Shown one piece after another: positions 1-64,000 of a stretch of 64,000 bases of DNA (positions are counted from its first letter, which is position 1; every line of letters begins with the position of its first letter). This stretch comes from Bifidobacterium callimiconis (lineage in GTDB: Bacteria > Actinomycetota > Actinomycetes > Actinomycetales > Bifidobacteriaceae): NCBI RefSeq assembly GCF_003952005.1, contig NZ_QXGJ01000007.1, forward strand, positions 29,841-93,840. The letters run 5' to 3'. The position numbers were made by a program, and so were the translations under genes. The notes below the pieces were generated by a model. It was not told where the DNA came from. It made no database searches and saw nothing but the letters and a program-made list of their open reading frames with translations.

Positions 1-465
1 TTCACCCCGTGGAACCTGTTCCCGTTCATGCCCGACGTGGACTACATCATGACCCGCGGCGACCGCGCCGGCCTGTACGCCTCCGTGATGACCTTCTGCC
101 GTAAGTCCACCGGCGCCATCGCCACGTGGGTTGCCGGCATCCTGCTCGAGTTCACCGGCTACAAGGCCGACACCATGAAGAGCTTCGACACCACGCCGCA
201 CAACGTGCAGGTGGGCATCGTGCTCGTGTTCTTCCTCGGCACCTGCATCCTGATCGCCTGGGCCCTGTGGCTGAGCCGCCACATCTACTTGGATCGCGAG
301 ACCCACGGCGTGCTCAAGGCCGAGATCGAGCGCCTTGAGCAGGGCGGCGACAAGAAGGACGTCAGCGACGAGGCCCGCAAGGTGGCCGAGGAGCTCACCG
401 GTCACCCGTACGAGAAGCTGTGGCCGGCCCTCGACAAGAACGGCCGTCCGATCGAACAGGTCTGA
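1..465 (+). CDS. GPH/MFS-type sugar:cation symporter, C-terminal fragment (gene starts upstream of window)
   Basis: Translation aligns with the C-terminus of the paralogous transporter at 16489..18012 (…GLYASVMTF.RKST…A. .GILLE/LTEGGY…); charged C-terminal tail; stop at 465. Confidence 0.6.
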   Translation, partial: FTPWNLFPFMPDVDYIMTRGDRAGLYASVMTFCRKSTGAIATWVAGILLEFTGYKADTMKSFDTTPHNVQVGIVLVFFLGTCILIAWALWLSRHIYLDRETHGVLKAEIERLEQGGDKKDVSDEARKVAEELTGHPYEKLWPALDKNGRPIEQV

Positions 466-642
466 CGCCCGCGAGACATGAGCCGCGAATGGCAGCAGTC
501 GTTCGCGGCTCCTTTCATATGCATTCCATAGCCGAACACTCCATAACCGAATAGTCAAATAACTGAATACACAACTGAATACCGACCAAATAGAAAACCA
601 ATCGGGAACAATCGATCCCGTCAATCCGAAAGAGGCAATGCA

Positions 643-1077
643 ATGGCGCAGATCATTCTGTACAACGAGAAGATCGACAAGATGGTGTTCATCCAGGCCG
701 AGATCAACGACGGCAAGGTGACGTTCAGCGGGCTTGACCAGGCCGGCCAGCTCGACTTCGCCACGCCCGCCGACCAGATCGAGCCGACTCTGGCCGCGCT
801 GACCGAGGCAAACACCTTCGTGCTCAACGAGGGTCTCGACGGCAAGTTCAAGTCCATGACCTACGGCGAGTGGGAGGCCCTGCGCTGCGCCCAGGCCAAC
901 GCCGGCATCAAGGCCAAGGTGGACGAGCTGTCCGCCTCCGACGAGGCCAAGGCCGAGATCAAGGGCTTCTTCGACTCCTTCACCGACTCGATGACCGTCA
1001 AGTACATCCAGGGCAAGCGCTCCTGGGGCCAGATCTACGACGAGCTCTTCGCCGACTTCTCCAAGCTCGCCAAGTAG
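643..1077 (+). CDS. hypothetical cytoplasmic protein (144 aa), function unknown
   Basis: Clean ORF with AGAGG RBS upstream of ATG; followed by a perfect 16-bp palindrome and a second hairpin plus T-run (terminator); no recognisable motif. Confidence 0.5.
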   Translation: MAQIILYNEKIDKMVFIQAEINDGKVTFSGLDQAGQLDFATPADQIEPTLAALTEANTFVLNEGLDGKFKSMTYGEWEALRCAQANAGIKAKVDELSASDEAKAEIKGFFDSFTDSMTVKYIQGKRSWGQIYDELFADFSKLAK

Positions 1078-1080
1078 CGA

Positions 1081-1170
1081 GTGGTAGGGGCTTGCGCTCC
1101 CCACGTCTTCTATCCATAGCGGCCCTGTGACGGCGTCCTCCCGATCCCGTCACAGGGCCTTTTCATTTTC
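1081..1170 (+). terminator. tandem hairpin terminator (perfect palindrome ggggcttgcgctcccc; then ggccctgtgacgg…ccgtcacagggcc followed by TTTT)
   Basis: Inverted repeats read directly from the sequence immediately after the stop at 1077. Confidence 0.6.
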
Positions 1171-1198
1171 CCCTCTATGCTCCCAGGCACCCCTCTCC

Positions 1199-1250
1199 GT
1201 GCTCCCTCTTGGGGAGGGAGCTGGCCGGCGAAGCCGGTCTGAGGGAGGGC
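1199..1250. repeat. family-A palindromic intergenic repeat unit (gtgctccctc…gagggagggagctggccggc…gccgg.ctgagggaggg)
   Basis: Same ~50-bp nested palindrome recurs >15 times in the window. Confidence 0.8.
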
Positions 1251-1671
1251 TCCCGGCGCATCCCAGCTCACTCTTCATCCACTCCCACAAAGAGTGCGCC
1301 AAAAATCACAACATCCAACACAATCGCACTCGCCTAAAACGGCTTATTTCCAACGATTCTCATGAAAAAACGAACATGGCCTCCAGTTCACGGAACGGAC
1401 CTCCCCGCAAAGAGTGCGCTGGGATTATTGCCAAACCACGTCAAATGATGGCAAATCGTTGCCAAAACACCCGCTCATCGGGGAAGATATCAATATCCGG
1501 CAATGCAGCAAGCGGTCTGTGCCGACCGCAAGTCGCCTCTCGTAGCCTAATCACCTCCGACCGTGCCGGTCAGAATATCCTTCGTCCGGGCGACTCCACT
1601 CGAATGATTGACGTTCGACAACAACAAACAGGACTTCGCGGTTTTGATCGGTTCCGTGATGTGTGTGCCAT

Positions 1672-1709
1672 AAACCCGTCCGGCTTTTCCTTCCGCCGGA
1701 CGGGTTTTT
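1672..1709 (+). terminator. rho-independent terminator (aaacccgtccggc…gccggacggg + TTTTT)
   Basis: GC-rich 10-bp stem followed by a T-run; ends a ~400-bp non-coding, lower-GC stretch. Confidence 0.6.
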
Positions 1710-1745
1710 CATGTTCGGCGTCGGGTGCAAATCCGTCCTCAATTT

Positions 1746-1762
1746 TGGAAAACGGTGGAAAA
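1746..1762 (+). promoter_or_regulatory. TGGAAAA-N3-TGGAAAA direct-repeat motif (site a)
   Basis: tggaaaacggtggaaaa; a possible -10 (tatagt) lies ~25 bp downstream. Confidence 0.4.
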
Positions 1763-1871
1763 TATGGGGGATAGGTGGCGCTATAGTGACCGTGAAACTG
1801 TTGGCAACACTTGATTTTGCGAATCGGGACACAACGTTGTGATCCGCTTCACAAAAAACAGCTTCAAAAAA

Positions 1872-1888
1872 TGGAAAACGGCGGAAAA
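1872..1888 (+). promoter_or_regulatory. TGGAAAA-N3-(C)GGAAAA direct-repeat motif (site b), upstream of the GH31 gene
   Basis: tggaaaacggcggaaaa. Confidence 0.35.
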
Positions 1889-2060
1889 TGAAGTCCGACA
1901 AAACCGGCGTCGCCGCAGACTGGAACCATCACGTGGTCATGCCCACCGCGACAACGACATCGCATCAGGCATCCTGGCCGCGCCATCAACAACCGCGAAC
2001 GATAACGAACGACGACGCATCGTCATCGCACGCGACAAGCAGCCAAGCAAAGGAGCCGTA

Positions 2061-4556
2061 GTGAAAATCAGCACCCTGCTCACCGGTCTGGAGAACCATG
2101 GCGATCACCTCGACGTGACCACCAACGGCGCCAAATTCCAGGTGTATCTGATCGACGAGAACATCATCCGCATCCGCAGCACGTTCAAGGACGAGTTCCC
2201 CGAGGAGCTCAACTACGCGCTCGTCAAGACCGCGTGGGCCGACGCCTCCGACGAGCTCATGGCCGGCGAGCGCACCCGCGTGGAGCCCATCGCCATCGAG
2301 CTGACCGAGCCCGAACCGGGCGTGCACGCCGCGTCCACCGGCAAATACACGCTGCGCATCCACACCGACCCGTTCGCATTCGAGATCGTGGACGAGGCCG
2401 GCAACGTGCTGCACTCCGACCTGCCCGGCCGCTCCTTCATGGAGGACAGCCTCGGCCGCCCCACCCACTACGTGAAGATGGGCGACCACAACTACTTCTA
2501 CGGCTTCGGCGAGAAGAGCGGCGAGCTCAACAAGATCCGCCGTCGCATGCGCATGCACAACACCGATTCGCTCGGCTGGGACGCCTCCAAGTCGGACCCG
2601 CTGTACAAGATGATCCCGTTCTACATCAACTTCGACGCCGAACGGAAGCTCACCCACGGCCTGTTCTACAACAACTCCGCCGACTCCGTGTTCGACATGG
2701 ACTGCGAGCACTCCAACTACTGGCTGCGCTACAGCTACTTCCAGGCCGAGGCCGGCGACATCGACCTGTACTTCATCGGCGGCCCGACCATCAAGGACGT
2801 GGTGGAGCACTACACCGACCTGACCGGCAAGACCGCGATGATGCCGCTCAGCTCCCTCGGCTACATGGGATCCACCATGTTCTACACCGAGCTCGACAAG
2901 GACTGCGACAAGGCTATCGAGGACTTCGTCGACACGTGCGCCAAGTACGGCATCCCCGTCGACGGCTTCTTCCTGTCGTCCGGCTACACGTCGGGCGAGG
3001 ACGGCAAGCGCTACGTGTACAACTGGAACTACGATCGTTTCCCGAGCCCGTCCGGCTTCGTCGAGGCGCTCGAGGAGAAGGGCGTGCAGGTGTCGCCGAA
3101 CATCAAGCCCGGCATGCTCAACACGCATTACCTGACCGACGAGTTCGAAGAGGCGCGCGCCTACGTGCGCACCGCCGACGATTCCGCCTCGCAGGTGGAT
3201 CGCTACTGGGGCGGCCCCGCGCATTTCGTCGACTTCACCAGCCCGGCCGGCCGTGCCAAGTGGAGCGAGCACATGACCAAGCAGCTGCTCGATAACGGCA
3301 TCCGCTGGATCTGGAACGACAACAACGAGTACGAGATCGCCGACAACGACGCCATCACCGAGGCCGAGGGTCTCAAGCGTCCGATCGGCGAGATGAAGCC
3401 GCTCATGAGCACGCTCATGGCCAAGACCGCGCACACCGCGATCGAGGCGTTCGACGCCGACGTGCGTCCGTACGTGACCAACCGTGCCGGCTACGCGGGC
3501 ATCCAGCGCTACGCGCAGACCTGGTGCGGTGACAACGGCACCACGTGGACCAACCTCAAGTACAACGTGCCGACCATCCTCGGCATGGGTCTGTCCGGCG
3601 TGGCCAATCAGGGCGCCGACATCGGTGGATTCGACGGCCACGCGCCCGAGCCGGAACTGTTCGTGCGCTGGGTGCAGAACGGCGTGTTCCAGCCGCGCTT
3701 CTCCATCCACTCGTGCAACACCGACAACACGGTGACCGAGCCGTGGATGTACCCCGAGTACACGCACTACATCGCCGACGCGATCCGTCTGCGCTACCAG
3801 TTGGCGCCGTACTACTACTCGCTGCTGCATGAGGCGTCCGTCACCGGCGCGCCGATCATGCGTCCGCTCGTCTACGAGTTCCAGGACGATCCGAACACGT
3901 GGAACGAGAGCTTCGAGTTCATGATCGGCTCCTCGCTGCTCGTGGCCAACGTGCTTGACAAGGGCGCCGAGTCCATCGACGTGTACCTGCCGGCCGGCAC
4001 CGACTGGTATGACTTCGAGACCCGCCAGTGGCTCGCCGGCGGCCAGACGATCACCGTGCCGGTGACGCTCGCCAGCATCCCGATGTTCCTGCGCGCCGGT
4101 TCGATCGTGCCGCAGTGCCCGGGACTGACCAACCTGCACAACCAGACGATTGACCACCTGACCCTGCTGGTCGAGCCGGGTGAGAAGACCGAGTTCGGCC
4201 TGTACGAGGACGACGGCGTGACCCGCGCCTACGAGCATGGCGACTACCTGAACACCACGGTCACCGTGAACCCGTCCGCCGACGGCGTGGACATCGACTT
4301 CGCCCGCGAGGGCGCGTTCGAGACCCGCGTGAAGACCATGGAACTCGAGGTGCTGTGCCGCCGCATCGCCCCGCTGAGCGCCGAAGTGGCCGGACGTACG
4401 ATCCCGCGCTTCCTCAACTACGACAAGTTCCTCGCCGCCGACGAAGGCTGGTTCTTCGACGGACAGACCCGCAAGGCGCTGGTCCGCTACGCCAACCCGA
4501 ACGGCGACTACCGCGCCAGCCTGGTCTTCAAGGCCAAGGATCTGGTCTCGATCTGA
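2061..4556 (+). CDS. glycoside hydrolase family 31 (alpha-glucosidase/alpha-xylosidase type)
   Basis: GH31 signatures (…IRWIWNDNNE… nucleophile region; …QTWCGDN… acid/base region; GFGEKSG…); RBS aaaggag then GTG at 2061; paralogue of 18107..20680. Confidence 0.85.
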   Translation: MKISTLLTGLENHGDHLDVTTNGAKFQVYLIDENIIRIRSTFKDEFPEELNYALVKTAWADASDELMAGERTRVEPIAIELTEPEPGVHAASTGKYTLRIHTDPFAFEIVDEAGNVLHSDLPGRSFMEDSLGRPTHYVKMGDHNYFYGFGEKSGELNKIRRRMRMHNTDSLGWDASKSDPLYKMIPFYINFDAERKLTHGLFYNNSADSVFDMDCEHSNYWLRYSYFQAEAGDIDLYFIGGPTIKDVVEHYTDLTGKTAMMPLSSLGYMGSTMFYTELDKDCDKAIEDFVDTCAKYGIPVDGFFLSSGYTSGEDGKRYVYNWNYDRFPSPSGFVEALEEKGVQVSPNIKPGMLNTHYLTDEFEEARAYVRTADDSASQVDRYWGGPAHFVDFTSPAGRAKWSEHMTKQLLDNGIRWIWNDNNEYEIADNDAITEAEGLKRPIGEMKPLMSTLMAKTAHTAIEAFDADVRPYVTNRAGYAGIQRYAQTWCGDNGTTWTNLKYNVPTILGMGLSGVANQGADIGGFDGHAPEPELFVRWVQNGVFQPRFSIHSCNTDNTVTEPWMYPEYTHYIADAIRLRYQLAPYYYSLLHEASVTGAPIMRPLVYEFQDDPNTWNESFEFMIGSSLLVANVLDKGAESIDVYLPAGTDWYDFETRQWLAGGQTITVPVTLASIPMFLRAGSIVPQCPGLTNLHNQTIDHLTLLVEPGEKTEFGLYEDDGVTRAYEHGDYLNTTVTVNPSADGVDIDFAREGAFETRVKTMELEVLCRRIAPLSAEVAGRTIPRFLNYDKFLAADEGWFFDGQTRKALVRYANPNGDYRASLVFKAKDLVSI

Positions 4557-4639
4557 GCGGATCGGATGGAGGGGTCGGGGTCCTCGTCGGAGCGGACTTC
4601 GATCCCGCTGTGGGGATTGTGATTTCTGTCGTAGTGGGA

Positions 4640-4765
4640 TCCCTCCCTCTGTCACGACTTTCGTCGTGACATCTCCCTCCCCTGGAGGGAGAACGAAGAT
4701 GTCGGGCGTTGTGCTCCCTCCAAGGGAGGGAGCTGGCGCGCGCAGCGCGACTGAGGTAGGGATCG
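4640..4765. repeat. family-A repeat cluster (long variant with outer ccctccctc…gagggaggg arms plus a short unit)
   Basis: Nested palindromes: tccctccctctgtcacgac…gtcgtgacatctccctcc and gtgctccctccaagggagggagctggcgcgcgcagcgcgactgagg. Confidence 0.8.
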
Positions 4766-4911
4766 CATCCTCCGCGTCGCAGTCAACATCGCAATCCGCG
4801 CCACACCGCACCCGCACGCTCATCAGAATATGTGACCCGGTCGGGCGGCAGAACCGCCAAGAACGCCGCCCGCCGGGCCAGAAAATGCAGTCATACATTT
4901 AGGAGAGAGTA

Positions 4912-6186
4912 ATGACTACGCAAACCACCGTAGGAGTCCAGCAGGACTCGAAGGCCGCCGAGCCCAAGTTCAACCTCGTGCGTTGGATGGCCGGCTACCT
5001 GGCCTTCTGGATCATCATGTCCATCGGCTTCGCCATGGTCAGCCAGGTGCTGCTGCCGCAGCGCATCAAGGACTTGGGCGCCGAAAACCCGACCGCCGTG
5101 CTCGGCACCATGACCGCCGTCGGCTCGATCGTCGCCCTCGTGGCGAACATCATCGTCGGCGCGCTGTCCGATCTGACCAAGTCGAAGTTCGGCAAGCGCA
5201 CCCCGTGGCTGTTCTGGGGCGCCTGGTTCTCGCTCGGCTTCTACTTCCTCATGGGCAACATCGGCATCATCGCCGGCCTGACGCTCGTGCTGTGGCTGAG
5301 CAAGATCGGCTTCAACATGATGAACTCGCCGATCTACTCCACCGTGTCCGACCGCGTGCCCGAACAGTACCGCGGCACCATCTCGTCCGCCATCGGCTTC
5401 GGCAACACGCTGGGCCTGGCCATCGGCGCGTTCGTCGGCTCCTACTTCGTCAACTCCGTGCGCTTCGGCTTCACCATCGCCGCAATCTGCATGTTCGTGT
5501 CCGCCATGCTGTTCCTGCTCATCATCCCGCGTGAGCCGGGCAACAAGAACGAGAAGACCGAACTCAAGGAAGGCAGCGTCTGGAAGCACGTCGTCTACTC
5601 CTTCACCCCGCCGGTCAAGGGCGCGTCCGACTTCTGGAAGGCGTTCTGCTGCCGTACCTTCCTGCTGCTGGCCATCCAGATGCTCGCCGGCTACTGGCTG
5701 TACATCTGCCAGGACTACATCGGCCTCGAGAAGAACGCCGCCGCCAAGGTCGTCTCCATGATCGCCATCTTCCAGATGATCGCCTCGATCGTGGCCATGA
5801 TCGTCGGTCCGCTGTCCGACCGCATCCACCGCCGCAAGCCCATGGTCGTGCTCTCCGCCTGCCTCGCCATGATCGGCTTCGCCGCCCCGATCATCATGCC
5901 GAACATCACCGGCATCTACTGCGCCGCCGTGTTCGTGGCACTCGGCCAGGGCATCTTCATGTCGATCGACCAGGCGCTGAACGTGGACGTGCTGCCCAGC
6001 AAGGAGAACGCCGGCAAGGACCTCGGCTTCATCAACGCGGCCACCACCGCCGGCCAGTCCGCGGGCATGGCGCTCACCTCCGCCATCGTGACCGCCACCG
6101 GCACCTACGACTACATCTTCCCGATCGCCATCGCGATGAGCGTACTCTCGATCATCTCGGTGCTCCTCATCAAGAAGGTCCGCTAG
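4912..6186 (+). CDS. MFS-family transporter (sugar/oligosaccharide permease candidate)
   Basis: 424 aa with ~12 predicted hydrophobic helices; AGGAGAG RBS; embedded in a GH31/esterase cluster. Confidence 0.75.
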   Translation: MTTQTTVGVQQDSKAAEPKFNLVRWMAGYLAFWIIMSIGFAMVSQVLLPQRIKDLGAENPTAVLGTMTAVGSIVALVANIIVGALSDLTKSKFGKRTPWLFWGAWFSLGFYFLMGNIGIIAGLTLVLWLSKIGFNMMNSPIYSTVSDRVPEQYRGTISSAIGFGNTLGLAIGAFVGSYFVNSVRFGFTIAAICMFVSAMLFLLIIPREPGNKNEKTELKEGSVWKHVVYSFTPPVKGASDFWKAFCCRTFLLLAIQMLAGYWLYICQDYIGLEKNAAAKVVSMIAIFQMIASIVAMIVGPLSDRIHRRKPMVVLSACLAMIGFAAPIIMPNITGIYCAAVFVALGQGIFMSIDQALNVDVLPSKENAGKDLGFINAATTAGQSAGMALTSAIVTATGTYDYIFPIAIAMSVLSIISVLLIKKVR

Positions 6187-6255
6187 TCAACACCATGCGC
6201 ATGGCTTCCCTCCAACCGAGGGAAGCCATCGTCGTTTTCAGGGAAAGGAGCGAAC

Positions 6256-7383
6256 ATGAACCAGCAGAATCCAACCGCGTCGCAGACTCCGTCTTCACCG
6301 ACCCCGCAGACGCATCTGCAATCCCAGACCATCACGCTCAACGAGGACCGCAACGTCACGCTGTCCGCCTACCTGCAGGGCGTGGGAGGCCAGTTCCGCA
6401 TCGACCGCCGACCCGCCGTGATCGTCATCCCCGGCGGCGGCTACCAGTACTGCGCCGAACCCGAGGCCGAGCCCGTCGCCCTCGCCTTCATGCGCGCCGG
6501 CTACCACGCGTTCGTGCTGCGCTACTCCGTCGCCGAACACGCCGGCTGGCCCAACCAGCTCGACGACTACGAACAGGCCATGTCACTCATCCGCGCGCAC
6601 GCCGACGACTGGGGCATCATCCCCGACCGCATCGCCGTGTGCGGCTTCTCCGCCGGCGGCCACCTCGCCGGCTGCGCGGCCACCATGTCCAGCCCCGCGA
6701 CCCGCCCCAACGCCGCCATCCTCGGCTACCCGGCGCTGCTCGCATCCTCCATCCGCGGCTGCGATCCCGCCGCACCCGATGTGGTCGACGCCGTCGACGT
6801 CACCACCTGCCCCTGCTTCGTCTTCGGCACGCGCGACGACGCGCTCATCTCCGTCAACAATCTCGTGTGCATGATCGAGGCGCTCGCCGACAACGGCATC
6901 TCCTTCGAATCGCACATCTACGCGTTCGGCCCGCACGGATTCGGCTCCGCATCGCCGAGCGTGACCGACGTGAGCAAACTGTCCGGCCGTGCCCGCCGCT
7001 GGCTCGACGACGCGATCGACTGGCTGAGTGAGATCTTCGGCACGCTCACATTGAACGGCATGACCGAGCCGCGCTGCCTGCCGCACGTGAGTGCCGACTA
7101 CGAGCCGTCGTTCTCGCTTGACTGCACGTTTGGATACCTGCGTCAGAACGAGCAGGTGGCCGGCGTGATGAAGCCGTTCCTCGACTGGTTCGACGAGCAT
7201 TACCTCGACGTGGCCGCCAGCATCGGCCCGGCCATGCTGCACATGGCCACCACGCAGGGCAAGCCCGGCTTCTACGCGCTCGGCGACGCCCGCACCATGC
7301 ACGAGATCCTCGCCAACACCCCGTTCGACAGCGGGTACGCCGACGATCTCGCCGCCGCCCTCGCCGCCATCGACAAGCGCTAG
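6256..7383 (+). CDS. alpha/beta-hydrolase fold esterase (acetyl-esterase/carboxylesterase-like) with ~110-aa C-terminal extension
   Basis: VIVIPGGGY oxyanion region; GFSAGGHLA nucleophile elbow (GxSxG); RBS gggaaaggag. Confidence 0.7.
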   Translation: MNQQNPTASQTPSSPTPQTHLQSQTITLNEDRNVTLSAYLQGVGGQFRIDRRPAVIVIPGGGYQYCAEPEAEPVALAFMRAGYHAFVLRYSVAEHAGWPNQLDDYEQAMSLIRAHADDWGIIPDRIAVCGFSAGGHLAGCAATMSSPATRPNAAILGYPALLASSIRGCDPAAPDVVDAVDVTTCPCFVFGTRDDALISVNNLVCMIEALADNGISFESHIYAFGPHGFGSASPSVTDVSKLSGRARRWLDDAIDWLSEIFGTLTLNGMTEPRCLPHVSADYEPSFSLDCTFGYLRQNEQVAGVMKPFLDWFDEHYLDVAASIGPAMLHMATTQGKPGFYALGDARTMHEILANTPFDSGYADDLAAALAAIDKR

Positions 7384-7454
7384 CCAAGCACCCCTTCCGG
7401 CTCCCTTCTCTGAGGGGATCTAGAGGGCTGACCGAGGGGAGCGTCGGTCTCATA

Positions 7455-7646
7455 CTGCGGGTTCGTATCGATATGCGCACAAACCCGCAGTGAACACCAC
7501 CGTCCGCTGCGGGTTTGTAATGACGCATATACAAACCCGCAGCGAAAGAGACTCCACACTGCGGGTTCGTATCGATCCTTGTGCGAACCCGCAGTAAAGG
7601 CTGCTACTCACTGCGGGTTCGTAATGGTGCGTGTACAAATCCGCAG
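7455..7646. repeat. periodic array of four 36-bp hairpin repeats (stem ctgcgggtt/aacccgcag) separated by three 16-bp spacers; period 52 bp
   Basis: Units at 7455-7490, 7507-7542, 7559-7594 and 7611-7646; stems conserved, 18-nt loops related but variable; lies between convergent genes. Confidence 0.85.
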
Positions 7647-7660
7647 CACTCCCACCCCTC

Positions 7661-8761
7661 CTACATCATCGCCGACGCAGGTGCCGCTGCGATCGAATCA
7701 CGCCGCACGAACTCGGACCGCATGCGGATCGGCGTCAGATCACCGTCCGACACGTGCAGCAGCCGATCAATGATGCGGTTCGCGGCCGCCGCACCCAACT
7801 CGCGTCGTGGCACGCGAATGCTCGACATCTTCGGCGTGCAGATCTCGCACTTCGGGGTGTCGTCGATGCCGACCAACGACACCTGCCACGGCACGCGCAG
7901 TCGATGCGCCTCCAGGAACAGCATGAATGCGTACGCCACGTCGTCGTTGAACGCGATCGCCGCCGTGGTCGGCCGTGCCAGATACGCGGCGAACGCCTCC
8001 TCCGATCGTTTTCCCACCGGATACGCGCACGGCGTACGACGGAATTTCAGCCCTTCGCGCTTGCACGCGGTGAGAATCGCGTTCGCGCGCAGTCCGTTCT
8101 GCCATGAACTGTCCGGACCGGGCAGATACGTGATCTGCTGATGGCCGAGCCGCTTGAGCTCGCGCACCGCGTCGGCGATGCTGTCTCCGTCGTCCGCGTA
8201 CACCGACTGCACGCCGCCCACGATGCGGTTGATCACGGCCAGCGGCCGCACCTGCGCCACCTTGCGGATCGTGGCGTCCGACAGCCTCGACGCGCTCAGA
8301 ATGATGCCGTCCACATGCGGGATGGTGCGTTTGATGATCGCCAGCTCGCTCGCCTTGTCCTCCTCCGTGTCGCACACCATGAGACCGAAATTGCGTTCCG
8401 CGCACTCGCGCTGGATGCTGCGCGCGAACTGCGCCGACACCGGATTCTCCAGATCGGTCACCACCAGTGCGAGCAGTCCGCGCAGATGCTCCTCCTCGCG
8501 CGGGATGATCGACTCGCTGCGGTATCCCAGCCGTTTCGCCGTTTCAAGCACGCGGCCCAGCGTCTTCACGTTCACGCGCGACGGCTGCCGGAACGCGCGC
8601 GACACCGTGGTGGGGGAGACCCCGGCCGCGGCCGCCACATCCCATATCGTCGCGGTTCTCGACTCCTGAACGCCGCTCGCATTCGCAACGTCGCTGTTCG
8701 CGTTGTCGTTCGTCACGCCATCGTTTGTCACGCCATCGTGTTCGCTATCCATACCCGACAT
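7661..8761 (-). CDS. LacI-family transcriptional regulator
   Basis: N-terminal HTH (ATIWDVAAAAGVSPTTVSRAF) plus periplasmic-binding-like sugar-binding domain; start chosen at MSGMDSEH; N-terminal GVTNDGVTND tandem duplication. Confidence 0.8.
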   Translation of the reverse strand: MSGMDSEHDGVTNDGVTNDNANSDVANASGVQESRTATIWDVAAAAGVSPTTVSRAFRQPSRVNVKTLGRVLETAKRLGYRSESIIPREEEHLRGLLALVVTDLENPVSAQFARSIQRECAERNFGLMVCDTEEDKASELAIIKRTIPHVDGIILSASRLSDATIRKVAQVRPLAVINRIVGGVQSVYADDGDSIADAVRELKRLGHQQITYLPGPDSSWQNGLRANAILTACKREGLKFRRTPCAYPVGKRSEEAFAAYLARPTTAAIAFNDDVAYAFMLFLEAHRLRVPWQVSLVGIDDTPKCEICTPKMSSIRVPRRELGAAAANRIIDRLLHVSDGDLTPIRMRSEFVRRDSIAAAPASAMM

Positions 8762-8782
8762 CGTAACCAATGGGCGCAGAAT

Positions 8783-8799
8783 TGGAAAATCATGGAAAA
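8783..8799 (+). promoter_or_regulatory. TGGAAAA-N3-TGGAAAA direct-repeat motif (site c) in the divergent LacI/MATE promoter region
   Basis: tggaaaatcatggaaaa. Confidence 0.4.
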
Positions 8800-8895
8800 T
8801 GAACGATGATTCGTCGGCACATGCGCCAATATGCTGTTGTAGGCCATGTACGGTCGTACCATTCAATGAGGAAGACGACAGCGCGGGAGGGAACC

Positions 8896-10365
8896 ATGTC
8901 CGAACCGGTAGAACAGAACGACCCCGCCAAACTCACCGAACCCGTCGGCACCGTCAAACGCGACGATTCCATCGATCCCGCTCAGCCAACCGGCCCCTCC
9001 AAGCACGACGACTCCACCACCGATCTCACCGTCGGCAGTCCGCTGCTGCGCATTCTCATCTTCTCCATCCCGCTCGTGCTCGGCACGCTGTTCCAGCAGA
9101 TGTACAGCTTCGCCGACGCGGTGATCGTCGGTCGACTCATCGGCGACGACGCCCTGGGCGCGGTCGGCGTCACCTACCCGCTCAACTTCCTCATCCTCGG
9201 CTTCGTGCAGGGCGCGTGCATCGGCTTCTCCATCCCCGCCGCGCAAAGCTTCGGCGCCAAGGACGAGCGCGACTTCCGACGCTTCATGTGGAACGGCGCC
9301 TGGCTCGGCGTGATCCTCTCGGTCGTGTTCACCGCCGCCATGGTCCTGCTCGCCCGACCCATGCTCGAACTCATCGGCACGCCCGCCGAACTGCTCGACA
9401 TGGCCGTCGAATACATCGTCGTCATCTTCCTCGGCATCCCCACGGCCATCCTCTACAACCATTCCGCCGCCCTGCTGCGCGCTGTGGGCGACTCCAAGCA
9501 CCCGTTCTACTTCCTGCTCGTCGCATGCGTGGTCAACATCGTGCTCAACTACACGTTCATCGGCGTGATCGGCATGGGCGTGATCGGCTCCGCGCTCGCC
9601 ACCGTGATCGGCCAGACTCTGTCGGCCGTGCTCAACTGCTGGTGGGCGTTCGCCAGGATCGACATCTTCCAGGTGCATCGTGACGAGATGGGCTGGTCCG
9701 GCCATCACATTGGACGACTCTGCTACGTTGGCCTGCCGATGGGATTCGAATACTCGGTGTCGGCGATCGGCGCGGTGGTGATGCAGGATGCGATCAACTC
9801 GCTCGGCGCCGCCATGGTGACCGCGCAGACCGCCGGCGAGCGCATACGACAGATGTTCACGCTGCCGATGGAAAGCGTCGGCATGGCGATGGCCACGTAC
9901 GCCGGACAGAACTACGGCGCCCGCCGACTCGACCGCATCAAGCTCGGTCTGCGCGACGGCGTGATCATTCAGGGCGTGTACTGCGTGATCGTATGGGTGG
10001 TGATCTTCCTGTTCAAGGCGCCGATGTGCCGGTTCGTGCTCGGCGACACCAGTGCGGCCGTGTTCGACGGCGCGGTGGAGTACCTGTTCATCATGAGCTG
10101 CTTCTTCATCATCCACGGCTCGCTGATGATCTTCCGCAACACGTTGCAGGGCATGGGCTACAGCACGCATGCGATCGTGTCTGGCGTGGGCGAGCTGATC
10201 GGTCGTTCGCTCGGTGGCTGGATCACGATCATCGGCGGCGGATACTTGGCCGTCTGCTACTCGAATCCGCTGGCCTGGGGTCTGGCGCTGCTCTACTGCA
10301 TGGTGATGGTCACGGTGATCATCCGCCGCAAGCACCGCGACCCCGAATTCGCCGTCCTCGCCTAG
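8896..10365 (+). CDS. MATE-family efflux transporter
   Basis: 12-TM protein with MATE-type N-terminus (…LLRILIFSIPLVLGTLFQQMYSFADAVIVGRLIGDDALGAVGV…); strong RBS gggaggg before ATG 8896. Confidence 0.8.
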   Translation: MSEPVEQNDPAKLTEPVGTVKRDDSIDPAQPTGPSKHDDSTTDLTVGSPLLRILIFSIPLVLGTLFQQMYSFADAVIVGRLIGDDALGAVGVTYPLNFLILGFVQGACIGFSIPAAQSFGAKDERDFRRFMWNGAWLGVILSVVFTAAMVLLARPMLELIGTPAELLDMAVEYIVVIFLGIPTAILYNHSAALLRAVGDSKHPFYFLLVACVVNIVLNYTFIGVIGMGVIGSALATVIGQTLSAVLNCWWAFARIDIFQVHRDEMGWSGHHIGRLCYVGLPMGFEYSVSAIGAVVMQDAINSLGAAMVTAQTAGERIRQMFTLPMESVGMAMATYAGQNYGARRLDRIKLGLRDGVIIQGVYCVIVWVVIFLFKAPMCRFVLGDTSAAVFDGAVEYLFIMSCFFIIHGSLMIFRNTLQGMGYSTHAIVSGVGELIGRSLGGWITIIGGGYLAVCYSNPLAWGLALLYCMVMVTVIIRRKHRDPEFAVLA

Positions 10366-10378
10366 TTTCCGGGCATAG

Positions 10379-10418
10379 CCAGTTCACGCTATGAAACCCC
10401 CTCAAAATCGTGAACTGG
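10379..10418. repeat. 40-bp palindromic element ccagttcacg-N20-cgtgaactgg (copy 1)
   Basis: 10-bp perfect inverted arms; two tandem copies here and a third at 15135. Confidence 0.7.
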
Positions 10419-10464
10419 GACGCGGCGCAAAAACCGCATGATGCCAATGATCCACACCCGATTT

Positions 10465-10504
10465 CCAGTTCACGCTCTGATCCCCCTTCAAAATCGTGAA
10501 CTGG
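10465..10504. repeat. 40-bp palindromic element ccagttcacg-N20-cgtgaactgg (copy 2)
   Basis: As copy 1. Confidence 0.7.
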
Positions 10505-11516
10505 AATCGGCTGAATTTGCCATTCCGATGCTCGCCTGGGGCAGGAATGAGGTAGGGAAGCTTCTGATTGGCGTGGCACCGGGGTCGGCTGTGTGCAGAA
10601 TCCTGTCGATGCACATGGTGGTGCCGATTTCCAGCATCTCCCGCCGGGGAATGATGATGCTCGACAACGGTGGTTCGAACATCTGCGCCAGTCGCGTGCC
10701 ATCAATGCCGAGCACCGACACCTGCTCCGGAATGCTCACGTCATGCTGCTTGAGGAACGCCATGAATCCCAAGGCCATTACATCGTTGTAGGAGATCACC
10801 GCCGTGGTGGGATGGTCAAGAAACCCCTGAAAGTCATGCCATCCGCCGCGGTAGGTGGGTGTTTCGCACTGCATGCGTCGCACTTTGAGCCCGTATCGTA
10901 CGCAGAGCCTGGCGATGATTTGCCATCGCTGCCCCTCCTGCCACGAGAGTTTCGGTCCGCCGAGGTAGGTGATCTGCCGGTGCCGGAGGGTGACGAGCCG
11001 GCTGATCGCCTCCGTCAGACTTTCCGTCAGATCGGGCGTTACGCAGGGCAGACCTCCGACGAACCGGTTCACCACGCTGATCGGTTTGATCTGCGCCGCC
11101 TTGCGCAGCACGGTGTCGGACAGCCTTGGGGAGATCATCACCACGCCATCGGCAAGCTGCAGCGCATTGTCAAGCAGGCGTCGCTCCTGTTCGACACTTT
11201 CCTCGCTATCGCTGATGGTGACGGAAAAGCCGCGTCGGATACCGGTGGATTGCAGGGTGTGGATAGCGGTGGCGAACGCGGGATTGTTGATGTCGGGCAC
11301 GATGGCCGTAATCATGCCGTGCAGTTTTTCCTCGGTGAACGCCTCGACTTTGTCCGAGCGATATCCCAATTCCTGAGCTACGAGTCGTACGCGTTGCGCG
11401 GTTTTGTAATTGACCCGGCCGGGTCGTGATAATGCGCGGGACACGGTGGCGGGGGAGACACCGGCCACAGATGCCACTTCCTCAAGTGTGACCTTTTTAT
11501 GACTGTTGTGCGCCAT
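10488..11516 (-). CDS. LacI-family transcriptional regulator
   Basis: HTH VTLEEVASVAGVSPATVSRAL; start taken at MAHNSHKK (11516); alternative upstream Met possible. Confidence 0.8.
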   Translation of the reverse strand: MAHNSHKKVTLEEVASVAGVSPATVSRALSRPGRVNYKTAQRVRLVAQELGYRSDKVEAFTEEKLHGMITAIVPDINNPAFATAIHTLQSTGIRRGFSVTISDSEESVEQERRLLDNALQLADGVVMISPRLSDTVLRKAAQIKPISVVNRFVGGLPCVTPDLTESLTEAISRLVTLRHRQITYLGGPKLSWQEGQRWQIIARLCVRYGLKVRRMQCETPTYRGGWHDFQGFLDHPTTAVISYNDVMALGFMAFLKQHDVSIPEQVSVLGIDGTRLAQMFEPPLSSIIIPRREMLEIGTTMCIDRILHTADPGATPIRSFPTSFLPQASIGMANSADSSSRF

Positions 11517-11549
11517 GTCATTGCCGCCGTCATTGCGCTTGCTCATAGG

Positions 11550-11566
11550 CGTCAATTGTATTGACG
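11550..11566. promoter_or_regulatory. candidate LacI-type operator, perfect palindrome cgtcaat-tgt-attgacg
   Basis: 17-bp perfect inverted repeat in the divergent region between the LacI gene (10488..11516) and the GH gene (11748..). Confidence 0.4.
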
Positions 11567-11747
11567 AATCGTTGTGTGAGCGGGCTTCCGCCAAGAGGGC
11601 AGACGTCATTCATCTGATAAAAGTGTGCTACCCATCGTATATTTCCCGCAACTGCAAAACGTGGAAAGAAAATCATCTAAGTTCGCGAGTTCCTTACAGT
11701 GAGAAGCTGCATCGGCAAGGATGCCGATACCGAATAAGGAGAGAATC

Positions 11748-13265
11748 ATGCCAACGATATCGCTGGATGCAACGAGGCTTCGTCATGTTCGCACGGTCGA
11801 TCCGCTGATGGCGTCGTACAACATCGAAATGACCGAAGTAACGGGCGGCACGTTCTGGAAGCGTTACGCGCCCGGTCAGATCAGCGGTGCTGAGCCGTTC
11901 GTCCTACACGGCATGGCTGACATGCGCAACAGCATGGAACCCTATCCGCCCAAGGACCTGCGCAACGAACGATTGCTCGCGTTGGCTAAGGCGCTCGGCC
12001 CCGCATGGGTGCGCGTGTCCGGCAGCTGGGCGTCGAACACCTACTACGACTTCGACGGCACGACCGGCGGCAAGGCGCCGGAGGGCTTCTCCAGTGTGCT
12101 CACCCGCGATCAGTGGATCGGTGTGCTTGATTTTGTCAAATCGATCAACGGTCATCTGCTCGTGTCCGTGGCCAACAGTACCGGCGTGCACAACACGCCC
12201 GACGGCAGTTGGGATCCGGCGCAGGCCAAGCTGCTGTTCGACTTCAGCCGCGACTACGGCGTGCCGATCGAGGCCGCCGAGTTCATGAACGAGCCGAACA
12301 TCCTCACTCCCGACAACTCCCCGGCCGATTATGGCATGGCCGAATATGCCCGGGATCAGGACGCGTTCTTCCGCTTCCTGCGCGAGAACTATCCGGACGT
12401 GTTATGTGTCGGACCGTGTGCATCCGAGATCGGCATTCCCGGTACGCCTCACAGCGTGGTCAATGCGCAGGCTAACGAGGCTGCCGGCAATACGCTCGCC
12501 GCGTTGGACTCGTTCAAGGCCGCCGATCTCATGCCGCATCTTCAGGAGCGTGCCGACGTGTTCAGTTACCACTGGTACAACGGCATCTCCGAGCGCGGCG
12601 CCAGCGTGCTCGGCCACCATTGGGATGCGTCGGAGGCAATGGGTGATGACTACCTATCCTCCGCCGAGTCTGCCTGCCGTGCCTACCTGCCGATGCGTGA
12701 CGAATATTTACCGGGCGCGCCGGTGTGGATTACCGAGAGCGCCGACGCCGGTCTCGGCGGCGATACATGGGCGTCCACGTATCTCGATGTGTTCCGCACT
12801 GCCTGCGAATTGGGTTCGTTCGGCGAACTGACCAATGGTGTGATCTTCCACAACACGCTCGCTTCGTCCGACTATGGCTGGTTGGATTTCGGTGATTTTT
12901 CACCGCGACCGAACTACTGGTTCGTGCTGCTGTGGAACCGTCTGATGGGTGCGGACGTGTATCGTGCCGATGACCAGACGCACGAAGGCGTGCATGTGTA
13001 CGCCCGCTCGCGCAAGGATGGTCGCGATGGCATGGCGTGGCTGATCGTCAACAATTCCAAGACCGAGGCGATCACTGTCGATGGTGTGGATGGCGGATGG
13101 CTCTATCAGCTCACCGCCGATGATCCGCATTCGCGCGACGTCCATCTCAACGGCACCGTGCTGGCACTCGGTCCGAACGACGAGCTTCCCGGACTGGATC
13201 CCGCCACCATTTCCGGCGATTTTGTCACGCTCCCTCCCGCATCCATTTCCTTCATCGTCCTCTGA
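11748..13265 (+). CDS. clan GH-A glycoside hydrolase, tentatively GH79-like (beta-glucuronidase/heparanase-type); family assignment uncertain
   Basis: (beta/alpha)8-type motifs incl. EFMNEPN (acid/base NEP); …WVRVSGSWASNTYYDF…; RBS aaggagag before ATG 11748. Confidence 0.6.
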   Translation: MPTISLDATRLRHVRTVDPLMASYNIEMTEVTGGTFWKRYAPGQISGAEPFVLHGMADMRNSMEPYPPKDLRNERLLALAKALGPAWVRVSGSWASNTYYDFDGTTGGKAPEGFSSVLTRDQWIGVLDFVKSINGHLLVSVANSTGVHNTPDGSWDPAQAKLLFDFSRDYGVPIEAAEFMNEPNILTPDNSPADYGMAEYARDQDAFFRFLRENYPDVLCVGPCASEIGIPGTPHSVVNAQANEAAGNTLAALDSFKAADLMPHLQERADVFSYHWYNGISERGASVLGHHWDASEAMGDDYLSSAESACRAYLPMRDEYLPGAPVWITESADAGLGGDTWASTYLDVFRTACELGSFGELTNGVIFHNTLASSDYGWLDFGDFSPRPNYWFVLLWNRLMGADVYRADDQTHEGVHVYARSRKDGRDGMAWLIVNNSKTEAITVDGVDGGWLYQLTADDPHSRDVHLNGTVLALGPNDELPGLDPATISGDFVTLPPASISFIVL

Positions 13266-13278
13266 CGCTCCCTTTCTA

Positions 13279-13330
13279 CGTGCTCCCTCCTCGGGAGGGA
13301 GCTGTCCGACAATCGTCGGACTGAGGGAGG
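13279..13330. repeat. family-A repeat unit
   Basis: gtgctccctcctcgggagggagctgtccgacaatcgtcggactgagggaggg. Confidence 0.8.
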
Positions 13331-13402
13331 GCACAGGGCACCCCCGCACGCTCCACCTAATACTTCCGCTACAACTCAACCCACTCAAAGGAGAGAAAAA
13401 CC

Positions 13403-14845
13403 ATGAGTTCCCCAACCACTACCGGAGGCACCGCCGTGCGCCCCTTCGGCATGCGAGACAAGGTCGGCTATCTGTTCGGCGACTTCGGCAACGATTTCAT
13501 GTTTACGTTCGCCAGCTCGTTCCTGATGATCTTCTACACCAAGGTGATGGGCGTGCCCGGCGCCGTGGTCGGCACCCTGTTCCTGATCGCGCGAATCGTC
13601 GACGCATTCGCCGACGTCACCGTGGGCGTGCTCGTAGATAAGGCCCCAGCTACGAAGAACGGTAAGTACCGCGTGTGGATGATGCGCATGGCCGCTCCCG
13701 TGGTCATCTTCTCGTTCCTGATGTACCAGACCTTCGCCATCGGCGCATCGATGGGCGTGAAGATCGTCTACATGTACGTGACATACATCATCTGGGGAAT
13801 CCTGTATTCCTCGGTGAACATTCCCTACAGCTCCATGGCGTCGCTGATCTCGCCCGAACCCGACGACCGTACCAGTCTGTCCACCTACCGTTCCGTGGGC
13901 TCCACCTGCGCCTCGCTGGTCATCGGCGTGGTCGCCCCGCTGATCATCTACTCGGCCGATGCCAACGGCAACCAGATCATCCGCGGCGGCGAGGGCACGC
14001 AGGTGTTCGCTCTGGTGTCCGGCATCTTCGCCGTGTGCGCGTTCCTGTGCTTCTTTGCCTGCTACAAGATGTGCACCGAGCGTGTGAAGCCGGAGGATCA
14101 TCACTCCGATACCGTCGAAGGCGAGCGCAAGTCCACGCTGCACATGATCGGCAACGCGCTGAAGAGCCGTTCCCTGTGGGGCCTGATCCTCATGTCCCTT
14201 TCGGCTACCATCGCCATGCTGTTCCTCATGCAGATGGTCAACTACCTCTACGCCGACTACTTCCGTTCCGCCGGCATGATCTCCCTGACCGTGATGTGCG
14301 GCTCCCTGGCCATGCTCGCCTGCGCGCCGCTGGTGAAGCCGCTGGCTAAGCGTATCGGGCACAAGGGTTGCGCGGTGTGCGGCCAGCTGATCGCCTGCGC
14401 CGCCGTGATCATGCTGTTCGTGCTGCACACCGACGTGCCGATGGTGTTCACCATTGGATACGTAGTCATTTTCTTCGGCGTGGGCATGAGCAACATGGTG
14501 TGCTACGCCATGGCGACCGACACCATCGACGACATCGAGGTCACGCAGAACATGCGCGAGGATGCCACCGTGTACTCGGTGTACTCCTTCGGACGCAAGG
14601 TTGGCCAGGCCATCGCCGGCTGGATCTCCGGCAACGCGCTGACCTGGGTCGGCTACAAGGCCGGCGCCGAGGCGGTGCAGACCGATGCCGTGCGCAACAA
14701 CATCTACAACTTCAGCACGGCGATCCCGGCCGCGGCGTTGGTCATCGGCGTGCTGCTGCTGATCTTCATTTACCCGCTGAACAAGAAGCGCGTCGACTCC
14801 AACGTCGCCGTTCTCAAGGCCAAGCGCGTGGCGGCCGAGGGCTGA
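13403..14845 (+). CDS. GPH-family glycoside/glucuronide:cation symporter
   Basis: GPH N-terminal signature (…DKVGYLFGDFGNDFMF…FLMIFYTKVMG…ARIVDAFADV…); paralogue of 27001..28449; RBS aaaggagag. Confidence 0.8.
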   Translation: MSSPTTTGGTAVRPFGMRDKVGYLFGDFGNDFMFTFASSFLMIFYTKVMGVPGAVVGTLFLIARIVDAFADVTVGVLVDKAPATKNGKYRVWMMRMAAPVVIFSFLMYQTFAIGASMGVKIVYMYVTYIIWGILYSSVNIPYSSMASLISPEPDDRTSLSTYRSVGSTCASLVIGVVAPLIIYSADANGNQIIRGGEGTQVFALVSGIFAVCAFLCFFACYKMCTERVKPEDHHSDTVEGERKSTLHMIGNALKSRSLWGLILMSLSATIAMLFLMQMVNYLYADYFRSAGMISLTVMCGSLAMLACAPLVKPLAKRIGHKGCAVCGQLIACAAVIMLFVLHTDVPMVFTIGYVVIFFGVGMSNMVCYAMATDTIDDIEVTQNMREDATVYSVYSFGRKVGQAIAGWISGNALTWVGYKAGAEAVQTDAVRNNIYNFSTAIPAAALVIGVLLLIFIYPLNKKRVDSNVAVLKAKRVAAEG

Positions 14846-14972
14846 TCCCCATCTTGGCTCTCCTCTCCGAGGCTGAGTCCGTGAAGTAAACGCCAGAGGC
14901 GTTTATAGGAATCAGGCGAGCCGACAGGCAAGCAGATAAAACGCGGCCGAAGGCCGTCCTTTCTTACAGGTT

Positions 14973-15082
14973 GAGCTGTCGGCGTAGCCGACTGAGGGGA
15001 GTGAGCGGTCAAACCCCTATGCGGGCGCATTCTCCCCTCAGTCCGCCTCCGGCGGCCAGCTCCCCTCAAAGAGGGGAGCCAG
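14973..15082. repeat. family-B repeat cluster (gaggggagctgtcggcgtagccgactgaggggag variant)
   Basis: ctcccctca/gaggggag nested palindromes. Confidence 0.75.
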
Positions 15083-15092
15083 ATCTACTCGA

Positions 15093-15128
15093 GTCCCTTC
15101 CGTTCCTCCCTTCGGAAGGGACTTTTTT
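15093..15128 (+). terminator. rho-independent terminator (gtcccttccg…cggaagggac + TTTTTT)
   Basis: Read from the sequence; could serve either convergent gene. Confidence 0.6.
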
Positions 15129-15134
15129 ATGTTT

Positions 15135-15174
15135 TCAGTTCACGAAATGCAGTCCTCTCGAAATCGTGAACTGG
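15135..15174. repeat. 40-bp palindromic element cagttcacg-N20-cgtgaactg (copy 3)
   Basis: Same arms as the copies at 10379 and 10465. Confidence 0.7.
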
Positions 15175-15184
15175 GATTGGCGGG

Positions 15185-16192
15185 TCACCGCTTTTGGAAC
15201 AGCCAGTTGACTATGGAGCCGGCCACCACGAGCAGCGCGCCGACCCAGAACGGCACGGACAGGCTCACATGCAGCAGTACCGCGCTCGCCGCCACCGACA
15301 GCAGTGGCGTGGCGTACGATGCGACGGCCATCGTCTCCATGCTGCCGTGCAGAATGCCGTAGCCCCAGCACGCATAGCCGCCGGCGATCGACGCGGCGGT
15401 GAGCACCACGATCAGCCAGTCGATCCAGGATGCCGCGGTCAGTTGGCCGATCAGATTTCCCATGACCGCGCCGATTCCGCGGATTCCCGCATCGCCGGCG
15501 CCTCCGCCTGTGCTGGCACTCCCGCCTCCGGTCATACCGGTATCCGTGACGAAGTGAATGATCCACAGCGCGAGCGCCACGAACGGGAAGAACACGCTCG
15601 TCCCGTCGTATCCGTTCGCCATCGACGGCGTGACCACGGCGTACACGGCCCATGCCACTGCGCCTGCGAGCGCGAGCGCGTACGGCAGGGGATTGGAGGC
15701 GATGTTGTGCGCGGCCGCATGCCAGTCCAGTCCGCTGTTGCCGCCGACCGATATGATCACGCCCGCGGTCGCCACGATTGCGCCGGGAACCGCATATCCT
15801 ACCGCGTGTTTGCGGTGTGAGACGGCCGCGGCCAGCAGCACCATGAGTGTGGGCCATAGATAGTTGACCAGGCTGATTTCCACGGATTGCGCGCTTGACG
15901 CCGCCAGTCCGATGGACAGTGAGATCGCCGATTCGTAGAACACGACCAGTCCGCCGCCGACGAGCAGGTATTTCAGCGGCGCCTGTTTCAGGGGTGCCGG
16001 TCGGTGGAAGATGAGCAGCAGGATCGCGCCGCAGGTGTAGATGAGCGGCGGTCCGAGTGTGGCTCCGAACGCTTCCGATACGAGCCTGACCAGTCCCATC
16101 ATGAGGCTCCATAGCAGGATCGCCATCATGCCGATCGCGGTCGCCGCGGCGGACGCGTCGGTTTTCTTCATCACCAATCTCATGCCCGTCAT
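15185..16192 (-). CDS. DMT-superfamily (EamA-like) permease
   Basis: ~10 hydrophobic helices; duplicated EamA-like halves. Confidence 0.65.
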   Translation of the reverse strand: MTGMRLVMKKTDASAAATAIGMMAILLWSLMMGLVRLVSEAFGATLGPPLIYTCGAILLLIFHRPAPLKQAPLKYLLVGGGLVVFYESAISLSIGLAASSAQSVEISLVNYLWPTLMVLLAAAVSHRKHAVGYAVPGAIVATAGVIISVGGNSGLDWHAAAHNIASNPLPYALALAGAVAWAVYAVVTPSMANGYDGTSVFFPFVALALWIIHFVTDTGMTGGGSASTGGGAGDAGIRGIGAVMGNLIGQLTAASWIDWLIVVLTAASIAGGYACWGYGILHGSMETMAVASYATPLLSVAASAVLLHVSLSVPFWVGALLVVAGSIVNWLFQKR

Positions 16193-16488
16193 GCTAGCAG
16201 CGGCGGTGCGCGGGGAGCGTTCTCACGGTGATCCTTCGGTTGTTTCCATGGTCATGCGGTCATCCTCGTTTTCCCCGATCCGGTTGCACCTCTGTGCGGC
16301 CATCACCCCCGTCTGTACCCCCTATTCGCATACCTGTTTTCATAAAACCCGACCGTTTACCGTCAATCGTCGCCCGACGATGTAAATCACTGCAAACCGG
16401 AATCCGCCACGACTTGTCAAGCCACACTGAAATCGTGCAACAACCGGCAACGACGTCGGTTCGCCGCAGAGAAGAAACGGAAACAGTC

Positions 16489-18012
16489 ATGGCAGACAAT
16501 AACAACCATATTCCCAGCGTGTATCGGCCGCGCAAGATCACGGTCGCACGCGCCATCGGCTACGGTATGCCGGACATGATGGGCGGCGGCGCATTCACGC
16601 TCATCGGCGCGTGGCTGCTGTTCTTCTGGACCACCTATGCGGGTCTGACCGCCATGGAGGCGGCCTCCATCCTGGCCATCGCCCGCGTGGCCGACGCCGT
16701 GATCAGCCTGTTCATGGGCGCGATCACCGATAATCTCTACCGCTTTAAGATCGGCAAGAAGTTCGGCCGTCGCCACTTCTTCCTGCTGATCGGCTCCCCG
16801 CTTATGCTCGAGTTCATCCTGCTGTGGATCACCGGCCTGAACTACTGGTACTACCTGATCAGCTACGTGCTGTTCGAGCTCGTGGCCGCCATGGTGCTCA
16901 TCCCGTGGGAGACGCTGCCCACCGAGATGACCGAGGACTACAACAAGCGCACGATGCTGTCCACCGCGCGTCTGGTGATCTCCTCCGGTAGCTCGTTCCT
17001 GGCCACGTTCCTGCCCGGCCAGCTGTTCAAGATCTTTGGCGAGGACAATCCGATGTCGTACACGTTCAACGCGATCGTGTTCGCCGTGATCTACATGGTG
17101 TCCGTGTTCATCGCCTACAAGACCACGTGGGAGCGCCAGATCACCCCGGAGATGGCCGCCAAGCTCGAGGCCAAGGCCAAGGAGGGCGCCGGCCGTACGT
17201 TCGGCGAGCAGCTCAAGGCCTACATCGCCACCGTGAAGCTGCGCACGTTCCGCAAGCACCTGATCGTCTACCTGTGCACCTTCACCGCCAAGGACACGTT
17301 CAACGCCGTGTTCGCCTACTTCGTGGTCTCCGTGCTCGGCCTGTCCGCCGGCGTTTCCAGCGGCGTGCTGTCGCTGAACATCATCGGCCTGCCGTTGACC
17401 ATCCTCGTTGGCTACCTGCTGGTCAAGTTCAGCCCGCGCTGGGTGTGGTGCGTCGGCATCGTGGTCGAGCTCGTCGCCTTGGTCGGCTTCTGGGTGCTCT
17501 CCGGCACCAGCATGAACGACCTGACGATGTGGCTGTACGTGGTCGGTCTGGTCTACAACATCGGCCTGGGCGCCGTGATCGCCACCCCGTGGAACGTGTT
17601 CCCGATGATCCCGGATCTCGACGAGCTGGTGTCCGGCGAGCATCACGAGGGCCTGTACGCCTCCGTCATGACGTTCGTGCGCAAGTCCACGGTCGCCGTC
17701 GCCACGTTCGTGGTCGGTCTGGTGCTCACCGAGGGCGGCTACGTCGAAGGCCAGATCGAGCAGTCGGTCGGCACCCAGCACACGATCACCGGTATCCTGG
17801 TGTTCGGCACCGGCGCGCTGCTGCTCGTCGCCCTGCTCACCGCGGTCACGTTCCGTCTGAACAAGACCACGCACACCGTGGTCAAGGACGAGCTCAACCG
17901 TCTGCGCAACGGCGGCCACAAGGACGACGCCCCCAAGGAGACCCGCGAGCTCATCGAGAAGCTCACCGGCACCAAGTGGGAGCACATCTGGGCCACCAAC
18001 CCCAACCAGTGA
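16489..18012 (+). CDS. GPH-family sugar:cation symporter
   Basis: MelB/GPH-like sequence; start at MADNNNH; C-terminus homologous to the 1..465 fragment. Confidence 0.8.
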   Translation: MADNNNHIPSVYRPRKITVARAIGYGMPDMMGGGAFTLIGAWLLFFWTTYAGLTAMEAASILAIARVADAVISLFMGAITDNLYRFKIGKKFGRRHFFLLIGSPLMLEFILLWITGLNYWYYLISYVLFELVAAMVLIPWETLPTEMTEDYNKRTMLSTARLVISSGSSFLATFLPGQLFKIFGEDNPMSYTFNAIVFAVIYMVSVFIAYKTTWERQITPEMAAKLEAKAKEGAGRTFGEQLKAYIATVKLRTFRKHLIVYLCTFTAKDTFNAVFAYFVVSVLGLSAGVSSGVLSLNIIGLPLTILVGYLLVKFSPRWVWCVGIVVELVALVGFWVLSGTSMNDLTMWLYVVGLVYNIGLGAVIATPWNVFPMIPDLDELVSGEHHEGLYASVMTFVRKSTVAVATFVVGLVLTEGGYVEGQIEQSVGTQHTITGILVFGTGALLLVALLTAVTFRLNKTTHTVVKDELNRLRNGGHKDDAPKETRELIEKLTGTKWEHIWATNPNQ

Positions 18013-18106
18013 TCGCATAAATCTCCGGCCGCCGGCCCTCTCTCCCCGGCGGCTGCCCAACCTTACTGCTCCTCAGAAAAACCAAAGGACACCGAAGGAC
18101 CTTTCA

Positions 18107-20680
18107 ATGAAGAAATCCGACAAGATCATCGCCCTCGAATCCAACAGCGACTACATCCACATCACCACCGGCGGCAGCCAGCTGCGCGTCTACCTCGTCG
18201 ACGACGACACCATCCGCTTCCGCTGCACGTTCGACGAGGAATTCGCCCCCGAGCATTCGTACGCACTGGTCAAGACCGCGTGGGAGGACGATCTCGACGA
18301 ACTGTTCGCGAACGAACGCACCCGCGTCACGCCCATCGCGCCGAACGTCGAGGAAACCGACGACTACTACGTCACCCGCACCGCCAAACTCGAGATCCGT
18401 CTGACCAAAGACCCGTTCGGCATCGAGATCTACGACACCGACGGCAACCTGCTGTACAAGGATCTCAAGGAACGCACGTTCATGGAGGACTCGCACGGCC
18501 GTCGCTACCACTACTCCGTGATCAACGCCGGCGACCACTTCTACGGATTCGGCGAGAAGACCGGCAAGCTCAACAAGCGTCTGCAGTACCTGCGCATGCA
18601 CAACACCGACACCTGCGGTCACGATGCCGAACTGTCCGATCCTCTGTACAAGCACATCCCGTTCTACGTGCGCTTCAACGACCACACGCGCAAGGCCATC
18701 GGCGTGTTCTACAACAATCCGTTCGACTCCGCGTTCGATCTGGGCCGCGAGTGGAGCGGCTACTGGGACAAGTACTCGTTCTACTGCACCGACGGCGGCG
18801 ACGTCGACATGTTCTTCATCAACGGCCCGACCATCCCCGAGGTCGTGGAACGCTACACCGACCTGACCGGCAAGACCGCGCTGCCGCCGCTGGGCAACAC
18901 CGGCTACACGCATACCACGATGTTCTACACGGAACTCGAAAAGGACGTGGACAAGGCGATCCTCGAATTCGTGGATCGCTGCAAGGCCAACGACATTCCG
19001 TTTGACATGTTCGGCATGGCGTCCGGCTACACGTGCATGCCGAACGGCAAGCGCTACCAGTTCCACTGGAACAGCGCCAAGTTCCCCGATCCGGCCGCGT
19101 TCATGGCGGAGATGAAGAAGCGCGGCGTGGCCGTCACGCCCAACGTCAAGCCCGGCATCCTCACCACGCACCCCGACTACGACGAGTTCGCCGACGCCGG
19201 CGCGTTCGTCAAGGACGAGACGGGGAAGAAGCCGGAGAGCGAACGCTACTGGGGCGGTTTCGCAGGCTTCCCGGACTTCACCAGCAAGGCCGGACGCGAG
19301 ATCTGGGAGCGCCACATGACCGAGGCGCTGCTGGACAACGGCATCGAAGGCATCTGGGACGACAACTGCGAGTTCGACATCCAGAACGCCGACGCCGTGG
19401 TCGACGGCGACGGCCGACCCACCACCGTGGAGGGCATGAAGCCGGTGCTCGGCAACATGATGGCCTACACCGCCAACCACGCGCTCACCCAGGCCCGCCC
19501 GAACACGCGTCCGTTCATCATCAGCCGCGCCGGATTCGCCGGCATCCAGCGGTATGCGCAGACCTGGGCCGGCGACAACTACACCTGCTGGAAGACGCTC
19601 AAGTACAACATCCCCACCATCCTCAACATGGGCCTGTCCGGCGCTGCCAACCACGGCTGCGACATCGGCGGCTGGTTCGGCCCCGCGCCCGAGCCGGAAC
19701 TGCTGGTCCGCTGGTTCCAGGAGGGCGTGTTCATGCCGCGCTTCATGACGAACTCGTCGAACACCGACAACTCCGTCACCGAACCGTTCATGTACCCGAA
19801 CTACACGCCGTACATCTCCCGCGCCGTCAAGCTGCGCTACGCGCTCGCGCCCACCATGTACTCGCTGCTGCGCGAGGCGTCGGTCAAGGGAAGTCCCGTC
19901 ATGCGTCCGCTCGTCTACGAGTTCCCGAACGACCCGAACTGCTGGGACGAGAGCTTCGAGTTCATGTTCGGCCCGAACATCCTCGTGGCGAACGTGACCG
20001 ATCCGGGCGCCACCGAGAAGAGCGTGTACCTGCCGGCCGGCACCGACTGGTACGACTTCCGTTCCAAGAAGCGTTACGAGGGTGGACAGACGATCAGCGT
20101 GCCGGTGGATCTCGACACGATCCCCATGTTCCTGCGCGCCGGTGCGATCGTGCCGATGACCGATGGCGTGACCAACCTGCACACGCAGACGATCGACCAT
20201 CTCACGCTGCTGGTCGAGCCCAGCGCGGCCGGTTCGTTCACGCTGTACGAGGATGACGGCGAGACCAACGACTACAAGGGCGGCAAGTATCTGGCCACCA
20301 CGTTCGAGATCGCGCCGGGCGCGGCCGCCAATCCGTACAGCACCGATGGCGAGAACAACGCCGGCACGTTCCCGGCGAGCGACGAAAGCCATGAGGTGAC
20401 GGTCATCCGCGCCACCTGCGACGGTTCGTATGCCAGCCGCGTCGAGCGTGTGGAGATGGACGTGTTCACGCACAACGTGCAGCCGTTCACCGTGGCGATG
20501 TCCGGTCCGTCCGGCGAGCGCTTCATCGAGAAGTTCTTCGATCCGGCCAAGTGGGAGGCCGCCGACGAGGGCTGGCTGTACGACATGGAGACGCGCACCA
20601 CGCGCATCAAGTACGCCAATCCGTCCGGCGACTACGAGATCCGCGTCAACTACGCGATCAACGACCTCGTCAAGATGTAG
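18107..20680 (+). CDS. glycoside hydrolase family 31 (paralogue of 2061..4556)
   Basis: GIEGIWDDNCEFDI and QTWAGDN catalytic regions; co-linear with the first GH31. Confidence 0.85.
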   Translation: MKKSDKIIALESNSDYIHITTGGSQLRVYLVDDDTIRFRCTFDEEFAPEHSYALVKTAWEDDLDELFANERTRVTPIAPNVEETDDYYVTRTAKLEIRLTKDPFGIEIYDTDGNLLYKDLKERTFMEDSHGRRYHYSVINAGDHFYGFGEKTGKLNKRLQYLRMHNTDTCGHDAELSDPLYKHIPFYVRFNDHTRKAIGVFYNNPFDSAFDLGREWSGYWDKYSFYCTDGGDVDMFFINGPTIPEVVERYTDLTGKTALPPLGNTGYTHTTMFYTELEKDVDKAILEFVDRCKANDIPFDMFGMASGYTCMPNGKRYQFHWNSAKFPDPAAFMAEMKKRGVAVTPNVKPGILTTHPDYDEFADAGAFVKDETGKKPESERYWGGFAGFPDFTSKAGREIWERHMTEALLDNGIEGIWDDNCEFDIQNADAVVDGDGRPTTVEGMKPVLGNMMAYTANHALTQARPNTRPFIISRAGFAGIQRYAQTWAGDNYTCWKTLKYNIPTILNMGLSGAANHGCDIGGWFGPAPEPELLVRWFQEGVFMPRFMTNSSNTDNSVTEPFMYPNYTPYISRAVKLRYALAPTMYSLLREASVKGSPVMRPLVYEFPNDPNCWDESFEFMFGPNILVANVTDPGATEKSVYLPAGTDWYDFRSKKRYEGGQTISVPVDLDTIPMFLRAGAIVPMTDGVTNLHTQTIDHLTLLVEPSAAGSFTLYEDDGETNDYKGGKYLATTFEIAPGAAANPYSTDGENNAGTFPASDESHEVTVIRATCDGSYASRVERVEMDVFTHNVQPFTVAMSGPSGERFIEKFFDPAKWEAADEGWLYDMETRTTRIKYANPSGDYEIRVNYAINDLVKM

Positions 20681-20693
20681 CCTCCTCTCCCTC

Positions 20694-20915
20694 GTGCTCC
20701 CTCCGAGGGAGGGAGCTGGCCGGCTACGCCGGACTGAGGGAGGGATCTTGCTCCTCGCAGGCTTCACCTCATCAGTCAGCCTTCGGCTGCCAGCTTCCCC
20801 TCAAGGGGAAGCCGGGTCATCCCTCCTTCATCCTTCCCCTCAAGGGGAAGCCCGGTCATCTCTCTTCTTCTCCTTCCCCTTGAGGGGAAGGAGTCGGCGT
20901 CAGCCGACGGATGAG
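20694..20915. repeat. repeat cluster: family-A unit + family-C array (ttcccctcaaggggaag hairpins, cggctgccagc…gccgacggatgaggtg)
   Basis: Read directly; begins 14 bp after the GH31 stop. Confidence 0.8.
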
Positions 20916-20957
20916 GTGACCGCCAGCCCCTCCTCCGGGAAACCCAACGAAAACCAC

Positions 20958-22055
20958 TCACCCGATCCCCGCCGCGATAAGTGGATTGATGGCGGCGATG
21001 CTGTCCCGTTGCACGAACGACGATTCGAAATGCAACGGCACGGCATCGCCGCCATCGTCGTTTACGCCGGCCGTTCCGTCAGCGCCGCCGATTCCACCGC
21101 CGGGCGCGATGTGCAGCAGCCGGTCGATCACGATCTTTGCCGCCGCATGGCCCATGTCGCGCCGCGGGAACGATATCGTGCTCAACGACGGCGTGATCGC
21201 CCGTCCCATGGGAATGTCGTCGATGCCCATCACCGAGATCTGCTGCGGCACGCCGATGCCGTGCGATTCGAGGAACCGTATGAACTCCACGGCGATGGCG
21301 TCGTTGAACGCGATCACCGCCGTGGTCGGCCGCTCCATGAACGCGTCGAACGCCGCGGGGGCGTTGCCGTCCAATGGGTAGGCGCAGGGCAGGAGTCGGC
21401 AAGTCAGGCCCATCGTCTGGCATGTGGTGAGGATCGTGTTGCGTCGAACGCCGTTCTGCCATGAGTTGTCCGGTCCGGCGATGTAGCTGATCGACCGGTG
21501 CCCGAGCCGTGCGAACACGCCGATGGCCCGGCGTAGGCTCGGCGCGCAGTCGAAGGTCACGCTGGTCACGCCCGGTACCACGCGGTTGAGTACCACTACG
21601 GGTTTGAGCTGCGCGAGTTTGCGAATGGCCGTGTCGGGCATGCGCGTGGAGTCGAGGATCACGCCGTCCACGTGGTTGAGACTGCGTTTGATGATGGCGA
21701 GCTCGGCCGATGTGTCCTCTTCGGTGTCGTTGACCATGAGCCCGTAGTTCTTTTCCACGCAGTACTGCTGCACGCCGCGCGCGTATTGTGCGGAAATCGG
21801 ATTCTCCAGATCGGTGACCACGATCGAGATGAGTCCGCGCAGTTCGTCGTCCTCACGGCTGTGGTGCACGATCGTCTCGGTGCGGTAGCCCAGCTCTTCC
21901 GCGGCGTCATGTACGCGGCGCAGTGTGGCGGCGCTCACCTTGCCGGGGCGTGAGAACGCTCTCGATACGGTGGCGATGGACACACCGGCCGCCTGTGCCA
22001 CGTCCCAGATCGTCGCCTGGCCCGGCTTCGCCCGTTCCGTTCGATTGTCGTTCAT
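20958..22055 (-). CDS. LacI-family transcriptional regulator
   Basis: HTH ATIWDVAQAAGVSIATVSRAF; RBS gggagg; downstream member of a two-LacI operon. Confidence 0.8.
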   Translation of the reverse strand: MNDNRTERAKPGQATIWDVAQAAGVSIATVSRAFSRPGKVSAATLRRVHDAAEELGYRTETIVHHSREDDELRGLISIVVTDLENPISAQYARGVQQYCVEKNYGLMVNDTEEDTSAELAIIKRSLNHVDGVILDSTRMPDTAIRKLAQLKPVVVLNRVVPGVTSVTFDCAPSLRRAIGVFARLGHRSISYIAGPDNSWQNGVRRNTILTTCQTMGLTCRLLPCAYPLDGNAPAAFDAFMERPTTAVIAFNDAIAVEFIRFLESHGIGVPQQISVMGIDDIPMGRAITPSLSTISFPRRDMGHAAAKIVIDRLLHIAPGGGIGGADGTAGVNDDGGDAVPLHFESSFVQRDSIAAINPLIAAGIG

Positions 22056-22071
22056 GAGCCTCCCGCCGTTG

Positions 22072-23103
22072 CTATTCCACTGCCGGGATCGGCTGATCCG
22101 GCGCCGGTCCCACGCTTTCGCGTTCGATGAACGTCGAGTATCGTACGACTGGCGTGGTGCTGCCGTCCGACGTGTGCAGAATCTTGGAGATGAGCTTGCT
22201 CGACGCGTCGGAGCCCATCTCCTCGCGCGGGATGTGCACAGTCGCCAGCGGCGGATTGCTGCGCGCCGACTCCGGCGTATCGTCGATGCCGATCACCGAC
22301 ACCTGTTCGGGGACGCGGATGTCGGCCGAGGCGAGCAGATCCATGAACTGCAGGGCGAAGATGTCGTTGAACAGCACCACGGCGGTGGTGGGGCTGCGCA
22401 TGAACTCGCGGAACGCGTCTTCCATGAGCGAGCCGGTGGCGCGTGTGGGCAGATGCGGGCCGGCGATGCGGCGCAGTTTGATCTGTTCGCGTTGGCATGC
22501 CACGAGCAGCGCCTGCCAGCGCAGTCCGTTCTGCCAGGAATTGTCGGGTCCGGCCACGTAGCTGATCGATCGGTGGCCGAGCGCCTTGAGCCGTCGCACG
22601 ATCTTGGTGAGCACGGGGCGATCGTCGCTGATCACTGACTGCACGCCGCTGACGAGTCGGTTGACCACTACGGTCGGGCGCATCTGCGCGGCCTTGCGCA
22701 CGGTGGAGTCGGACAGTCGCGACGACGTGAGGATCAGTCCGTCCACCTGCGAGGTCATGCGCATGATCGTGCTGCGTTCCAGATCGCGGTTTTCCTCGGT
22801 GATGGCCGTGAGCAGAATGAAGTTGCGGTCGAGACACGGCTTCTGCATGCCGTCCACGAAGTCGGCGAACACGGAGTATTTGAGATCGCTGGCGGTGGTG
22901 AGGATCATGCCACGTAGCGCATCGTCGTTCTGCGGTTCGAGATTCTTGGTGCGATACCCCAGTCGTTCCGCCACTTCGCGCACTTTCGTGGCGGTTTCCA
23001 GATTCACCCTGCCGGGTCGTGACAGTGCTCGGGAGACCGTGGTGGGGGAGACTCCTGCCTCCTTCGCCACGTCGCGGATGGTGACCTTCATGGATTCGCT
23101 CAT
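22072..23103 (-). CDS. LacI-family transcriptional regulator
   Basis: HTH VTIRDVAKEAGVSPTTVSRAL; stop 16 bp upstream of the next LacI gene. Confidence 0.8.
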   Translation of the reverse strand: MSESMKVTIRDVAKEAGVSPTTVSRALSRPGRVNLETATKVREVAERLGYRTKNLEPQNDDALRGMILTTASDLKYSVFADFVDGMQKPCLDRNFILLTAITEENRDLERSTIMRMTSQVDGLILTSSRLSDSTVRKAAQMRPTVVVNRLVSGVQSVISDDRPVLTKIVRRLKALGHRSISYVAGPDNSWQNGLRWQALLVACQREQIKLRRIAGPHLPTRATGSLMEDAFREFMRSPTTAVVLFNDIFALQFMDLLASADIRVPEQVSVIGIDDTPESARSNPPLATVHIPREEMGSDASSKLISKILHTSDGSTTPVVRYSTFIERESVGPAPDQPIPAVE

Positions 23104-23239
23104 CGGTATGCTCCTATGCTGTTCGTCGGGCGGATGCGACCTTCCTCGGCCCGTCCGTCCGTTTTCATGCTAACCGCTGCCCGCGCCGCATTCCAGTATT
23201 TTCACATGAATAGTTATCGACAGGTAAGTTTCGTGACAT

Positions 23240-23680
23240 GGTTTTCCTTCCCTTTGAGAGGAAACCCAGCCGTCCCTCCTTTTCCTTCCCCTCGGGAAAC
23301 TCGGTAGGGCTGCTCGCTCTTCTCCATCCTTCCCCTTGAGGGGAAGGTGTCGGCGCTAGCCGACGGATGAGGTGCAACGCTTCTGCTTGATTCCCTCGTG
23401 CTCCCTCCGAGGGAGGGAGCTGGCCGGCTACGCCGGACTGAGGGAGGGCACGCATCCTTTCAGGTCCTATTCCCACCTCATCAGTCAGCCTTCGGCTGCC
23501 AGCTTCCCCTCAAGGGGAAGCCCGCTCGTCCCTCCTTTTTCCTTCCTCTCAGCGGTAAGCCCGACAAGGTGTCCATCTTTTCATCCTTTCTCTCAACGGG
23601 AAACTCGGTAAGGCCGCTCGTCCTTCTCCATCCTTCCCCTTGAGGGGAAGGTGTCGGCGCAGCCGACGGATGAGGTGATT
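23240..23680. repeat. large repeat cluster (family-C + family-A + family-C)
   Basis: Multiple ccccttgaggggaagg hairpins and a gtgctccctccgagggagggagctggccggctacgccggactgagggaggg unit. Confidence 0.8.
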
Positions 23681-23731
23681 CGCATCAGCGAACGCAAGAT
23701 ACGCATCGGCACAGCCAATTCCTCACCCCTG

Positions 23732-23748
23732 TGGAAAACTATGGAAAG
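23732..23748 (+). promoter_or_regulatory. TGGAAAA-N3-TGGAAAG motif (site e), with conserved ATAAAGTGAGAA box ~30 bp downstream
   Basis: tggaaaactatggaaag … gcataaagtgagaatcac; upstream of the GH2 gene. Confidence 0.45.
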
Positions 23749-23920
23749 AAAATCCACCCCCGTTTTTCTCGCATAAAGTGAGAATCACTGGAACGGAACC
23801 GACAACGAGGTACCGGTACCGCTCCTTCAACCTCGACCAAGCACACACTCAACCGAACTCACCTCAGTATGGTCCGCGCGCATCGATCGCACGCCGACCC
23901 GGAACAAAAGGATGGCACAC

Positions 23921-26224
23921 ATGCGTTTTTCCGAAACCCTTCACGATGGATGGCTCTTCACTAAGGAGGCCGTCGACGGCGTTCCCGCCTACGCTCCGGG
24001 TCCCGAATGGGAGGCCGTTGAGGTTCCCCACACCTGGAACGCGTTCGACGGTCAGGACGGCGGATCCGACTACTACCGCGGCGCCTGCTGGTACGTGCGT
24101 CAGCTGACCCTCAAGCCCCATGCCCCCGAGACCCGCGTGTACCTGGAGTTCCAGGGCGCGGCGAACGTGGCCGAAGTCTACGTCAACGGCTGCAAGGTCA
24201 CCGAGCACGTCGGCGGCTACTCCACGTTCCGCGCCGATATCACTACTGCGCTCATGCCGGGCGAGAACGTGCTGGCTGTGAAGGTGAGCAATGAGGAGCG
24301 TTCCGACGTCTACCCGCAGATGGCCGACTTCACCTTCTACGGTGGTCTGTATCGTCCGGTCGAGGTGCTGTACGTCAACCCGACCCACTTCGATCTCGAC
24401 TACCATGCCGGCCCCGGTGTGACTGTCTCCTCCACGATCAAGGACGGCGCCGCGGTGCTCGACGCCCGTGCGTGGGTGACCGATGCCGCCGAGGGCGACG
24501 TGGTCAACTTCCAGATCTTCGACGACGACGGCAACGAGGTGGCGTCCGCCGCCCAGCCGGCCGACGTTGACGGCGGCAAGGTCCGCACCGAAATCGTCAT
24601 TCCCGACGCCCACCTGTGGCAGGGCGTGGAGGACCCGTACCTGTACGAGGTCGTCGCCACGATCATTCGTCACAACGAAGTGCTCGACGAGGTTTCGTTC
24701 CTGCACGGCGTGCGCGAATTCCGCTTCGACCCGCAGGAAGGCTTCTTCCTCAACGGCAAGCTCACCCCGCTGCGCGGCGTCTCCCGCCACCAGGACCGCC
24801 TCGGCAAGGGCAATGCGCTGAGCCTCGAGGATCACGTCGAGGACGCCTACCTGATCAAGGAACTGGGCGCCAACACCATCCGTCTGGCCCACTACCAGCA
24901 GTCCCGAGACTTCTATGATCTGTGCGACCAGCTTGGCTTCGTGATCTGGGCTGAGATCCCGTTCATCTCCAAGATGAACGACGATCCGGCCGCGCATCAG
25001 GACTGCCTGAGCCAGATGACCGAGCTCGTGATCCAGAACTTCAACCACGCGTCGATCCTCATGTGGGGCATCTCCAACGAGATCCTCATCGGCGGCGACA
25101 GCCCGCAGCTCGTGCAGAACCTCAAGGAACTCAACGATCTGGCCCACTCGCTCGACCAGACCCGCGTCACCACCATGGCGCAGGTGTCCAACACCCCCAA
25201 GGACTCCGAGCACAACCAGATCACCGACATCCTCAGCTACAACCACTACTTCGGCTGGTACGGCGGTCACCTCGAGGACAACGAGGCCTGGCTCGACGAC
25301 TTCCACGCCATGCACCCGGACCGCTCCTTCGGCCTGTCCGAGTACGGCTGCGAAGGCATCATCAGCTACCACACCGACGATCCGCAGTGCGGCGACTACT
25401 CCGAGGAGTACCAGGCGCTCTACCACGAGCACATGGCCCGCATCATCGACGAGCGTCCGTGGCTGTGGGGCACCCACGTGTGGAACATGTTCGACTTCGG
25501 CTGCGACGCCCGCAAGGAGGGCGGCGTCGAAGGCCGCAACAACAAGGGTCTGGTGACCATCGACCGCAAGATCAAGAAGGACTCCTTCTTCATCTACCAG
25601 GCGTACTGGTCGGCCGAGCCGATGGTGCACATCTGCTCCAAGCGCTACGCCCGCCGCGCCGCCGACACGATCGACGTCAAGGTCTACTCCAACCAGCCCG
25701 AGGTGGCGCTGTCCGTGGACGGCAAGCCGTTCGCCACGCTGGCCGCCTCCGCGCAGGACGATCCGCACATCTTCGTGTTCAAGGACGTGCCGCTCGCCGA
25801 GGGCTACACGCATGTGACCGCCCGTGCCGGCATCGCCGAGGACTCCGCCACCTGGCAGAAGGTCGCCGAACCGTACGAGCCGTACAAGTTCGTCGATCCG
25901 GAGGGCGGCAACATCGTCATGAACTGGTTCGACGATGTCTCCGCCGACGACGGTCTGGCCGTCGACGCCCCGTACGACGAGTCCTGCTACTCGGTGCACG
26001 ACACCGTCAGCGTGATCCTCGACAACCCCGAGGCCTCCGCCACGGTGACCAACGCCGCGTCCAGCATCGCGAACATGAGGATCAAGGCCAGCATGCTCGG
26101 CGTGCTTGGCAACAAGAGCCTCGTCGAGATGTTCGACCAGCTGCGCAGCATGTCCGGCAAGGCCGAGGATCTGGACCAGAAGCTCGCCTACCTCAACAAG
26201 CAGCTCCAGCAGATCAAGAAGTAG
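23921..26224 (+). CDS. glycoside hydrolase family 2 (beta-galactosidase/beta-glucuronidase-like)
   Basis: GH2 sugar-binding/Ig/TIM architecture; …ANTIRLAHYQQS…, WAEIPF, GLSEYGCEG nucleophile region; start ATG 23921 (or 23912). Confidence 0.8.
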   Translation: MRFSETLHDGWLFTKEAVDGVPAYAPGPEWEAVEVPHTWNAFDGQDGGSDYYRGACWYVRQLTLKPHAPETRVYLEFQGAANVAEVYVNGCKVTEHVGGYSTFRADITTALMPGENVLAVKVSNEERSDVYPQMADFTFYGGLYRPVEVLYVNPTHFDLDYHAGPGVTVSSTIKDGAAVLDARAWVTDAAEGDVVNFQIFDDDGNEVASAAQPADVDGGKVRTEIVIPDAHLWQGVEDPYLYEVVATIIRHNEVLDEVSFLHGVREFRFDPQEGFFLNGKLTPLRGVSRHQDRLGKGNALSLEDHVEDAYLIKELGANTIRLAHYQQSRDFYDLCDQLGFVIWAEIPFISKMNDDPAAHQDCLSQMTELVIQNFNHASILMWGISNEILIGGDSPQLVQNLKELNDLAHSLDQTRVTTMAQVSNTPKDSEHNQITDILSYNHYFGWYGGHLEDNEAWLDDFHAMHPDRSFGLSEYGCEGIISYHTDDPQCGDYSEEYQALYHEHMARIIDERPWLWGTHVWNMFDFGCDARKEGGVEGRNNKGLVTIDRKIKKDSFFIYQAYWSAEPMVHICSKRYARRAADTIDVKVYSNQPEVALSVDGKPFATLAASAQDDPHIFVFKDVPLAEGYTHVTARAGIAEDSATWQKVAEPYEPYKFVDPEGGNIVMNWFDDVSADDGLAVDAPYDESCYSVHDTVSVILDNPEASATVTNAASSIANMRIKASMLGVLGNKSLVEMFDQLRSMSGKAEDLDQKLAYLNKQLQQIKK

Positions 26225-26351
26225 CTTCCAGCCCGGTCCGACAGGACCCTGTGCATTCGTATCGCCTTGTGCGATGCCGCTATATCCAGAGCCCCGAAGC
26301 GTGTTCCCTTCCCCACGCTTCGGGGCGTTTTCATACTCTCCTTCGATCCCA

Positions 26352-26702
26352 TCGTGCTCCCTCCGAGGGAGGGAGCTGTCCGGCTACGCCGGACTGAGGG
26401 AGGGCTCGCATCCTTTCCGGTTCCATTCCCGCCTCATCAGTCAGCCTTCGGCTGCCAGCTTCCCCTCAAGGGGAAGCCGAGCAAAGCCGTCCGCCCTTCG
26501 TCATCCTTCTCTTCAAGGGGAAGCCCGGCAAGGCCGGCCATTCTTCCCCTCAAGGGGAAGCCGGGTCGTCCCTCCTTCTTCCTTCCCCTTGAGGGGAAGG
26601 CGTCGGCGCAGCCGACGGATGAGGTGCATCACTTTCGCCTGATCCCATCGTGCTCCCTCCATGGGAGGGAGCTGTCCGGCAAAGCCGGACTGAGGGAGGG
26701 AT
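26352..26702. repeat. large repeat cluster (family-A, family-C array, family-A)
   Basis: Read directly. Confidence 0.8.
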
Positions 26703-26746
26703 CCAACGCCCCGAAAACCTCCCACTCACCCCATCCCCACCTCCCG

Positions 26747-26763
26747 CGGAAACTCGTGGAAAC
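26747..26763 (+). promoter_or_regulatory. (C)GGAAAC-N3-TGGAAAC motif (site f), with conserved ATAAAGTGGGAA box downstream
   Basis: cggaaactcgtggaaac … gtataaagtgggaaccac; upstream of the GPH transporter/uidA. Confidence 0.45.
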
Positions 26764-27000
26764 ATTTTCGTCGCCATGTTTCCCCGTATAAAGTGGGAAC
26801 CACGCAGCGAGGCGATATGAACAACATTCATCCACGCTGCAAAGAGAAGTAACAGCAACATACCCACGTCACGCACAAACAGGGCCGTGCGTGTTCGACT
26901 ACCGCTTTGAAACCTGGCAAGTGAAAAAGCGCATCCGCACGAGGAAGCGTGGATGTTTGGTCTCCGAAAAAATCTGGCTCTGTCATGCCCAAGGGAGGGA

Positions 27001-28449
27001 ATGAAAGCAATGAGTGCTGCAAGCAATGCCAAGGCGGTCAAGCCGTTCGGCATGAAGGATAAAGTCGGCTACATGTTCGGCGACTGGGGAAATGACTTCA
27101 TGTTCATTTTCGCCAGCTCGTTCCTCATGGTGTTCTACACCAAGGTGATGGGCATCTCCGGCGCTGTGGTCGGTACCCTGTTCCTGATCGCACGAATCAT
27201 CGACGCCTTCGCCGACGTCACCGTGGGCGTGGTGGTCGACAAGGCCAAGACCCACCCGAACGGCAAGTACCGCGTCATCATGATGCGCATGGCCGCTCCG
27301 GTCACCATCTTCTCGTTCCTGATGTACCAGACCTTCGCCATCAACTCCTCGATGGGCGTCAAGATCGCATACATGTACGTCACGTACATCGTCTGGGGCA
27401 TCCTCTACTCCTGCGTGAACATCCCCTACGGTTCCATGGCCTCCGTGATCTCGCCCGAGCCCGAGCACCGCACCAGCCTCTCCACCTTCCGTACCGTGGG
27501 CGCCACCTGCGCCTCGCTGATCATCGGTGTGGTCGCCCCGCTCATCATCTACACCAAGGACGAAGCCGGCAACCAGATCATCCGTGGCGGTGAGGGCACG
27601 CACATCTTCATGTGGGTCTCCCTGATCTTCGCCGTCGGTTCCTTCCTCTGCTACTTCATCTGCTACAAGATGTCCACCGAGCGCGTCAAGGCCGAGGATC
27701 ACTCCGGCGCCAGCGCCGCCGAGGAGCGCAAGTCCATCGGTCACATGCTCTCCAGCGCCTTCTCGTCCCGCGCTATGGCCGGCATCATCGGCGCCGCCAT
27801 CGCTCTGCTGATGGCCATGCTGTTCATGCAGCAGATGGCGAACTACCTCTTCACCGACTACTTCAAGAGCTCCGCCCTGCTGTCCACCGTGAACCTGATC
27901 TGCAGCGTGCTCACCTTCGCCATCGCGCCGTTCGCTCAGCCGCTGGCCAAGAAGGTCGGACACAAGGTCATGGGTGTCACCGGTTCGATCATCGGCTGCG
28001 CCTGCATGTTCATCCTGTACGTCATCCACACCACCAACGCCGTGCTGTTCTCGGCCCTGTACATCCTGACCTTCCTGGGCATCGGCCTGTTCAACATCGT
28101 GATCTGGGCCATGATTACCGAGGTCATCGACGACATCGAAGTGCACAAGGGTGTTCGTGAGGACGCCACCTGCTACTCCGTGTACTCTTTCGCCCGCAAG
28201 CTCGGTCAGGCGTTCGCCGGTTGGTTCTCCGGTGCCGCCCTCGGCTGGATCGGCTACAAGGAAGGCGCTGCGGTGGTGCAGTCCCAGGAGACGCTGGATG
28301 GCCTGTACATGTACGTCACCCTGCTGCCCGCCATCTTCTTCGGCGTCATGCTCCTGATCCTCATCTTCATCTACCCGCTGAACAAGAAGCGCGTGGATTC
28401 CAACGCCGCGGCCCTCAAGGCCAAGCGTGAGGCCAAGGCCGAAGCCTGA
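27001..28449 (+). CDS. GPH-family glucuronide/glycoside:cation symporter (UidB/GusB-like candidate)
   Basis: ~75 % identical to the 13403..14845 product; immediately upstream of uidA; RBS agggaggg. Confidence 0.75.
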   Translation: MKAMSAASNAKAVKPFGMKDKVGYMFGDWGNDFMFIFASSFLMVFYTKVMGISGAVVGTLFLIARIIDAFADVTVGVVVDKAKTHPNGKYRVIMMRMAAPVTIFSFLMYQTFAINSSMGVKIAYMYVTYIVWGILYSCVNIPYGSMASVISPEPEHRTSLSTFRTVGATCASLIIGVVAPLIIYTKDEAGNQIIRGGEGTHIFMWVSLIFAVGSFLCYFICYKMSTERVKAEDHSGASAAEERKSIGHMLSSAFSSRAMAGIIGAAIALLMAMLFMQQMANYLFTDYFKSSALLSTVNLICSVLTFAIAPFAQPLAKKVGHKVMGVTGSIIGCACMFILYVIHTTNAVLFSALYILTFLGIGLFNIVIWAMITEVIDDIEVHKGVREDATCYSVYSFARKLGQAFAGWFSGAALGWIGYKEGAAVVQSQETLDGLYMYVTLLPAIFFGVMLLILIFIYPLNKKRVDSNAAALKAKREAKAEA

Positions 28450-28503
28450 TAATCCTCGAAGGGCTCCCACCACGGGAGCCCTTCCCATTACCCCTCGCTT
28501 TAC

Positions 28504-28555
28504 GTGCTCCCTCCAGGGGAGGGAGCTGTCACGCGAACGCGTGACTGAGGGAGGG
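28504..28555. repeat. family-A repeat unit
   Basis: gtgctccctccaggggagggagctgtcacgcgaacgcgtgactgagggaggg. Confidence 0.8.
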
Positions 28556-28623
28556 CTTCCATACCCGCGCACCTATCCAAATCTGTCCATCCATCCACTC
28601 ACCCCAACCGAAAGAAGACAACG

Positions 28624-30450
28624 ATGCCTTTTGAATCCCTCTACCCCCGCGTCACCGCCACCCGCCGCATGCAGAGCATGAACGGCTCTTGGGACTTCCA
28701 GTTCGACCCCGAATCCAAGGGCGTGGCCGAGGGCTGGACCAAGGGTCTGCCGAACCCGACCGACATGCCGGTTCCGGCAAGCTTCGCCGACGTGTTCACC
28801 GACAAGTACTCCCGTGAGTACACCGGCGACTTCTGGTACGTCACCACCCTGTTCGTGCCGGGCGAGTGGAAGGACGGCAGCGTCGACATCCGCTTCGACT
28901 CCGCCACCCACGCCGCCACCGTGTACGTCAACGGCACCGAGGTCGCGCATCACGAGGGCGGATTCCTGCCGTTCGTCGCGCACATCAACGACGCCGTCAA
29001 GTGGAACGACTACAACATCGTGGCCGTCAAGCTCAACAACGAACTGAGCTGGCAGACCCTGCCGGTCGGCGAGACCTATCGTCTGCCCGACGGCACGCTC
29101 GTCAGCGCACCGTACTTCGACTTCTACAACTACTCCGGTCTGCAGCGCAACGTGAACCTGCTGTACACGCCGAACGAGCGCATCGAGGATCTGGACGTCG
29201 TGCACCACATCGACGGCTCCGACGCCCACGTCGACTACACGGTGGCCACCTCCGGCGATCATGACGTCGAGGTCGTCGTGCTCGACGAGGACGGCGTCGA
29301 GGTCGCCCTCGCCAACGGCAAGCAGGGCACGCTCGACATCAAGGACGTGCACCTGTGGAACCTGCGCGCCGCCTACCTGTACAAGTTCGTCGTACGCATC
29401 AAGGACGGCGACACTGTCATCGACGAGTACTTCGACGAGATCGGCATCCGCACGGTCGAGGTGAAGGACTGCAAGATCCTGGTCAACGGCCGCGAGGTCT
29501 ACCTCAAGGGCTTCGGCCGCCACGAGGACTCCAACGTGCACGGCCGCGGCTTCGACGCGGTGATGAACAAGCGCGACTACGAGGACATGAAGTGGATCGG
29601 CGCGAACTCGTTCCGCACCTCTCACTACCCGTACGCCGAGGAGCAGCTGTACGAGGCCGACCGCGACGGCTTCTTCGTGATCGACGAGGCCCCGACCGTG
29701 GGCATGTTCAAGTCCACGATGAACTTCCTGGGCGCGTCCGGTGCCGTCGGCAACGACAAGCCGAAGACCTTCTTCGAGGAGGAGTCGGTGCAGACCGAGA
29801 CCCTGGCCATTCACCGCCGCACCCTCGAGGAGATGGTGGCCCGCGACAAGCGTCATGCCTCCGTGTGCGCGTGGAGCCTGCTCAACGAGCCCGACACCAC
29901 GAACGAGGCGGCCGTGCCGTACTTCGAGTCCATCTTCGATCTGGTGGCCGAGATCGATACGCAGAAGCGTCCGAAGACCTATGCCTCGATCATGATGTCC
30001 CCGGCCGGCGTGGACAAGACCCATCACGTGGCCGACTTCCTGATGCTCAACCGCTACCACGGCTGGTACGTCAACGGCGGCTACGCGATCTCCAAGGGCA
30101 CGATCGAGATGAAGGCCGAGCTCGAGAAGTGGCACGAGCTGGAGCCGACCAAGCCGATCATGTTCTCCGAGTACGGCGCCGACACCATGGCCGGCATCCA
30201 CAAGCTGCCGAGCGTGATGTGGAGCGAGGAGTACCAGGTCGAGGTCATGAAGATGTGGGCCGAGATCTTCGACTCCTACGACTGGATCGTCGGCGAGCAG
30301 CCGTGGAACCTCAACGACTTCCAGACCACCGAGGGCATCATGCGCGTGGACGGCAACAAGAAGGGCCTGTTCACCCGCGACCGCCAGCCGAAGATGGCCG
30401 CGTTCTTCCTCAAGGACCGCTGGACCGCCATCCCCGACTACAAGGCCTGA
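28624..30450 (+). CDS. uidA: beta-glucuronidase (GH2)
   Basis: Co-linear with E. coli GusA along the whole length, aligned from memory (NGSWDF/ GLWAF; WY…; DAVTHY/DSATHA; NNELSWQT; ANSFRTSHYPYAEE; WS..NEP; F/ITEYGADT; GNKKGIFTRDRQPK). Confidence 0.9.
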   Translation: MPFESLYPRVTATRRMQSMNGSWDFQFDPESKGVAEGWTKGLPNPTDMPVPASFADVFTDKYSREYTGDFWYVTTLFVPGEWKDGSVDIRFDSATHAATVYVNGTEVAHHEGGFLPFVAHINDAVKWNDYNIVAVKLNNELSWQTLPVGETYRLPDGTLVSAPYFDFYNYSGLQRNVNLLYTPNERIEDLDVVHHIDGSDAHVDYTVATSGDHDVEVVVLDEDGVEVALANGKQGTLDIKDVHLWNLRAAYLYKFVVRIKDGDTVIDEYFDEIGIRTVEVKDCKILVNGREVYLKGFGRHEDSNVHGRGFDAVMNKRDYEDMKWIGANSFRTSHYPYAEEQLYEADRDGFFVIDEAPTVGMFKSTMNFLGASGAVGNDKPKTFFEEESVQTETLAIHRRTLEEMVARDKRHASVCAWSLLNEPDTTNEAAVPYFESIFDLVAEIDTQKRPKTYASIMMSPAGVDKTHHVADFLMLNRYHGWYVNGGYAISKGTIEMKAELEKWHELEPTKPIMFSEYGADTMAGIHKLPSVMWSEEYQVEVMKMWAEIFDSYDWIVGEQPWNLNDFQTTEGIMRVDGNKKGLFTRDRQPKMAAFFLKDRWTAIPDYKA

Positions 30451-30472
30451 CGCCCGCGCCCTTCCCGCTGCA

Positions 30473-30895
30473 TGCTCCCTCCTCGGGCCATCCCTTCGTG
30501 CTCCCTATGTGGAGAGGCCGCGCAGCGACTCCATCTCTCCGCGCTCTCTCCCAAGGGCGTCTGCCAGCGGCCTCATCTCTCCGTGCTCCCTCCTCGGGAG
30601 GGAGCTGGCCGGCGTAGCCGGACTGAGGGAGGGTTTCGGCCCTATTCCCACCTCATCCGTCGGCTGACGCCGCCACCTTCCCCTCAAGGGGAAGGATGAA
30701 GGAGGAATGACCTGGCTTCCCCTTAAGGGGAAGCTGGCAGCAAGGGGAAGGATGAAGGAAGGACGACTTGGCTTCCCCTTAAGGGGAAGCTGGCAGCCGA
30801 AGGCTGACTGATGAGGTGCAGCGCTTTCACCCGATGATGTTGTTGCGCTCCCTCCCAGGGGCTGACCGGCGTAGTGAGGGGGTCACACCCTCACC
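30473..30895. repeat. large repeat cluster (family-A units + family-C hairpin array)
   Basis: Read directly. Confidence 0.8.
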
Positions 30896-30906
30896 TCTTT
30901 AAAAAT

Positions 30907-30923
30907 TGGAAAATAATGGAAAG
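30907..30923 (+). promoter_or_regulatory. TGGAAAA-N3-TGGAAAG motif (site g)
   Basis: tggaaaataatggaaag, directly after the repeat cluster; followed by a ~500-bp lower-GC non-coding stretch. Confidence 0.35.
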
Positions 30924-31430
30924 CCGTTGTTCTTGCGACGGCGGCTTCCCTACGATACGAAGTAGTTCGGTTCGAATAACGGCGTTCACCTTCCATGCCC
31001 GTCATTCTCCGATCTACTTCCCCTGATTTTGTCCGCAATGCCAGGGCGGGCAACAGTGAATGGACGGCGATGCCGTGGACCAGCTTGGAGGCCAGGTCCC
31101 GGTATCGTCGTCCTTTCTTTTTGCGCCGCGTCCACGTCGGCACATCCACGTCGTCGCGTCCGTATGGTCCGTATGTCGAAATCTGCCCGCGAATACGTCT
31201 TACTATGCGAAAACTTCCGCTCTTTACATCACCAAACCTCCGTTTTCGCGTCGATTTTCGTCCTTTTGACGCTGTGAATTGCGGATTTCGGGTATTTGGC
31301 GCCCCGAATTTCTCCCACCCTTGCCGAGTGCGATATCAAAGTGATATCATTTTGGTATCAGATGATCCGGTTTGCCGAAGCTCGTCGACCGGGATGACGT
31401 GCATCGGCGCGGATCGCGATAGGAAAGTGG

Positions 31431-32570
31431 GTGGTTGCAATGGGAAAGAACGGCGACGCCAACAAAGGTGGCGTCGGCATGGACGGAGCCAACAAGAATG
31501 ACAAGGCCATCGACCGCGTGAGCGGGGGAGTGGCGACTTCGGTCTCGACCCCGACCGTGGAACGTGAGGGCAGGGCCGGAAACGGCTGGAAGGCGCTCGC
31601 GTGGTCCCTGATCGGTTGGGTGGTGTCCATCGCGTTCATCGTCGCCGGTTCGACGACGATGGGCTCCGCAGAGAAGGGCGACGTGCCGTTTGTCATCGGT
31701 GTCGTGCTGCTGATCGTCGGCATCGTCGCGGTGGTCGCCATGACCATTCCGATGAGTGGATTCTTCACGCTGCAGCCCAACGAGGCGCGTGTGCTCGTAC
31801 TGTTCGGCGAATACCGCGGCACGGTGCGCGGCACTGGCTTCTACTGGGCGAACCCGTTCTATTCGCGTACGCTGCGGCCCGCCGATGCCGGAGAATCCGT
31901 CGAGGAAATGGCGGGCAAGGGCGGTAAAGGCAAGACCAAGGCCGATGCACCCGCAGGGATTTCGGCCAAGATCTCGTTGAGGGCCCGTACGCTCAACGGC
32001 CCGAAGCTCAAGGTCAACGATCGCAACGGCAATCCGATCGAGATCGCGAACGTGATCGTCTGGCGTGTGGTCGACACCGCCAAGGCCGTGTTCGACGTCG
32101 ATCAATACGATCAGTTCGTGACCACGCAGTCCGAGACCGCGCTGCGTCACGTGGCCAGTCGATATGCCTACGATCACAATGCGGAAAGCGATGATGCCGC
32201 CGCCGGTGAGATCACGTTGCGCTCAAATATTTCGGAAGTGTCCGAAGCGCTGAAGGAGGAGCTTGCCGAACGTCTGGCTCCGGCCGGCATCGCCATCGAC
32301 GACGCGCGACTGACCCACTTGGCGTACGCGCCCGAGATCGCGCAGGTGATGCTGCGCCGTCAGCAGGCCGAGGCGATCATCGCCGCGCGCACCAAGATCG
32401 TGCAGGGTGCGGTGAGCATGGTCGACATGGCGCTCAAGGAACTGGAACGTGATGGCGTGGTCGATCTCGACGAGGAGCGCAAGGCCGCCATGGTCTCGAA
32501 CCTCATGGTGGTGCTCTGCGGCGACAGCGATCCCCAGCCCGTGGTCAACGCCGGCACCCTCTACAACTGA
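31431..32570 (+). CDS. SPFH/band-7 (stomatin/prohibitin-like) membrane protein
   Basis: N-terminal TM helices then SPFH-like core (…NPIEIANVIVWRVVDTAKAVFDV…); exact start (GTG 31431 / ATG 31440) uncertain. Confidence 0.65.
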   Translation: MVAMGKNGDANKGGVGMDGANKNDKAIDRVSGGVATSVSTPTVEREGRAGNGWKALAWSLIGWVVSIAFIVAGSTTMGSAEKGDVPFVIGVVLLIVGIVAVVAMTIPMSGFFTLQPNEARVLVLFGEYRGTVRGTGFYWANPFYSRTLRPADAGESVEEMAGKGGKGKTKADAPAGISAKISLRARTLNGPKLKVNDRNGNPIEIANVIVWRVVDTAKAVFDVDQYDQFVTTQSETALRHVASRYAYDHNAESDDAAAGEITLRSNISEVSEALKEELAERLAPAGIAIDDARLTHLAYAPEIAQVMLRRQQAEAIIAARTKIVQGAVSMVDMALKELERDGVVDLDEERKAAMVSNLMVVLCGDSDPQPVVNAGTLYN

Positions 32571-32582
32571 CCTTCCCCAGGT

Positions 32583-32972
32583 TCCCCCTCAGCCCGCCAT
32601 GCGGCGGCCGGCTCCCCTCAGCGAGGGGAGCCCATGGGGTTTGGGTACGTAGAGGCTTATGACAAATACTCGTGGCTTTCCTCTCTGAGGGGGCAGCCTC
32701 CACTACTCCGGCTCCCTCCTCGAGGGGAGCTGCCGGCAAAGCCGACTGAGGGGAGTGGTGGGTTCATTCTCGTATGGTCGGATTCTCCCCTCAGTCCGCC
32801 GTACGGCGGCCGGCTCCCCTCCAAGAGGGGAGCCACGGGTGCTGAATCTCTTACTTGTCGGCAAGCCTCAACATACCCGAGCCGCGGGTGTTGTGCCTGT
32901 CGGTTCCATTGCAGTGGCTTCCCTTCCTGAGGGGAGCTGTCTGCGTAGCAGACTGAGGAGAGCTGGCACCTC
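32583..32972. repeat. family-B repeat cluster (ctcccctca…gaggggagc nested palindromes, ≥5 units)
   Basis: Read directly. Confidence 0.8.
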
Positions 32973-33208
32973 GAAACCCCTCGCATCCCGTCGATTCCAA
33001 CATGTTCCGGCATCGAGCGCCGCAAGCGCCCAACCGCTCCGCCGGCCGCGCTAAACTATAGAGCTCGTCCGCACGGAGTCTGTCGGTTCGCAGCCGGACG
33101 CCGTCATGCCGTCCGGACTCGTCCGCGACCATGCTCGACGAGTGCGCGCACCTTCCGTGCGTTCTCATCCCCGGTATCCCCGGTTCCAATCTCGGAAAGG
33201 AGACATCA

Positions 33209-33391
33209 TTGGCGAAGAAGCAATACCCGCTGAGGGTGGATCCCGAGCTGTGGGCCGCCGCGGAACGCTGGGCCTCCGACGAACTGCGCTCGGTGAACGG
33301 CCAAATGGAGTTCATCATCCGCGACTCCCTCAAGCGTGCCGGCCGACTCCCCAAGGATCTCCCGCCGACCCGCACCAATTCCCGCCATTAG
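33209..33391 (+). CDS. Arc/MetJ-type ribbon-helix-helix DNA-binding protein (60 aa, TTG start)
   Basis: KKQYPLRVDPELWAAAERWASDELRSVNGQMEFIIRDSLKRAGRL aligns with phage P22 Arc (PQFNLRWPREVLDLVRKVAEENGRSVNSEIYQRVMESFKKEGRI); RBS aaggaga 5 nt before TTG. Confidence 0.5.
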   Translation: MAKKQYPLRVDPELWAAAERWASDELRSVNGQMEFIIRDSLKRAGRLPKDLPPTRTNSRH

Positions 33392-33427
33392 CTGCGCTCT
33401 GCAACGTCCGGCATGGCCGTGCATTGA

Positions 33428-33479
33428 CGTGCTCCCTCCGAGGGAGGGAGCTGTCGGGCGAACGCCCGACTGAGGGAGG
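33428..33479. repeat. family-A repeat unit
   Basis: gtgctccctccgagggagggagctgtcgggcgaacgcccgactgagggaggg. Confidence 0.8.
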
Positions 33480-33559
33480 GATTCAAGAGCTGCCAAGCCG
33501 CAGAATCACCGACTCCCGCCTCTAACCAAACTCCCCGCCGCCAACCTCGCTCACTTCAC

Positions 33560-33831
33560 CCCAACTCCCCGCAACACTCCGGGCGTGTCGCAAACTTGCG
33601 CTCGTCCATCCCCATGGTGTATAGTCCAAGTTTTGTAAACCACAGACCGTTGGTTGGAGCCGCAAGGTTCCCGAAGATTGCCAGCGCAGGTTGAGAAACA
33701 ACGCCTTGGATTCAAGGTGCCGTGATGCACGCATGCGTCACAATGCTTGTTCGCTCCGCCTGTGCGCGGGGCTTTTTTATTGCTCTCATGGCTTTCCGGA
33801 ACAACTCACGGCCGAATTAGGAAGGAACGCC
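33560..33831 (+). promoter_or_regulatory. rplJ (L10) 5' leader / autoregulatory region (probable)
   Basis: ~270-nt untranslated region upstream of rplJ, by position and by analogy with bacterial L10 leaders; structure not verified. Confidence 0.35.
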
Positions 33832-34353
33832 ATGTTAAGGCCCGAAAAGGCTGAGGTCATCGCACAGCTTACGGAGCAGTTCCGTAACGCCGACGCCGTG
33901 TACCTCACTGAGTACCGCGGGCTGAGCGTGCCGCAGATCTCCGATCTGCGCGAAAAGCTGGGCCGCGATACTTCCTACACTGTGGCGAAGAACACGCTTG
34001 CTCGTATCGCTGCGAAGGAAGCCGGCATCGAAGGCCTCGAGGATCTCCTCAAGGGCCCGACCGCTGTGACTTTCGTCTCCGGTGACTACGTCGAGGCCGC
34101 CAAGGTCCTGCGTGATTTCGCCAAGGACAACAAGCAGCTCGTCGTCAAGGGCGGCTTCGCCGATGGCACCGTGTACGATGCCGAAGGCGTTACCAAGCTC
34201 GCCGACCTCGAATCCCGCCCGGTCCTCCTGTCCAAGATCGCGTACTCCCTCAAGGCTGTACAGACCAAGACCGCTCAGCTGTTCGTCGCTCTGCCCACCA
34301 AGGCGGTGCGCACCGTGGACGCTCTGCGCGAAAAGCAGGAGAAGGCCGCCTGA
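33832..34353 (+). CDS. rplJ: 50S ribosomal protein L10
   Basis: MLRPEKAEVIAQLTEQFRNADAVYLTEYRGLSVPQISDLREKLG…; RBS ggaagga. Confidence 0.9.
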   Translation: MLRPEKAEVIAQLTEQFRNADAVYLTEYRGLSVPQISDLREKLGRDTSYTVAKNTLARIAAKEAGIEGLEDLLKGPTAVTFVSGDYVEAAKVLRDFAKDNKQLVVKGGFADGTVYDAEGVTKLADLESRPVLLSKIAYSLKAVQTKTAQLFVALPTKAVRTVDALREKQEKAA

Positions 34354-34475
34354 TTCGCATTCTCCTAGGTTCCCTAGGACTGCGACTCGCCGCTTAAAGA
34401 AACAAAAAAATTTTGGTTGGTCGGTGATTTCAAGACCTTAACAAACCGACCGCCGCTGAATGAAAGGAAGCCATA

Positions 34476-34856
34476 ATGGCTAAGCTCAGCAACGAAGAGC
34501 TCCTGGAAGCTTTCGGTGAAATGACCCTCGTCGAGCTCTCCGAGTTCGTGAAGGCCTTCGAGGAGAAGTTCGACGTCGAGGCTGCCGCTCCGGCCGCCGT
34601 CGCCGTTGCCGCCGCTCCGGGCGCTGCCCCGGCCGAGGAAGAGAAGGATGAGTTCGACGTCATCCTCTCCGCCGTTGGCGACAAGAAGATCCAGGTCATC
34701 AAGGCCGTGCGCGCTCTGACCTCCCTGGGTCTGGCCGAGGCCAAGGCTCTCGTGGACGGCGCTCCGAAGGCCGTTCTCGAGGGTGCCAAGAAGGAAGACG
34801 CCGAGAAGGCCAAGGCTCAGCTGGAAGAGGCTGGCGCCACCGTCGAGCTCAAGTAA
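34476..34856 (+). CDS. rplL: 50S ribosomal protein L7/L12
   Basis: [34 protein letters not shown]…[27 protein letters not shown]…. Confidence 0.95.
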
Positions 34857-35065
34857 TGATGGCGGCGTGAGCCGCGCATATTACATATGCTTGTTGGAAC
34901 CCCGTTCCGTGTTCATGCACGGGACGGGGTTCCTGTATTTCCGCACAATGTATTTCCGCACAATGTGCAGATGTGCGACGCGTCCGTCGTTCCACCGCAA
35001 ATAATTCGGGAAGCCATGACACAATAGTGTTTGAGTGTCGTTTTGGGTTAGAGGAGGCATACGCT

Positions 35066-36619
35066 GTGAGTGATCAGCAATGGCTAATCAGGGTCAATGG
35101 CGTCGACGAATTGCGTGTCGATGCGGGGCAGACCGTGGTGATCGGCCGTAAGCCCCTGCGCCCCATGGCAGCGGAGCAGGGGACGATCCGTCTGGATGTG
35201 GAGGACACGACCAAATCGATGTCGAAACGTCACGCCCGTTTCGAGGTGGCGGACAATCTCAGCGCCAAACTTGAAGACACCGGCTCCACGAATGGTACGT
35301 ATGTGGTTCGCGACGACGGCGAACTCATGCGTATTCCCGCCGGTCAGGCGTTCATGCTGCCGCGTTCTCCCATGCGATTCCAGTTTGGCGACGTTCCGGT
35401 GGATTTTCTGAAGGTGCAGGCCGAGGCGCCGAACCGTCAGGTGACCGATCTGTTCTCATTCGCCGCGCCGGGCGGCCAGCAGAACGTCGATGCCGCGTCG
35501 ATGAGCGTGGATGACATTCTTGATCTTCGCGCCGGTGAACCCACTGGTCTGTTGAACACCAATACCGTGCGCAGCCGTATCGATGCGTTGCATGATCGTG
35601 CCGTGGCCGATCAGCTGCGACAGGGGCGTGGCACCGGCGGTTTCGTGGGCGGCTGGCTGAACGCGAATGGTCAGCCAACCGGGCAGCCGGCGTCCATCCA
35701 GCCGGTGTTCACCGCCAATCGCGCGGCACAGCAGCAGCCGATCGCACAGCAGCCGGACCAGCAGCAGGCCGTGGTGCGTGACACGCAGCCGCTGCAGCAG
35801 AACGTACAGCAGGCGCCGAACGCACAGTCCAGTACGCCGCAGTCCAGTACGCCGCAGTCCGATCTGCAGCAGGCCGCCGCGCAGAACATCGCGGACGACA
35901 CCGCGCGCGATGCATCGGATGAACCGGTGCAGCCGGCAACCGTCGCCGTGAATCCGAACGTCGGCATCGTGGCAAACGATGCGAATGCCGTCGCGGCAAA
36001 CACCGCCGTAGGCGCCGCGGAAAATCCGTCCGAATCCATCCCCGCGACGACTCCCGAGGGCGGCGTGTCTATCACGGCCACGACGCCCGCCGCAACCGAT
36101 GCGGTCGACGTGCCCGTCATGCAGGAGCGACCCGAACGTCAACCCGAACCGCGCGATCTGTTCCAGGACGCCGCAGCGGCCCGTCGCAGCACTGCCGAAC
36201 GAGTGAGCGCCCTGCCCGTCATCGATGCGAGCGGTGGCGTGATCGGCGGAGGCATGCGTCCGAACGCCGCTCTGGAACAGGCCGCCGCAGCCGATCACGG
36301 TCCGGCACCTCGTACCGCGTTCACTCCGGTATTCGAAGCCGGATCCGTCTTCGAACGGCTGTCTCGCGGCGAACTCAACCAGCCCGAGCCCACCATCGAG
36401 GTGGACGGCTTCACTTCGGATCAGGCCAAGACGTCGCGTAACTTCGACGAACAGTTCGACATGGCCAACCATCCCGAGCTGCTGCCGTTCCTGGCGATGA
36501 ACCCCGCGCTGTACCCCGATCTGTACGCGTGGCTGGAACTGCAGGGCAACGATGACATCGACCAGGCGCTGAGCAACAACAGCGGCTATCAGGAATTCAA
36601 GGCCGCCAAAGAGGAGTAG
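35066..36619 (+). CDS. FHA-domain protein with long Gln/Pro/Ala/Thr-rich low-complexity C-terminal region
   Basis: FHA core (…VVIGRKP…RLDVEDTTKSMSKRHARFEV…EDTGSTNGTYV…); RBS gaggagg then GTG 35066. Confidence 0.7.
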   Translation: MSDQQWLIRVNGVDELRVDAGQTVVIGRKPLRPMAAEQGTIRLDVEDTTKSMSKRHARFEVADNLSAKLEDTGSTNGTYVVRDDGELMRIPAGQAFMLPRSPMRFQFGDVPVDFLKVQAEAPNRQVTDLFSFAAPGGQQNVDAASMSVDDILDLRAGEPTGLLNTNTVRSRIDALHDRAVADQLRQGRGTGGFVGGWLNANGQPTGQPASIQPVFTANRAAQQQPIAQQPDQQQAVVRDTQPLQQNVQQAPNAQSSTPQSSTPQSDLQQAAAQNIADDTARDASDEPVQPATVAVNPNVGIVANDANAVAANTAVGAAENPSESIPATTPEGGVSITATTPAATDAVDVPVMQERPERQPEPRDLFQDAAAARRSTAERVSALPVIDASGGVIGGGMRPNAALEQAAAADHGPAPRTAFTPVFEAGSVFERLSRGELNQPEPTIEVDGFTSDQAKTSRNFDEQFDMANHPELLPFLAMNPALYPDLYAWLELQGNDDIDQALSNNSGYQEFKAAKEE

Positions 36620-36630
36620 AGACGAACACC

Positions 36631-39600
36631 ATGAATGCAACCGAGAACAAGCTCGAACCGGCGGCCGCATTGGAACGCATCCGTTCGTGGTACCGTGAGT
36701 ACCGCAACGAGCACGGACCTTCCCCGGTGGAGGATCTGTCCCAGCTGGAGGCGCGTCTCGATCTGACGCATGCGCATCCGTCGGGTATCGCGCAGCTGTT
36801 CGCCAGCGGCCACGTGCAGCTGAGCAGCCTGTTCCGTGACAGCGGCATGCTGCGCGCCGGTCAGCGTCGTCTGTCGCGCGTGCTGGAGGATCAGATCGCG
36901 GTGGAAAGCGCCAGCGGCAACGCACAGCTGTCCCTTGCCGTGGGCGTGGCCAGCTGGAAGGGCTCGGCCATGCCGCTGCTGCTCTACCCGGTGCAGGTGG
37001 ATCAGGAAGAGGGCGCCGAATCCCTCGCCCACGCGCAGATCCGGTTCACGTCCACCGCCACGCTCAATCCGGCGTTCATCTCCGCCATGCATGATCAGGG
37101 CGTGATGCTCGACGAGGATGCACTGCTTGACTCGTCGCAGTACGCCGACAATTCCCCGGAGACGTCCGCACTGTTCTCCCGCATCACGTCGTTGGTGGGC
37201 GATTCGGTGGATTCGTTCATCGTTGAGCGCGAGATCATCCTCGGTTGCTTCATTCACTCGTCCACATTGTTCATCGAGGAGGCGCAGACGCTGCTGCGTC
37301 GCATGGAGCGTGGTGTGACCGGCAACGATCTGCTCGACACACTCGCCGGCAACGACAAGGCCGCCGCGTTCCTGTCGGAGTATCCGGTCTCCTCGTACAC
37401 ACCGTACGACATCGATCCGCACAACGAACTCGAGATCGGCGACGTCGATAACGTCACGCGCTACGCCGCGCAGATTGTGTCGTCGGGCGCGTCCGCGTTC
37501 GTCGATCTGCCGGGCGGCCGCGATTCCGAATCCATCGCCGCCGGCGTGACTAGTCGTGCCATCATGAACGGCAAGACCGTGCTGTACGTGCCGTGCGTGC
37601 CGAGTCAGAAGCGTCGGTTCGTCAAGCAGGTCAAGCGTTACGACATGTCCGGCATGCTGCTCGACATCAACGACAGTGCGTTCAACAACGCCATCGACCA
37701 TCAGCTCATCGCGGCCGTCGGCTTCCAGCCCGGCACGGCCAGCGCACACTTCGACCAGGTGGCCGACGAGCTCGTGGGCGTGCGTACCCGTTTGGCCCGC
37801 TATCTTGGCGACCTGCACGGCAAGAACAAGGAATGGGGCATCTCCGCGTACGAGACGATCCAGAACCTCGCCCGCATCTCCGCGCTGCCCACGCACCCGG
37901 CCACGCACGTGCGCCTGACCGAAGGCACGGCCCGACAGCTGGGCAATTCCATGGACGCGTGGAGCAAGAAGCTCGTGCGTGCCGGCGAGCTCGGCGAGTT
38001 CGAGATCGGCCCGGAGGACACGTCGTGGTTCAAGGCCGCCGTGTACAGCGAGCAGGAGGCCGTGAACGCCTACCAGCGTGTGGTCCGTCTACTCGAGAAG
38101 CTGCTGCCCGACGTGCGCGAGCAGATCCGCATGGTGGTGGAGACCTGCGGATTCCCGATCCCGAACACCATGCAGGAGTGGAGCCGCCAGGTGGTGGTGC
38201 TCAAGAACCTGCGCCGCGTGCTCGACGTGTTCCAGCCGGCCGTGTTCGAGCGTGACATCCCCGCCATGATCGAGGCGTCCAAGTCCAAGGCCGCCCGCAA
38301 GACCGAGGGCACCACGATGGGCTTCTGGGAGCGTCGCCGCCACGTCAAGGAGGCGAAGAGCCTGCTGCGTGTGGGCGCCCAGGTGGAGGATCTGCACGAG
38401 GCGCTGCTCGTGGTGGCCAAGCAGGCCGAACAGTGGCGCATGTTCGTACCCCACGGCGGATGGCCCGTGCTGCCGCCCAAGCTCGACGACATCATCGACA
38501 CGCAGGACGCGATCCTCTCCGACCTGACCGCGCTGAACAGCGTGCTTGCTACCACGCCCGACGGCGCCGAACTCGAATCCGTGCAGTTCGCTGCGCTTGA
38601 ATCCCGTCTGCAGGCCCTGTTCGACGATCATCGTTCGCTCGACACTCTGCCCGAACGCAGCGCACTCGAGCGCGACTTCGTGGCCAACGGACTCGGCGAT
38701 CTCGTCGACGACCTGCGCAACCGTCGCGTCTCCAAGGACGCCGCCCCCGGCGAACTGCAGCTCGCCTGGTGGACCACCATCTTCGAACTGATCGTGCACT
38801 CCTCGCCGATCATCTCCAATCAGGACGGTTCCGTGCTCTCGTCCGCCTCCGAACGCTTCGCGCAGGTGGACGCCGAACACGTGGCCAGCGTTGGACCGAT
38901 GGTCAACCAGGAGATGACCAAGCGACTGAGCGAACTGCTGTTCTCCCGCTCGCACGAGGCGAACCAGCTGCACACGCTGCTCGCCAACCCGGCCCGTGTG
39001 CCGCTGAGCCGCCTGCGCCGCGACTACCCGAACATTCTCACCGCCACCAAGCCGATCCTCGTGGCGTCGCCCGCCACACTCGTGGCGAACACGTCGCTCG
39101 GCCATCTCGCCGACATCGCCATCATCGACTCCGCGGCCCACATGAACCCGCTGGAACTGCTGTCGATCCTGGCGCGTGTGGATCAGGCGGTCGTCATCGC
39201 CCACCGCGAGACCATCACGTCGCCCGCAGTGGCGGCCCTCGTGCCGTACCTCAAGCAGCTGAAGGTACGGGCGCGCGTCGACCATCGCGACCCGCGCATC
39301 TCCCGCTTCCTTGAAGACAACGGATACGGCAAGGTGCCGCTCATGCTGTCGTCGATGCCGAACCCGCGCGGCGGCGTACGCTACACGCGCGTCGAGGCCA
39401 GCGGCGTGCCGTCGCCCGTCACCGGACTGGTGGAAAGCAGCAAGAGCGAGATCGACAAGGTGATCGAGCTGGTCATCGGCCGCGCCACCGGATTCTCGAT
39501 CGTGCCGGCATCCTACTCGCTGACCATCGTGACCATCTCCCAGGTGCATCGCCAGCGCATCGGCGCCGAACTCAAATCCCGCAGCTCCAAGGATCCGGGA

Positions 39601-40368
39601 CTACGCAAGTTCCTGCGCCACGTGCGCATCGTCAGCCTCAACGAGGTCAGCGGCGTGGAATCCGACGACGTGATCATCACGCTCGGCTTCGCGCGCACCA
39701 CGCACGGCCGTCTCCTCCAGCAGTTCGGCATGCTCGAACTCAACGGCGGTGACGCCATGCTGCTCGACGCGCTCGCGCTCGCCCACGTGCATGTGGATGT
39801 CGTCTCCTCGTTCGGTTCCCAGGATCTTGATGACGAGCGCCTGCGCCAGCCCGGTGCTCAGCTCATGAAGAAGCTGCTCGCCTGGTGCGAGCACCTCGAC
39901 GAGGTGAAGGTGCCCGAGCCGCGCCCGCTGCCCAAGGAGTCGAGCACGCTGCTCATCGATCTGGCCGAACGTATGCGCGCCCGTGGCCTGCACGTGGAGC
40001 TCAACTACGGCTATCCCGACGGCATGAGCATTCCGATGGTCGTCGGCCTGCCCGGCAAGCCGTTCATTCTGGCCATCGAAACCGACGACGCCGGATTCAT
40101 GTCGATCCCGTCCACACGCCAGCGTCACCGCTTCGAGATGGAGGATCTGCAGGCCATGGGCTGGTCGGTCATGGTCGTGTGGAGCGTGGCCGCCTTCGTC
40201 AACCCCGACAAGGAGGTCGACCGCGTGGTGGCCCGCATGGCCGAGCTCGTCGGTGCTACCGGTGCCGCCGGTGCCGGTGCGAAGGGTGCCCAGCCGCGAC
40301 CCGCGTCCGGCGTCCCGGCCGGTCGTGCCGCCGGCGCTGCCAGTGCCGCTGGAACAAGGACCGCGTGA
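36631..40368 (+). CDS. large Upf1-like SF1 helicase homologue (DUF4011-like N-term, AAA_11/AAA_12-like core, C-terminal DUF559/Vsr-type REase-like domain); catalytic motifs apparently degenerate
   Basis: DUF4011-like LSLAVGVASW…LLLYPV; Walker-A position reads DLPGGRDSES (not GPPGTGKS); DExx position reads IIDSAAH; motif VI position reads SGVE; C-terminus …ETDD…GWSVMVVWS… resembles DUF559. Confidence 0.6.
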   Translation: MNATENKLEPAAALERIRSWYREYRNEHGPSPVEDLSQLEARLDLTHAHPSGIAQLFASGHVQLSSLFRDSGMLRAGQRRLSRVLEDQIAVESASGNAQLSLAVGVASWKGSAMPLLLYPVQVDQEEGAESLAHAQIRFTSTATLNPAFISAMHDQGVMLDEDALLDSSQYADNSPETSALFSRITSLVGDSVDSFIVEREIILGCFIHSSTLFIEEAQTLLRRMERGVTGNDLLDTLAGNDKAAAFLSEYPVSSYTPYDIDPHNELEIGDVDNVTRYAAQIVSSGASAFVDLPGGRDSESIAAGVTSRAIMNGKTVLYVPCVPSQKRRFVKQVKRYDMSGMLLDINDSAFNNAIDHQLIAAVGFQPGTASAHFDQVADELVGVRTRLARYLGDLHGKNKEWGISAYETIQNLARISALPTHPATHVRLTEGTARQLGNSMDAWSKKLVRAGELGEFEIGPEDTSWFKAAVYSEQEAVNAYQRVVRLLEKLLPDVREQIRMVVETCGFPIPNTMQEWSRQVVVLKNLRRVLDVFQPAVFERDIPAMIEASKSKAARKTEGTTMGFWERRRHVKEAKSLLRVGAQVEDLHEALLVVAKQAEQWRMFVPHGGWPVLPPKLDDIIDTQDAILSDLTALNSVLATTPDGAELESVQFAALESRLQALFDDHRSLDTLPERSALERDFVANGLGDLVDDLRNRRVSKDAAPGELQLAWWTTIFELIVHSSPIISNQDGSVLSSASERFAQVDAEHVASVGPMVNQEMTKRLSELLFSRSHEANQLHTLLANPARVPLSRLRRDYPNILTATKPILVASPATLVANTSLGHLADIAIIDSAAHMNPLELLSILARVDQAVVIAHRETITSPAVAALVPYLKQLKVRARVDHRDPRISRFLEDNGYGKVPLMLSSMPNPRGGVRYTRVEASGVPSPVTGLVESSKSEIDKVIELVIGRATGFSIVPASYSLTIVTISQVHRQRIGAELKSRSSKDPGLRKFLRHVRIVSLNEVSGVESDDVIITLGFARTTHGRLLQQFGMLELNGGDAMLLDALALAHVHVDVVSSFGSQDLDDERLRQPGAQLMKKLLAWCEHLDEVKVPEPRPLPKESSTLLIDLAERMRARGLHVELNYGYPDGMSIPMVVGLPGKPFILAIETDDAGFMSIPSTRQRHRFEMEDLQAMGWSVMVVWSVAAFVNPDKEVDRVVARMAELVGATGAAGAGAKGAQPRPASGVPAGRAAGAASAAGTRTA

Positions 40369-40619
40369 TGACCGCTGATTCCACTGCCGGCTCCACTGCC
40401 GGCTCCACCCAGTCGGGCGCATCCCGGCGCAAAAAGCATCGTCGCGTGGTGTTCAAGGGAACGGAACGGTTCGACGCCGAAGGATTCTTCGACGCCGAAC
40501 CTTCCAACGACCCCGACGCCCTGCGCGAGCGCGCCAACAAGTCCCGCGACGACGACCAGCGCATCCTGACCGAACTGCCCCCGCACTGGGCCAAGTTCGA
40601 CGCCGAAGGCCGCCGCTGA
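40368..40619 (+). CDS. small hypothetical protein (83 aa), start overlaps upstream stop (ATGA)
   Basis: ORF in frame 39885..40619; ATG 40368 overlaps TGA of the helicase-like gene; basic RRKKHRR stretch; no known motif. Confidence 0.4.
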   Translation: MTADSTAGSTAGSTQSGASRRKKHRRVVFKGTERFDAEGFFDAEPSNDPDALRERANKSRDDDQRILTELPPHWAKFDAEGRR

Positions 40620-40628
40620 AGAGACATA

Positions 40629-40675
40629 TCCTTCCCCTTGAGGGGAAGGTGTCCGCCAACGGCGGACGGATGAGG
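40629..40675. repeat. family-C repeat unit (ccccttgaggggaagg…cggacggatgaggtg)
   Basis: Read directly. Confidence 0.75.
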
Positions 40676-40805
40676 TGCTACCAGTGAACTCTCCATCCGC
40701 GTTTGTCGTCATTCCGGTTAGGATATGTAACCGATTGTCTTTTGACTTTGACGTTCGACTTGACGCTTGATCTGTGAAGTCCTGTGAGTTGTGGAGGAGC
40801 TACTC

Positions 40806-40997
40806 ATGCCTACGTATCATTACCGTTGCAAGAACTGTTCGTACGATTTCACCGAACAGCAGTCGTTCACCGACGACCCGATCACCGTCTGCCCGAAGTG
40901 CGGCGAGGAGCAGGTGCACAAGGTGTACGCCGCCCCGTCCATCGAGTTCAAGGGCCACGGTTTCTACCGCACCGACGGCGCATCCTCCAAGAAGTGA
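40806..40997 (+). CDS. FmdB-family zinc-ribbon protein (putative regulatory protein)
   Basis: MPTYHYRC.NC……CPKCG… two CxxC pairs; RBS ggaggag. Confidence 0.75.
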   Translation: MPTYHYRCKNCSYDFTEQQSFTDDPITVCPKCGEEQVHKVYAAPSIEFKGHGFYRTDGASSKK

Positions 40998-41137
40998 GTC
41001 GCATTCGTCGTAAAAATTTGTAGCGCACCCACATGGTCATGTGCCCACGATCGTTGCAATTGCAACGCTAATGCACATTCGACCACATTGGTCGCCAACA
41101 CTGGCCAAGGCATGTCTTCATCACGCACAGTGGAGAC

Positions 41138-41779
41138 ATGCCTTTTTCATTATTTTCATCATCGTCCCGCCGACGTGACGACACCGTGGCCGCCCGTCGA
41201 CGTCGTGCCCTCGTACGCCGTCTGACCATAGCGGTATGCGCCGGTCTGTCGGTGTGGCTGATTCTGCAGTGTCTGATGTCGTTGGTGGCGCGCGGCCCCG
41301 TGGCGGTGGCGTCCGCATCGATTTCCCGTGGTTCGACGATCACCGCCGCCAGCGTGACCATCGAACAGGTGCCGGTTTCCGCGATCACCGAGTCGGCGTT
41401 TTCGTCGGCGGACGATGTCGACGGACTGATCGCGCAGGTGGATATCGCCAAAGGCGAGCCGATCATGCGGGGAATGGCGACACGTGCGCCGGTGGTGGCC
41501 GCCGACCATACCGCCGTCGAGATCACGGTGTCAAGTTCGACGGATGCGCTGATGCCGGGGCGCGCCGTGCGATTGGTGGCCGCCGACCGTGTGCTCGCCG
41601 AATCCGCCATGGTGGTGAAAGTGCCGGAACGGGGGAGCGACGACTCCAGTGGGATTCTGTCCGGTCGGGGCGGCGATGACGCCACGGTGACGGTCGCGCT
41701 TACCGCCGAGGAGGCCATGGCCGTGCTCGCCGCCCAGGAAGCGGGCCCGATTCTCGCTGTGGCGCTCAGCGACGACTGA
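41138..41779 (+). CDS. SAF-domain (CpaB/RcpC-like) membrane-anchored protein
   Basis: Arg-rich N-terminus plus one TM; then beta-rich domain with SAF-like layout (…VDIAKGEPI…AVRLVAADRVLAESAMVV…). Confidence 0.5.
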   Translation: MPFSLFSSSSRRRDDTVAARRRRALVRRLTIAVCAGLSVWLILQCLMSLVARGPVAVASASISRGSTITAASVTIEQVPVSAITESAFSSADDVDGLIAQVDIAKGEPIMRGMATRAPVVAADHTAVEITVSSSTDALMPGRAVRLVAADRVLAESAMVVKVPERGSDDSSGILSGRGGDDATVTVALTAEEAMAVLAAQEAGPILAVALSDD

Positions 41780-41797
41780 GACGGGCTTCGCGGGTGA

Positions 41798-41917
41798 TCC
41801 CTCCCTCAGTCACGCTGCGCGTGCCAGCTCCCTCCCCAGGAGGGAGCACCAGATACAACCCCTTCGTGCTCCCTCCTGGGGAGGGAGCTGTCGGGCACCG
41901 CCCGACTGAGGGAGGGG
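41798..41917. repeat. family-A long repeat (outer ccctccctcagtc…gactgagggaggg arms)
   Basis: Read directly. Confidence 0.8.
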
Positions 41918-41942
41918 TCCTCTCCGCGCAGACAGCAGTCTT

Positions 41943-42566
41943 CTACCGCACTCGCGCAAACCCCTCCGGCGTCAGCACTCCGTCAACCGGCATGTCATGA
42001 TCCTCGCGCGGCAGCTCCCGGTCCACGAACTCCCACGGCCACACCACGGCGGTCACACTCGTGCCGGGCCGGCGCAACGCGAGCATGCGATCGTACCATC
42101 CGCCGCCGCGGCCCAGCCGCCATCCGTCATGATTCACCAGCACCGCCGCGGTGATCGTCATGTCGGCATCGGCAATGGCCTCCGCGGGCAGCGTCTCGCC
42201 GTCCGGTTCCTGCGGTCGGCGCTCGCCGGCGTCGGCAAGATCGTCCATCCGTTCCAGCACGCCCCAGCCGAGATCACGGCCGGCGCCCAGTCGCGGCACC
42301 AGAACTCGCACATCTCGCGCCAGCAGGTCGCGCAACAACGGCAGCGTGGACACCTCCGTACCCATCGACACGTATGCGGCCACCGTGCGCACGTCGTCGA
42401 ACAGACCGGCTTCCATCGCTGCGTCGGCCAGGCGCTCGCCGGCGGACTCCCGTTCCTCCGGCGTGGTCAGCCGGCGGCGGGCCAAGACCACGTGCCGCAG
42501 CGCGGACTTGTCATGCACGTCGTCGGGGAATGTCAGATCAACGGGCTCATTTGCAACTTCGCTCAT
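41943..42566 (-). CDS. 5-formyltetrahydrofolate cyclo-ligase
   Basis: …AAYVSMGTEVST…VLVP… and GRGGGWYDR motifs. Confidence 0.75.
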   Translation of the reverse strand: MSEVANEPVDLTFPDDVHDKSALRHVVLARRRLTTPEERESAGERLADAAMEAGLFDDVRTVAAYVSMGTEVSTLPLLRDLLARDVRVLVPRLGAGRDLGWGVLERMDDLADAGERRPQEPDGETLPAEAIADADMTITAAVLVNHDGWRLGRGGGWYDRMLALRRPGTSVTAVVWPWEFVDRELPREDHDMPVDGVLTPEGFARVR

Positions 42567-42630
42567 GTCACGGTTCTATCAGTCGCCTTCCACCGTCCAC
42601 GTCCGCTGACCGCATGACGAACATCCCCGT

Positions 42631-43347
42631 GTGAAGTCCGGCCGCTTGTACGTCCCTCGGCGGAACATGGTAGCCATGTTCCGGCTGTTTTCCAGAAATC
42701 AGGTGTCCGAGACGGGTAATGCAGACTTCCGCGTGCCGTCCGTGCTTGAGGCGCCGCAGGGATTCGCGCCGCTGCGACTTCGCCCCATGGTCGGCGCGGA
42801 TTGGGATGAATGGAGCGCCGCCCGCCAGCGTAACGAAGAATGGCTCAGGCCGTGGGATTCCGGCGACCCGCTGCACGGTGCCCCCGTAACGTTCGACGAA
42901 TGGCTCAATCGTCAGCGTGAGGCGGAGCGTTTGGGACGTGGCATCATTCTGCTGATGGAGCTCAATGACTGCATTGTTGGACAGATTTCGCTCGGCGCGG
43001 TCAACTATGGTTCCATGCGTACCGGCACCGTCGGGTATTGGGTCGACGAGGCGCATGCCGGACGGGGGTTGGCGCCGCTCGCTCTGGCCATGATCGGCGA
43101 CTGGGCGCTCACCGATCCGACCGGCCCGCAGCTGCATCGCATGGAGGTGGCGATCCTTCCGGAGAACGAGCGCTCCAAGCATGTTGTGGAGAAAGTGGGG
43201 ATGAATTTCGAGGGGGTACGGCACAGTTATATGTATGTGAACGGCCAGTGGCGCGATCATGAGGTGTATGTTCTGCTTGATTCCGACGTTTCCGGCTCGT
43301 TGACGAGTCGTCTGAAACCGGAATCGGGCCCGACACACCGCCCGTGA
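42631..43347 (+). CDS. GNAT-family N-acetyltransferase (RimJ/RimL-like)
   Basis: …IGQISLGAV…GYWVDEAHAGRGLAPLAL…; exact start uncertain. Confidence 0.7.
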   Translation: MKSGRLYVPRRNMVAMFRLFSRNQVSETGNADFRVPSVLEAPQGFAPLRLRPMVGADWDEWSAARQRNEEWLRPWDSGDPLHGAPVTFDEWLNRQREAERLGRGIILLMELNDCIVGQISLGAVNYGSMRTGTVGYWVDEAHAGRGLAPLALAMIGDWALTDPTGPQLHRMEVAILPENERSKHVVEKVGMNFEGVRHSYMYVNGQWRDHEVYVLLDSDVSGSLTSRLKPESGPTHRP

Positions 43348-45029
43348 GCCTTCGCGTTTTTTCAGGAGGTTACCCTATCGTAGAGTTCATGGATCTGGAT
43401 TCGCTCGCAAGTGTTGTGTTGTGGGCGATAGTATTGATACTTATGTTCGGTCTTCAGCCGTGGAAAACGATGAGCGGCATGAGGAACGCGATGGAGCATC
43501 GTCCAGACCGGTATTCCGCATCATTGCATATCATCGATATGGATGATGGTATGCACTTCGGCGACAGGACACCAACTACCGCCGGGAAAGGGACGGCTAT
43601 GCAGTCTGGGGCACAGGCAACCAAGCTCGATGATAAGCGGATCGAGCATGTGCGCGCGTTGCGTCGTGCCGCCATTCGTCGTCGTCAGATTCTCGTGGGT
43701 TCGCTGCTCGCCGTCGCCATCGTGGTGTTCGTTCTCGCCCTGCTGCTGCATTTCAGTCCGCTGTTCGCGTTGATTCCGGTTGTGCTTGATGTGATCGTGC
43801 TCGCTCTGGGTGTGCGCGCGTCCAAGCAGGCGCGCGAGTGGGAGCATAAGGTGGCCGCGGCCAAGCGTCGTGCCGCCAAGAAGAGCAAGGCGTCCGGCGC
43901 GGCGGCAAAGGGGGCTCGTAACCGTGGCACGGGTGCCGGTGCTGCCGCAGCGTCCGCTGCAGGCGAGCCCGACGCGCAGACCGCCACCGATGCGATGAGT
44001 GCGCAGGATATTCAGGCCGCGCTCGAGCGTGCCAAGGCGGAGAAGATCGCCGCCCTTCGTGCCCGTGAGCTGGAGCGTCGCGCGCGCGAGGCTGCCGCCC
44101 GTGCGCAGGCACAGTCCGTGATGCCGGATGACGATGAAGAAGATGTGGTTGAGGAGACGCCGTCTGCTGGTGTTTCGTCTGCCGGCGTTCCGGCTGCACA
44201 GTCCGCGCAGTCGCCGGCCACGATCGCTCCGCGCAGCCAGCGCCGCCATGAGACCGGCGAAACCCCGAAGGTCGCTCGCCAGCAGGCTGCAGGCGGTATG
44301 CGACCTGCAACGCACAAGCCCGTTTCGGCGCAGTCCCAGACCGCCGCGACCGCTGACGGTGCTGCCAAGCCCGTCGCCGCCAAGCCTGCGATCAAGGAGA
44401 AGCCGGCCGCCGAACCCGAGGACTTCACCAACGAACTCGAGCGGGTATCGCCGTCCCATGCGCTCGACGCATTCGAACTCGCCGCGAATCAGGATCTCAT
44501 CTCCTTCTCGCTGGGTGCCCCGCGCCATGGCAAGCCGGTCAAGGCCGCCGAACCGCAGAGCCTCGAGATCAAGTCCACCAAGCAGGTGGCCCACGCCGAA
44601 CCGGTGAAGGCCGCACCGGCCGCCGACGATAAGGCCAAGACCTCGTCAGATACGAAGCCCGCCGCTGTCGGATCCGATAAGGCTGGAATGACCTCGCGCT
44701 CCGATGCGAAGGCTGCCGCCGAGGAGCAGCGCTCCGGCCGGCCCGTGCAGGGTTCCTCCGCTCGTGCGCAGCGTGCCGCCCGTCCTGCAGCGAACGCCGC
44801 ATCGAAGCAGACCGCCCCGGTCACGCCTTCCAGCATTCGCCCGGCATCCGTTCCCAAGGACGATGCCGTGTCCCGTCTGGTAGGCGACAAGAAGGTCGAG
44901 GAGGCTGCCGCCCGTCGTGCCGAGCGCAAGGCCGCCGTCGCCGCCCACGCTCCGGTCGCAGCCCCCAAGGAGACCGAGGAATCCCTCGGCGTAAACGTGG
45001 ACGCCGTTCTGGCCCGTCGTCGCGGCTGA
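43344..45029 (+). CDS. hypothetical membrane protein with Ala/Lys/Arg/Pro-rich low-complexity C-terminal region
   Basis: 2-3 predicted TM helices near the N-terminus, then long charged/Ala-rich sequence; GTG 43344 overlaps upstream stop; start uncertain (ATG 43389 possible). Confidence 0.4.
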   Translation: MSLRVFSGGYPIVEFMDLDSLASVVLWAIVLILMFGLQPWKTMSGMRNAMEHRPDRYSASLHIIDMDDGMHFGDRTPTTAGKGTAMQSGAQATKLDDKRIEHVRALRRAAIRRRQILVGSLLAVAIVVFVLALLLHFSPLFALIPVVLDVIVLALGVRASKQAREWEHKVAAAKRRAAKKSKASGAAAKGARNRGTGAGAAAASAAGEPDAQTATDAMSAQDIQAALERAKAEKIAALRARELERRAREAAARAQAQSVMPDDDEEDVVEETPSAGVSSAGVPAAQSAQSPATIAPRSQRRHETGETPKVARQQAAGGMRPATHKPVSAQSQTAATADGAAKPVAAKPAIKEKPAAEPEDFTNELERVSPSHALDAFELAANQDLISFSLGAPRHGKPVKAAEPQSLEIKSTKQVAHAEPVKAAPAADDKAKTSSDTKPAAVGSDKAGMTSRSDAKAAAEEQRSGRPVQGSSARAQRAARPAANAASKQTAPVTPSSIRPASVPKDDAVSRLVGDKKVEEAAARRAERKAAVAAHAPVAAPKETEESLGVNVDAVLARRRG

Positions 45030-45039
45030 TTTTCCCCCG

Positions 45040-45360
45040 GCCCCTCCCTGTGGAGGGGCTGAAGGTGCGAGCGGACTGAGGGCGTGTTCTCTTCTTTCTT
45101 ATCTTTTACTCGTTACGCTTGCATCCTTGCTTTCGCCTCTTTGGGATGCTCCCCTCAGTCTGCCTACGGCAGCCAGCTCCCCTCAGCGAGGGGAGCCAAT
45201 GCTGTAATACTTCGGCTCCCCTCGCCGCCGAGGGGAGCTGTCCGCGTAGCGGACTGAGGGGAGCGTTCCACTCCCTCACGCCCCCATCTACGTTCCATCT
45301 TTTCCGGCTCCCCTCGCCGCCGAGGGGAGCTGTCGGCGAAGCCGACTGAGGGGAGTGCTC
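45040..45360. repeat. family-B repeat cluster (≥4 units) upstream of groES
   Basis: ggctcccctcgccgccgaggggagctgtc[cg]gcg[at]agc[cg]gactgaggggag ×2, plus partial units. Confidence 0.8.
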
Positions 45361-45400
45361 CGCTCCTTCCCCGCCCCATCTACGCTTCCGGCAAACTCCT

Positions 45401-45427
45401 TTAGCACTCAAGTTGGCAGAGTGCTAA
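45401..45427 (+). promoter_or_regulatory. CIRCE operator (HrcA binding site) ttagcactc-N9-gagtgctaa
   Basis: Perfect match to the CIRCE consensus TTAGCACTC-N9-GAGTGCTAA, ~115 bp upstream of groES. Confidence 0.9.
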
Positions 45428-45543
45428 TTTCGCGCTACCATAACGAATAGCGCAAAGGGACGTTCACCCGAGTGATCGTCAGCCTCTCGGCGGCGTTCTG
45501 GCGTGGGAATTGTTCGATTGCTCTTTGAAAGAGGAGGCCCACA

Positions 45544-45837
45544 GTGTCGATTGCACTCACACCGTTGGAAGACAAGATTGTCATCAAGCAGGCCGCTGCC
45601 GAAACCCAGACCGCTTCCGGTCTGTTCATTCCGGACAGCTCCAAGGAGAAGCCGCAGCAGGGCGAAGTCCTGGCCGTGGGCCCGGGCCGTCGCGACGACA
45701 AGGGCGAGCGCATCCCCGTCGATGTGAAGGTCGGCGACAAGGTCCTGTACTCCAAGTACGGCGGCACCGAGGTCAACTACGGCGGCGAGGACTACCTGAT
45801 CGTCTCCGCTCGCGACGTGCTGGCCATCCTGAACTGA
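45544..45837 (+). CDS. groES: co-chaperonin GroES
   Basis: [77 protein letters not shown]…; RBS gaggagg; GTG start. Confidence 0.95.
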
Positions 45838-46121
45838 TTTGATTCAGTCCGACGTCGGTCGTCATGACCGCGTCTTGCACACGTCAAGGCTCCCACCGAA
45901 TCTTCGGTCGGGAGCCTTTTGCATATCCGGGCGCAATCCGCACTATCGTGCCGCACTATCGCGTCAAATTTGGGGCGTCAAATACCCGAAATCCGCTCTT
46001 TGGGGCGCCAACAGGACGAAAATCGCCTCATATTCGGGAAGTTGACGCCCCAAAGAGCAAAAACGGGTATTCCGCGTCACGTTATAGTGGGGAATGACAG
46101 ACTTTTCGATGACGGGAGCCG

Positions 46122-47234
46122 ATGATGGGGGATCAGCATCACGAAGATCGATATCAGAACAGATATCGTGACGCATACGACGACCGTGATCCGCATGACG
46201 GACATTCTGCATACGACGATTCGGCCTTATCCGACCCCGCCGGAATCCCGCAACGCATTATCGACGCGCTCGCCGGTGTGCTGTCCTGCTCGCGCGACGT
46301 GATCGAACTGACCGTGACCGTACTGTGCGCGGGCGGTCATCTGCTGCTCGAGGACGTGCCAGGCGTGGGTAAGACCACACTCGCCCGCGCACTCGGCCAG
46401 TGCGTCGGCGGCACCGTGCACCGCATCCAGTTCACGCCCGACATGATGCCGTCCGACCTGACCGGCGTGAACGTGTACGATCAGCGCACGCAGCGCTTTG
46501 AGTTCCACCCCGGACCGCTGTTCGCCGACATCGTCATCGCCGACGAGGTGAACCGCGCCAACCCCAAGACCCAGTCCGCCATGCTCGAGGCCATGGCCGA
46601 ACGACAGATCAGCGTGGACGGCGTCACCCGCCAGCTGCCCGAACCGTATCTGGTGCTCGCCACGCAGAATCCGATCGAGCTCGAGGGCACGTATCCTCTA
46701 CCCGAAGCGCAGCTTGACCGCTTCATGGCCCGCACATCGATCGGCTATCCCACGCACGACGCCGAACGCGCCATGCTGCTCGGCACGCATGCCGGCGAAC
46801 CGCTGACCGATCTGCGTCCCGTGTGCTCCACGCTCGAGCTGGCCGACGTACTCGCCCGTGTGCGCGCTGTGCATGTGAGCGAGCCGGTGGCCGACTACAT
46901 CGTGTCGATCGTGCGTGCCACCCGCGATCATCCCGACGTGCGATTCGGCGCCTCGCCGCGCGCCGGACTGAACCTGCTGGCCATGGCCCGCGCCCGCGCA
47001 TACATCGACGGCCGTGATTTCGTCACGCCGAACGATGTCAAGACGTTGGCCGTCGTCGTGCTCGCGCATCGCCTCGTACCCCGTTCGATGACCGGATCGG
47101 TCGCATCCGCCGACCAGTGCGCACAGATCGTGGAATCGGTGCTGGAGTCGGTACCAGCGCCGAACGCCGGACGATCCGCCGCCTGGCAGTCCGGCCATTC
47201 GGCACGTTCCGCCCGATCGTCGCGGTCCCGATAG
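46122..47234 (+). CDS. MoxR-family AAA+ ATPase
   Basis: GHLLLEDVPGVGKTTLARALG (Walker A); ADEVNRANPKTQSAMLEAMAERQISV…; LATQNP. Confidence 0.9.
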   Translation: MMGDQHHEDRYQNRYRDAYDDRDPHDGHSAYDDSALSDPAGIPQRIIDALAGVLSCSRDVIELTVTVLCAGGHLLLEDVPGVGKTTLARALGQCVGGTVHRIQFTPDMMPSDLTGVNVYDQRTQRFEFHPGPLFADIVIADEVNRANPKTQSAMLEAMAERQISVDGVTRQLPEPYLVLATQNPIELEGTYPLPEAQLDRFMARTSIGYPTHDAERAMLLGTHAGEPLTDLRPVCSTLELADVLARVRAVHVSEPVADYIVSIVRATRDHPDVRFGASPRAGLNLLAMARARAYIDGRDFVTPNDVKTLAVVVLAHRLVPRSMTGSVASADQCAQIVESVLESVPAPNAGRSAAWQSGHSARSARSSRSR

Positions 47235-47249
47235 GCCCGGTGAACCGCC

Positions 47250-48455
47250 ATGCCCGTCATCCCGCCAGTCCTGCGCCACCGCGATGCGCCGTACCGACAC
47301 GGTATGGTGCGGCCGACCATGCGCCTGATCGTCATGCTGGCGCTCGCCGGCGTGGCGTTGTTCTTCGCGCTGGCGATCGACAGCGCCGCGCTCATGGCCT
47401 TCTCCATCGCCGTGCCCGTGCTGATGGCGGTGTCGCTGATGCTGGCGTTGTTGACGTGGATACTGATCCCGCACATTCAGGCTCCCCTCTCCGAGGGGAG
47501 CTGGCGCCGCAAGGCGACTGAGGGGAGTGATGGCTCAGGTGCTGCTCCCCTCAGTCTGCTGCGCAGACAGCTCCCCTCAGGGAGGGGAGCCAGAGGGATG
47601 GCGGCGGGATGGCTGATTCCGCGCGCGGTGCGTATTGAATATCAATGGTCGCAGCTGGATCAGCATGATCGGGTGATTCGTCGCATCCGTACCATCGACG
47701 AGCCGTCCGATCGGGGCCTGTACCACTTGGACGCCACGGCGATTACTTGGTTCGACGTATTTGGCCTGTGGAAGATCCGACGCCTGATTCGCGAGCGCGA
47801 CGGTCGTGACGAACTGCGGAATCCGCCGGACTCGTCCCTTGCCGATGCCGTCGGCGCCCAACCGATGTCGTCGAGAACCGGCCGTCATGACGACGCCGAC
47901 TCGGCCACGGTCCGGCGATACGAGTCCGGTGACCCGTGGCGCATGATCGCGTGGCGGGCGAGCGCGCACCGCGGCACGCTCATGACTCGCGAAGGCTCTC
48001 GCGACACGCGGTCCGACACGCTGATCGTGATCGACACGGCCACTACGCAAGACCTTGACGCATGCCTTGCCGCGGCGCTGCATCGATGCGTACGATTGCA
48101 CGCGGCCGGCGTGCGTGTGGCCGTGACGGACGGCGAGACGGTATACTCGAACGCCGATGCCATCGAACGGTTTCTGACGGCTGCCCAGTCGGGTGATCAT
48201 GACGTGACTGTCGAGGACCGTGCACGGTCCATCGCGGAGACGCTGAACCGCCTGACCGGATATGTTGCCGTACTGCTGACGCCGGAGTCGAATTCGGATA
48301 TCCCCACGGTTGTGCACACGACGGTGGAAACCTCTGGGGATTCCCAAAATCCCAACGAATCCCGCAATACGAAGAACGCCGGTGAATCCTCGGGGTTGAC
48401 GTTGGAGCAGGCGCTGAGAGCCGCGCTGCCGAAACGCCGTCTTTGCGTGGAGACG
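47250..48455 (+). CDS. DUF58-family protein (MoxR partner) with in-frame repeat-element insertion; 3' boundary not defined by a stop codon
   Basis: Two N-terminal TM helices; DUF58 signature RRYESGDPWRMIAWRASAHRGTLMTRE; reading frame continues without a stop into the transglutaminase-like gene. Confidence 0.55.
47477..47598. repeat. family-B repeat element embedded in-frame in the DUF58 coding sequence
   Basis: gctcccctctccgaggggagctggcgccgcaaggcgactgaggggag…gctcccctcagtctgctgcgcagacagctcccctcagggaggggagc; translated as …APLSEGSWRRKATEGSDGSGAAPLSLLRRQLPSGRGAR… with no stop. Confidence 0.75.
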
Positions 48456-51400
48456 ATGGCGGGGGAGCAGAATACGTGCGACGAGACGCGCAACAGAGCA
48501 TCCGATGATGTGAGTGAGGCTGCCCGCGGCAACGCGAAGACTTCTGATGCGCAGCGTAAGTTGCGGGCGCAGTCTCTCCCTCAGTCATACGACCGCGTGA
48601 CAGCGCCCTTATCGGAGGAAACGCCACACCAGTCTCCCTCTGATGGGGGCCGGCACGGCAGATCTGGGGAAGGGACTCCAACTCCCAGTACAGTGCAAAT
48701 AGCCAACACGGCCTGCCCCAGCGCATCTCCCATCCCCGCACGAATCGTCCAAGCCTTCGCCATACCGGCGTTGCTGGCGCTCGCTGTATGGCAGTCCAGC
48801 GCGCTGTTCGAGGCGGGCTGGTGGACGTGGTTCGCCTACGCCGTGCTGCCGATCGTCGGTCTGGAAGCCGTAATCCCCGCCAAACGCCGGCGAACCATAG
48901 CCCTACTTGGCGTGGCCACCGGTATTCTCGCCGCGCTCGCCGGTGTCGTCCTCGCCGTGCTGCGCATCCGTCAATACGATCTGCAGTCCGCCGTACAAAC
49001 TGCGTCCGCGTCCGCAAACGCATCAGCCACGTCCGGTGCCGCGGCATCGTCAATCCCAACGCCGTCAACCTCGTCAACGCTCGACACATTGCAGGGCATG
49101 AACGCCCAAAACCAGCCCGACGCGCTTCCCGCGGCGGAGAAAACCGGCTTCACCCATATTCTCGACGCGCTCGAATCCGGCGCCACCGAAATCTACGAAC
49201 AGTACGTGCCGGTCGTCATCAGCGGATATGCCGACGCGCTGCTTATCATCGCGGTCGCCGCCATCGCGATCGTTCTACGTCTGCTGCTCGCCGCCCGTCC
49301 GCTGCGCAACATCTGCACGATCCTGCCGATCGTCATCACCGCCGTGGCCTACGCGTGGGCCGGGCAGGAACTCGCCCTGCCATGGATCGCCGCTTGTCTT
49401 GCGCTTGGCGGCATCCTGCTGTGGGCCACGCACGACCATCGCACACGCATGCGCCCGCCGACGCCGATCATCGCATCCGTGCTCGTCGCGGCCATCGCCG
49501 TGGGATTCACGCCCATGGCCGTCACCGCCGCCCAACGCGTGGATATTTCGTTGGGTGATGGCGGCGGCGTGTTCTCCAACGGCACGATCAACCCGATGAT
49601 CGACCTCAAACGCGGCGTGAACCAGGCCGGCGCCACCACCGTGTTCACCTATACCGCCAACAAACGCCTGTACTTCCGTCTCGCCACGCTCGACGACTTC
49701 AACGGCGACACATGGTCGTTCTCCCAACGTCTCAGTGAACGCGGCGGATTCTACGGCGGCACGGCCGACGGTCAGACCGCATCCGAACCGGTCGACGGCA
49801 ACACCAGCGGCAGCGGCCGTTCCGGCTCGTTCGGCAGCGGCGGATTCCAATACTCGTCCTATTCGCCCTACAACCGGTTCGGCTATGATACCCCGCTCGA
49901 CCAGTATCTCGACATCCTCGGCGGTACCAAAACCGGCGGCCTGGAAAGCGCCGACTGGGAAGTCGACACCAAGGTGACCATCGACGCGCTCAACTCCCGC
50001 TTCCTGCCCGTGCCGTCCGGCTCCGTGGACACCAACCAGGTCACCTCATCCGGCGTCTGGCGTCGTGGCGGCGATTCGGCCTTCTACAGCACCAGCGAAG
50101 CCACCACGCCCGGCATGACCTACACCGCCAGCGGCACCTACATTCCGCCCATCCAATCGGCACAGGACTTCTCCACCATCGACGCACTCAACGCGGTGAA
50201 GGACAAGGCGAGCGAGGAGCGCACCTCACAGACCCTCCGCATTCGCATAGCCGACAACGATTCAGGCATCGTGACCGACACCAACGGCAAACGCATCGGA
50301 CGGTTCACGCAGGCCGGGCTCAAACTCGACGACAGCGTGATCGACGAATACGATCTGCAAGGCCGCTCCTGGCTGATCGGCATCCCCGACGTCGTGCCCA
50401 ACGACAGCGAAAGCACCGCCGGCATGACCGCGTACGAAGTGCGCGGCTACACCATCGAACTCAACCCCTCCGCATGGCTGATCCGTCTGATGAGCGGCAT
50501 GTACGGCGCGCTCGGCGCGGGAATGGAAAATCCAGACGGCGAGTTCGCGTTCCTCGTGCCGCCCCTGCAGACTCTGATCAACAACGACGGCACGATCGGC
50601 GGCGGCAGCGTGACTCAGGATGTCGAAAACGGCGACGTTACGTCGCAGAGCACGTCCGACTCGGGCGAAGTCATCGACGAGCAGATCCCCAACGGCTACG
50701 ACGAACTGCCGAACGCCCTGCCCAGCCAGGTGACGGCGATCGTCGACCAGGCCAAACGACAGGGCGTGCCGATCAACGGCTCCGGTGCCGAAAGCCAGAT
50801 CGCATCCATGGAATATCTGGTCAATTACTTCACCAACAACGGATTCACCTACTCGCTCAACGCGCCCGATGGATCCGGCCGCAACAACATGCAGGTGATC
50901 GGCGACTTCCTCGACCGCAAAACCGGCTACTGTGCGCACTACGCGTCCGCGCTCGCCGTGCTCGGCCGGGCCATGGGCGTCAAAACCCGCATGGTGCTCG
51001 GCTACGCGCCAGGCGGCGGCGCCTCCACCGACGGTTCCTACACGGTGGCCAGCAACCAGCTGCACAGCTGGGTGGAGGCGTACATCAACGGACTCGGCTG
51101 GATCCCCTTCGACGTGACCCCGGCCAGCGGCGACGACACCAGCGCGACCGTCGCCGCCGGACAGTCCTCCGCCACGCAAAACGCCGGAAACTCCGCCAGT
51201 TCTCAGTCGCCCTCCACGGAATCCTCCGGCTCCTCGTCGGCCTCGCAAAGCCCGTCGAGCGCGCCGTCCACAAGCGGTGCGAACAGCGACGGTGCGAACA
51301 AGAGCGGCAAAGCCAACAACAGCGACGGCAGTGGCGCAGACGATAACAGTCACGGACTGTCGTCGATGTTCGCCACGTTCAGCTGGTCGGGATTCCTCGC

Positions 51401-52031
51401 CTCGCGGGCGGTCAGAGCGCTCGGTGTCCTGATGCTGCTGGCGTTGGCGTATGCGCTCGTCACGGCCGGCATGTGGCTGCGCGCGTGGCGCCGACGTCGA
51501 CGACTGCGCGTGATCCGCGCCGGCGGGCCGGACATGTGGATCACGGCGTGGCGCGAACTGACCGATTCGGCATGGGATTGGTCAGTACGATGGTCGGCGA
51601 GCGCCACGGAACATGACATCGCCGAAACGATCATGCAATGGATGACCGGGTCGGCGGCAACCGCCGATCAGCCGGTGAACGTCACGGCCGAACCGGCAAG
51701 CCCCTTGACCGCATCGGTGGGAACCGAGGCCGCGCCAACAGGGGAGCGGTCCCCGAACGACGTCGCGATCATGCGTATCGCCGGTAACGCCGAATCCGAG
51801 GCCTATGGCAGTGCCGATCATTCACGTTCGACGTCGGCGGTGAACGCGGCGGTGAACGCGGCGGTGAACGCGGCGGACACCGAACCGGAGCAGGTCATCG
51901 TCATGATTGACGAACTCCGCACCGCATTGGCGAAATCCTGGGCCGGTCACGCCCGGTCATTGCCGCCTGCGATACGCGTCGTACGGTCGGTGTCGTTGCG
52001 GTTGATTCCGCGCTCGCTGTTCCGCCGATGA
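48456..52031 (+). CDS. transglutaminase-like (TgpA-type) membrane protein: DUF3488-like TM region, TGc core, C-terminal TM + DUF4129-like region
   Basis: ≥6 TM helices 48.7-49.5 kb; TGc motif …KTGYCAHYASALAVLGRAMGVKTRMVLGY…NQLHSWVEAYINGLGWIPFDVTP; start at GGAG-N4-ATG 48456 is a guess, no upstream stop in frame. Confidence 0.55.
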   Translation: MAGEQNTCDETRNRASDDVSEAARGNAKTSDAQRKLRAQSLPQSYDRVTAPLSEETPHQSPSDGGRHGRSGEGTPTPSTVQIANTACPSASPIPARIVQAFAIPALLALAVWQSSALFEAGWWTWFAYAVLPIVGLEAVIPAKRRRTIALLGVATGILAALAGVVLAVLRIRQYDLQSAVQTASASANASATSGAAASSIPTPSTSSTLDTLQGMNAQNQPDALPAAEKTGFTHILDALESGATEIYEQYVPVVISGYADALLIIAVAAIAIVLRLLLAARPLRNICTILPIVITAVAYAWAGQELALPWIAACLALGGILLWATHDHRTRMRPPTPIIASVLVAAIAVGFTPMAVTAAQRVDISLGDGGGVFSNGTINPMIDLKRGVNQAGATTVFTYTANKRLYFRLATLDDFNGDTWSFSQRLSERGGFYGGTADGQTASEPVDGNTSGSGRSGSFGSGGFQYSSYSPYNRFGYDTPLDQYLDILGGTKTGGLESADWEVDTKVTIDALNSRFLPVPSGSVDTNQVTSSGVWRRGGDSAFYSTSEATTPGMTYTASGTYIPPIQSAQDFSTIDALNAVKDKASEERTSQTLRIRIADNDSGIVTDTNGKRIGRFTQAGLKLDDSVIDEYDLQGRSWLIGIPDVVPNDSESTAGMTAYEVRGYTIELNPSAWLIRLMSGMYGALGAGMENPDGEFAFLVPPLQTLINNDGTIGGGSVTQDVENGDVTSQSTSDSGEVIDEQIPNGYDELPNALPSQVTAIVDQAKRQGVPINGSGAESQIASMEYLVNYFTNNGFTYSLNAPDGSGRNNMQVIGDFLDRKTGYCAHYASALAVLGRAMGVKTRMVLGYAPGGGASTDGSYTVASNQLHSWVEAYINGLGWIPFDVTPASGDDTSATVAAGQSSATQNAGNSASSQSPSTESSGSSSASQSPSSAPSTSGANSDGANKSGKANNSDGSGADDNSHGLSSMFATFSWSGFLASRAVRALGVLMLLALAYALVTAGMWLRAWRRRRRLRVIRAGGPDMWITAWRELTDSAWDWSVRWSASATEHDIAETIMQWMTGSAATADQPVNVTAEPASPLTASVGTEAAPTGERSPNDVAIMRIAGNAESEAYGSADHSRSTSAVNAAVNAAVNAADTEPEQVIVMIDELRTALAKSWAGHARSLPPAIRVVRSVSLRLIPRSLFRR

Positions 52032-52226
52032 CCGTTCATGATGAACGGAAACATCATGCGATCGGTTCCCGCACGGTGTGCAAACGATCATGCTGATGTC
52101 ATGAACGACGATTTTGCCGCATTTTTTGATACGGCACCCTTCAATTTCCCAGATAACCCGTGCATAATGAGGGCGATCGTCGCGCCTGAAACGGCAAGGC
52201 GACCACTGACATGAATCAGCAAGGAG

Positions 52227-52552
52227 GTGTCATGTCACAGCAGACTCAGGGGGAGACGCCTGACGAATCACAGGGGAAGACGCGGGGATTCACTGCCAGT
52301 CAACGGCAGTTGCTGGAGAGCCTGGACGCCGTCAGCCACGTTGATGCGCGGGGGAATATCCATTACACGAAAGAATTTTCCAAACACGCGATCGAGGAAT
52401 ACAGCCGAGGAAAAGGACCCAAGCAGATCTTCGCCGAAGCCGGATTTCCCTTGGAAATCATGGGATACAAGCGGATAGAGCGGGCCATGTACCGATGGCG
52501 ACACGCCTACGACACGCCGATTTGCGCACCTCGCAAAAATATGTTTATATAG
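52227..52552 (+). mobile_element. HTH/transposase-OrfA-like protein fragment (possible IS remnant) in a low-GC islet
   Basis: …YTKEFSKHAIEEYSRGKGPKQIFAEAGFP…YRWRHAY resembles the IS3-family OrfA HTH pattern; local GC clearly below the window average; directly upstream of a tRNA cluster. Confidence 0.3.
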
Positions 52553-52594
52553 CCGAGTTGCCGATCACGGAGGTCTTCCTCCGGGATGAGCAAT

Positions 52595-52676
52595 GGCGGA
52601 TTTCCCAAGCGGTCAAAGGGAGCTGACTGTAAATCAGCCGCTTCGTGCTTCAGTGGTTCGAATCCACTATCCGCCA
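52595..52676 (+). tRNA. tRNA-Tyr (anticodon GTA), type II with long variable arm
   Basis: Acceptor GGCGGAT/ATCCGCC; anticodon loop CTGTAAA; T-loop GGTTCGAATCC. Confidence 0.8.
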
Positions 52677-52677
52677 C

Positions 52678-52749
<72 letters not shown>

Positions 52750-52754
52750 CTCAT

Positions 52755-52828
52755 GGCGGGGTAGCTCAGCTGGTTAGAGCGTACGACTCATAATCGTAAG
52801 GTCAAGAGTTCGAGTCTCTTCCTCGCTA
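52755..52828 (+). tRNA. tRNA-Met (anticodon CAT; elongator vs initiator not resolved)
   Basis: GGCGGGGTAGCTCAGCTGGTTAGAGC…; anticodon loop CTCATAA; GGTC…TTCGAGTC T-arm. Confidence 0.75.
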
Positions 52829-52875
52829 CAAAACGTCGGAGAAGCCGGCGATGACACTATTATATGAGGTGAATG

Positions 52876-53043
52876 ATGGCAAAAAGCGCCGATATCCGTC
52901 CCGGCATCACGCTGGCCTGCACCGAGTGCAAAGAGCGTAACTACATTACGACCAAGAACCGTCGTAACACCCCGGACCGTCTTGAGCTGCAGAAGTTCTG
53001 CGCCCGTTGCGGCAAGAAGACCCTGCACCGCGAGACCCGCTAA
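52876..53043 (+). CDS. rpmG: 50S ribosomal protein L33 (55 aa; below the ORF-track length cut-off)
   Basis: [55 protein letters not shown]; tRNA-Thr/tRNA-Met/rpmG order as in many Actinobacteria. Confidence 0.85.
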
Positions 53044-53067
53044 GGTTTACGCTTAGGCAAGACTTCA

Positions 53068-53102
53068 AATCCCGATCACCATACGGTGGTCGGGATTTTT
53101 TG
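53068..53102 (+). terminator. rho-independent terminator after rpmG (cccgatcacc…ggtggtcggg + TTTTTT)
   Basis: Read directly. Confidence 0.75.
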
Positions 53103-53174
53103 TATTTGCTTCGCTGATGACGGAGCCGCTGGCCAACAGTTGATGAGTACTCGGCATGGGCCTTGCTGGTGGCG

Positions 53175-53293
53175 TTCCCTCCCTCAGTCACGCTTTGCGT
53201 GACAGCTCCCTCCCTCGGAGGGAGCACGAGGATAAGGAGCGTGTGCTCCCTCCCGGGGAGGGAGCTGGCCGCCGCAGGCGGACTGAGGGAGGG
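53175..53293. repeat. family-A long repeat overlapping the annotated 5' end of the murB ORF
   Basis: ccctccctcagtcacgc…gcgtgacagctccctccctcggagggagc…gtgctccctcccggggagggagctggccgccgcaggcggactgagggaggg. Confidence 0.8.
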
Positions 53294-53306
53294 CTTACCT
53301 GTTGAT

Positions 53307-54530
53307 ATGGTGGGCCATATGACTTCTCCTACTTTTGCGGATCTGACCACCATCGGCGTAGGCGGATCCATCGCACGTTTCATTGAACCCGACTCCCGCG
53401 TGGGCGTGATTGAGGCCGTCGAGGACGCGGACGATCGCGGCGTGCCGCTGTGCGTCATCGGCGGCGGCTCCAACATGCTGGTCAGCGATGAGCCGTTCAT
53501 GGGATTCGTCGTCCGTGATGCGAGACGATCCATCGGTGTTCCCGACGAAGTTGCCCCTGTCGAAGGCGACGACCGCACCGTACACGTGAGCGCCGAGGCT
53601 GGTACGAACTGGGATGACCTCGTCGAATTCTGCGTGCGACTCGGTCTGGAAGGCGTAGAAGGACTGTCCGGCATTCCCGGAACCGTGGGCGCGTCCGTGG
53701 TGCAGAACATCGGCGCCTACGGCCAGGAGGTCGCCGACAGCGTGGATTCCGTAGAGGTGTGGGACCGTGAAACCAAGAAGGTCGTGGAACTCACACCCGC
53801 CGATCTGCATTTCGGATACCGCACGTCGGCGCTCAAGTCGAGCATGTACCAGGCGCCCGCAACGCCTGCCGACAAGTATTTCCCCACACCGCGATACGTG
53901 GTGCTGTCGGTCACGTTCGCGCTGCGTCACAGCGCCACCGGTGTGGTCAACGTCGGTCAGCTCGCCCGCGCGCTCGGCGTGGAGACCGGAACCCGCCTGG
54001 AAACGCAGGCCATTCGTGACGCCGTACTCGCCGTGCGTGCCGGCAAGGGCATGCTCGAGGATCCCAACCGTTACGCCTCGCCGTGGATGCGCGGCACCAA
54101 GGAGGACCGCACCATCGCGGCGGCCATGGATGCGCTCAAGGCCGTGAACGGGTCCACCGATCCCGACTACAACCGTCACAGCTGCGGCAGCTTCTTCATG
54201 AACCCCGTGCTCACCGCCGATGCGGCCGCCACCCTTCCCGAGGATGCTCCCCGATTCGCTGCGCCTCTGCCCGACGGCAGCGGCACGCAGGGAGTGAAGA
54301 CCTCCGCTGCCTGGCTGATCGATCATGCCGGATTCCATAAGGGATTCGCCGTGCGCGAGGGCGCCGCCGCGTCGCTGTCCACCATGCACACGCTGGCGCT
54401 CACCAACCGTGGATCCGCCACCGCAGCCGACGTGGCCGAACTCGCCCGCACCGTGCAGAACGGCGTCGAATCCGCGTTTGGCGTGCGTCTGGTGCCCGAG
54501 CCCGTGGCCATCGGCATCGATCTGCGCTGA
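53307..54530 (+). CDS. murB: UDP-N-acetylenolpyruvoylglucosamine reductase
   Basis: FAD-binding …PLCVIGGGSNML…; start placed after the repeat at MVGHMTSPTF. Confidence 0.85.
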   Translation: MVGHMTSPTFADLTTIGVGGSIARFIEPDSRVGVIEAVEDADDRGVPLCVIGGGSNMLVSDEPFMGFVVRDARRSIGVPDEVAPVEGDDRTVHVSAEAGTNWDDLVEFCVRLGLEGVEGLSGIPGTVGASVVQNIGAYGQEVADSVDSVEVWDRETKKVVELTPADLHFGYRTSALKSSMYQAPATPADKYFPTPRYVVLSVTFALRHSATGVVNVGQLARALGVETGTRLETQAIRDAVLAVRAGKGMLEDPNRYASPWMRGTKEDRTIAAAMDALKAVNGSTDPDYNRHSCGSFFMNPVLTADAAATLPEDAPRFAAPLPDGSGTQGVKTSAAWLIDHAGFHKGFAVREGAAASLSTMHTLALTNRGSATAADVAELARTVQNGVESAFGVRLVPEPVAIGIDLR

Positions 54531-54857
54531 GTCGCACGCGACCGCTTTGACCATCGGTCGTTGATCGCGGACGTGGGTTTTCGGTCGTTGATCTTCGGCC
54601 GCTAACCATCATGAGGCCCGTCGGGAGGTGCTCCCGAGGGCTTCATGCTGTCTCTGGCGGTCTTCGCTTACCCTGCGAAACCGCTCCGGAACCGTTCCGA
54701 AAAACGATTGACGTCCCATATTGCGGACGTAACCGGCGCGTTGCCGGCAAATCCCCGCTCGTTTACTTGTTTTTTCACAATTCTTGTCTAATCTCTTCAA
54801 GGAACTACAACGGGAAGGCCTTGCAGCATCGCAGGTCCACTCCGGGAGAAGGACTAT

Positions 54858-56372
54858 ATGAATCTTTTACGAACCAAGACGGTCGAACAGACCCTCGCCG
54901 AAACCGATGAGGCCGACCGTAAACTCAAGCGCAATCTGAAATGGTGGGATCTGGCCATCATGGGCGTGGCCGTCGCCGTGGGCGCGGGCATCTTCTCCGT
55001 GGGCGCCCAGGCCGCCGCCTATCACGCCGGTCCCGCCGTGATCATCAGCTTCGTGATCGCCGGCATCGTGTGCGGTGCGGCCGTGATGTGCTACGCCGAA
55101 TTCGCGTCGATGATCCCCGTGGCCGGATCCGCATACACGTTCACCTACACCACGGTCGGCGAGATCGTGGCATGGATCATCGGCTGGGATCTGATCCTGG
55201 AGATGCTCATGGCCGGCTCCGTGATCTCCAAATACTGGGGCGTGTATCTCAACGACTTCTTCCGTCTGATGGGATGGAATCTCAACACCAACATCCAGAT
55301 CGGCTCGTTCGCGCTTGACGTGGCGCCGATCATCATCGTCGCGTTCTTCACCACGCTGCTCGTGTACGGCACCCGACTCGGCGCCCGCGTGGACGGTGCG
55401 ATGACCGTGCTCAAGATCGGCATCGTGTTCTTCGTCGTCATCGTCGGCTTCTTCTACGTCAAGGCGTCCAACTTCACGCCGTTCATCCCGCCGGCCGAAC
55501 CCGCGTCCTCCATTCAGACCGCCTCGTCCGAAGTGACCGGCATCTGGGCGCAACCGCTGTGGCAGTGGGCCACCGGCATGACCCCGTCCATCTACGGCAT
55601 CCCGGGCATCCTGTCCGGTGCCGCGCTCGTGTTCTTCGCGTTCATCGGCTTCGACGTGGTGGCCACCGCCGCCGAGGAGACCGACAACCCGAAGAAGGCC
55701 GTGCCGCTGGGCATCGGCACCGGCATGCTGCTCATCATCATCATGTACGTGGCCGTGGCCGTCGTGACCACCGGCATGGTCTCCTACAAGGACCTCGCCA
55801 AGGCGCAGAGCCCGTCGCTCGCCACCGCATTCGAGCTGGTGGGCGCCAACTGGGCCGCCAAGATCATCAGCTTCGGCATCGTGCTGGGTCTGGCCACCGT
55901 GGTCATGGTGCTGCTGCTCGGCCTCACCCGCATCGTGTTCGCCATGAGCCGTGACGGTCTGCTGCCGCGCGGCCTGTCCAAGACCGGCGTGCACGGCACC
56001 CCGGCCGTGCTGCAGGTCGTCTGCGGTGTGATTGTGGCTCTGGTCGCCGCGTTCTTCGACATCGGTGTGCTGTCCGACATGGTGAACATCGGTACGCTGT
56101 CCGCGTTCACCCTGGTGGCCATCTCCATTCCGATCATGCGCAAGAAGCGCCCCGATCTCAAGCGTTCGTTCACCATGCCGGGCAACCCGTGGATTCCGAT
56201 CCTCATCGGTCTGGCCAACCTGTGGCTCATGCTGAACCTCACCGTACTCACCTGGGTGCGTTTCGTGGTGTGGCTGATCGTCGGCTTCGCGATCTACTTC
56301 TCCTACGGATACCGCCACTCCCGTCTGGGCCTCGACCAGCTCAAGGGCGACATCCCCGCCGAGCTGCGCTAG
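54858..56372 (+). CDS. APC-superfamily amino-acid permease
   Basis: …WWDLAIMGVAVAVGAGIFSVGAQAA…AGSAYTFTYTTVGEIVAWIIGWDLILE…; RBS gggagaagga. Confidence 0.85.
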   Translation: MNLLRTKTVEQTLAETDEADRKLKRNLKWWDLAIMGVAVAVGAGIFSVGAQAAAYHAGPAVIISFVIAGIVCGAAVMCYAEFASMIPVAGSAYTFTYTTVGEIVAWIIGWDLILEMLMAGSVISKYWGVYLNDFFRLMGWNLNTNIQIGSFALDVAPIIIVAFFTTLLVYGTRLGARVDGAMTVLKIGIVFFVVIVGFFYVKASNFTPFIPPAEPASSIQTASSEVTGIWAQPLWQWATGMTPSIYGIPGILSGAALVFFAFIGFDVVATAAEETDNPKKAVPLGIGTGMLLIIIMYVAVAVVTTGMVSYKDLAKAQSPSLATAFELVGANWAAKIISFGIVLGLATVVMVLLLGLTRIVFAMSRDGLLPRGLSKTGVHGTPAVLQVVCGVIVALVAAFFDIGVLSDMVNIGTLSAFTLVAISIPIMRKKRPDLKRSFTMPGNPWIPILIGLANLWLMLNLTVLTWVRFVVWLIVGFAIYFSYGYRHSRLGLDQLKGDIPAELR

Positions 56373-56491
56373 CGCCTCCTGAAGGCTCTCCTCAGTCCAC
56401 TACGCCGTCCCTGTTATGGGGGCGGCGTAAACTATATGTTCAGTATGTGAAACGCCGCGGGGATGTGCGGCGAGACTGAAGGAGGTCGACT

Positions 56492-56815
56492 ATGCCTTAT
56501 GTTGTTGCCCAGCCGTGCGTGGATGTGAAGGACAAGGCCTGCGTGGACGAATGCCCGGTGGACTGCATCTACGAGGGCCCGCGCACGCTCTACATCAACC
56601 CGAACGAGTGCGTGGACTGCGGCGCATGCGAGCCCGTGTGCCCCACCGAGGCCATCTTCTACGAGGATGATCTTCCCGAGGAGTGGGCCTGGTACAAGGA
56701 CGCCGCAGTGGAATTCTTCGCCGAGGTGGGCGATCAGGGCGGAGCATCCGGCTTCGGCGAGATCGACCACGATCAGGCGCAGGTCGCCGCCCTGCCCCCG
56801 CAGAATCAGGACTGA
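56492..56815 (+). CDS. fdxA: ferredoxin (7Fe type, [3Fe-4S][4Fe-4S])
   Basis: [29 protein letters not shown]…[21 protein letters not shown]…; RBS gaaggagg. Confidence 0.85.
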
Positions 56816-56984
56816 GCGTCAACAGTACAGCGTCCTCGCAATACTCGGATACACACCGTACGATTCCGGCACGATACCTGTCCAGATCCCGCCAAAACGG
56901 GAGAACGGGCACGGTACGTGCCGGAATCTCTTATGATTACGCCCAATACGCATTCATTCGGAAACCCATGAACGGAGGCACCCC

Positions 56985-58130
56985 GTGGGATTCGCACCAT
57001 TCAGCACGCCATACGACTGGTCCCGACTGTCCGCCGCCAAAGCCGTGGCCGCACAGCACCAGGACGGCATGATCGACCTGTCCATCGGTTCGCCGGTCGA
57101 CGACGTGCCCGCCAGCGTCCGCACAGCGCTCGCCGACGCGGCCGATGCCCCGAACGCCTACGGATACCCCGTCACGCGCGGCACCAAACCGTTGCGCGAA
57201 TCGATCACCCGCTGGTTCGCCAAGACCCGCGGCGTGGATCTGAACGCGCTCGGCGCCGGCATCTGCCCCACGGTCGGTTCCAAGGAGGGCGTCTCGCTCA
57301 TGGCTTCGCTGCTTGGCCTCGGCAAGGGCGACGTGGTGGTGCAGCCGCGCATCTCCTACCCGACGTACGAGATCGGCACTCAGTTGGCCGGTGCGGAAAC
57401 GCTGAAGACCGACGTCGCCGACGTGGAATCGTGGGCGCATGTGCCCGGCGTGAAGATGGTGTGGGTCAACTCGCCGTCCAACCCCACCGGCGAAGTGCTC
57501 ACCGCGGCCCAGCTGCGTGCCATCGTCGAGGCGGCGCGACGCATCGGCGCGGTCGTGGTGTCCGACGAATGCTATGCGCTGATGGACTGGCGTGTGGTGA
57601 GTCCGGAACTGACCGCCACCGACTGCATTCTCGGCGACGACGTGTGCGGCGGCGATGCCGAGGGCCTGCTGTGCCTGTACTCGTTGAGCAAGCAGTCCAA
57701 CATGGCCGGCTATCGTACCGCACTGATCGTGGGCGACAACGAGATCGTGGCGCCCATGCTGGAAACCCGCAAGCAGATCGGCCAGATCATCCCAGGGCCG
57801 AGCCAGGCCGCCATGGCCGCAGGACTCGACGATCTGGACGCCGTACTCGACCAGCGTGCGCGCTACCGCGAACGTCTGGAACTGCTCGTGCAGGGGCTGC
57901 GCACGGCCGGATACGAGGCCGTGATGCCCGAAGGTGCGCTCTACGTGTGGGTGAAGGCCATCAGCGGCGACTGCTGGACCGACATCGACGCGCTCGCCAA
58001 GCTTGGCATCATCGTCAGCCCCGGCGAGTTCTACGGGGACAAGGCGTATCTGCGCGTATCCGCCACCGCAACCGACGCCGCGGTCAACGCCGCCGTCGAA
58101 CGTCTTGCCCACGCCTCTCCCGCCGCCTGA
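56985..58130 (+). CDS. dapC: class-I PLP aminotransferase, actinobacterial N-succinyldiaminopimelate aminotransferase (DapC)-like
   Basis: fdxA-adjacent aminotransferase as in other Actinobacteria; SKQSNMAGYR (PLP-lysine region); RBS ggagg + GTG. Confidence 0.55.
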   Translation: MGFAPFSTPYDWSRLSAAKAVAAQHQDGMIDLSIGSPVDDVPASVRTALADAADAPNAYGYPVTRGTKPLRESITRWFAKTRGVDLNALGAGICPTVGSKEGVSLMASLLGLGKGDVVVQPRISYPTYEIGTQLAGAETLKTDVADVESWAHVPGVKMVWVNSPSNPTGEVLTAAQLRAIVEAARRIGAVVVSDECYALMDWRVVSPELTATDCILGDDVCGGDAEGLLCLYSLSKQSNMAGYRTALIVGDNEIVAPMLETRKQIGQIIPGPSQAAMAAGLDDLDAVLDQRARYRERLELLVQGLRTAGYEAVMPEGALYVWVKAISGDCWTDIDALAKLGIIVSPGEFYGDKAYLRVSATATDAAVNAAVERLAHASPAA

Positions 58131-58159
58131 CCTCAGCGTGCCCCCGCCCGAACCCCAGC

Positions 58160-58210
58160 GTGCTCCCTCCAAGGGAGGGAGCTGTCCGCCATCGGCGGAC
58201 TGAGGGAGGG
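58160..58210. repeat. family-A repeat unit
   Basis: gtgctccctccaagggagggagctgtccgccatcggcggactgagggaggg. Confidence 0.8.
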
Positions 58211-58257
58211 CTCCCCAAGCAAAAAGCTCCCATAACCCATTCCATCCCCACATACAG

Positions 58258-58295
58258 AAACGCGCCCCGTCGGCAATCCACCAACGGGGCGCGTT
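58258..58295. terminator. bidirectional hairpin terminator (aacgcgccccgt…acggggcgcgtt)
   Basis: 12-bp GC-rich inverted repeat between convergent dapC-like and HIT genes. Confidence 0.55.
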
Positions 58296-58409
58296 CCACA
58301 AAGGAGAAAATCAGGGAGGAAGGGATACGGGGGAGGGGAGCAGTGACGGGCGAACGTCACCACTCCGTCAATCAATCAGAAATCAATCAGACAATCGAAC
58401 GACGATCGA

Positions 58410-58832
58410 TCAGAGGTTGGCGACGATGGCCTTGGCCAGCTCGTCATACTCGGCATCGGTCAGATGCACACGGTCGGGGTTCATGGCAAAGGTGCCGCCC
58501 CACTCGAACTCGTCGTCCTTGTACTTCGGCACCAGATGGAAGTGCAGATGATGACCGGTGTCGCCGTATGCGCCATAGTTCACTTTGTCCGGGTGGAACG
58601 TGGCGTGCAGGGCCTTGGCCACGCGGTCCACGTCGTCGAAGAAGGCGTTGCGGTCGGCCTCGCTCAGTTCCACGATCTCGGAGACGTGATGCTTGGACGC
58701 CACGATCACGCGGCCCTTGTGGCTCTGCTCCTTGAACAGCACCAGCTTGCTGGCCGGCAGTTCGTAGATCTTGATTCCGAAGGCATCGAGGGCAGCGCCC
58801 TCATCGCAGTATGCACAAGCTTCGTTGCTCAT
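58410..58832 (-). CDS. HIT-family (histidine triad) hydrolase
   Basis: HLHFHLVPK histidine-triad motif; start at MSNEACAYC with RBS gaaaggaa. Confidence 0.8.
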   Translation of the reverse strand: MSNEACAYCDEGAALDAFGIKIYELPASKLVLFKEQSHKGRVIVASKHHVSEIVELSEADRNAFFDDVDRVAKALHATFHPDKVNYGAYGDTGHHLHFHLVPKYKDDEFEWGGTFAMNPDRVHLTDAEYDELAKAIVANL

Positions 58833-59137
58833 TGAAGTTCCTTTCATAAGGTGCGATCTCGTCATGGAGACGCTGATTTCAGCATAGAAAATGCCATGTC
58901 CGTCATCATGTTCGTTGCCATGAGTTGCAACATTGTCAACAAAAGTCAAAAAAAGAGGCAAATGCTGGCAACAAAAGAAAGTGATCTGGCTCACGCTTCC
59001 TATCGTGTGAAGTGTTCAAAGGTTTGCATGGACGCAGACCTTACGGAAAGACGGAATACCACGATCACAGTCACACAGTGGCGGCCTGTGCCGTAGTGTG
59101 CGCGGTGGTCGAAAGGACCGAAGGAGGTTACGAGACC

Positions 59138-60544
59138 ATGGCTTTCATGGATGATGACTACCTGCTGACCACGGATCTGGCCAAGGAGCTGTTCCACGGT
59201 TACGCGGAGAGCATGCCGATCGTGGACTACCACTGCCATCTGCATCCGGAGGAGATCTACAAGGATCCGAACTTCAAGGACATCGTCGAGGCGTGGCTCA
59301 CCGACGGCAACAACTACGGCGACCATTACAAGTGGCGTCTGGAGCGTGCCAACGGCGTGCCGGAGGAGCTCATCACCGGCAACGGCGATCCGTGGGACAA
59401 GTTCTATGCCTACGCGCAGACCATGGAGAAGGCCATCGGTTCCCCGGTCTACATGTGGACCCATCAGGAGCTGCGCCGCTACTTCGGCATCACCGACGAA
59501 CTGAACACCAAGACCGCCAAGGCGATCTACGAGAAGACCAACGAAATGCTGGCCACCCCGGAGTTCTCCCGTCGTTCGCTGCTGCGTCGCATGAACCTCG
59601 ACACCATCTGCACCACCGATGATCCGGTCGATTCCCTCGAGTACCACATCGCGTTCGAGAAGGATGGCGGCGACACCTTCAAGATGATCCCGGCCATGCG
59701 CCCGGACAAGGCCCTGAACCCGGACAAGCCCGGCTTCTCCGAGTGGGTCGATCAGCTCGAGCAGGTCACCGGCGACACCGTCAACTCCTTCGACGACATG
59801 ATGGCCGCCATCAACAAGCGCGTCGACTTCTTCCACGAGCACGGCTCCCGCCTGTCCGATCACGCTGCCGACCTGATGCTGTATGCGCCGTCCACCGCGG
59901 CCGAGCGCGACGCGATCCTCGCTAAGGCCCGCGCCGGCGAGCCGCTGACCCTCGAAGAGGTCACCAAGTACCGCACCCAGCTGTTCCTGGACCTCATGAA
60001 GATCTACCACGCCCACGGCTGGACCATGCAGCTGCACATCCACGCCATGCGCAACATCAACGAGCGCGAGTTCGGCATCCACGGCGCCGACACCGGCTAC
60101 GATTCGATCAACGATCGTTCCATCGCCGAGCCGCTGGCCGCCCTGCTCAACGAGGCCGCCAAGACCGACTCCATCCCGAAGATGCTCATCTACTCGCTCA
60201 ACCCGAACGACTACCTGGCCATCACCACCATCATGGGATGCTTCCAGGGCGGCATGAAGCAGCGCATGGCCCTGGGCAACGCCTGGTGGTTCAACGACAC
60301 CCGCACCGGCATCCGCAAGCAGATCCAGACCATGGCCGAGGGTTCCCTGCTGGGCAACTTCGTGGGCATGACCACGGACTCCCGCTCGTTCCTGAGCTTC
60401 CCGCGCCACGAGTTCTTCCGCCGCATTCTGTGCGAGCAGCTGGGCGAGTGGGCCTCCCGCGGCGAGATCCCGTCGGATCTCGACACCCTGGCTCCGCTGG
60501 TGCAGGACGTCTCCTACAACAACGCCAAGGAGCTCTTCGCCTGA
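59138..60544 (+). CDS. uxaC: glucuronate isomerase (uronate isomerase)
   Basis: Aligns with E. coli UxaC from memory throughout (…DYHCHL…GDHYKWR…TTDDPVDSLE…GFDSINDR…LNPND…WWFND…LTDSRSFLS.PRHEFFRRILC…). Confidence 0.9.
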   Translation: MAFMDDDYLLTTDLAKELFHGYAESMPIVDYHCHLHPEEIYKDPNFKDIVEAWLTDGNNYGDHYKWRLERANGVPEELITGNGDPWDKFYAYAQTMEKAIGSPVYMWTHQELRRYFGITDELNTKTAKAIYEKTNEMLATPEFSRRSLLRRMNLDTICTTDDPVDSLEYHIAFEKDGGDTFKMIPAMRPDKALNPDKPGFSEWVDQLEQVTGDTVNSFDDMMAAINKRVDFFHEHGSRLSDHAADLMLYAPSTAAERDAILAKARAGEPLTLEEVTKYRTQLFLDLMKIYHAHGWTMQLHIHAMRNINEREFGIHGADTGYDSINDRSIAEPLAALLNEAAKTDSIPKMLIYSLNPNDYLAITTIMGCFQGGMKQRMALGNAWWFNDTRTGIRKQIQTMAEGSLLGNFVGMTTDSRSFLSFPRHEFFRRILCEQLGEWASRGEIPSDLDTLAPLVQDVSYNNAKELFA

Positions 60545-60745
60545 TCCACCTGAATCGACGTTCGCGCCGATTCGAGAAATCAAGAGAGAACGATCGTTCC
60601 GACGGCACGTGTCGATGCGCTTCCGATCGCGTCGATACGGCCGTCGGCCGGTTTCATAACTGAATATCGCAAAACTGAAGAAGAAAAGGAAGGACCGCAA
60701 CGACATCGTCGCCGTTGCGGGTTGTTATCAAAAGGTGAAAATACG

Positions 60746-62167
60746 ATGACTAGTGCAGTACAGGAAAAGGCCGAAGCGATTAACGGCCAGAAGAAGCTGA
60801 GCTGGCGAGAGAAGATCGGCTACGGCTTCGGCGATCTCGGCAACGGCTTCATGTTCGATCTGGGACAGGCCTACCTGACCAAGTTCTACACCGACGTCGC
60901 GCTGATCAACCCCGGCATGGTCGCCACGATCATGGCCACGACCAAGATCTACGACGCCTTCATGGACCCGATCGCCGGTGCGTTCGTCGACAGCCGTAAG
61001 ATCGGCAAGCACGGCAAGTTCCGTCCGGTCATGATGGTCGGCGCCATCGTGCTGTCCATCCTGACGATCATCACGTTCACCATGCCCGACTTCCCGATGT
61101 GGGGACGCATCGCCTACGCGTTCGTCACCTACATGGCCTGGGGCACCTGCTATTCGTTTACCAACCTGCCGTACGTGGGTCTCGCGAACGTCATGACCCG
61201 TGACGTCGACGAACGTGCGCAGCTGGCCACCACCCGTCAGGCCGGTTCGCTGGGCGCCCAGTGGATCACCGGCGTGGCCTTCATCCCGATCATCCTGCTG
61301 TTCTCCGATTCCAACGGCAAGGTCACCACGTTCCATGGCTATGCCGTGGCGGCCACGATCATGGCCCTGCTCGGCGTCTGCTGCTTCGCCGTCACCTTCT
61401 TCAGCTGCAAGGAGCACATCCAGGTTAACCGTGAGAAGACCGGCGACAAGGAGAAGGAAGGCGTCGGCGCTTACATCAAGGTGGTCTTTACCAATAAGCC
61501 GCTGCTCGCCATCATTCTGATGACCCTGTTCACCATCTCCGCCATGAACACCAACAACGCCATGATGCTGTACTTCGCCGAGTACAATCTGGGCAACATG
61601 GGTCTGCAGCCGGTGATCAACGCCATCCAGATGGGCTGCTCCATCGTGGCCATCCTCTCCATCCCGTTCCTGGTCAAGAAGTTCGGTAAGAAGCAGGTCG
61701 CCGTGGTCTGCTTCGTCGTGGGCGCCGTCGCCAACCTGATCAACTACTTCCTGCCGACCAACCTCGTCACCTTCATCATCTTCGTGACCATCGGCTACGT
61801 GTGCCTCGCCATCCCGAACGGCATCACCTGGGCCTTCGTCAACGACGTGATCGACTACGGCGAGTGGCACACCGGCATCCGTAAGGAAGGCATCACCGTC
61901 GCCGCATTCAACTTCTCCCGTAAGCTCGCTCAGTCCCTGGCCGCCGTCATCACCGCCGGCATCCTGGGCATCACCGGCTACGTCGCCAACCAGGTGCAGT
62001 CTCAGGCCACCCTGAACGGCATCAAGGGCGCAATGACCCTGTACCCGGCCGTGGCTCTGTTCGCCGCCATGCTGATCATCTTCTTCCTCTACGGTCTGAC
62101 CGACGACAAGTACCGCAAGATCGCCGATGATCTGAACAACGGCAAGTGGGAGAAGGGCAACCTCTGA
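60746..62167 (+). CDS. GPH-family hexuronide/glucuronide transporter
   Basis: GPH N-terminus (…EKIGYGFGDLGNGFMFDLGQAYLTKFYTDV…); immediately downstream of uxaC. Confidence 0.8.
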   Translation: MTSAVQEKAEAINGQKKLSWREKIGYGFGDLGNGFMFDLGQAYLTKFYTDVALINPGMVATIMATTKIYDAFMDPIAGAFVDSRKIGKHGKFRPVMMVGAIVLSILTIITFTMPDFPMWGRIAYAFVTYMAWGTCYSFTNLPYVGLANVMTRDVDERAQLATTRQAGSLGAQWITGVAFIPIILLFSDSNGKVTTFHGYAVAATIMALLGVCCFAVTFFSCKEHIQVNREKTGDKEKEGVGAYIKVVFTNKPLLAIILMTLFTISAMNTNNAMMLYFAEYNLGNMGLQPVINAIQMGCSIVAILSIPFLVKKFGKKQVAVVCFVVGAVANLINYFLPTNLVTFIIFVTIGYVCLAIPNGITWAFVNDVIDYGEWHTGIRKEGITVAAFNFSRKLAQSLAAVITAGILGITGYVANQVQSQATLNGIKGAMTLYPAVALFAAMLIIFFLYGLTDDKYRKIADDLNNGKWEKGNL

Positions 62168-62246
62168 TCCGATTTGATCTTCGGATCCGACTCCGGTTTG
62201 CTTCCGTCAGGTCGCTGACCTGACCCCAATAACCGCATATCCTCTA

Positions 62247-62296
62247 GGCCTCTGGTCCATGCGCTGCCTCCCGGCGCTGGGCCAGAGGCCTTTTTG
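62247..62296 (+). terminator. rho-independent terminator (aggcctctggtcca…tgggccagaggcct + TTTTT)
   Basis: Read directly. Confidence 0.7.
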
Positions 62297-62302
62297 CGTG
62301 TG

Positions 62303-62429
62303 TTCCCTCCCTCTGTCACGACATGCGTCGTGACATCTCCCTCCCCAGGAGGGAGAACGCCGAAATCCCCTTTGTATGTGCTCCCTCCGTGGGAGGGAGC
62401 TGTCCGGCAACGCCGGACTGAGGGAGGGA
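62303..62429. repeat. family-A long repeat
   Basis: tccctccctctgtcacgac…gtcgtgacatctccctcc + gtgctccctccgtgggagggagctgtccggcaacgccggactgagggaggg. Confidence 0.8.
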
Positions 62430-62464
62430 TCCAGCACCGTCAGCGCTCACTCTGACCTTCTCGC

Positions 62465-63949
62465 TCACTCCTCCCCAGTCCGGTGCGTCCCCCGCGGTCT
62501 GCGCAATCCCAACCGCACCGCATCGCTGCCATACCGCTGACGAATCGAATCCAACGCCTTTTCCGCCTGACTCATCCGCACGGCATTCACGCTTTTGATC
62601 GTCGCGTTCGTCATATGATCGCGGACGTCGTCGGCATTGTCGCTGGCGTTGCCGCCGCTCCGTCCGTGTTTGCCGGCCATGCCGGTATGTCCGCCATCAT
62701 CGCTGCCGCCATGCCTTCTCGTACTCTCGGCAACACGTGTCGTTCGTCCACCCGCCGAATCCGGGTTCCTATCGGCATCCTCCTCCGCCAGCAGATCGTC
62801 GAAACTCGCCTGCACCGGCGTCGTCGCCGTATCGGCAAGTCCGGAAACGCTCACCCCGGCAAGTCGCACCGGTCGGGGGAGATGCCGTCCGTCATCGGAC
62901 GCCGAGCCCTCCGGCATGCCCAACATGCGTTCCAGCAGTCGCACACTCTCCGGATAGATCGCGCTCGCCGTGGTCACCGGGGTCTCCACGGTATGCGACT
63001 TGGTCGAATATGACAGATCAGCGAACCGTAGTTTTACGGTGATCGTACGTGCCATGAGCCGCTTGCCCCGCAACGTGGACGCCACGCGATCGGCACCCCA
63101 CAGCAGCAGACTCGTCACCTCGCCGGCGGTGACGGCATCCCGATCGAAGGTGCGTTCCGCGCCGATGGACTTTTCCGGGGAGACCGGCGTCACCGCACGC
63201 TCGTCAAGTCCTCGGGCCGCCAGATACAGCGAATGGGCGTGCGTGGCGGAACCGCAGGCTTGCGCGATCTCCGTCTCGCTGAGTTCGGCCAGCTGTGCGA
63301 CCGTGGTCACGCCCCAATGCTCAAGCCGCCTGCCGAGCGCCGGGCCCACGCCGGGAATCGATCGCAATGGCAGCAGCTGTACGAATTCGGCCTGACGCGC
63401 TACCGGGATCAGCAGCATGCCGTTGGGCTTGGCGTTGGTGGACGCCAGCTTGGCCACGAGCTTGTTCGACGCCACGCCCACCGAACAGGTGAGTCCGAAG
63501 TTGCGGGCCACTTCGGAGCGCAGCCATGCGCCGATCGCCGTGGGACGCTCCCAACGACGCAGCGCCCCCGACACGTCCATATAGCATTCGTCCACCGACA
63601 CGCGTTCGATGCGATCGGTCACCTGGCCGAACAGTGCGAACACACGTCGGGAGATCTCCCGGTAATACGCCATATCTACGGGCAGAAAAACGCCTTGTGG
63701 GCACAGTCGTCGTGCCGTGGCCGTGGGCATGGCCGAGTTCACGCCGAACGGTCGTGCCTCGTAGCTGGCCGCCGACACCACCGATCGGGGACCGGTGCCG
63801 ATGATCACCGGTTTGCCTTTGAGCTCGGGGTGTCGAGCGATCTCGCAGGAGGCGAAGAAGGCGTCCATGTCGATGTGCAGCGTGGTGCAGCCCGTCTCGT
63901 CATGACCCCAGTCTCGTTTGGCGGCGGCAAGACGTGGCGAAGTACTCAT
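62465..63949 (-). CDS. dinB: DNA polymerase IV (Y-family) with extended C-terminal tail
   Basis: …LHIDMDAFFASCE…GKPV.IGTG…SVDECYMD… UmuC/DinB core. Confidence 0.85.
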   Translation of the reverse strand: MSTSPRLAAAKRDWGHDETGCTTLHIDMDAFFASCEIARHPELKGKPVIIGTGPRSVVSAASYEARPFGVNSAMPTATARRLCPQGVFLPVDMAYYREISRRVFALFGQVTDRIERVSVDECYMDVSGALRRWERPTAIGAWLRSEVARNFGLTCSVGVASNKLVAKLASTNAKPNGMLLIPVARQAEFVQLLPLRSIPGVGPALGRRLEHWGVTTVAQLAELSETEIAQACGSATHAHSLYLAARGLDERAVTPVSPEKSIGAERTFDRDAVTAGEVTSLLLWGADRVASTLRGKRLMARTITVKLRFADLSYSTKSHTVETPVTTASAIYPESVRLLERMLGMPEGSASDDGRHLPRPVRLAGVSVSGLADTATTPVQASFDDLLAEEDADRNPDSAGGRTTRVAESTRRHGGSDDGGHTGMAGKHGRSGGNASDNADDVRDHMTNATIKSVNAVRMSQAEKALDSIRQRYGSDAVRLGLRRPRGTHRTGEE

Positions 63950-64000
63950 GACTCCATGGTAGCGAGCGCGTGTGGGACTGGCGGAGTGCGGGACGGAGCC

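Follow-up and report, generated by a model that had tools for sequence, protein, structure and literature searches.

Phased head-to-tail boxes before sugar utilization genes of Bifidobacterium callimiconis as candidate operators of a LacI clade with a predicted loss of the hinge helix

Bacterial regulators recognize repeated half-sites in different symmetries. OmpR/PhoB boxes are direct repeats of 6 to 7 bp with a period of 10 to 11 bp that lie beside the −35 element or replace it, and MraZ boxes are direct repeats with a 10-bp period. Within the LacI family, the recognition helix of CytR reads VSTATVSRAL. CytR, known from Escherichia coli and Vibrio, binds half-sites built on a TGCAA core, which may form direct or inverted repeats on one helix face, including repeats about one helical turn apart (PMC3454398). 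In a set of 1303 reconstructed LacI regulons all motifs were palindromic, 1173 had CG at the center, and more than three quarters of the local LacI regulators were autoregulated (PMC4052901).

We analyzed a stretch of 64,000 nucleotides of B. callimiconis DNA, here called the window, in which a preliminary description had reported a recurring direct repeat, TGGAAAA-N3-TGGAAAA, upstream of carbohydrate utilization genes. The motif is real: exact TGGAAA-N4-TGGAAA pairs occur four times (at 1746, 8783, 23732, and 30907), compared with 0.01 expected, and none of 100 shuffles contained at least four. Of the six double sites first listed, these four are strictly TGGAAA pairs, and C replaces T in one half-site of the other two, 1872 (TGGAAAACGGCGGAAAA) and 26747 (CGGAAACTCGTGGAAAC), which are gained when up to three mismatches to TGGAAAANNNTGGAAAA are allowed; all six lie on the plus strand. 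The single half-site reported at 11662 is present but belongs to a degenerate full site (11652), of which it forms the second half. One further site, on the minus strand (23189-23205) and kept in two species, came from a position-weight scan. With a relaxed pattern, positions 1-31000 of the window hold eight sites, each oriented toward the downstream gene. The coding fraction of the window is 81%, yet 8/8 sites are intergenic, which for the 1872 site presumes a GH31 start near 2050, as indicated by the offset of the Pfam N-terminal domain (the GH31 ORF ends at 4556). The two half-sites keep a strict distance: across 250 kb of nonredundant Bifidobacterium DNA, direct YGGAAA pairs with a period of 10 occur 18 times, and every other period up to 30 occurs at most twice. 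A GPH/GH31 promoter at 16230-16490 has a weak CTGCAAACCGGAATCC only and was not counted as a site. A literature search with the motif string and Bifidobacterium returned primer matches only. We conclude that the boxes are evolutionarily conserved regulatory sites before sugar utilization genes (Table 1).

Table 1. Candidate operators, promoter elements, LacI-clade genes, and a putative RNA in the window
Feature	Positions	Strand	Remarks
Candidate operator TGGAAAACGGTGGAAAA	1746..1762	+	Exact match, intergenic; first of two before the GH31-MFS-esterase operon
TATAGT			At +36 of the 1746 site
Candidate operator TGGAAAACGGCGGAAAA	1872..1888	+	One mismatch; second copy before GH31
LacI-clade regulator 1	7661..8760	-	Pfam, paralogy, alignment; hinge LGYRSESIIPREEEHLRG
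Candidate operator TGGAAAATCATGGAAAA	8783..8799	+	Exact; between divergent LacI (minus) and MATE (plus) genes; identical in L022, TGGAAAACCGTGGAAAA in L003/L004
LacI-clade regulator 2	10488..11609	-	Pfam, paralogy, alignment
Degenerate candidate operator CTGCAAAACGTGGAAAG	11652..11668	+	Between LacI 10488-11609 (minus) and the GH79-like/GPH operon; CTGCAAAGCGTGGAAAG in L022 (another Bifidobacterium); TACAGT at +43
LacI-clade regulator 3	20958..22055	-	Domain match, paralogy, alignment
LacI-clade regulator 4	22072..23103	-	Paralogy, alignment; no hinge helix predicted, residues 49-64 coil
Weak candidate operator GTGAAAATACTGGAATG	23189..23205	-	PWM score 12.6; upstream of LacI 22072-23103; in L002 and L005 CGGAAAATACTGGAATG, score 16.3
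Candidate operator TGGAAAACTATGGAAAG	23732..23748	+	Exact; before the GH2 gene (start 23921); invariant in 5 species; found also in B. eulemuris and Actinotignum
-10-like TAAAGT, GH2 promoter	23774..23779	+	+42 from motif start; within the ATAAAGTGAGAA box of the preliminary description
Candidate operator CGGAAACTCGTGGAAAC plus remnant third, inverted half-site ATTTTCG	26747..26770	+	Before the GPH-uidA unit; orthologues in L002-L005; better palindrome TGGAAACATTTCCA in L006
-10-like TAAAGT, GPH-uidA promoter	26789..26794	+	Offset +42
Candidate operator TGGAAAATAATGGAAAG	30907..30923	+	Exact; after uidA, heads the promoter of a short structured RNA
TACGAT	30951-30956		Of the 30907-site promoter
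Putative RNA of ~165 nt	30960..31125	+	Terminator hairpin and U-run; fold z-score -5.7

A comparison with related genomes had been proposed. Orthologous promoters from seven further Bifidobacterium species and from Actinotignum keep the 17-mer at 86-96% identity while the flanks have diverged to 25-50%, and half-site identity is 0.92-1.0 compared with 0.25-0.5 in the flanks. Could the motif nevertheless be the end of REP-like arrays, or a product of chance or composition in intergenic DNA, with no regulatory role? The sites at 23732, 26747, and 30907 directly follow repeat arrays and the AT content is higher in intergenic than in coding DNA, but no array lies beside 1746, 1872, 8783, or 11652, the array-free orthologous sites of L003, L004, L009, and L014 keep the motif, the pairs far outnumber those in shuffled sequence, and the 10-bp spacing is strict. 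A mere terminus of repeat elements is thus ruled out, and we regard this explanation as a whole as extremely improbable.

The motif ties together a glycoside/glucuronide gene island, as had been suspected. It is present in Actinotignum and in a 5.3-kb LacI-GPH-uidA contig, each time with a LacI gene of the clade described below. B. oedipodis and B. vespertilionis have the same architecture with half-sites that have drifted to GTGAAAC and CTGAAAC, and Actinotignum, a member of a different family, retains TGGAAAA; hence, the motif follows the cassette, not the host. No clear direct pair was found in the more distant clade members from B. primatium (P0063, L017) and Raineyella (L018) or in the uxaC cluster of Actinomycetaceae (L019).

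A TAnnnT −10 box lies 42-44 bp downstream of the motif start in 20 of 25 sites. The conserved box that had been noticed after 23732 and 26747 holds TAAAGT at the identical offset of +42 and can be read as the −10 region; in the orthologues of the GH2 promoter, TAnAGT is retained and the spacer has diverged. The view of the motif as a genuine cis-regulatory element, at a fixed position above a shared promoter architecture, is supported. In the target promoters the pair runs from about −53 to about −37 and sits just upstream of the −35 position, where hexamers are poor. An ECF-sigma or an ordinary −35 element was rejected, because the distance to any −10 box, 25-27 bp, is too long. Another reading is a module recognized by RNA polymerase itself, either an unusual extended −35 or UP-element-like phased A-tracts that the alpha subunits contact. 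In its favor, two A4 tracts lie one turn apart at about −50 and −40, the distance to the −10 box is fixed in those 20 sites, and the orientation is always along the gene. We nonetheless consider such a module very unlikely. TGG/GG is conserved besides the A-tracts, and the motif is restricted to the neighborhood of one LacI clade; the remaining 33 kb of the window, which include strong housekeeping promoters (rplJ, rpoB region), and the control loci do not contain it. Moreover, relatives have inverted and palindromic arrangements, which neither alpha subunits nor sigma would need, and the motif differs between species while RNA polymerase does not.

Which protein, then, binds the boxes? The four LacI proteins encoded in the window share 40-53% pairwise identity and form a single clade (unrelated LacI, 26%). 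Membership of this clade extends to the LacI genes beside the motif in L006, Actinotignum L009, B. eulemuris L014, and L022; a clade gene adjoins the motif in L004, L006, L008, L009, L014, L015, and L022, and a clade member is adjacent to it wherever the cassette occurs. In the window, each LacI transcription unit has a motif upstream (8783, 11652, 23205/23732), which by analogy would be the usual autoregulation of local LacI regulators. We estimate a probability of about three in four that the boxes are operators of these four LacI paralogues, and the AGVSP[TS]TVSRA recognition helix of the clade most likely reads the TG[GC][AC]AA half-site. The comparisons show the statistics and conservation of the motif, its placement in the promoters, its link with the clade, the homology of the half-sites, and the loss of the hinge; the identity of the binder, the geometry of the dimer, and repression rather than activation are what we infer from sequence. 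Several points count against the proposal. Four paralogues with near-identical recognition helices and half-sites in one cell raise a specificity problem, a position just upstream of a poor −35 is equally typical of activator sites, and the distant clade members L017 and L018 have no clear direct pair. Recognition-helix residues (PT, PA, AA) did not correlate with half-site variants in any simple way, B. eulemuris having PA but TGGAAA.

The preliminary description had assumed an additional regulator encoded outside the window, of the response-regulator or activator type, and LacI repressors that bind palindromes instead. In this scheme a separate protein, for example of the OmpR/PhoB type, would bind the direct repeats head to tail and activate the glycoside/glucuronide regulon, and the LacI proteins would use palindromes elsewhere. 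The strict 10-bp period near the −35 position is indeed what OmpR/PhoB-type sites look like, the orientation toward the gene is uniform, and the site center lies near −45 above weak −35 hexamers. Some leaders also contain candidate palindromes (CACAACGTTGTG at 1830-1841, GGTACCGGTACC at 23810-23821, and GTACGGTCGTAC at 8848, within 8846-8862), which could be the true LacI operators. However, these palindromes are not common to several promoters and are not of the TGGCAA type of the clade. The motif co-varies and travels with one LacI clade, entering Actinotignum and the 5.3-kb contig together with the LacI gene; no other transcription factor gene is common to all motif-bearing loci, and a response-regulator gene beside the motif was found in none of about 20 Bifidobacterium and Actinotignum loci. 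A conserved global factor would resist the drift of the half-site that is seen among Bifidobacterium species. The half-site is also the one found in the palindromes of LacI relatives that share the recognition helix; direct 10-bp pairs are not found near unrelated LacI genes. Hence, the step from palindrome-binding LacI repressors to an additional regulator is not supported, and a separate regulator appears unlikely. A 144-aa ORF at 643-1077, considered as a hidden regulator, is acidic and has no family match and no helix-turn-helix. Two further box types were rejected: for MraZ the sequence register is mismatched and the sites lie away from the dcw cluster, and TTTTCCACA-like strings resemble DnaA boxes but their last two positions are not conserved. 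A single oriC-like match in Actinotignum (L009, 14433) is unrelated and due to chance.

The relatives of the clade may indicate how the arrangement arose. In soil relatives whose recognition helix is the same, the palindrome TGGCAAGCGTTTGCCA is joined by an additional half-site at a distance of exactly 10 bp, oriented like its neighbor; textbook 16-bp palindromes with a central CG occur in relatives of the clade. TGGCAAgcgtTTGCCA-N4-TTGCCA lies directly upstream of the LacI gene in the sister-clade loci L035, L036, L038, L042, and L043, and related layouts occur in L026, L030, L037, and L040. Relatives with an AGVaPSTVSRA helix carry TGGCAAGCGTTTGCCA, CTGCAAACGTTTGCAG, and GTGCAACCGGTTGCAC, and the window has TGGAAAA(C) and CTGCAAAACG, half-sites of the LacI-family type TG..AA(A/C)-CG. 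At the 10-bp distance, 11 direct YGGCAA pairs occur, spread over 9 of the 23 loci of the sister clade (121 kb), compared with 0 around 57 unrelated LacI genes (309 kb). Direct pairs are present at all sites in the window; inverted partners occur in L006, in L004 at 3082/3086, and in the sister-clade loci. The canonical LacI/GalR operator, a 16-22 bp palindrome of even length centered on CG, is not the conserved unit here, which is a direct repeat. A partial palindrome is kept only at the GPH-uidA sites, whose candidate operators retain a third, inverted half-site (TGGAAAC|ATTTCCA with a CA center in L006, ATTTTCG in the window).

Canonical LacI-family proteins insert a hinge helix at the central CG, and this helix holds them to palindromic sites; its absence from the Bifidobacterium members also speaks against the argument for an additional regulator. 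The window LacI lacks the A-R-x-L of RbsR and PurR and does not show the canonical hinge (Y-x-P-N/S-x-x-A-R-x-L); its segment LGYRTKNLE--PQNDDALRG has a 3-residue deletion relative to RbsR, and the hinge decays in a graded fashion across the family alignment. AlphaFold2 predicted coil at residues 49-64 of the window protein, with pLDDT <50 at residues 53-60, and a helix at residues 50-56 in the canonical relative P0117 from the same alignment. By alignment and model alike, the hinge helix is gone from the Bifidobacterium branch, whose linker is short and disordered. The additional direct half-site also accompanies sister-clade proteins whose hinge is intact, so that loss of the hinge is not needed for the arrangement.

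Head-to-tail LacI operators, with CytR as the nearest kind, would be the best reading of these sequence data. Like the window proteins, CytR is a LacI-family member with a noncanonical linker, its recognition helix resembles the VSP[AT]TVSRAL found here, and half-sites are used in both direct and inverted orientations. The half-sites are also comparable (TGCAA core in CytR, CTGCAAA and TGGAAAA here). CytR acts with variable spacing on a weak motif, in contrast to strongly conserved half-sites with a period of exactly 10 in 18/18 strong pairs. CytR relies on cooperation with flanking CRP; no CRP-type sites were noticed flanking the pairs here, and a single TGTGA-N6-TCACA is present in a leader of the window, at 1838-1853. 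CytR controls nucleoside pathways, the island concerns glycosides and glucuronides, and in NCBIfam CytR is the second-best match with 127 bits, far below the cutoff of 436, and is not an orthologue. As for canonical LacI, GalR, and PurR, the regulator genes lie near their presumed targets and would be autoregulated.

We hypothesize that the arrangement goes back to a layout like that of the soil relatives, with a normal hinge and a classical palindrome followed by a half-site 10 bp further. In most promoters of the Bifidobacterium branch the outer inverted half-site would have decayed, leaving the head-to-tail pair, one helical turn apart, as the part still under selection. Both DNA-binding heads of one dimer may then occupy adjacent major grooves on a single face of the DNA, the flexible linker permitting one head to turn round, as in CytR. 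At the divergent LacI promoters, the pair overlaps the −35 region: on the minus strand of the 8783 site, TTTCCA is positioned as the −35 of the promoter of the LacI gene at 7661-~8760, 17 bp from TACGAT (plus-strand ATCGTA, 8760-8765). With the pair at −53 to −37 of the target promoters and this −35 overlap, binding would most probably repress both the target and the divergent LacI promoters, and a sugar or glucuronide effector would release repression. Spacers and half-site variants conserved per orthologous promoter probably assign each paralogue its own target. The putative RNA at 30960-31125 apparently belongs to the regulon as well; its core is kept in B. vansinderenii and B. tissieri, and an Rfam search with E-values up to 1 found no family. 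For the full scenario the balance is even: the hinge-less LacI branch of primate- and bat-associated bifidobacteria may have swapped palindromes for phased head-to-tail pairs, with the palindrome plus extra half-site of soil actinobacteria and GPH-uidA promoters as intermediate, and its four paralogues may run the glycoside/glucuronide island, including the small RNA, by telling their targets apart through the 3-bp spacer and half-site variants.

In bifidobacteria, sugar use is switched mainly by LacI-family regulators, which are also a favorite chassis of synthetic biology. Large comparative regulon reconstructions looked for palindromes only (PMC4746261, PMC4052901); hence, a head-to-tail clade would be invisible to them and leave holes in the regulon maps of gut bacteria. 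If our reading is true, the clade offers a natural series, from hinge, palindrome, and extra half-site to a direct pair without hinge, that shows how a dimeric repressor alters the symmetry of its operator, and a second operator geometry, after CytR, for the engineering of orthogonal repressors. It would also define the regulon of a glucuronide/glycoside island, β-glucuronidase activity being relevant to the recycling of drugs and hormones in the gut, and it points to an unannotated small RNA that may be under the same control as the island.

The direct-repeat motif TGGAAAA-N3-TGGAAAA is confirmed as a recurring element of the window: exact TGGAAA-N4-TGGAAA occurs four times against 0.01 expected, all 8 sites lie between genes, 81% of the window being coding, and among direct YGGAAA pairs in 250 kb of nonredundant Bifidobacterium DNA, 18 show a period of 10 bp exactly and at most 2 show any other given period up to 30 bp. 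A search tolerating at most three mismatches against the 17-mer recovered the six sites of the preliminary description, each on the plus strand. Its statement that all six are TGGAAA pairs 10 bp apart holds for four; the second half of site 1872 is CGGAAAA, and the first half of site 26747 is CGGAAAC. The half-site at 11662 exists but is not alone, being part of a full but degenerate site at 11652 (CTGCAAAACGTGGAAAG). A scan with a matrix built from 15 sites added one site and found nothing comparable in the other 33 kb of the window; a 17.8-bit match at 41159 (minus strand) was read as a terminator T-run and not counted.

Positions 1 to 31000 form a glycoside/glucuronide island, with units for GH31, a major facilitator superfamily (MFS) transporter and an esterase; two LacI genes, one divergent from a MATE gene and the other from a GH79-like gene with a GPH transporter; an EamA gene; a GPH transporter with a second GH31; another two LacI genes; GH2; and a GPH transporter with uidA. 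The GPH transporter of B. vansinderenii is 99% identical to that of the window, and the window's UidA protein is also encoded on contig JAFEJY010000005.1 (assembly GCA_018555655.1). REP-like hairpin arrays come after most island operons, and the motif lies outside them. Species without such arrays keep the motif, and therefore it is not the terminal sequence of these repeats, a reading that is thereby ruled out.

Features of the window discussed here (window positions)
Feature	Position	Strand	Remarks
LacI genes of the clade	7661-8760, 10488-11609, 20958-22055, 22072-23103
REP-like hairpin repeat arrays	~14850-15100, 20690-20930, 23240-23690, 26330-26700, 30460-30880		GCTCCCTCCGAGGGAGGGAGC, CCCCTCAAGGGGAAG and others
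Additional motif site	23189-23205	-	from matrix scan; in front of LacI gene 22072-23103
Perfect LacI-type palindrome	1830-1841		CACAACGTTGTG; between both motif copies 5' of GH31
TGTGA-N6-TCACA	1838-1853		overlaps the palindrome at 1830-1841
Near-palindrome in MATE leader	8846-8862		ATGTACGGTCGTACCAT
Block in GH2 5' leader	23806-23821		ACGAGGTACCGGTACC; kept in six Bifidobacterium species
Putative small or leader RNA	30960-31125	+	directly 3' of the 30907 motif and promoter

Comparison of loci around GPH orthologues and LacI homologues located the motif at orthologous promoters of B. vansinderenii, B. tissieri, B. saimiriisciurei, B. primatium and B. eulemuris, as well as in a bat-associated Bifidobacterium metagenome contig, Actinotignum urinale and a 5.3-kb LacI-GPH-uidA contig. 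In alignments anchored on the motif, pairwise identity between orthologous promoters is 0.86 to 0.96 for the 17-mer and 0.92 to 1.0 for the half-sites, against only 0.25 to 0.50 for the flanks (40 bp upstream and 24 bp downstream). In 20 of 25 sites, a TAnnnT hexamer starts 42 to 44 bp past the first base of the motif. Because the downstream box noted previously, ATAAAGTG(A/G)GAA, falls among these hexamers, the shared promoter architecture proposed with it is real. The 5.3-kb contig has a near-identical counterpart (5303 and 5329 bp) with the same motif and flanks; the two were deposited in metagenome-assembled genomes labelled Spirochaetia and Pleomorphomonas and are probably misbinned actinobacterial DNA.

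Which protein, then, binds the motif? We consider the LacI paralogues encoded in the window the likely binders, with a probability of roughly three in four. The preliminary description had argued that LacI proteins would bind palindromes and that the direct repeats suggest a separate response-regulator-type or activator protein, which we regard as improbable. The four window LacI genes (40 to 53% identity among themselves) and the motif-adjoining LacI genes elsewhere (38 to 56% identity to these four) form one clade, whereas an unrelated Actinotignum LacI gene has only about 26% identity. Moreover, the motif tracks the cassette and not the host. In Actinotignum, a member of another family, the order is LacI, TGGAAAATGATGGAAAA, then GH2 and GPH; the candidate operator sequence is exact, and the GPH protein is 78% identical to that of the window (the LacI-operator-GH2-GPH cassette of A. 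urinale lies at 6372-11440 of locus L009 and in L024). In B. oedipodis and B. vespertilionis the layout and the -10 distance are unchanged while the half-sites have become GTGAAAC and CTGAAAC, a drift not expected to be permitted by a global factor or RNA polymerase.

The sister clade, from soil actinobacteria, provides a second line of evidence. Scanning metagenomes with the clade alignment yielded 23 such loci (33 to 48% identity), which have the recognition helix AGVaPSTVSRA in common and most of which have a canonical hinge. Classical LacI palindromes built from the same half-site lie 5' of these genes (TGGCAAGCGTTTGCCA, CTGCAAACGTTTGCAG and GTGCAACCGGTTGCAC), with an additional TTGCCA exactly 10 bp beyond the palindrome, as in TGGCAAgcgtTTGCCA-N4-TTGCCA at five loci (L035, L036, L038, L042 and L043). 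Read towards the LacI gene, this three-half-site layout equals that of the Bifidobacterium GPH-uidA unit: the candidate operator on the 5.3-kb contig L006 is TGGAAAT-G-TTTCCA-TCG-TTTTCCG, and the window retains a remnant third half-site, ATTTTCG, at 26764. Nine of the 23 loci together carry 11 direct half-site pairs with a 10-bp period; the 309 kb surrounding 57 unrelated LacI genes contained none. The half-site of the motif is a LacI half-site.

The proteins themselves also differ from canonical LacI members. Compared with RbsR and PurR, the Bifidobacterium proteins have a three-residue deletion and no A-R-x-L, and the family alignment shows stepwise decay of the hinge from LGYEPNRAARGL to LGYRTKNLEPQ. 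AlphaFold2 models residues 53 to 60 of a window protein as coil (pLDDT below 50) and, for a canonical relative run on the same alignment, predicts a helix at 50 to 56. Alignment and models together indicate that the hinge helix has been lost. The extra half-site also occurs with sister-clade proteins whose hinge is intact.

A point on the side of a separate activator is that other palindromes in some leaders (1830-1841, 23810-23821 and 8846-8862) could be operators. The first, which resembles CGACAACCGGTTGTTG 5' of sister-clade LacI genes (L026, L030), may serve a different regulator as its operator. The GH2 leader block, partly kept in Actinotignum (GAGGTTACCGG), could act either as an operator or as an RNA element. 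The near-palindrome of the MATE leader recurs unchanged, in different surroundings, in L022, a distinct Bifidobacterium metagenome contig. In B. primatium (L017, 7020-7060), TGGAAAAACGTTTGAAC lies within a longer inverted repeat (ATGATGGT...ACCATGAT) and seems to represent a palindromic version of the motif half-site; the LacI protein there is a remoter member of the clade (38% identity) whose gene adjoins uxuB/uxaA/GPH genes.

We hypothesize that the window LacI proteins would bind as dimers with both heads in adjacent major grooves on one face of the DNA; a flexible linker would make this head-to-tail placement possible, and it is the most likely picture from the sequences. The closest precedent, by analogy, is the LacI-family protein CytR, which recognizes TGCAA-core half-sites in direct or inverted orientation about one turn apart (PMC3454398). 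The window proteins are not orthologues of CytR and differ from it in the rigid spacing, the strong motif and the lack of evident CRP dependence. Large studies of LacI regulons sought and reported palindromes alone (PMC4746261, PMC4052901), and we found no description of the clade or the motif in the literature searched.

In the target promoters the motif pair lies at about -53 to -37. The -35-like TTTCCA of the divergent LacI promoter, 17 bp from TACGAT, is supplied by the pair at 8783. On the minus strand (8754-8800), the ATG of this LacI gene (7661 to about 8760) is 7 nt past the -10 element, the start at 8866 in the ORF listing being too far upstream, and its mRNA is apparently leaderless. 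Every LacI transcription unit of the window has its own site, in keeping with the autoregulation that is usual for local LacI regulators (PMC4052901). Repression lifted by a sugar or glucuronide effector would be expected by default; given the poor -35 hexamers of the target promoters, activation from about -45 is a possible alternative. The 30907 site stands at the head of the promoter of a putative structured RNA of about 165 nt (fold z-score, -5.7) that ends in a GC-rich hairpin and a U-run. Its core is kept in B. vansinderenii and B. tissieri, there upstream of rplJ, and it matched no Rfam family even at E values up to 1.

Orthologous promoters share their 3-bp spacers and half-site variants: CTA for GH2, CTCG for GPH-uidA, TCA or CCG for MATE, and a first half-site CTGCAAA for the GH79-like unit. 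Through such variants, each paralogue may be directed to its own target. The Actinotignum cassette suggests that regulator and putative operator have moved together horizontally between Bifidobacteriaceae and Actinomycetaceae.

Follow-up and report, generated by a model that had tools for sequence, protein, structure and literature searches.

The DNA analysed here, referred to as the window, is a stretch of 64,000 nucleotides from Bifidobacterium callimiconis. Within it, the gene for an alpha/beta hydrolase (the esterase gene) and the gene for a LacI-family regulator run toward each other, and the region between them holds an array of four 36-bp palindromic units separated by three 16-bp fillers (7455-7646). 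The gene calls bear out the convergent arrangement on which the first-pass annotation had remarked. Likewise, inspection of the sequence and a pattern search of the 64-kb window confirmed its description of four 36-bp hairpins with 16-bp spacers; as each of the three spacers is exactly 16 bp long, the period of the array is 52 bp, and Tandem Repeats Finder reports the same period at 7507-7648. Every unit follows the pattern CTGCGGGTT-N18-AACCCGCAG, with a single mismatch in the final 3' arm (AATCCGCAG). The number of matches to this pattern expected by chance in the 64 kb is 0.05, and four were not reached in any of 100 shuffles. The array has the same architecture when read on either strand, and on both strands the region folds far more stably than its shuffles (z = -8.7 and -9.3).

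A closer definition of the conserved element was obtained from a logo built from 36 units of the family described below. What is conserved amounts to 8 bp, the core CTGCGGGT, bordered on each side by 5 nt of weak conservation, so that a half-site can be written CTnCR-CTGCGGGT-YYGTC, with alternately 10 and 6 variable bases between half-sites. The orientation of the core alternates along the array with core-to-core gaps of 20 and 16 bp, and the 52-bp period amounts to approximately five helical turns. In a profile scan, the eight half-sites of the array scored between 14 and 25 bits and no further site was found in the window. The proposal of a shared 9-bp stem with related loops must thus be narrowed: the 8-bp core is shared, while position 9 is merely a pyrimidine (Y), and kinship among the loops is confined to alternate units, unit 1 resembling unit 3 and unit 2 resembling unit 4. 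The interior of unit 4 matches that of unit 2 at 15 of 20 bases, whereas unit 3 shares its 10 leading interior bases with unit 1 and is unrelated to it over the remainder, which makes it a mosaic unit. Similarly, the statement that the stem motif occurs nowhere else in the 64 kb is correct as regards the exact 9-mer and the 18-nt half-site profile, but not the bare 8-mer, which is found three more times (24312, 24729 and 31949), as often as expected.

Table 1. Features of the array and its surroundings (window coordinates unless another sequence is named).
Feature	Position	Strand	Sequence	Remarks
Alpha/beta hydrolase (BD-FAE, Abhydrolase_3) gene	6256-7383	+		Stop codon 71 bp before array
Adjacent DNA outside array	7384-7454		GGCTCCC...GAGGGGAGCG	Holds copy of a different repeat family
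Array including weakly conserved outer flanks	7450-7651			Eight 18-nt half-sites in alternating orientation
Unit 1	7455-7490		CTGCGGGT-tcgtatcgatatgcgcacaa-ACCCGCAG	DNA hairpin, -12.8 kcal/mol
Filler 1	7491-7506		tgaacaccaccgtccg	Loop of alternative hairpin 7478-7519, -14.7 kcal/mol
Unit 2	7507-7542		CTGCGGGT-ttgtaatgacgcatatacaa-ACCCGCAG	Perfect 13-bp stem; DNA hairpin, -19.9 kcal/mol
Filler 2	7543-7558		cgaaagagactccaca	Loop of alternative hairpin 7530-7571, -9.6 kcal/mol
Unit 3	7559-7594		CTGCGGGT-tcgtatcgatccttgtgcga-ACCCGCAG	
Filler 3	7595-7610		taaaggctgctactca	Loop of alternative hairpin 7582-7623, -15.2 kcal/mol
Unit 4	7611-7646		CTGCGGGT-tcgtaatggtgcgtgtacaa-ATCCGCAG	One core mismatch; weak hairpin, -7.1 kcal/mol
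LacI-family regulator gene	7661-8752	-		Stop codon 14 bp after array
Array in GCA_018555655.1	JAFEJY010000005.1, about 17823-18014			

An exact-pattern scan of one genome per species revealed that the array is not unique. The same 52-bp-period arrays occur at seven loci in B. tissieri DSM 100201, at one or more in B. vansinderenii, and at two or more in B. callimiconis itself, where the second array is located downstream of gltA on the contig from which the window was taken. The 40 units collected from 10 arrays keep the 52-bp period throughout, with three to five units per array. All 10 arrays are intergenic, and their neighbours are unrelated housekeeping genes (a P-type ATPase gene, rimM|trmD, DEAD helicase|GmrSD, gltA|dapD and others) in convergent, tandem and divergent orientations; convergent genes flank three of the arrays, and the rimM-trmD operon has another within it. 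The species that carry them are three related Bifidobacterium from the marmoset gut, and so far the family has been found only in this B. tissieri / vansinderenii / callimiconis clade, with a load of roughly ten arrays per genome. The first-pass annotation had envisaged that the unit might recur hundreds of times genome-wide, as an ordinary REP family would; recurrence in unrelated contexts was indeed found, but at roughly ten arrays per genome rather than hundreds of copies.

A scan of about 234 kb with the half-site profile detected no solitary unit, half-sites being confined to arrays of at least three units. Since the 18-nt profile matches only within arrays, a regulator with scattered operators can be dismissed, and so can a core that acts as an avoided or enriched word of the restriction, Chi or uptake-sequence type, as the 8-mer was observed 12 times outside arrays against an expectation of 6-8. 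Other matches from the genome scan (Nocardioides, Burkholderia, Schlesneria and others) proved to be unrelated hairpins or REP-like families that lack the 52-bp period. A phage or plasmid origin was rejected, as IMG/VR, INPHARED and PLSDB contain no such arrays, and the JGI metagenomes yielded chance matches only, together with one unrelated palindrome array (L116). Much work has been devoted to interspersed palindromic repeats in Proteobacteria, Neisseria and pneumococci; for Bifidobacterium, searches of the literature by sequence and keyword found no description of a family of this type, which is apparently undescribed.

Comparison of the same gene junctions between relatives shows that an array may be present in one sister species and absent from another. 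The window array is absent from the esterase|LacI junction of both sister species: in B. vansinderenii, 0 bp separate the two stop codons, and in B. tissieri the 67 bp between them hold an ordinary GC hairpin followed by TTTT. The missing stretch is 277 bp long and comprises both the array and the DNA of 7384-7454. The segment just upstream of the array (7384-7450) does belong to the window's other repeat family, which is different from that of the array. Comparison of the filled and empty esterase|LacI sites reveals neither a target-site duplication nor a clean insertion boundary. Judged as a MITE, the insertion has inverted ends, the sequence of the empty site is not duplicated, and a second repeat type is carried along. 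Elsewhere, the gltA array is common to B. callimiconis and B. vansinderenii and missing in six B. tissieri-type genomes, and the rimM|trmD array was found in B. tissieri only. In the sole strain pair, two B. tissieri strains, the rimM|trmD array is 100% identical and hence uninformative on variation in copy number.

The orthologous gltA arrays of B. callimiconis and B. vansinderenii are the single pair on which an assessment of selection rests. Between them, the cores differ at 1 of 72 positions and the non-core positions at 36 of 164 (22%), and there is no indel. As neutral proxies from the same region, four-fold sites of six nearby genes differ at 129 of 1437 positions (9%) and adjacent intergenic DNA at 14 of 317 (4.4%). 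Fisher's test separates cores from interiors (p = 2e-5), and non-core positions from both four-fold sites (p = 4e-6) and adjacent intergenic DNA (p = 1.5e-8). In this one pair, then, conservation is about fifteen-fold greater in the 8-bp cores than in the intervening DNA, which changes at two to five times the rate of the neutral proxies while keeping its length. The comparison shows the cores to be kept by purifying selection. Unit interiors are near random between arrays, whereas orthologous arrays keep the same fillers, altered by point substitutions only. Within arrays, related units are found not only in the window (units 1 and 3, units 2 and 4), but also in L038 (units 1 and 3) and L012 (units 2 and 3), a pattern that is consistent with tandem duplication in steps of 52 or 104 bp.

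Conservation of the cores could reflect either their sequence or their ability to pair. For the 36-bp hairpin within the unit, 71.3% of partners pair across 36 units, as compared with 71.9% for shuffled partners, and 391 of 500 shuffles gave a value at least as high; the earlier description of this hairpin as a conserved structural unit is consequently not sustained. Core deviations are hardly ever compensated: one register has Watson-Crick pairing restored in 1 of its 23 cases, the other in 2 of 17. That true partners pair no better than random ones from the family, and that core changes go uncompensated, together argue for conservation of sequence rather than of pairing. A hairpin formed across the filler, with the 16-nt filler as its loop, fares slightly differently: 74.5% of its cells are paired against 72.6% for shuffled partners (23 of 500 as high), and its covariation score is 0.172 against 0.144 (16 of 500 as high), a weak signal that lies within the range of the tool's null trials for related sequences. 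Any pairing signal therefore favours, weakly, the register with the 16-nt loop.

Three candidate explanations had been put forward at the outset, namely a multi-hairpin structured RNA, a tandem element of the REP/BIME type and a protein-binding array. The second fits best, given that arrays built in the same way are scattered over mutually unrelated intergenic regions in three related species. Our leading interpretation, for which we see about an even chance, is that the array belongs to a family of non-coding clusters of extragenic palindromic units that is low in copy number, restricted to one lineage, and of the same kind as REP/BIME, the dRS3/NIME of Neisseria and the BOX of pneumococci. 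Under this interpretation, the cores would be conserved as sequence and not merely as pairing partners, presumably because they form the recognition site of a factor encoded elsewhere, and it is probably as the site of such an unlinked candidate factor that they are under selection. One possibility is an enzyme akin to transposases or recombinases by which the units are spread, in the manner of RAYT and REP; another is a DNA-binding protein of the host. Fold-back of the closely spaced inverted cores may drive template switching and slippage, events that would scramble the fillers and alter the number of units. Effects on the flanking genes, through hairpins at the 3' ends of the esterase and LacI transcripts, would then be a by-product rather than the reason for the array's existence.

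The resemblance to the REP/BIME-2 elements of enterobacteria, which are mobilised by RAYT/TnpA-REP, extends to extragenic palindromic units of about 35 bp arranged in tandem with fixed short linkers, to dispersal in unrelated intergenic and intra-operon sites, to presence that varies among close relatives, and to a non-coding sequence that can fold back as DNA and as RNA. However, REP elements number hundreds of units per genome, as opposed to about ten arrays here, and they conserve the whole unit together with a 5' tetranucleotide of the GTAG type, whereas the Bifidobacterium family conserves an 8-bp core with weak 5-nt flanks and has no GTAG. Because its units are symmetric, there is no Y/Z alternation of the kind seen in REP/BIME, and no solitary units were seen in the roughly 234 kb scanned. 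REP elements have a cognate RAYT (Y1 HUH transposase) gene in the genome, as a rule with REPs on either side of it; here, neither a RAYT nor any other transposase or candidate factor was found in the 64-kb window or beside any array; the 10 arrays share no linked gene. In Neisseria, dRS3 has the form ATTCCC-N8-GGGAAT, that is, inverted-repeat ends around a variable centre, and occurs in intergenic arrays split by other segments. These dRS3 units flank RS blocks of 50-150 bp that vary in length, so there is no strict period, and they are a known target of integration. The Bifidobacterium arrays share with dRS3/NIME the short inverted ends, the variable centre and the intergenic setting, but differ in their strict period, their sequence and the phylum in which they occur.

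Both gap lengths are invariant in 40 of 40 units and no solitary unit was seen in about 234 kb, which points to a constraint on geometry that a purely selfish, decaying element does not predict. The fixed gaps are explained more directly by a cis-acting DNA array, in which a dimeric or oligomeric protein encoded elsewhere would bind the inverted pairs of 8-bp cores cooperatively. The 20- and 16-bp gaps and the period of five helical turns would put successive dimers in phase, and three or more units could nucleate a nucleoprotein complex that serves in nucleoid organisation, as a barrier to transcription or replication, or as a decoy. Such binding would account for the conservation of sequence rather than pairing, for a half-site consensus of about 18 nt that is the same in both orientations, for a dyad-symmetric architecture free of polarity, for half-sites that never stand alone, for gaps that hold while the fillers between them are effectively randomised from array to array, and for the occurrence of arrays in convergent, tandem and divergent intergenic regions alike. 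A comparable design is seen in baculovirus hr regions and in the centromere and iteron arrays of plasmids, which are dispersed tandem imperfect palindromes, each half-palindrome being a half-site for a dimeric protein; these are unrelated systems, and the analogy is one of architecture only. Nevertheless, no candidate protein or linked gene emerged from the window or the array neighbours, the centre-to-centre distances of 28 and 24 bp correspond to non-integer numbers of helical turns, and a host function is hard to reconcile with arrays that one sister species has at a junction and another lacks. The bare 8-mer is neither enriched nor avoided elsewhere, and the fixed spacing could also derive from one ancestral unit. 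We regard a protein-binding array as possible, though unlikely. Rather unlikely, too, is a multi-hairpin RNA at the 3' ends of the flanking mRNAs, acting as a set of bidirectional terminators devoid of U-tracts or as blocks to 3'-exonucleases, with a conserved stem that would be recognised by an RNA-binding protein or an RNase. The very stable folding on both strands, the three arrays between convergent genes and the one in the rimM-trmD operon speak for it, as do the weak excess of pairing and covariation across the 16-nt filler and the compensatory flank changes in the gltA arrays (CCGTT/AACGG and CTGGTG/CACCAG). Conversely, the within-unit hairpin lacks covariation, the across-filler signal stays within the tool's own null range, mismatches in the core go uncompensated, and an RNA of this sort does not require invariant loop and linker lengths. 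At least one array (L051) lies between divergent genes, where there is no mRNA 3' end, and B. vansinderenii dispenses with any DNA between the same two genes. A known RNA family can be discounted, as Rfam gave no match for the array at gathering or permissive thresholds (best sub-threshold scores of 15-20 bits against cut-offs of 40-300). Like intrinsic terminators, the array offers GC-rich hairpins right after two convergent stop codons, but it has four periodic copies and no T/U tract, and the same type of array is also found between divergent genes. Between 7100 and 8000 no canonical terminator or promoter was predicted, nor are the fillers rich in T, in keeping with the first-pass opinion that the array is too regular for an ordinary terminator; as this junction is empty in one sister species and occupied by a normal terminator in the other, that explanation was rejected.

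A strictly periodic layout in which two constant segments alternate with two variable ones, the variable parts differing among arrays and evolving fast, is also what an array of guide RNAs of the CRISPR or TIGR type with an unlinked effector would present, the variable segments being 20 + 16 or 10 + 6 nt. With CRISPR the array shares a regular palindromic 36-bp "repeat" and a short "spacer"; unlike in CRISPR, the central 18-20 bp of the "repeats" vary, so that the repeats are not identical, the spacers measure 16 bp, there is no leader, and each genome has several arrays of three to five units instead of a single long one. The window contains no cas gene, as the first-pass annotation had maintained in setting CRISPR aside, and no tas gene either; cas genes are likewise missing next to each of the 10 arrays. 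In TIGR arrays, too, constant and variable segments alternate with a short and strict period, and palindromic stem-loops are found in some variants (PMC12045711). TIGR-Tas systems have an adjacent Nop-domain Tas gene, two distinct repeats of 8-12 nt or stem-loops, box C/D motifs and two spacers of about 9 nt (PMC12045711). Where TIGR has one array of 5-15 units beside its effector, the Bifidobacterium arrays are many, small and scattered, and none adjoins a Nop-domain tas gene; their constant parts are inverse complements of each other, their gaps measure 20 and 16 nt as against about 9 nt in TIGR, and the logo contains no RUGAUGA/CUGA, that is, no box C/D motif. Furthermore, the filler sequence that adjacent units have in common is a sign of duplication and not of acquisition, orthologous arrays retain their fillers with nothing but point substitutions, and a search of about 224 kb of related DNA gave no significant match to any filler. 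Such a guide array is very improbable, and the CRISPR/TIGR reading was rejected. A broader proposal, that the arrays are the cis half of an undescribed two-part system with its other half elsewhere in these genomes, comprising either a sequence-specific protein on the inverted CTGCGGGT cores or, as products of the arrays, TIGR-like RNAs of unit length with two variable segments each and an unlinked effector, seems improbable as well. If it were true, the invariant geometry, the strongly selected cores and the unusually rapid change of the fillers would serve a function instead of arising as by-products, and in its protein form assembly would proceed at a spacing of exactly five helical turns and need at least three units.

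At roughly ten arrays per genome, the family is small enough for complete study. It offers a tractable case in which to ask what maintains such repeats, be it a trans-acting enzyme, a binding protein or the chemistry of fold-back DNA, and whether arrays of inverted repeats act as local hot spots of mutation. As the same junction differs between sister species, the arrays could be of use as typing markers, and they are likely to be mis-called as CRISPR-like by automated tools.

The array in the window consists of four 36-bp units (U1 to U4) whose three variable fillers are 16 bp each without exception, giving a 52-bp period that was found independently by Tandem Repeats Finder; a pattern search predicts 0.05 chance matches to the unit in the window. 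These analyses, together with the ends of the convergent alpha/beta hydrolase (esterase) and LacI regulator genes at positions 7383 and 7661, bear out the architecture and setting described in the first-pass annotation. The 9-bp stem that it reported as common to all four units holds in part: the arms CTGCGGGTT and AACCCGCAG are present in the window units, but the last 3′ arm deviates (AATCCGCAG), and the near-invariant part is 8 bp. The rest of the window carries ordinary chromosomal functions, and no cas, Nop-domain or transposase gene is found in its 64 kb.

Features of the window and of loci fetched for comparison (L-numbers; positions without an L-number are those of the window)
Feature	Position	Description	Basis
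Array unit 1	7455-7490	CTGCGGGTT-N18-AACCCGCAG	sequence and pattern search
Array unit 2	7507-7542	CTGCGGGTT-N18-AACCCGCAG	sequence and pattern search
Array unit 3	7559-7594	CTGCGGGTT-N18-AACCCGCAG	sequence and pattern search
Array unit 4	7611-7646	CTGCGGGTT-N18, then deviating 3′ arm AATCCGCAG	sequence and pattern search
Second repeat family	7384-7450; 45213-45389; 47491-47502; 20794-20890; 30685-30797		
Perfect short tandem repeat	34934-34966	15 bp x 2.2	
Perfect short tandem repeat	35825-35860	15 bp x 2.4	
Perfect short tandem repeat	51835-51876	12 bp x 3.5	
Two-gene segment	34973-40368	548-aa and 1245-aa proteins	
tRNA genes	52595-52828	three, adjacent	
Variant array, B. tissieri	L039 2405-2660		
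Long-hairpin repeat, ~104 bp	L065 6390-6590; L067 6400-6735; L064 6750-6855		
Single B. tissieri hairpin versus first across-filler hairpin of the gltA array	L064 6323-6370		
Same comparison, second locus	L065 6325-6372		
trmD region	L026 6412-7050; L107 1364-2000	compared with L108, L110, L111	
Palindrome array, JGI Ga0074045_10233724	L116 1-340		

When the exact unit was used to query a collection holding one genome per species (596 Gb), 56 loci were returned. The majority are lone hairpins from unrelated phyla, about as many as chance would yield for a 9+9 palindrome in a collection of that size, and a few belong to unrelated REP-like families, such as that of Nocardioides. Three to five units in strict 52-bp register occur at seven loci in B. 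tissieri DSM 100201 and at one in B. vansinderenii, and a second B. callimiconis array lies downstream of gltA. As judged by the window esterase protein, B. vansinderenii (96% identity) and B. tissieri (90%) are the closest relatives. The period is 52 bp in 40 of 40 units from 10 arrays, all 10 of which have CTGCGGGT as their first arm and ACCCGCAG as their last. The window array is one copy of a family, and not a singleton.

A logo of 36 units reveals a near-invariant 8-bp core, CTGCGGGT, with weakly conserved flanks of CTnCR outside and YYGTC inside. The resulting half-site of ~18 nt is present in both orientations, with alternating gaps of 10 and 6 essentially random bases, and the core-to-core gaps alternate between 20 and 16 bases. 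Both the 18-nt loops and the 16-bp spacers of the first-pass annotation differ between arrays. Within one array, filler sequence is often common to neighbouring or alternate units (U1/U3 and U2/U4 in the window; U1/U3 and U2/U3, respectively, in the arrays L038 and L012), and this sharing points to tandem duplication, 52 or 104 bp at a time. Units can also be mosaic: the interiors of U1 and U3 in the window match over their first 10 bases and are unrelated beyond, so that the relatedness proposed for the loops holds only between alternate units (U1/U3 and U2/U4), and for U1/U3 over those 10 bases. In the window and in 170 kb of other Bifidobacterium DNA, profile sites lie inside arrays only, with no solitary half-sites. 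The bare 8-mer occurs outside arrays at its expected frequency; the stem motif's reported absence from the rest of the window applies to the exact 9-mer and to the half-site but not to the core by itself. The fillers matched no target in ~224 kb of related DNA.

The arrays sit beside genes that are unrelated from locus to locus: asparaginase and a P-type ATPase; a protein kinase and a radical-SAM enzyme; rimM and trmD; an oxidoreductase; an ABC ATPase, a G5-domain protein and thioredoxin; a sugar transporter; a DEAD helicase and GmrSD; gltA and dapD; and, in the window, esterase and LacI. Their orientations are convergent, tandem (within the rimM-trmD operon) or divergent.

Comparison of sister species indicates that the array is lineage-specific at each of three loci. 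At the esterase/LacI junction, the stop codons abut in B. vansinderenii (0 bp), two B. tissieri strains carry 67 bp in which TTTT follows a conventional GC hairpin, and the window carries 277 bp comprising a copy of another repeat family and the array. These sequences show no apparent target-site duplication. The gltA/dapD array has five units in both B. callimiconis and B. vansinderenii and is missing from six B. tissieri-type genomes, where a single hairpin takes its place. Two B. tissieri strains share the rimM/trmD array at 100% identity; neither this array nor an upstream rimM is present at trmD in B. callimiconis, B. vansinderenii and related MAGs, which have a different gene there. Since the upstream gene differs between relatives, this array lies at a rearrangement junction.

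On both strands the window array folds far better than shuffled sequences (z = -8.7 and -9.3). Its inverted cores permit two pairing registers, both thermodynamically feasible in the window: register A, the 36-bp unit, and register B, in which the 3′ arm of one unit is matched to the 5′ arm of the unit after it, over the 16-nt filler. For register A, neither pairing nor covariation gave a signal in 36 units: 71.3% of cells were paired versus 71.9% after partner shuffling (391 of 500 shuffles as high or higher), with covariation scores of 0.137 versus 0.141 (314 of 500). Register B showed a weak excess over 27 junctions, at 74.5% versus 72.6% paired (23 of 500) and scores of 0.172 versus 0.144 (16 of 500), of a kind that, according to the tool's notes, related sequences without structure can produce. 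Partner-swap tests on the flanks gave P > 0.14 in every comparison, and core deviations are hardly ever compensated, with Watson-Crick pairing restored in 1 of 23 cases for register A and 2 of 17 for register B. In L039, a variant B. tissieri array that retains the 52-bp period and normal 3′ arms (AACCCGCAG), most 5′ arms are another conserved 9-mer, GTGCGTATC, which is not complementary to the facing ACCCGCAG arms. Together, these observations show that the family conserves sequence and geometry rather than covarying pairs, and they do not support a framing as conserved hairpins.

Between B. callimiconis and B. vansinderenii, the orthologous gltA arrays, the one pair on which the selection comparison rests, align with 0 indels. 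Only 1 of 72 core positions differs (1.4%), as against 36 of 164 non-core positions (22%), made up of inner flanks (9/50, 18%), 10-nt centres (13/50, 26%), outer flanks (9/40, 22.5%) and 6-nt centres (5/24, 21%). Four-fold degenerate sites in six nearby genes, which at 80-90% GC3 are not fully neutral, differ at 129 of 1437 positions (9.0%), and the 317 bp of intergenic DNA just past the array at 14 (4.4%). The core is thus strongly constrained (p = 2e-5 versus interiors; p = 0.017 versus four-fold sites), and non-core positions change faster than both neutral proxies (p = 4e-6 for four-fold sites; 1.5e-8 for adjacent intergenic DNA). Constrained cores amid fast-changing fillers are an unusual evolutionary signature. 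At the U4/U5 junction, B. vansinderenii has a perfect 14-bp complement (CACCAGACCCGCAG / CTGCGGGTCTGGTG), and B. callimiconis has six clustered differences and no such complementarity. Template switching between closely spaced inverted cores, which would rewrite the fillers, is a plausible source of their rapid change, with this junction as an example.

What, then, maintains the cores and the spacing? Conservation of the cores at the sequence level, the same half-sites in both orientations, fixed gaps and a lack of polarity all point to DNA recognition by a putative unlinked factor, which would be encoded elsewhere and could be an enzyme that mobilises the units or a binding protein of the host. 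Where genes have an array downstream, its RNA hairpins may, as a side effect, protect 3′ ends or terminate transcription; such a role leaves unexplained both the arrays in divergent regions and the invariant lengths. An intrinsic terminator was rejected for want of a T-tract, in agreement with the earlier view that the array is too regular for an ordinary one, and no Rfam family matches. CRISPR was likewise rightly dismissed, the spacers here being 16 bp and cas genes absent; the repeats are moreover non-identical and neighbouring units duplicate fillers, and the description as CRISPR-like is not supported. TIGR-Tas systems combine two distinct 8-12-nt repeats or stem-loops, box C/D motifs, ~9-nt spacers and an adjacent Nop-domain gene (PMC12045711), and neither the half-site logo nor the genes beside the arrays show any of these features. 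It seems improbable that the arrays form the cis part of a trans-acting system not yet described.

Of the candidates initially offered, a REP/BIME-type element comes closest, as the arrays are dispersed among unrelated genes, and the family in all likelihood falls within a known class of genomic repeats. Enterobacterial REP/BIME, Neisseria dRS3/NIME and pneumococcal BOX elements are objects of this kind too, but the arrays are set apart as a distinct variant by low copy number, occurrence always as 3-5 units, conservation of the 8-bp core alone, the invariant 52-bp period and fast-changing fillers. Whole-unit conservation and the GTAG motif of REP/BIME are lacking, and neither the window nor the genes beside the arrays include a RAYT gene. 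The best-supported description is therefore a lineage-restricted interspersed palindromic-unit cluster, REP/BIME-like in kind and not filed as a REP member. The family is apparently new to the literature, in which searches by sequence and keywords found no description of it. No 52-bp arrays were found in phage and plasmid collections, and JGI metagenomes yielded, besides chance matches, a single unrelated palindrome array carried by a 1.2-kb contig.

That contig (L116, GC 49%) carries seven copies of a perfect 28-32-bp palindrome, CCGCAWATGGGTCGCGACCCATWTGCGG, spaced 41-52 bp apart with variable fillers; it came up only through the match of its ends to the search pattern and resembles an iteron or centromere array. 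The Nocardioides repeat (L002, L005, L011, L028, L029, L040, L043, L044) is a REP-like mosaic whose 36-bp hairpin carries the same 10-nt ends, CTGCGGGTTT/AAACCCGCAG, around an interior that is conserved, palindromic and covarying between species (CACCGGTCAGCCGGTG versus CGGCTGCCAGCAGCCG). The repeat has a period of 62-135 bp instead of 52 bp.

The single B. tissieri hairpin, GGGCCTGCGGTGAGG-aatct-CCCTCACCGCAGGCCC, occupies the position of the gltA array's first across-filler hairpin and is ~66% identical to it, the differences being symmetric transition pairs. From the sequences, the array could have originated from a pre-existing hairpin, or the likeness could be coincidental, as CYGCRG is self-complementary. 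The gltA-dapD intergenic region also holds a ~104-bp long-hairpin repeat, GGGGAACGTGTGCGGTGTCAAGGCGCCGAAGGCGAAGGCGTAT...ATACGTCGAGTCTTCGGTAACGC...CTCCGTTCCCC, in one, two or three tandem copies depending on strain or species, with copy number differing among B. tissieri strains. Where the rimM/trmD array is missing (B. callimiconis, B. vansinderenii and tissieri-like MAGs), trmD has a divergent zinc alcohol dehydrogenase gene as its upstream neighbour. The second intergenic repeat family of the window, with GGGGAGC/GCTCCCC and CTTCCCCT..AGGGGAAG palindromes, differs from the array; one copy lies directly upstream of it, within the 277 bp that the sister species lack. Elsewhere in the window, a 548-aa FHA and LRV-repeat protein is followed by a 1245-aa protein whose sole Pfam match is a C-terminal REase_MTES_1575 nuclease-like domain.

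What the first reader, a model, noticed from the sequence alone, without database searches (positions are those of the whole stretch)
35066..40619. FHA-domain protein co-encoded with a 1245-aa Upf1-like helicase homologue whose catalytic motifs look degenerate, plus a C-terminal REase-like domain and a trailing small ORF
The large protein has a recognisable family architecture:
- DUF4011-like N-terminus;
- AAA_11/AAA_12-like core;
- DUF559/Vsr-like C-terminus (…ETDD…GWSVMVVWS…).

At the expected catalytic positions it carries non-canonical residues:
- Walker A reads DLPGGRDSES instead of GPPGTGKSQT.
- DExx reads IIDSAAH instead of DEA.Q.
- Motif VI region reads SGVE instead of QGRE.

This suggests an ATPase-dead scaffold or sensor instead of an active helicase.

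It is tightly linked to an FHA (phospho-threonine-binding) protein: 11-bp gap upstream. An 83-aa ORF follows with an ATGA overlap. This hints at a phospho-signalling module.

Helicase+nuclease-domain proteins are typical of defence islands, but the flanks here are ribosomal genes. The function is open.
Basis: partly seen in the sequence, partly recalled or inferred. Interest (0 to 1): 0.6.

Follow-up and report, generated by a model that had tools for sequence, protein, structure and literature searches.

The report
Dead helicase-nuclease operon with FHA partner
A core three-gene operon of bifidobacteria encodes a phosphothreonine-binding adaptor, a large helicase-nuclease look-alike that has lost its catalytic residues but stays strongly conserved, and a small tail protein; it is a housekeeping pseudo-enzyme of unknown role, not a phage-defence gene.

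Summary
Window 35066-40619 (Bifidobacterium callimiconis or a near relative) carries three co-directional genes between two hairpins: an FHA-LRV_2 protein, a 1245-aa protein and an 83-aa protein.

The large protein aligns end to end with active actinobacterial DUF4011/AAA_11/AAA_12/MTES_1575 helicase-nucleases (hhalign probability 100, E 4e-131). Its predicted structure (pLDDT 90) has an Upf1/Sen1/Aquarius-like core. Walker A Lys, Walker B Glu, motifs III and V, the motif VI arginines and the first nuclease Asp are all replaced. It is one member of a large motif-less clade (Bifidobacteriaceae, Actinomycetaceae, Cellulomonadaceae).

An active enzyme sits at the same chromosomal position in Angustibacter, so this gene is its positional orthologue. 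All three genes are under purifying selection (dN/dS 0.04-0.30).

The small ORF carries a C-terminal "LL.E.PPHW" motif. It accompanies or is fused to both active and dead relatives, so it is the ancient partner.

The FHA gene is adjacent in 82/82 Bifidobacteriaceae-like loci but 0/7 outside them, so it is a lineage-specific addition. Its pThr-binding residues are invariant.

Best reading: a non-catalytic scaffold or nucleic-acid-binding protein, coupled to Ser/Thr-kinase signalling in bifidobacteria. The biological role is undetermined.

The parts
34896..34933 (+). Hairpin with a 17-bp stem after rplL. It marks the upstream boundary of the operon.
   Evidence: Terminator-like site with 17 pairs, 11 of them G-C; sequence read.
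35066..36619 (+). Gene for the FHA-linker-LRV_2 protein (517 aa from GTG 35066, RBS GAGGAGG at 35051-35057).
   Evidence: Pfam FHA E 5.6e-7 (30.3 bits, cut-off 20.7) and LRV_2 E 1.1e-10. Orthologues carry PF00498 and PF25591. dN/dS 0.15-0.20.
35135..35305 (+). FHA domain core with the pThr-binding residues: GR, S-x-x-H and N-G.
   Evidence: Pfam match at aa 55-111 of the 548-aa frame. IGRKP, SMSKRH and GSTNG are invariant in 60 orthologues.
36464..36577 (+). C-terminal LRV_2 repeat. It lies inside a conserved C-terminal domain of about 110 aa.
   Evidence: Pfam PF25591, 41.8 bits. C-terminal conservation profile. The same domain is present in L086 and L087.
36631..40368 (+). Gene for the 1245-aa catalytically degenerate DUF4011/Upf1-like helicase-nuclease homologue.
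   Evidence: hhalign to active relatives: probability 100, E 4e-131, 1176 columns. AF2 pLDDT 90, pTM 0.76. Foldseek hits to Aquarius, SETX, Upf1, IGHMBP2 and Dna2. dN/dS 0.04-0.22.
36673..37230 (+). DUF4011-like N-terminal domain, approximately aa 15-200.
   Evidence: It aligns to the DUF4011 region of active relatives, which score PF13195. It is below Pfam detection in this protein.
37507..37536 (+). Walker A-equivalent loop LPGGRDSESI (aa 293-302). The Lys and Ser/Thr are lost.
   Evidence: Aligned to GPPGTGKSQT. Majority fraction is 0.50 against 0.74 overall.
37633..39045 (+). All-helical insertion of about 470 aa (aa 335-805) between motifs Ia and II. It holds the most conserved stretches of the protein.
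39112..39141 (+). Motif II-equivalent DIAIIDSAAH (aa 828-837). The Asp is kept; the catalytic Glu and the Gln are lost.
   Evidence: Aligned to FDVVxFDEASQ. D828, D833 and H837 are invariant.
39646..39789 (+). Motif V/VI-equivalent region (aa 1006-1053): SGVESD ... GGDAMLLDALALAH. The arginines are lost.
   Evidence: Aligned to QGDERD ... GGERRLNVAxTRAR. The replacement motif is itself conserved, 0.85.
39961..40236 (+). MTES_1575 (Vsr/DUF559-like) restriction-endonuclease-fold domain, aa 1111-1202. P1135 stands where the first catalytic Asp should be.
   Evidence: Pfam PF18741, 41.6 bits against cut-off 38.2. IDLAVG <-> IPMVVG and VEADG <-> IETDD. P1135 is invariant, and E1150 is the majority residue in only 63% of orthologues.
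40368..40619 (+). Gene for an 83-aa protein: basic N-terminal patch (RRKKHRRVV), acidic linker, C-terminal RILTELPPHW motif.
   Evidence: Found in 78/80 Bifidobacteriaceae loci and in all 9 additional loci fetched, of which 7 lie outside the lineage and one carries it as a fusion. Twenty-three of 132 relatives end in the motif. dN/dS 0.07-0.30.
40560..40589 (+). The RILTELPPHW motif of the small protein.
   Evidence: Position computed. The motif recurs.
40630..40649 (+). Hairpin CCTTCCCC-TTGA-GGGGAAGG, 11 nt after the small ORF stop. It is the probable end of the operon and has no T-run.
   Evidence: Read directly from the sequence. The terminator scan did not call it.

Best explanation
**What it is.** The region is a self-contained three-gene operon. 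It belongs to the vertically inherited core genome of Bifidobacteriaceae.

**The large protein.** It descends from an active SF1B (Upf1-like) helicase fused to a Vsr/DUF559-like nuclease, with the architecture DUF4011 + AAA_11 + AAA_12 + MTES_1575. Other Actinomycetota keep an active version at the same chromosomal position, upstream of mscL, a SAF-domain gene and an FmdB-type zinc-ribbon gene. In the lineage leading to Bifidobacteriaceae, Actinomycetaceae and Cellulomonadaceae the gene stayed in place. It lost the residues needed to bind and hydrolyse ATP: Walker A Lys/Ser, Walker B Glu, motifs III and V, and the motif VI arginines. It also lost the first metal-binding Asp of the nuclease.

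**How it most likely works.** The fold, the DUF4011 N-domain, a 470-residue helical insertion and the nuclease-fold domain remain under strong purifying selection. The protein therefore most likely acts without catalysis, as a scaffold and/or nucleic-acid-binding module. RecC (a dead helicase plus dead nuclease in RecBCD) and the dead helicase domain of AddB work in that way.

**The partners.** Its ancient partner is the small downstream protein, whose acidic linker ends in a 'LL.E.PPHW' tip. In other lineages this tip is the C-terminal tail of the large protein itself, so it probably docks onto the large protein or onto a shared partner. In the Bifidobacteriaceae lineage an FHA-linker-LRV_2 gene was inserted directly upstream. 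Its intact pThr pocket would tether the complex to a protein phosphorylated by a Ser/Thr kinase, or regulate the complex through that protein.

**Shown:** gene structures, homology, fold, motif losses, synteny, selection, co-conservation.

**Inferred:** absence of ATPase and nuclease activity, physical association of the three proteins, nucleic-acid binding, phospho-dependence. The cellular process served is unknown.
For: **Homology and fold**
- hhalign of the bifidobacterial profile against 12 active relatives gives probability 100, E 4e-131, 1176 of 1233 columns and 28% identity.
- The active relatives score DUF4011, AAA_11, AAA_12, MTES_1575 and DUF559 in Pfam.
- The AF2 model has pLDDT 90 and pTM 0.76.
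- Foldseek hits Aquarius, SETX/Sen1, Upf1, IGHMBP2, Dna2, ZNFX1 and nsp13, with E from 6e-10 to about 6e-4.

**Motif loss**
- Among 165 family members, 12 are canonical, 48 lack the P-loop Lys, and 105 share this protein's signature (no GK[ST], IP[LM]xVG, xTDD).
- One split of an NJ tree holds 106 of the 109 signature sequences recounted.
- The active profile finds IGHMBP2, Dna2, Upf1, Sen1 and RecD in the PDB by sequence (best E 8e-22). The bifidobacterial profile finds nothing.

**Constraint**
- dN/dS is 0.04-0.22 for the large gene, 0.15-0.20 for FHA and 0.07-0.30 for the small ORF.
- The P-loop-equivalent is the least conserved motif at 0.50, while the insertion and the REase-fold residues score 0.86-1.0.

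**Positional orthology**
- Angustibacter has an active helicase, then a 55-aa ORF ending ERWLLEQRPPHWD, then mscL, SAF and Zn_ribbon_8.
- The same mscL-SAF-zinc-ribbon-cyclo-ligase-moeA-GNAT neighbourhood, complete or in part, follows the dead versions in Georgenia, Timonella, Occultella, Actinomycetaceae and Actinomyces oris. The window has the zinc ribbon, SAF and GNAT genes.

**Small ORF**
- It is present in 78/80 Bifidobacteriaceae loci and in all 9 additional loci, 7 of them outside the lineage, as a separate ORF or a fusion.
- Twenty-three of 132 relatives end in the motif.

**FHA**
- It is adjacent in 80/80 loci and in two deep relatives at 38% identity.
- GR, SxxH and NG are invariant.

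**Transcription unit**
- A hairpin follows rplL.
- The gap is 11 nt, and the stop and start overlap.

**Precedents for dead helicase or nuclease scaffolds:** PMC1185551, PMC3321194, PMC4504706.
Against: - No biochemical or genetic datum exists for any member. I found no paper on the family in ten literature searches.
- Loss of canonical motifs does not strictly prove loss of nucleotide binding. Outside bifidobacteria the clade keeps a conserved 'DAPPGxDxxGT' loop and a conserved Asp in motif II, which could bind another ligand.
- Physical association of the three proteins is untested, because no multimer prediction was available.
- The FHA gene is absent next to the orthologue in 7/7 loci outside the Bifidobacteriaceae lineage. 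It is therefore not essential to the ancestral function, and its link could be regulatory or only transcriptional.
- No conserved Thr ligand was identified. The best candidate, the Thr of GTERFD in the small protein, varies (T/S/N/K/R) among orthologues.
- The helical insertion has no structural analogue that would support nucleic-acid binding.
Confidence: 0.6

Rival explanations
1. The operon is an anti-phage defence system related to Hhe, ProA or PDC-S37. The helicase-nuclease would be the effector and the FHA protein a sensor or regulator.
For: - The best library hits of the large protein are defence models. NCBIfam gives antiphage_ProA E 5e-57 and Hhe 2e-20.
- PADLOC gives PDC-S37 9e-63 and Hhe 2e-15.
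- Hhe is a single-protein helicase plus Vsr-nuclease defence (bioRxiv 10.1101/2022.06.16.496414).
Against: - Scores are far below the equivalog cut-offs: 193 against 1500, and 72 against 2000.
- The helicase and nuclease catalytic residues are absent, whereas Hhe needs its nuclease Glu (E1731A abolishes defence; same preprint).
- The gene is present at the same locus in 80/80 Bifidobacteriaceae species genomes sampled, and it is syntenic across families.
- There is no close homologue on phages or true plasmids.
- No compositional anomaly is seen: GC is 0.61-0.66 across the region, like its surroundings.
Confidence: 0.04
2. The large protein is still an NTPase or translocase that uses non-canonical residues, so 'dead' is a misreading.
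For: - Motif II Asp (D833) and a His at the Gln position (H837) are invariant.
- Non-bifidobacterial clade members conserve a DAPPGxDxxGT loop and GDxRR.
- The RecA-like fold is intact.
Against: - Walker A Lys and Ser/Thr, Walker B Glu and both motif VI arginines are all missing simultaneously.
- In bifidobacteria the P-loop-equivalent is poorly conserved, with majority fractions of 0.25-0.9 and a mean of 0.50. An active site would not drift like that.
- The profile no longer detects any helicase in the PDB.
Confidence: 0.06
3. The FHA-LRV_2 gene is only a transcriptional neighbour. It would act in another pathway (for example cell-envelope or division signalling, as with FhaA, FipA and GarA in other Actinobacteria), and its adjacency to the dead helicase would be frozen synteny without a physical or functional link.
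For: - The FHA gene is absent from all 7 loci outside the lineage, while the large gene and small ORF persist.
- No fusion of FHA or LRV_2 to any of 149 family representatives was found.
- The neighbourhood contains actinobacterial division-associated genes: a GlpR-like protein and glp in relatives.
Against: - Adjacency holds in 82/82 loci, across divergence of the large protein down to 38% identity.
- The intergenic gap is 11 nt, with no terminator between the genes.
- All three genes sit between two hairpins.
Confidence: 0.2
4. The large gene is a decaying relic (pseudogene in progress) of a once active helicase-nuclease, with no present function.
For: - All catalytic motifs are lost.
- The C-terminal extension present in other families is lost in bifidobacteria.
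Against: - The reading frame is intact and full length in the 80 genome loci and 120 database orthologues examined.
- dN/dS is 0.04-0.22.
- Mean column identity is 68-75% across the genus.
- The predicted fold is confident.
- The clade spans several families, which implies long retention.
Confidence: 0.01

Closest known systems
Actinobacterial DUF4011 / AAA_11 / AAA_12 / MTES_1575 helicase-nucleases (e.g. Angustibacter sp. Root456 WP_082538059.1)
   Same: - Homology is full length: probability 100, 28% identity.
- The domain order is the same, including the 470-aa helical insertion.
- The chromosomal position is the same, upstream of mscL, SAF and the zinc ribbon.
- The same small PPHW ORF follows.
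   Different: - The Angustibacter protein has GPPGTGKS, DEASQ, GDERQL, QGDERD, GGERRLNVAVTRAR, IDLAVG and VEADG.
- The window protein has none of these catalytic residues.
- It has no FHA neighbour.
- The function of the active family is itself uncharacterised.
Hhe, ProA and PDC-S37 anti-phage helicase-nucleases
   Same: The superfamily and architecture are the same: DUF4011-type SF1 helicase plus a Vsr-like nuclease. These are the best hits in NCBIfam and PADLOC.
   Different: - Scores are 7- to 28-fold below the equivalog cut-offs.
- The window protein has lost its catalytic residues.
- It is a core, syntenic gene rather than a defence-island gene.
- Hhe requires its nuclease Glu (10.1101/2022.06.16.496414).
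Upf1-like SF1B helicases (Upf1, IGHMBP2, Sen1/SETX, Aquarius, Dna2)
   Same: - The RecA1/RecA2 core fold matches (Foldseek probability 1.0).
- Dna2 also combines a helicase with a PD-(D/E)xK nuclease.
   Different: - Sequence identity is 8-15%.
- No helicase motifs are retained, and the bifidobacterial profile finds none of these proteins by sequence.
- The accessory domains differ.
RecC and AddB (dead helicase and/or dead nuclease scaffolds of RecBCD and AddAB); Deinococcus PriA pseudohelicase
   Same: The logic is the same: helicase and nuclease folds are retained without catalytic residues and are used for binding or scaffolding (PMC1185551, PMC3321194, PMC4504706).
   Different: - They are not homologous beyond the superfamily level. 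This is an analogy only.
- No active partner subunit is known here.
- No evidence for DNA-end processing exists.
Actinobacterial FHA adaptors (FhaA, FipA/FhaB, GarA/OdhI)
   Same: They share a canonical FHA domain with the GR, SxxH and NG pocket. There are weak NCBIfam hits to FhaB and OdhI. These adaptors operate in Ser/Thr-kinase signalling.
   Different: - The architecture differs: N-terminal FHA, a Q/A/P-rich linker and a C-terminal LRV_2 domain.
- Scores are far below the equivalog cut-offs: 19.8 against 125, and 19.1 against 200.
- The genomic partner differs.

Membership tests
DUF4011-type SF1B helicase-nuclease family (active members, Hhe/ProA-like) | Full-length homology, including the DUF4011 N-domain and the AAA_11/AAA_12 core | tested here: met
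   hhalign gives probability 100, E 4e-131 and 1176 aligned columns against 12 active members that score these Pfam domains. Pfam itself does not detect DUF4011, AAA_11 or AAA_12 in the window protein.
DUF4011-type SF1B helicase-nuclease family (active members, Hhe/ProA-like) | Walker A GxxGxGK[ST] | tested here: not met
   LPGGRDSESI aligns to GPPGTGKSQT. The loop is poorly conserved.
DUF4011-type SF1B helicase-nuclease family (active members, Hhe/ProA-like) | Walker B / motif II DExx, and motif III GDxxQL | tested here: not met
   IIDSAAH aligns to FDEASQ, and VVIAHRET aligns to VVAGDERQL.
DUF4011-type SF1B helicase-nuclease family (active members, Hhe/ProA-like) | Motif V QGxExD, and the motif VI arginines (RRLNVAxTRAR) | tested here: not met
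   SGVESD and GGDAMLLDALALAH occupy those positions.
DUF4011-type SF1B helicase-nuclease family (active members, Hhe/ProA-like) | Upf1-like two-RecA-domain fold | tested here: met
   The AF2 model has pLDDT 90. Foldseek probability is 1.0 to Aquarius, SETX, Upf1, IGHMBP2 and Dna2.
DUF4011-type SF1B helicase-nuclease family (active members, Hhe/ProA-like) | C-terminal MTES_1575 / Vsr-like REase-fold domain | tested here: met
   PF18741 scores 41.6 bits against a cut-off of 38.2, at aa 1111-1202. There is a weak PADLOC Vsr hit.
DUF4011-type SF1B helicase-nuclease family (active members, Hhe/ProA-like) | Nuclease catalytic residues: the first Asp (Vsr D51 equivalent) and the Glu of ExDG | tested here: not met
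   - IDLAVG aligns to IPMVVG, with P1135 invariant.
- The Glu is present in the window (E1150) but is the majority residue in only 63% of orthologues, and it is Leu in most clade members.
- The assignment of Vsr D51 is from my own recollection of the Vsr structure.
NCBIfam equivalogs antiphage_ProA (NF058533) and Hhe_antiphage (NF042953) | Score above the curated whole-protein cut-off | tested here: not met
   193.3 bits against 1500, and 71.8 bits against 2000.
Anti-phage defence systems in general | Variable presence, defence-island or mobile-element context | tested here: not met
   - The gene is present and syntenic in 80/80 species genomes, and across families.
- It is absent from phages and true plasmids.
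FHA domain proteins | Pfam FHA above the gathering score | tested here: met
   30.3 bits against 20.7. All listed orthologues but one carry PF00498.
FHA domain proteins | pThr-binding residues: Gly-Arg, Ser-x-x-His, Asn-Gly | tested here: met
   IGRKP, SMSKRH and GSTNG are invariant across 60 orthologues.
FHA domain proteins | Binding of a phosphothreonine ligand | not testable with these tools
   This needs peptide-binding assays or phosphoproteomics. No conserved candidate Thr was found.
RecC/AddB-type dead helicase-nuclease scaffolds (functional analogy only) | Assembly with an active helicase or nuclease subunit, and DNA-sequence recognition | not tested
   No partner enzyme is encoded in the operon. 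No interaction or binding data are available.

The most novel reading that the evidence does not exclude
A previously unrecognised, ancient pseudo-enzyme complex of the Actinomycetales. In this reading a RecC-like dead helicase / dead nuclease kept the chromosomal position and the small 'PPHW-tail' partner of its active ancestor, and acquired a new, non-catalytic housekeeping role. That role might be a nucleic-acid or nucleoid/transcription-associated platform built around the unique 470-aa helical insertion. In bifidobacteria the platform would have been wired to Ser/Thr-kinase signalling by recruiting a dedicated FHA-LRV_2 adaptor. The C-terminal LL.E.PPHW peptide would be a new docking motif.
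Probability: 0.3. Interest if true: 0.7.

Novelty: new variant of a known kind. Interest (0 to 1): 0.55.

Why it matters
- Public annotation calls this protein 'helicase' or 'DNA helicase' in Bifidobacterium and relatives. The analysis here shows that label is functionally misleading.
- The gene is a core gene of an important gut genus, and also of Actinomyces and Cellulomonas. It has no known role.
- The family offers a natural series from active enzyme, to a K-less intermediate, to a fully motif-less protein at one orthologous locus. That makes it a clean system for studying how helicase-nucleases become pseudo-enzymes.
- The conserved PPHW tail gives a concrete, testable handle on the protein's partners, and so does the bifidobacteria-specific FHA adaptor.
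- The case is also a caution for defence-system annotation: the best library hits are anti-phage models, yet the locus is not a defence system.

Tried and rejected
1. **FHA or LRV_2 fused to relatives (a Rosetta-stone link).** HMMs of both domains found nothing in 149 representatives.
2. **N-terminal extensions of non-bifidobacterial relatives as hidden FHA domains.** The same negative result applies.
3. **Programmed frameshift joining the large ORF to the small ORF.** Rejected. In several species the small ORF starts after a gap, with a stop just upstream in its own frame (e.g. L043, L036, L051). In the window it has its own RBS.
4. **The Thr of 'GTERFD' in the small protein as the FHA ligand.** The position varies (T/S/N/K/R) among orthologues, so this is not supported.
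5. **PDB sequence search with the bifidobacterial profile.** No hit.
7. **AFDB Foldseek search.** The library was unavailable.
8. **Literature.** Searches for DUF4011, MTES_1575, PDC-S37, ProA, the RPPHW string, Bifidobacterium FHA and phosphoproteome, and pseudohelicase found no paper on this family.
9. **Link to the bifidobacterial PFNA kinase operon.** Its MoxR/DUF58/transglutaminase part lies 5.5 kb downstream. However, no kinase is encoded between the two loci (GroES and a GlpR-like gene intervene), and the PFNA fha gene is a different gene.
10. **Midpoint-rooted NJ tree.** It did not show the dead clade as one group, but a single unrooted split does. No maximum-likelihood tree was possible.
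11. **Representatives search with the full-length alignment A1.** It was repeated with the trimmed alignment A2.

Full report
**1. What is in the sequence**

The window is bifidobacterial. The FHA protein is 100% identical to a Bifidobacterium callimiconis entry. The large protein is 98% identical to that of B. vansinderenii and 96% to that of B. tissieri.

The order of features on the + strand is as follows:

| Feature | Coordinates | Note |
|---|---|---|
| rplJ | 33691-34353 | |
| rplL | 34476-34856 | |
| hairpin | 34896-34933 | 17-bp stem |
| FHA gene | 35066-36619 | GTG start, GAGGAGG 8 nt upstream |
| gap | 36620-36630 | 11 nt |
| large gene | 36631-40368 | 1245 aa |
| small ORF | 40368-40619 | 83 aa; ATG shares one base with the TGA; AAGGA 7 nt upstream |
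| hairpin | 40630-40649 | 8-bp G+C-rich stem |

Downstream come an FmdB-like zinc-ribbon ORF, a SAF-domain gene, a GNAT gene, a GlpR-like gene and groES. GC content shows no anomaly.

**2. The large protein is a true but motif-less member of the DUF4011 helicase-nuclease family**

- Pfam sees only the C-terminal MTES_1575 restriction-endonuclease-fold domain. Nothing else appears even at E<=10.
- NCBIfam and PADLOC give partial, far sub-threshold hits to the anti-phage models ProA, PDC-S37 and Hhe.
- An exhaustive profile search of 1.84 billion cluster representatives returned 8152 relatives with E<=1e-3, 869 of them with E<=1e-30. Most of the 150 listed match over nearly the full length.
- Only about a dozen of the best 149 carry GPPGTGKS at about aa 300 and [VI][VI]FDEA at about aa 845.
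- Those active relatives score DUF4011, AAA_11, AAA_12, MTES_1575 and DUF559 in Pfam.
- A profile of 14 bifidobacterial orthologues aligns to a profile of 12 active relatives with probability 100, E 4e-131, over 1176 of 1233 columns at 28% identity.
- The AF2 model of aa 13-1208 is confident (pLDDT 90.0, pTM 0.76). Foldseek matches it to Aquarius, SETX/Sen1, Upf1, IGHMBP2, Dna2, ZNFX1 and nsp13.

The residue-level alignment gives these equivalences:

| Motif | Active relatives | Window protein |
|---|---|---|
| Walker A | GPPGTGKSQT | LPGGRDSESI |
| Motif II | FDVVxFDEASQ | ADIAIIDSAAH |
| Motif III | VVAGDERQLPP | VVIAHRET |
| Motif V | QGDERD | SGVESD |
| Motif VI | GGERRLNVAxTRAR | GGDAMLLDALALAH |
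| Nuclease, first Asp | IDLAVG | IPMVVG |
| Nuclease, ExDG | VEADG | IETDD |

Two points need adjusting: SGVE belongs to motif V, and the nuclease has also lost its first Asp.

The loss is visible in database behaviour too. The active profile finds IGHMBP2, Dna2, Upf1, Sen1 and RecD in the PDB by sequence (best E 8e-22). The bifidobacterial profile finds no helicase at all.

**3. The loss is ancient, clade-wide and tolerated under strong constraint**

In a 165-sequence alignment:

- 12 sequences are canonical.
- 48 have a K-less P-loop of the 'PPGTGxTQT' type (for example Neomicrococcus).
- 105 share the window's signature. Outside bifidobacteria this reads DAPPGxDxxGT / VVLDAxxH / GDxRR / AGLRRD / RIPLAVG / LTDD.

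One split of an NJ tree holds 106 of the 109 signature sequences recounted.

Named members of the signature group come from these taxa:

- Bifidobacteriaceae;
- Actinomycetaceae (Actinomyces oris and an unnamed member);
- Cellulomonas;
- Georgenia;
- Occultella;
- Sanguibacter;
- Oerskovia;
- Cellulosimicrobium;
- Timonella.

Among 121 bifidobacterial orthologues the mean majority fraction is 0.74. The Walker-A-equivalent scores only 0.50. The replaced motif VI scores 0.85, and the REase-fold residues TDD and STRxRHR score about 0.9-1.0. Long stretches of the helical insertion score 0.86.

dN/dS against related species is 0.04-0.22 for the large gene, 0.15-0.20 for FHA and 0.07-0.30 for the small ORF.

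This is a maintained protein, not a relic. What is maintained is not an ATP site.

**4. Positional orthology with an active enzyme**

In Angustibacter sp. Root456 the active helicase is followed by an overlapping 55-aa ORF, then mscL, SAF and Zn_ribbon_8.

The motif-less versions in these organisms are followed by the same neighbourhood, complete or in part: mscL, SAF, a zinc ribbon, 5-formyl-THF cyclo-ligase, moeA/glp and a GNAT gene.

- Georgenia
- Timonella
- Occultella
- an Actinomycetaceae bacterium
- Actinomyces oris

The window has the zinc ribbon, SAF and GNAT genes in the same order. The window gene is thus the in-situ descendant of an active helicase-nuclease, not a horizontally acquired paralogue or a defence-island gene.

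tblastn against phage and plasmid collections finds no close homologue. The one exception is a 415-kb Actinomyces oris 'plasmid' that carries this same core neighbourhood.

**5. The small ORF is the ancient partner**

- Its product has a basic patch (RRKKHRRVV), an acidic linker and a C-terminal RILTELPPHW.
- It is found downstream in 78/80 Bifidobacteriaceae loci.
- It is found in every one of the 9 additional loci examined, 7 of them outside the lineage. Examples are Timonella '...NDERLLRDVPPHWGR', Angustibacter '...ERWLLEQRPPHWD', A. oris '...NDARLRRDVPPHWG' and Georgenia, where the ORF was not called.
- In 23 of 132 full-length family representatives, both active and inactive, the same motif is the extreme C-terminus of the large protein itself. 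Occultella is one example.

A gene that is alternately fused and split is good evidence for a physical or functional link. What the tip binds is unknown. No Pfam, NCBIfam or PADLOC family matches the small ORF, and no literature matches it.

**6. The FHA gene is a lineage-specific addition**

- The product has an N-terminal FHA domain with invariant GR, SxxH and NG residues. A variable Q/A/P-rich linker follows, then a highly conserved C-terminal domain of about 110 aa containing an LRV_2 repeat.
- It lies immediately upstream of the large gene in 80/80 Bifidobacteriaceae loci.
- It also does so in two deep-branching relatives whose large protein is only about 38% identical (L086 and L087).
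- It is absent from the flanks in all 7 loci outside this lineage.
- It is never fused to a family member.

The pairing is not pan-actinobacterial.

**7. Mechanism**

Shown:

- homology, fold and motif loss;
- selection;
- synteny;
- fusion/split of the small ORF;
- co-conservation of the FHA gene;
- an intact pThr pocket.

Inferred:

- The large protein cannot hydrolyse ATP or cleave DNA, and acts as a scaffold or nucleic-acid-binding platform. RecC, AddB and Deinococcus PriA are precedents (PMC1185551, PMC3321194, PMC4504706).
- The PPHW tip docks on the large protein or on a shared partner.
- In bifidobacteria the FHA-LRV_2 protein links the assembly to a Thr-phosphorylated protein.

The 470-aa helical insertion is the most conserved part. 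It has no structural analogue in the PDB, so it gives no functional clue. The process served is unknown, and I found no publication on the family.

**8. Comparison and novelty**

The protein is a member by descent of the DUF4011 helicase-nuclease family. It fails every catalytic-motif criterion and the ProA/Hhe equivalog cut-offs. It should not be called a helicase or a defence protein.

It works, by analogy only, like RecC-type dead helicase/nuclease scaffolds.

Three points appear to be undescribed:

- the existence of a large, multi-family, motif-less clade at an orthologous locus;
- the PPHW partner;
- the bifidobacterial FHA adaptor.

I rate it a new variant of a known kind with moderate interest (0.55). 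It is a solid, well-delimited pseudo-enzyme case with testable handles, but no mechanism is demonstrated.

Noticed in passing
window 46122-52031: A MoxR-type AAA ATPase gene (46122-47234) is followed by a 1593-aa fusion of DUF58, TgpA_N and a transglutaminase core (47250-52031). This corresponds to the aaa-atp/duf58/tgm part of the bifidobacterial 'PFNA' cluster (PMC8430577). The pkb2 kinase and fn3 genes are not upstream here; groES (45544-45837) is.
   Followed up: partly
window 43344-45029: A 561-aa ORF with an N-terminal membrane segment and a long Ala/Lys/Pro-rich low-complexity region has no Pfam hit. Its position after the GNAT gene matches the gene flagged as weak PF28211 (GlpR) in Timonella (L082). 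It may be the GlpR-like divisome receptor of the conserved actinobacterial glp region.
   Followed up: no
window 40807-40995: A 62-aa CxxC...CxxC ORF (MPTYHYRCKNCSYDF...) sits at the position where relatives carry Zn_ribbon_8 (PF09723, FmdB family). Pfam gave no hit at E<=1e-3 for the window copy.
   Followed up: partly
window 40246-40365 (aa 1206-1245 of the large protein): The window protein has a 40-residue Ala/Gly/Pro-rich C-terminal tail. Most bifidobacterial orthologues lack it and end near aa 1205. The tail is what creates the stop/start overlap with the small ORF in this species group.
   Followed up: partly
L089 (NZ_CP116225.1, Actinomyces oris 'plasmid unnamed1', 415 kb): A record typed as a non-mobilizable plasmid carries the core neighbourhood: the helicase-like gene, mscL, SAF, 5-FTHF cyclo-ligase, glp and GNAT. 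It looks like a chromosomal segment, a chromid or a mis-assigned replicon.
   Followed up: no
window 52595-52829: A tight tRNA cluster (Tyr-GTA, Thr-GGT, Met-CAT) lies directly after the transglutaminase gene.
   Followed up: no
family-wide (representatives P0320-P0386, e.g. P0352 Neomicrococcus aestuarii): An intermediate class of relatives keeps 'PPGTGxTQT' (only the P-loop Lys replaced). Many of them also keep a TRAR-like motif VI and an ExDG nuclease motif. This suggests stepwise rather than all-at-once inactivation, or a distinct nucleotide-independent function.
   Followed up: partly
non-bifidobacterial relatives (e.g. P0249, P0256, P0287 C-termini): A conserved C-terminal extension ('...AYSDDELDALVxWIxSDG...LGLxRRGxxxD') is present in both active and dead relatives outside Bifidobacteriaceae. 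It is absent from the bifidobacterial proteins, and Pfam does not recognise it at E<=0.01.
   Followed up: no
window 28624-32570: A GH2 beta-galactosidase/glucuronidase-type gene (28624-30450) and an SPFH/Band 7 gene (31431-32570) lie upstream of rplJ. By tblastn the SPFH gene is found upstream in only 6 of the 80 loci, all close relatives; the GH2 gene was not compared. The rplJ-rplL junction to this operon is conserved far more widely.
   Followed up: no
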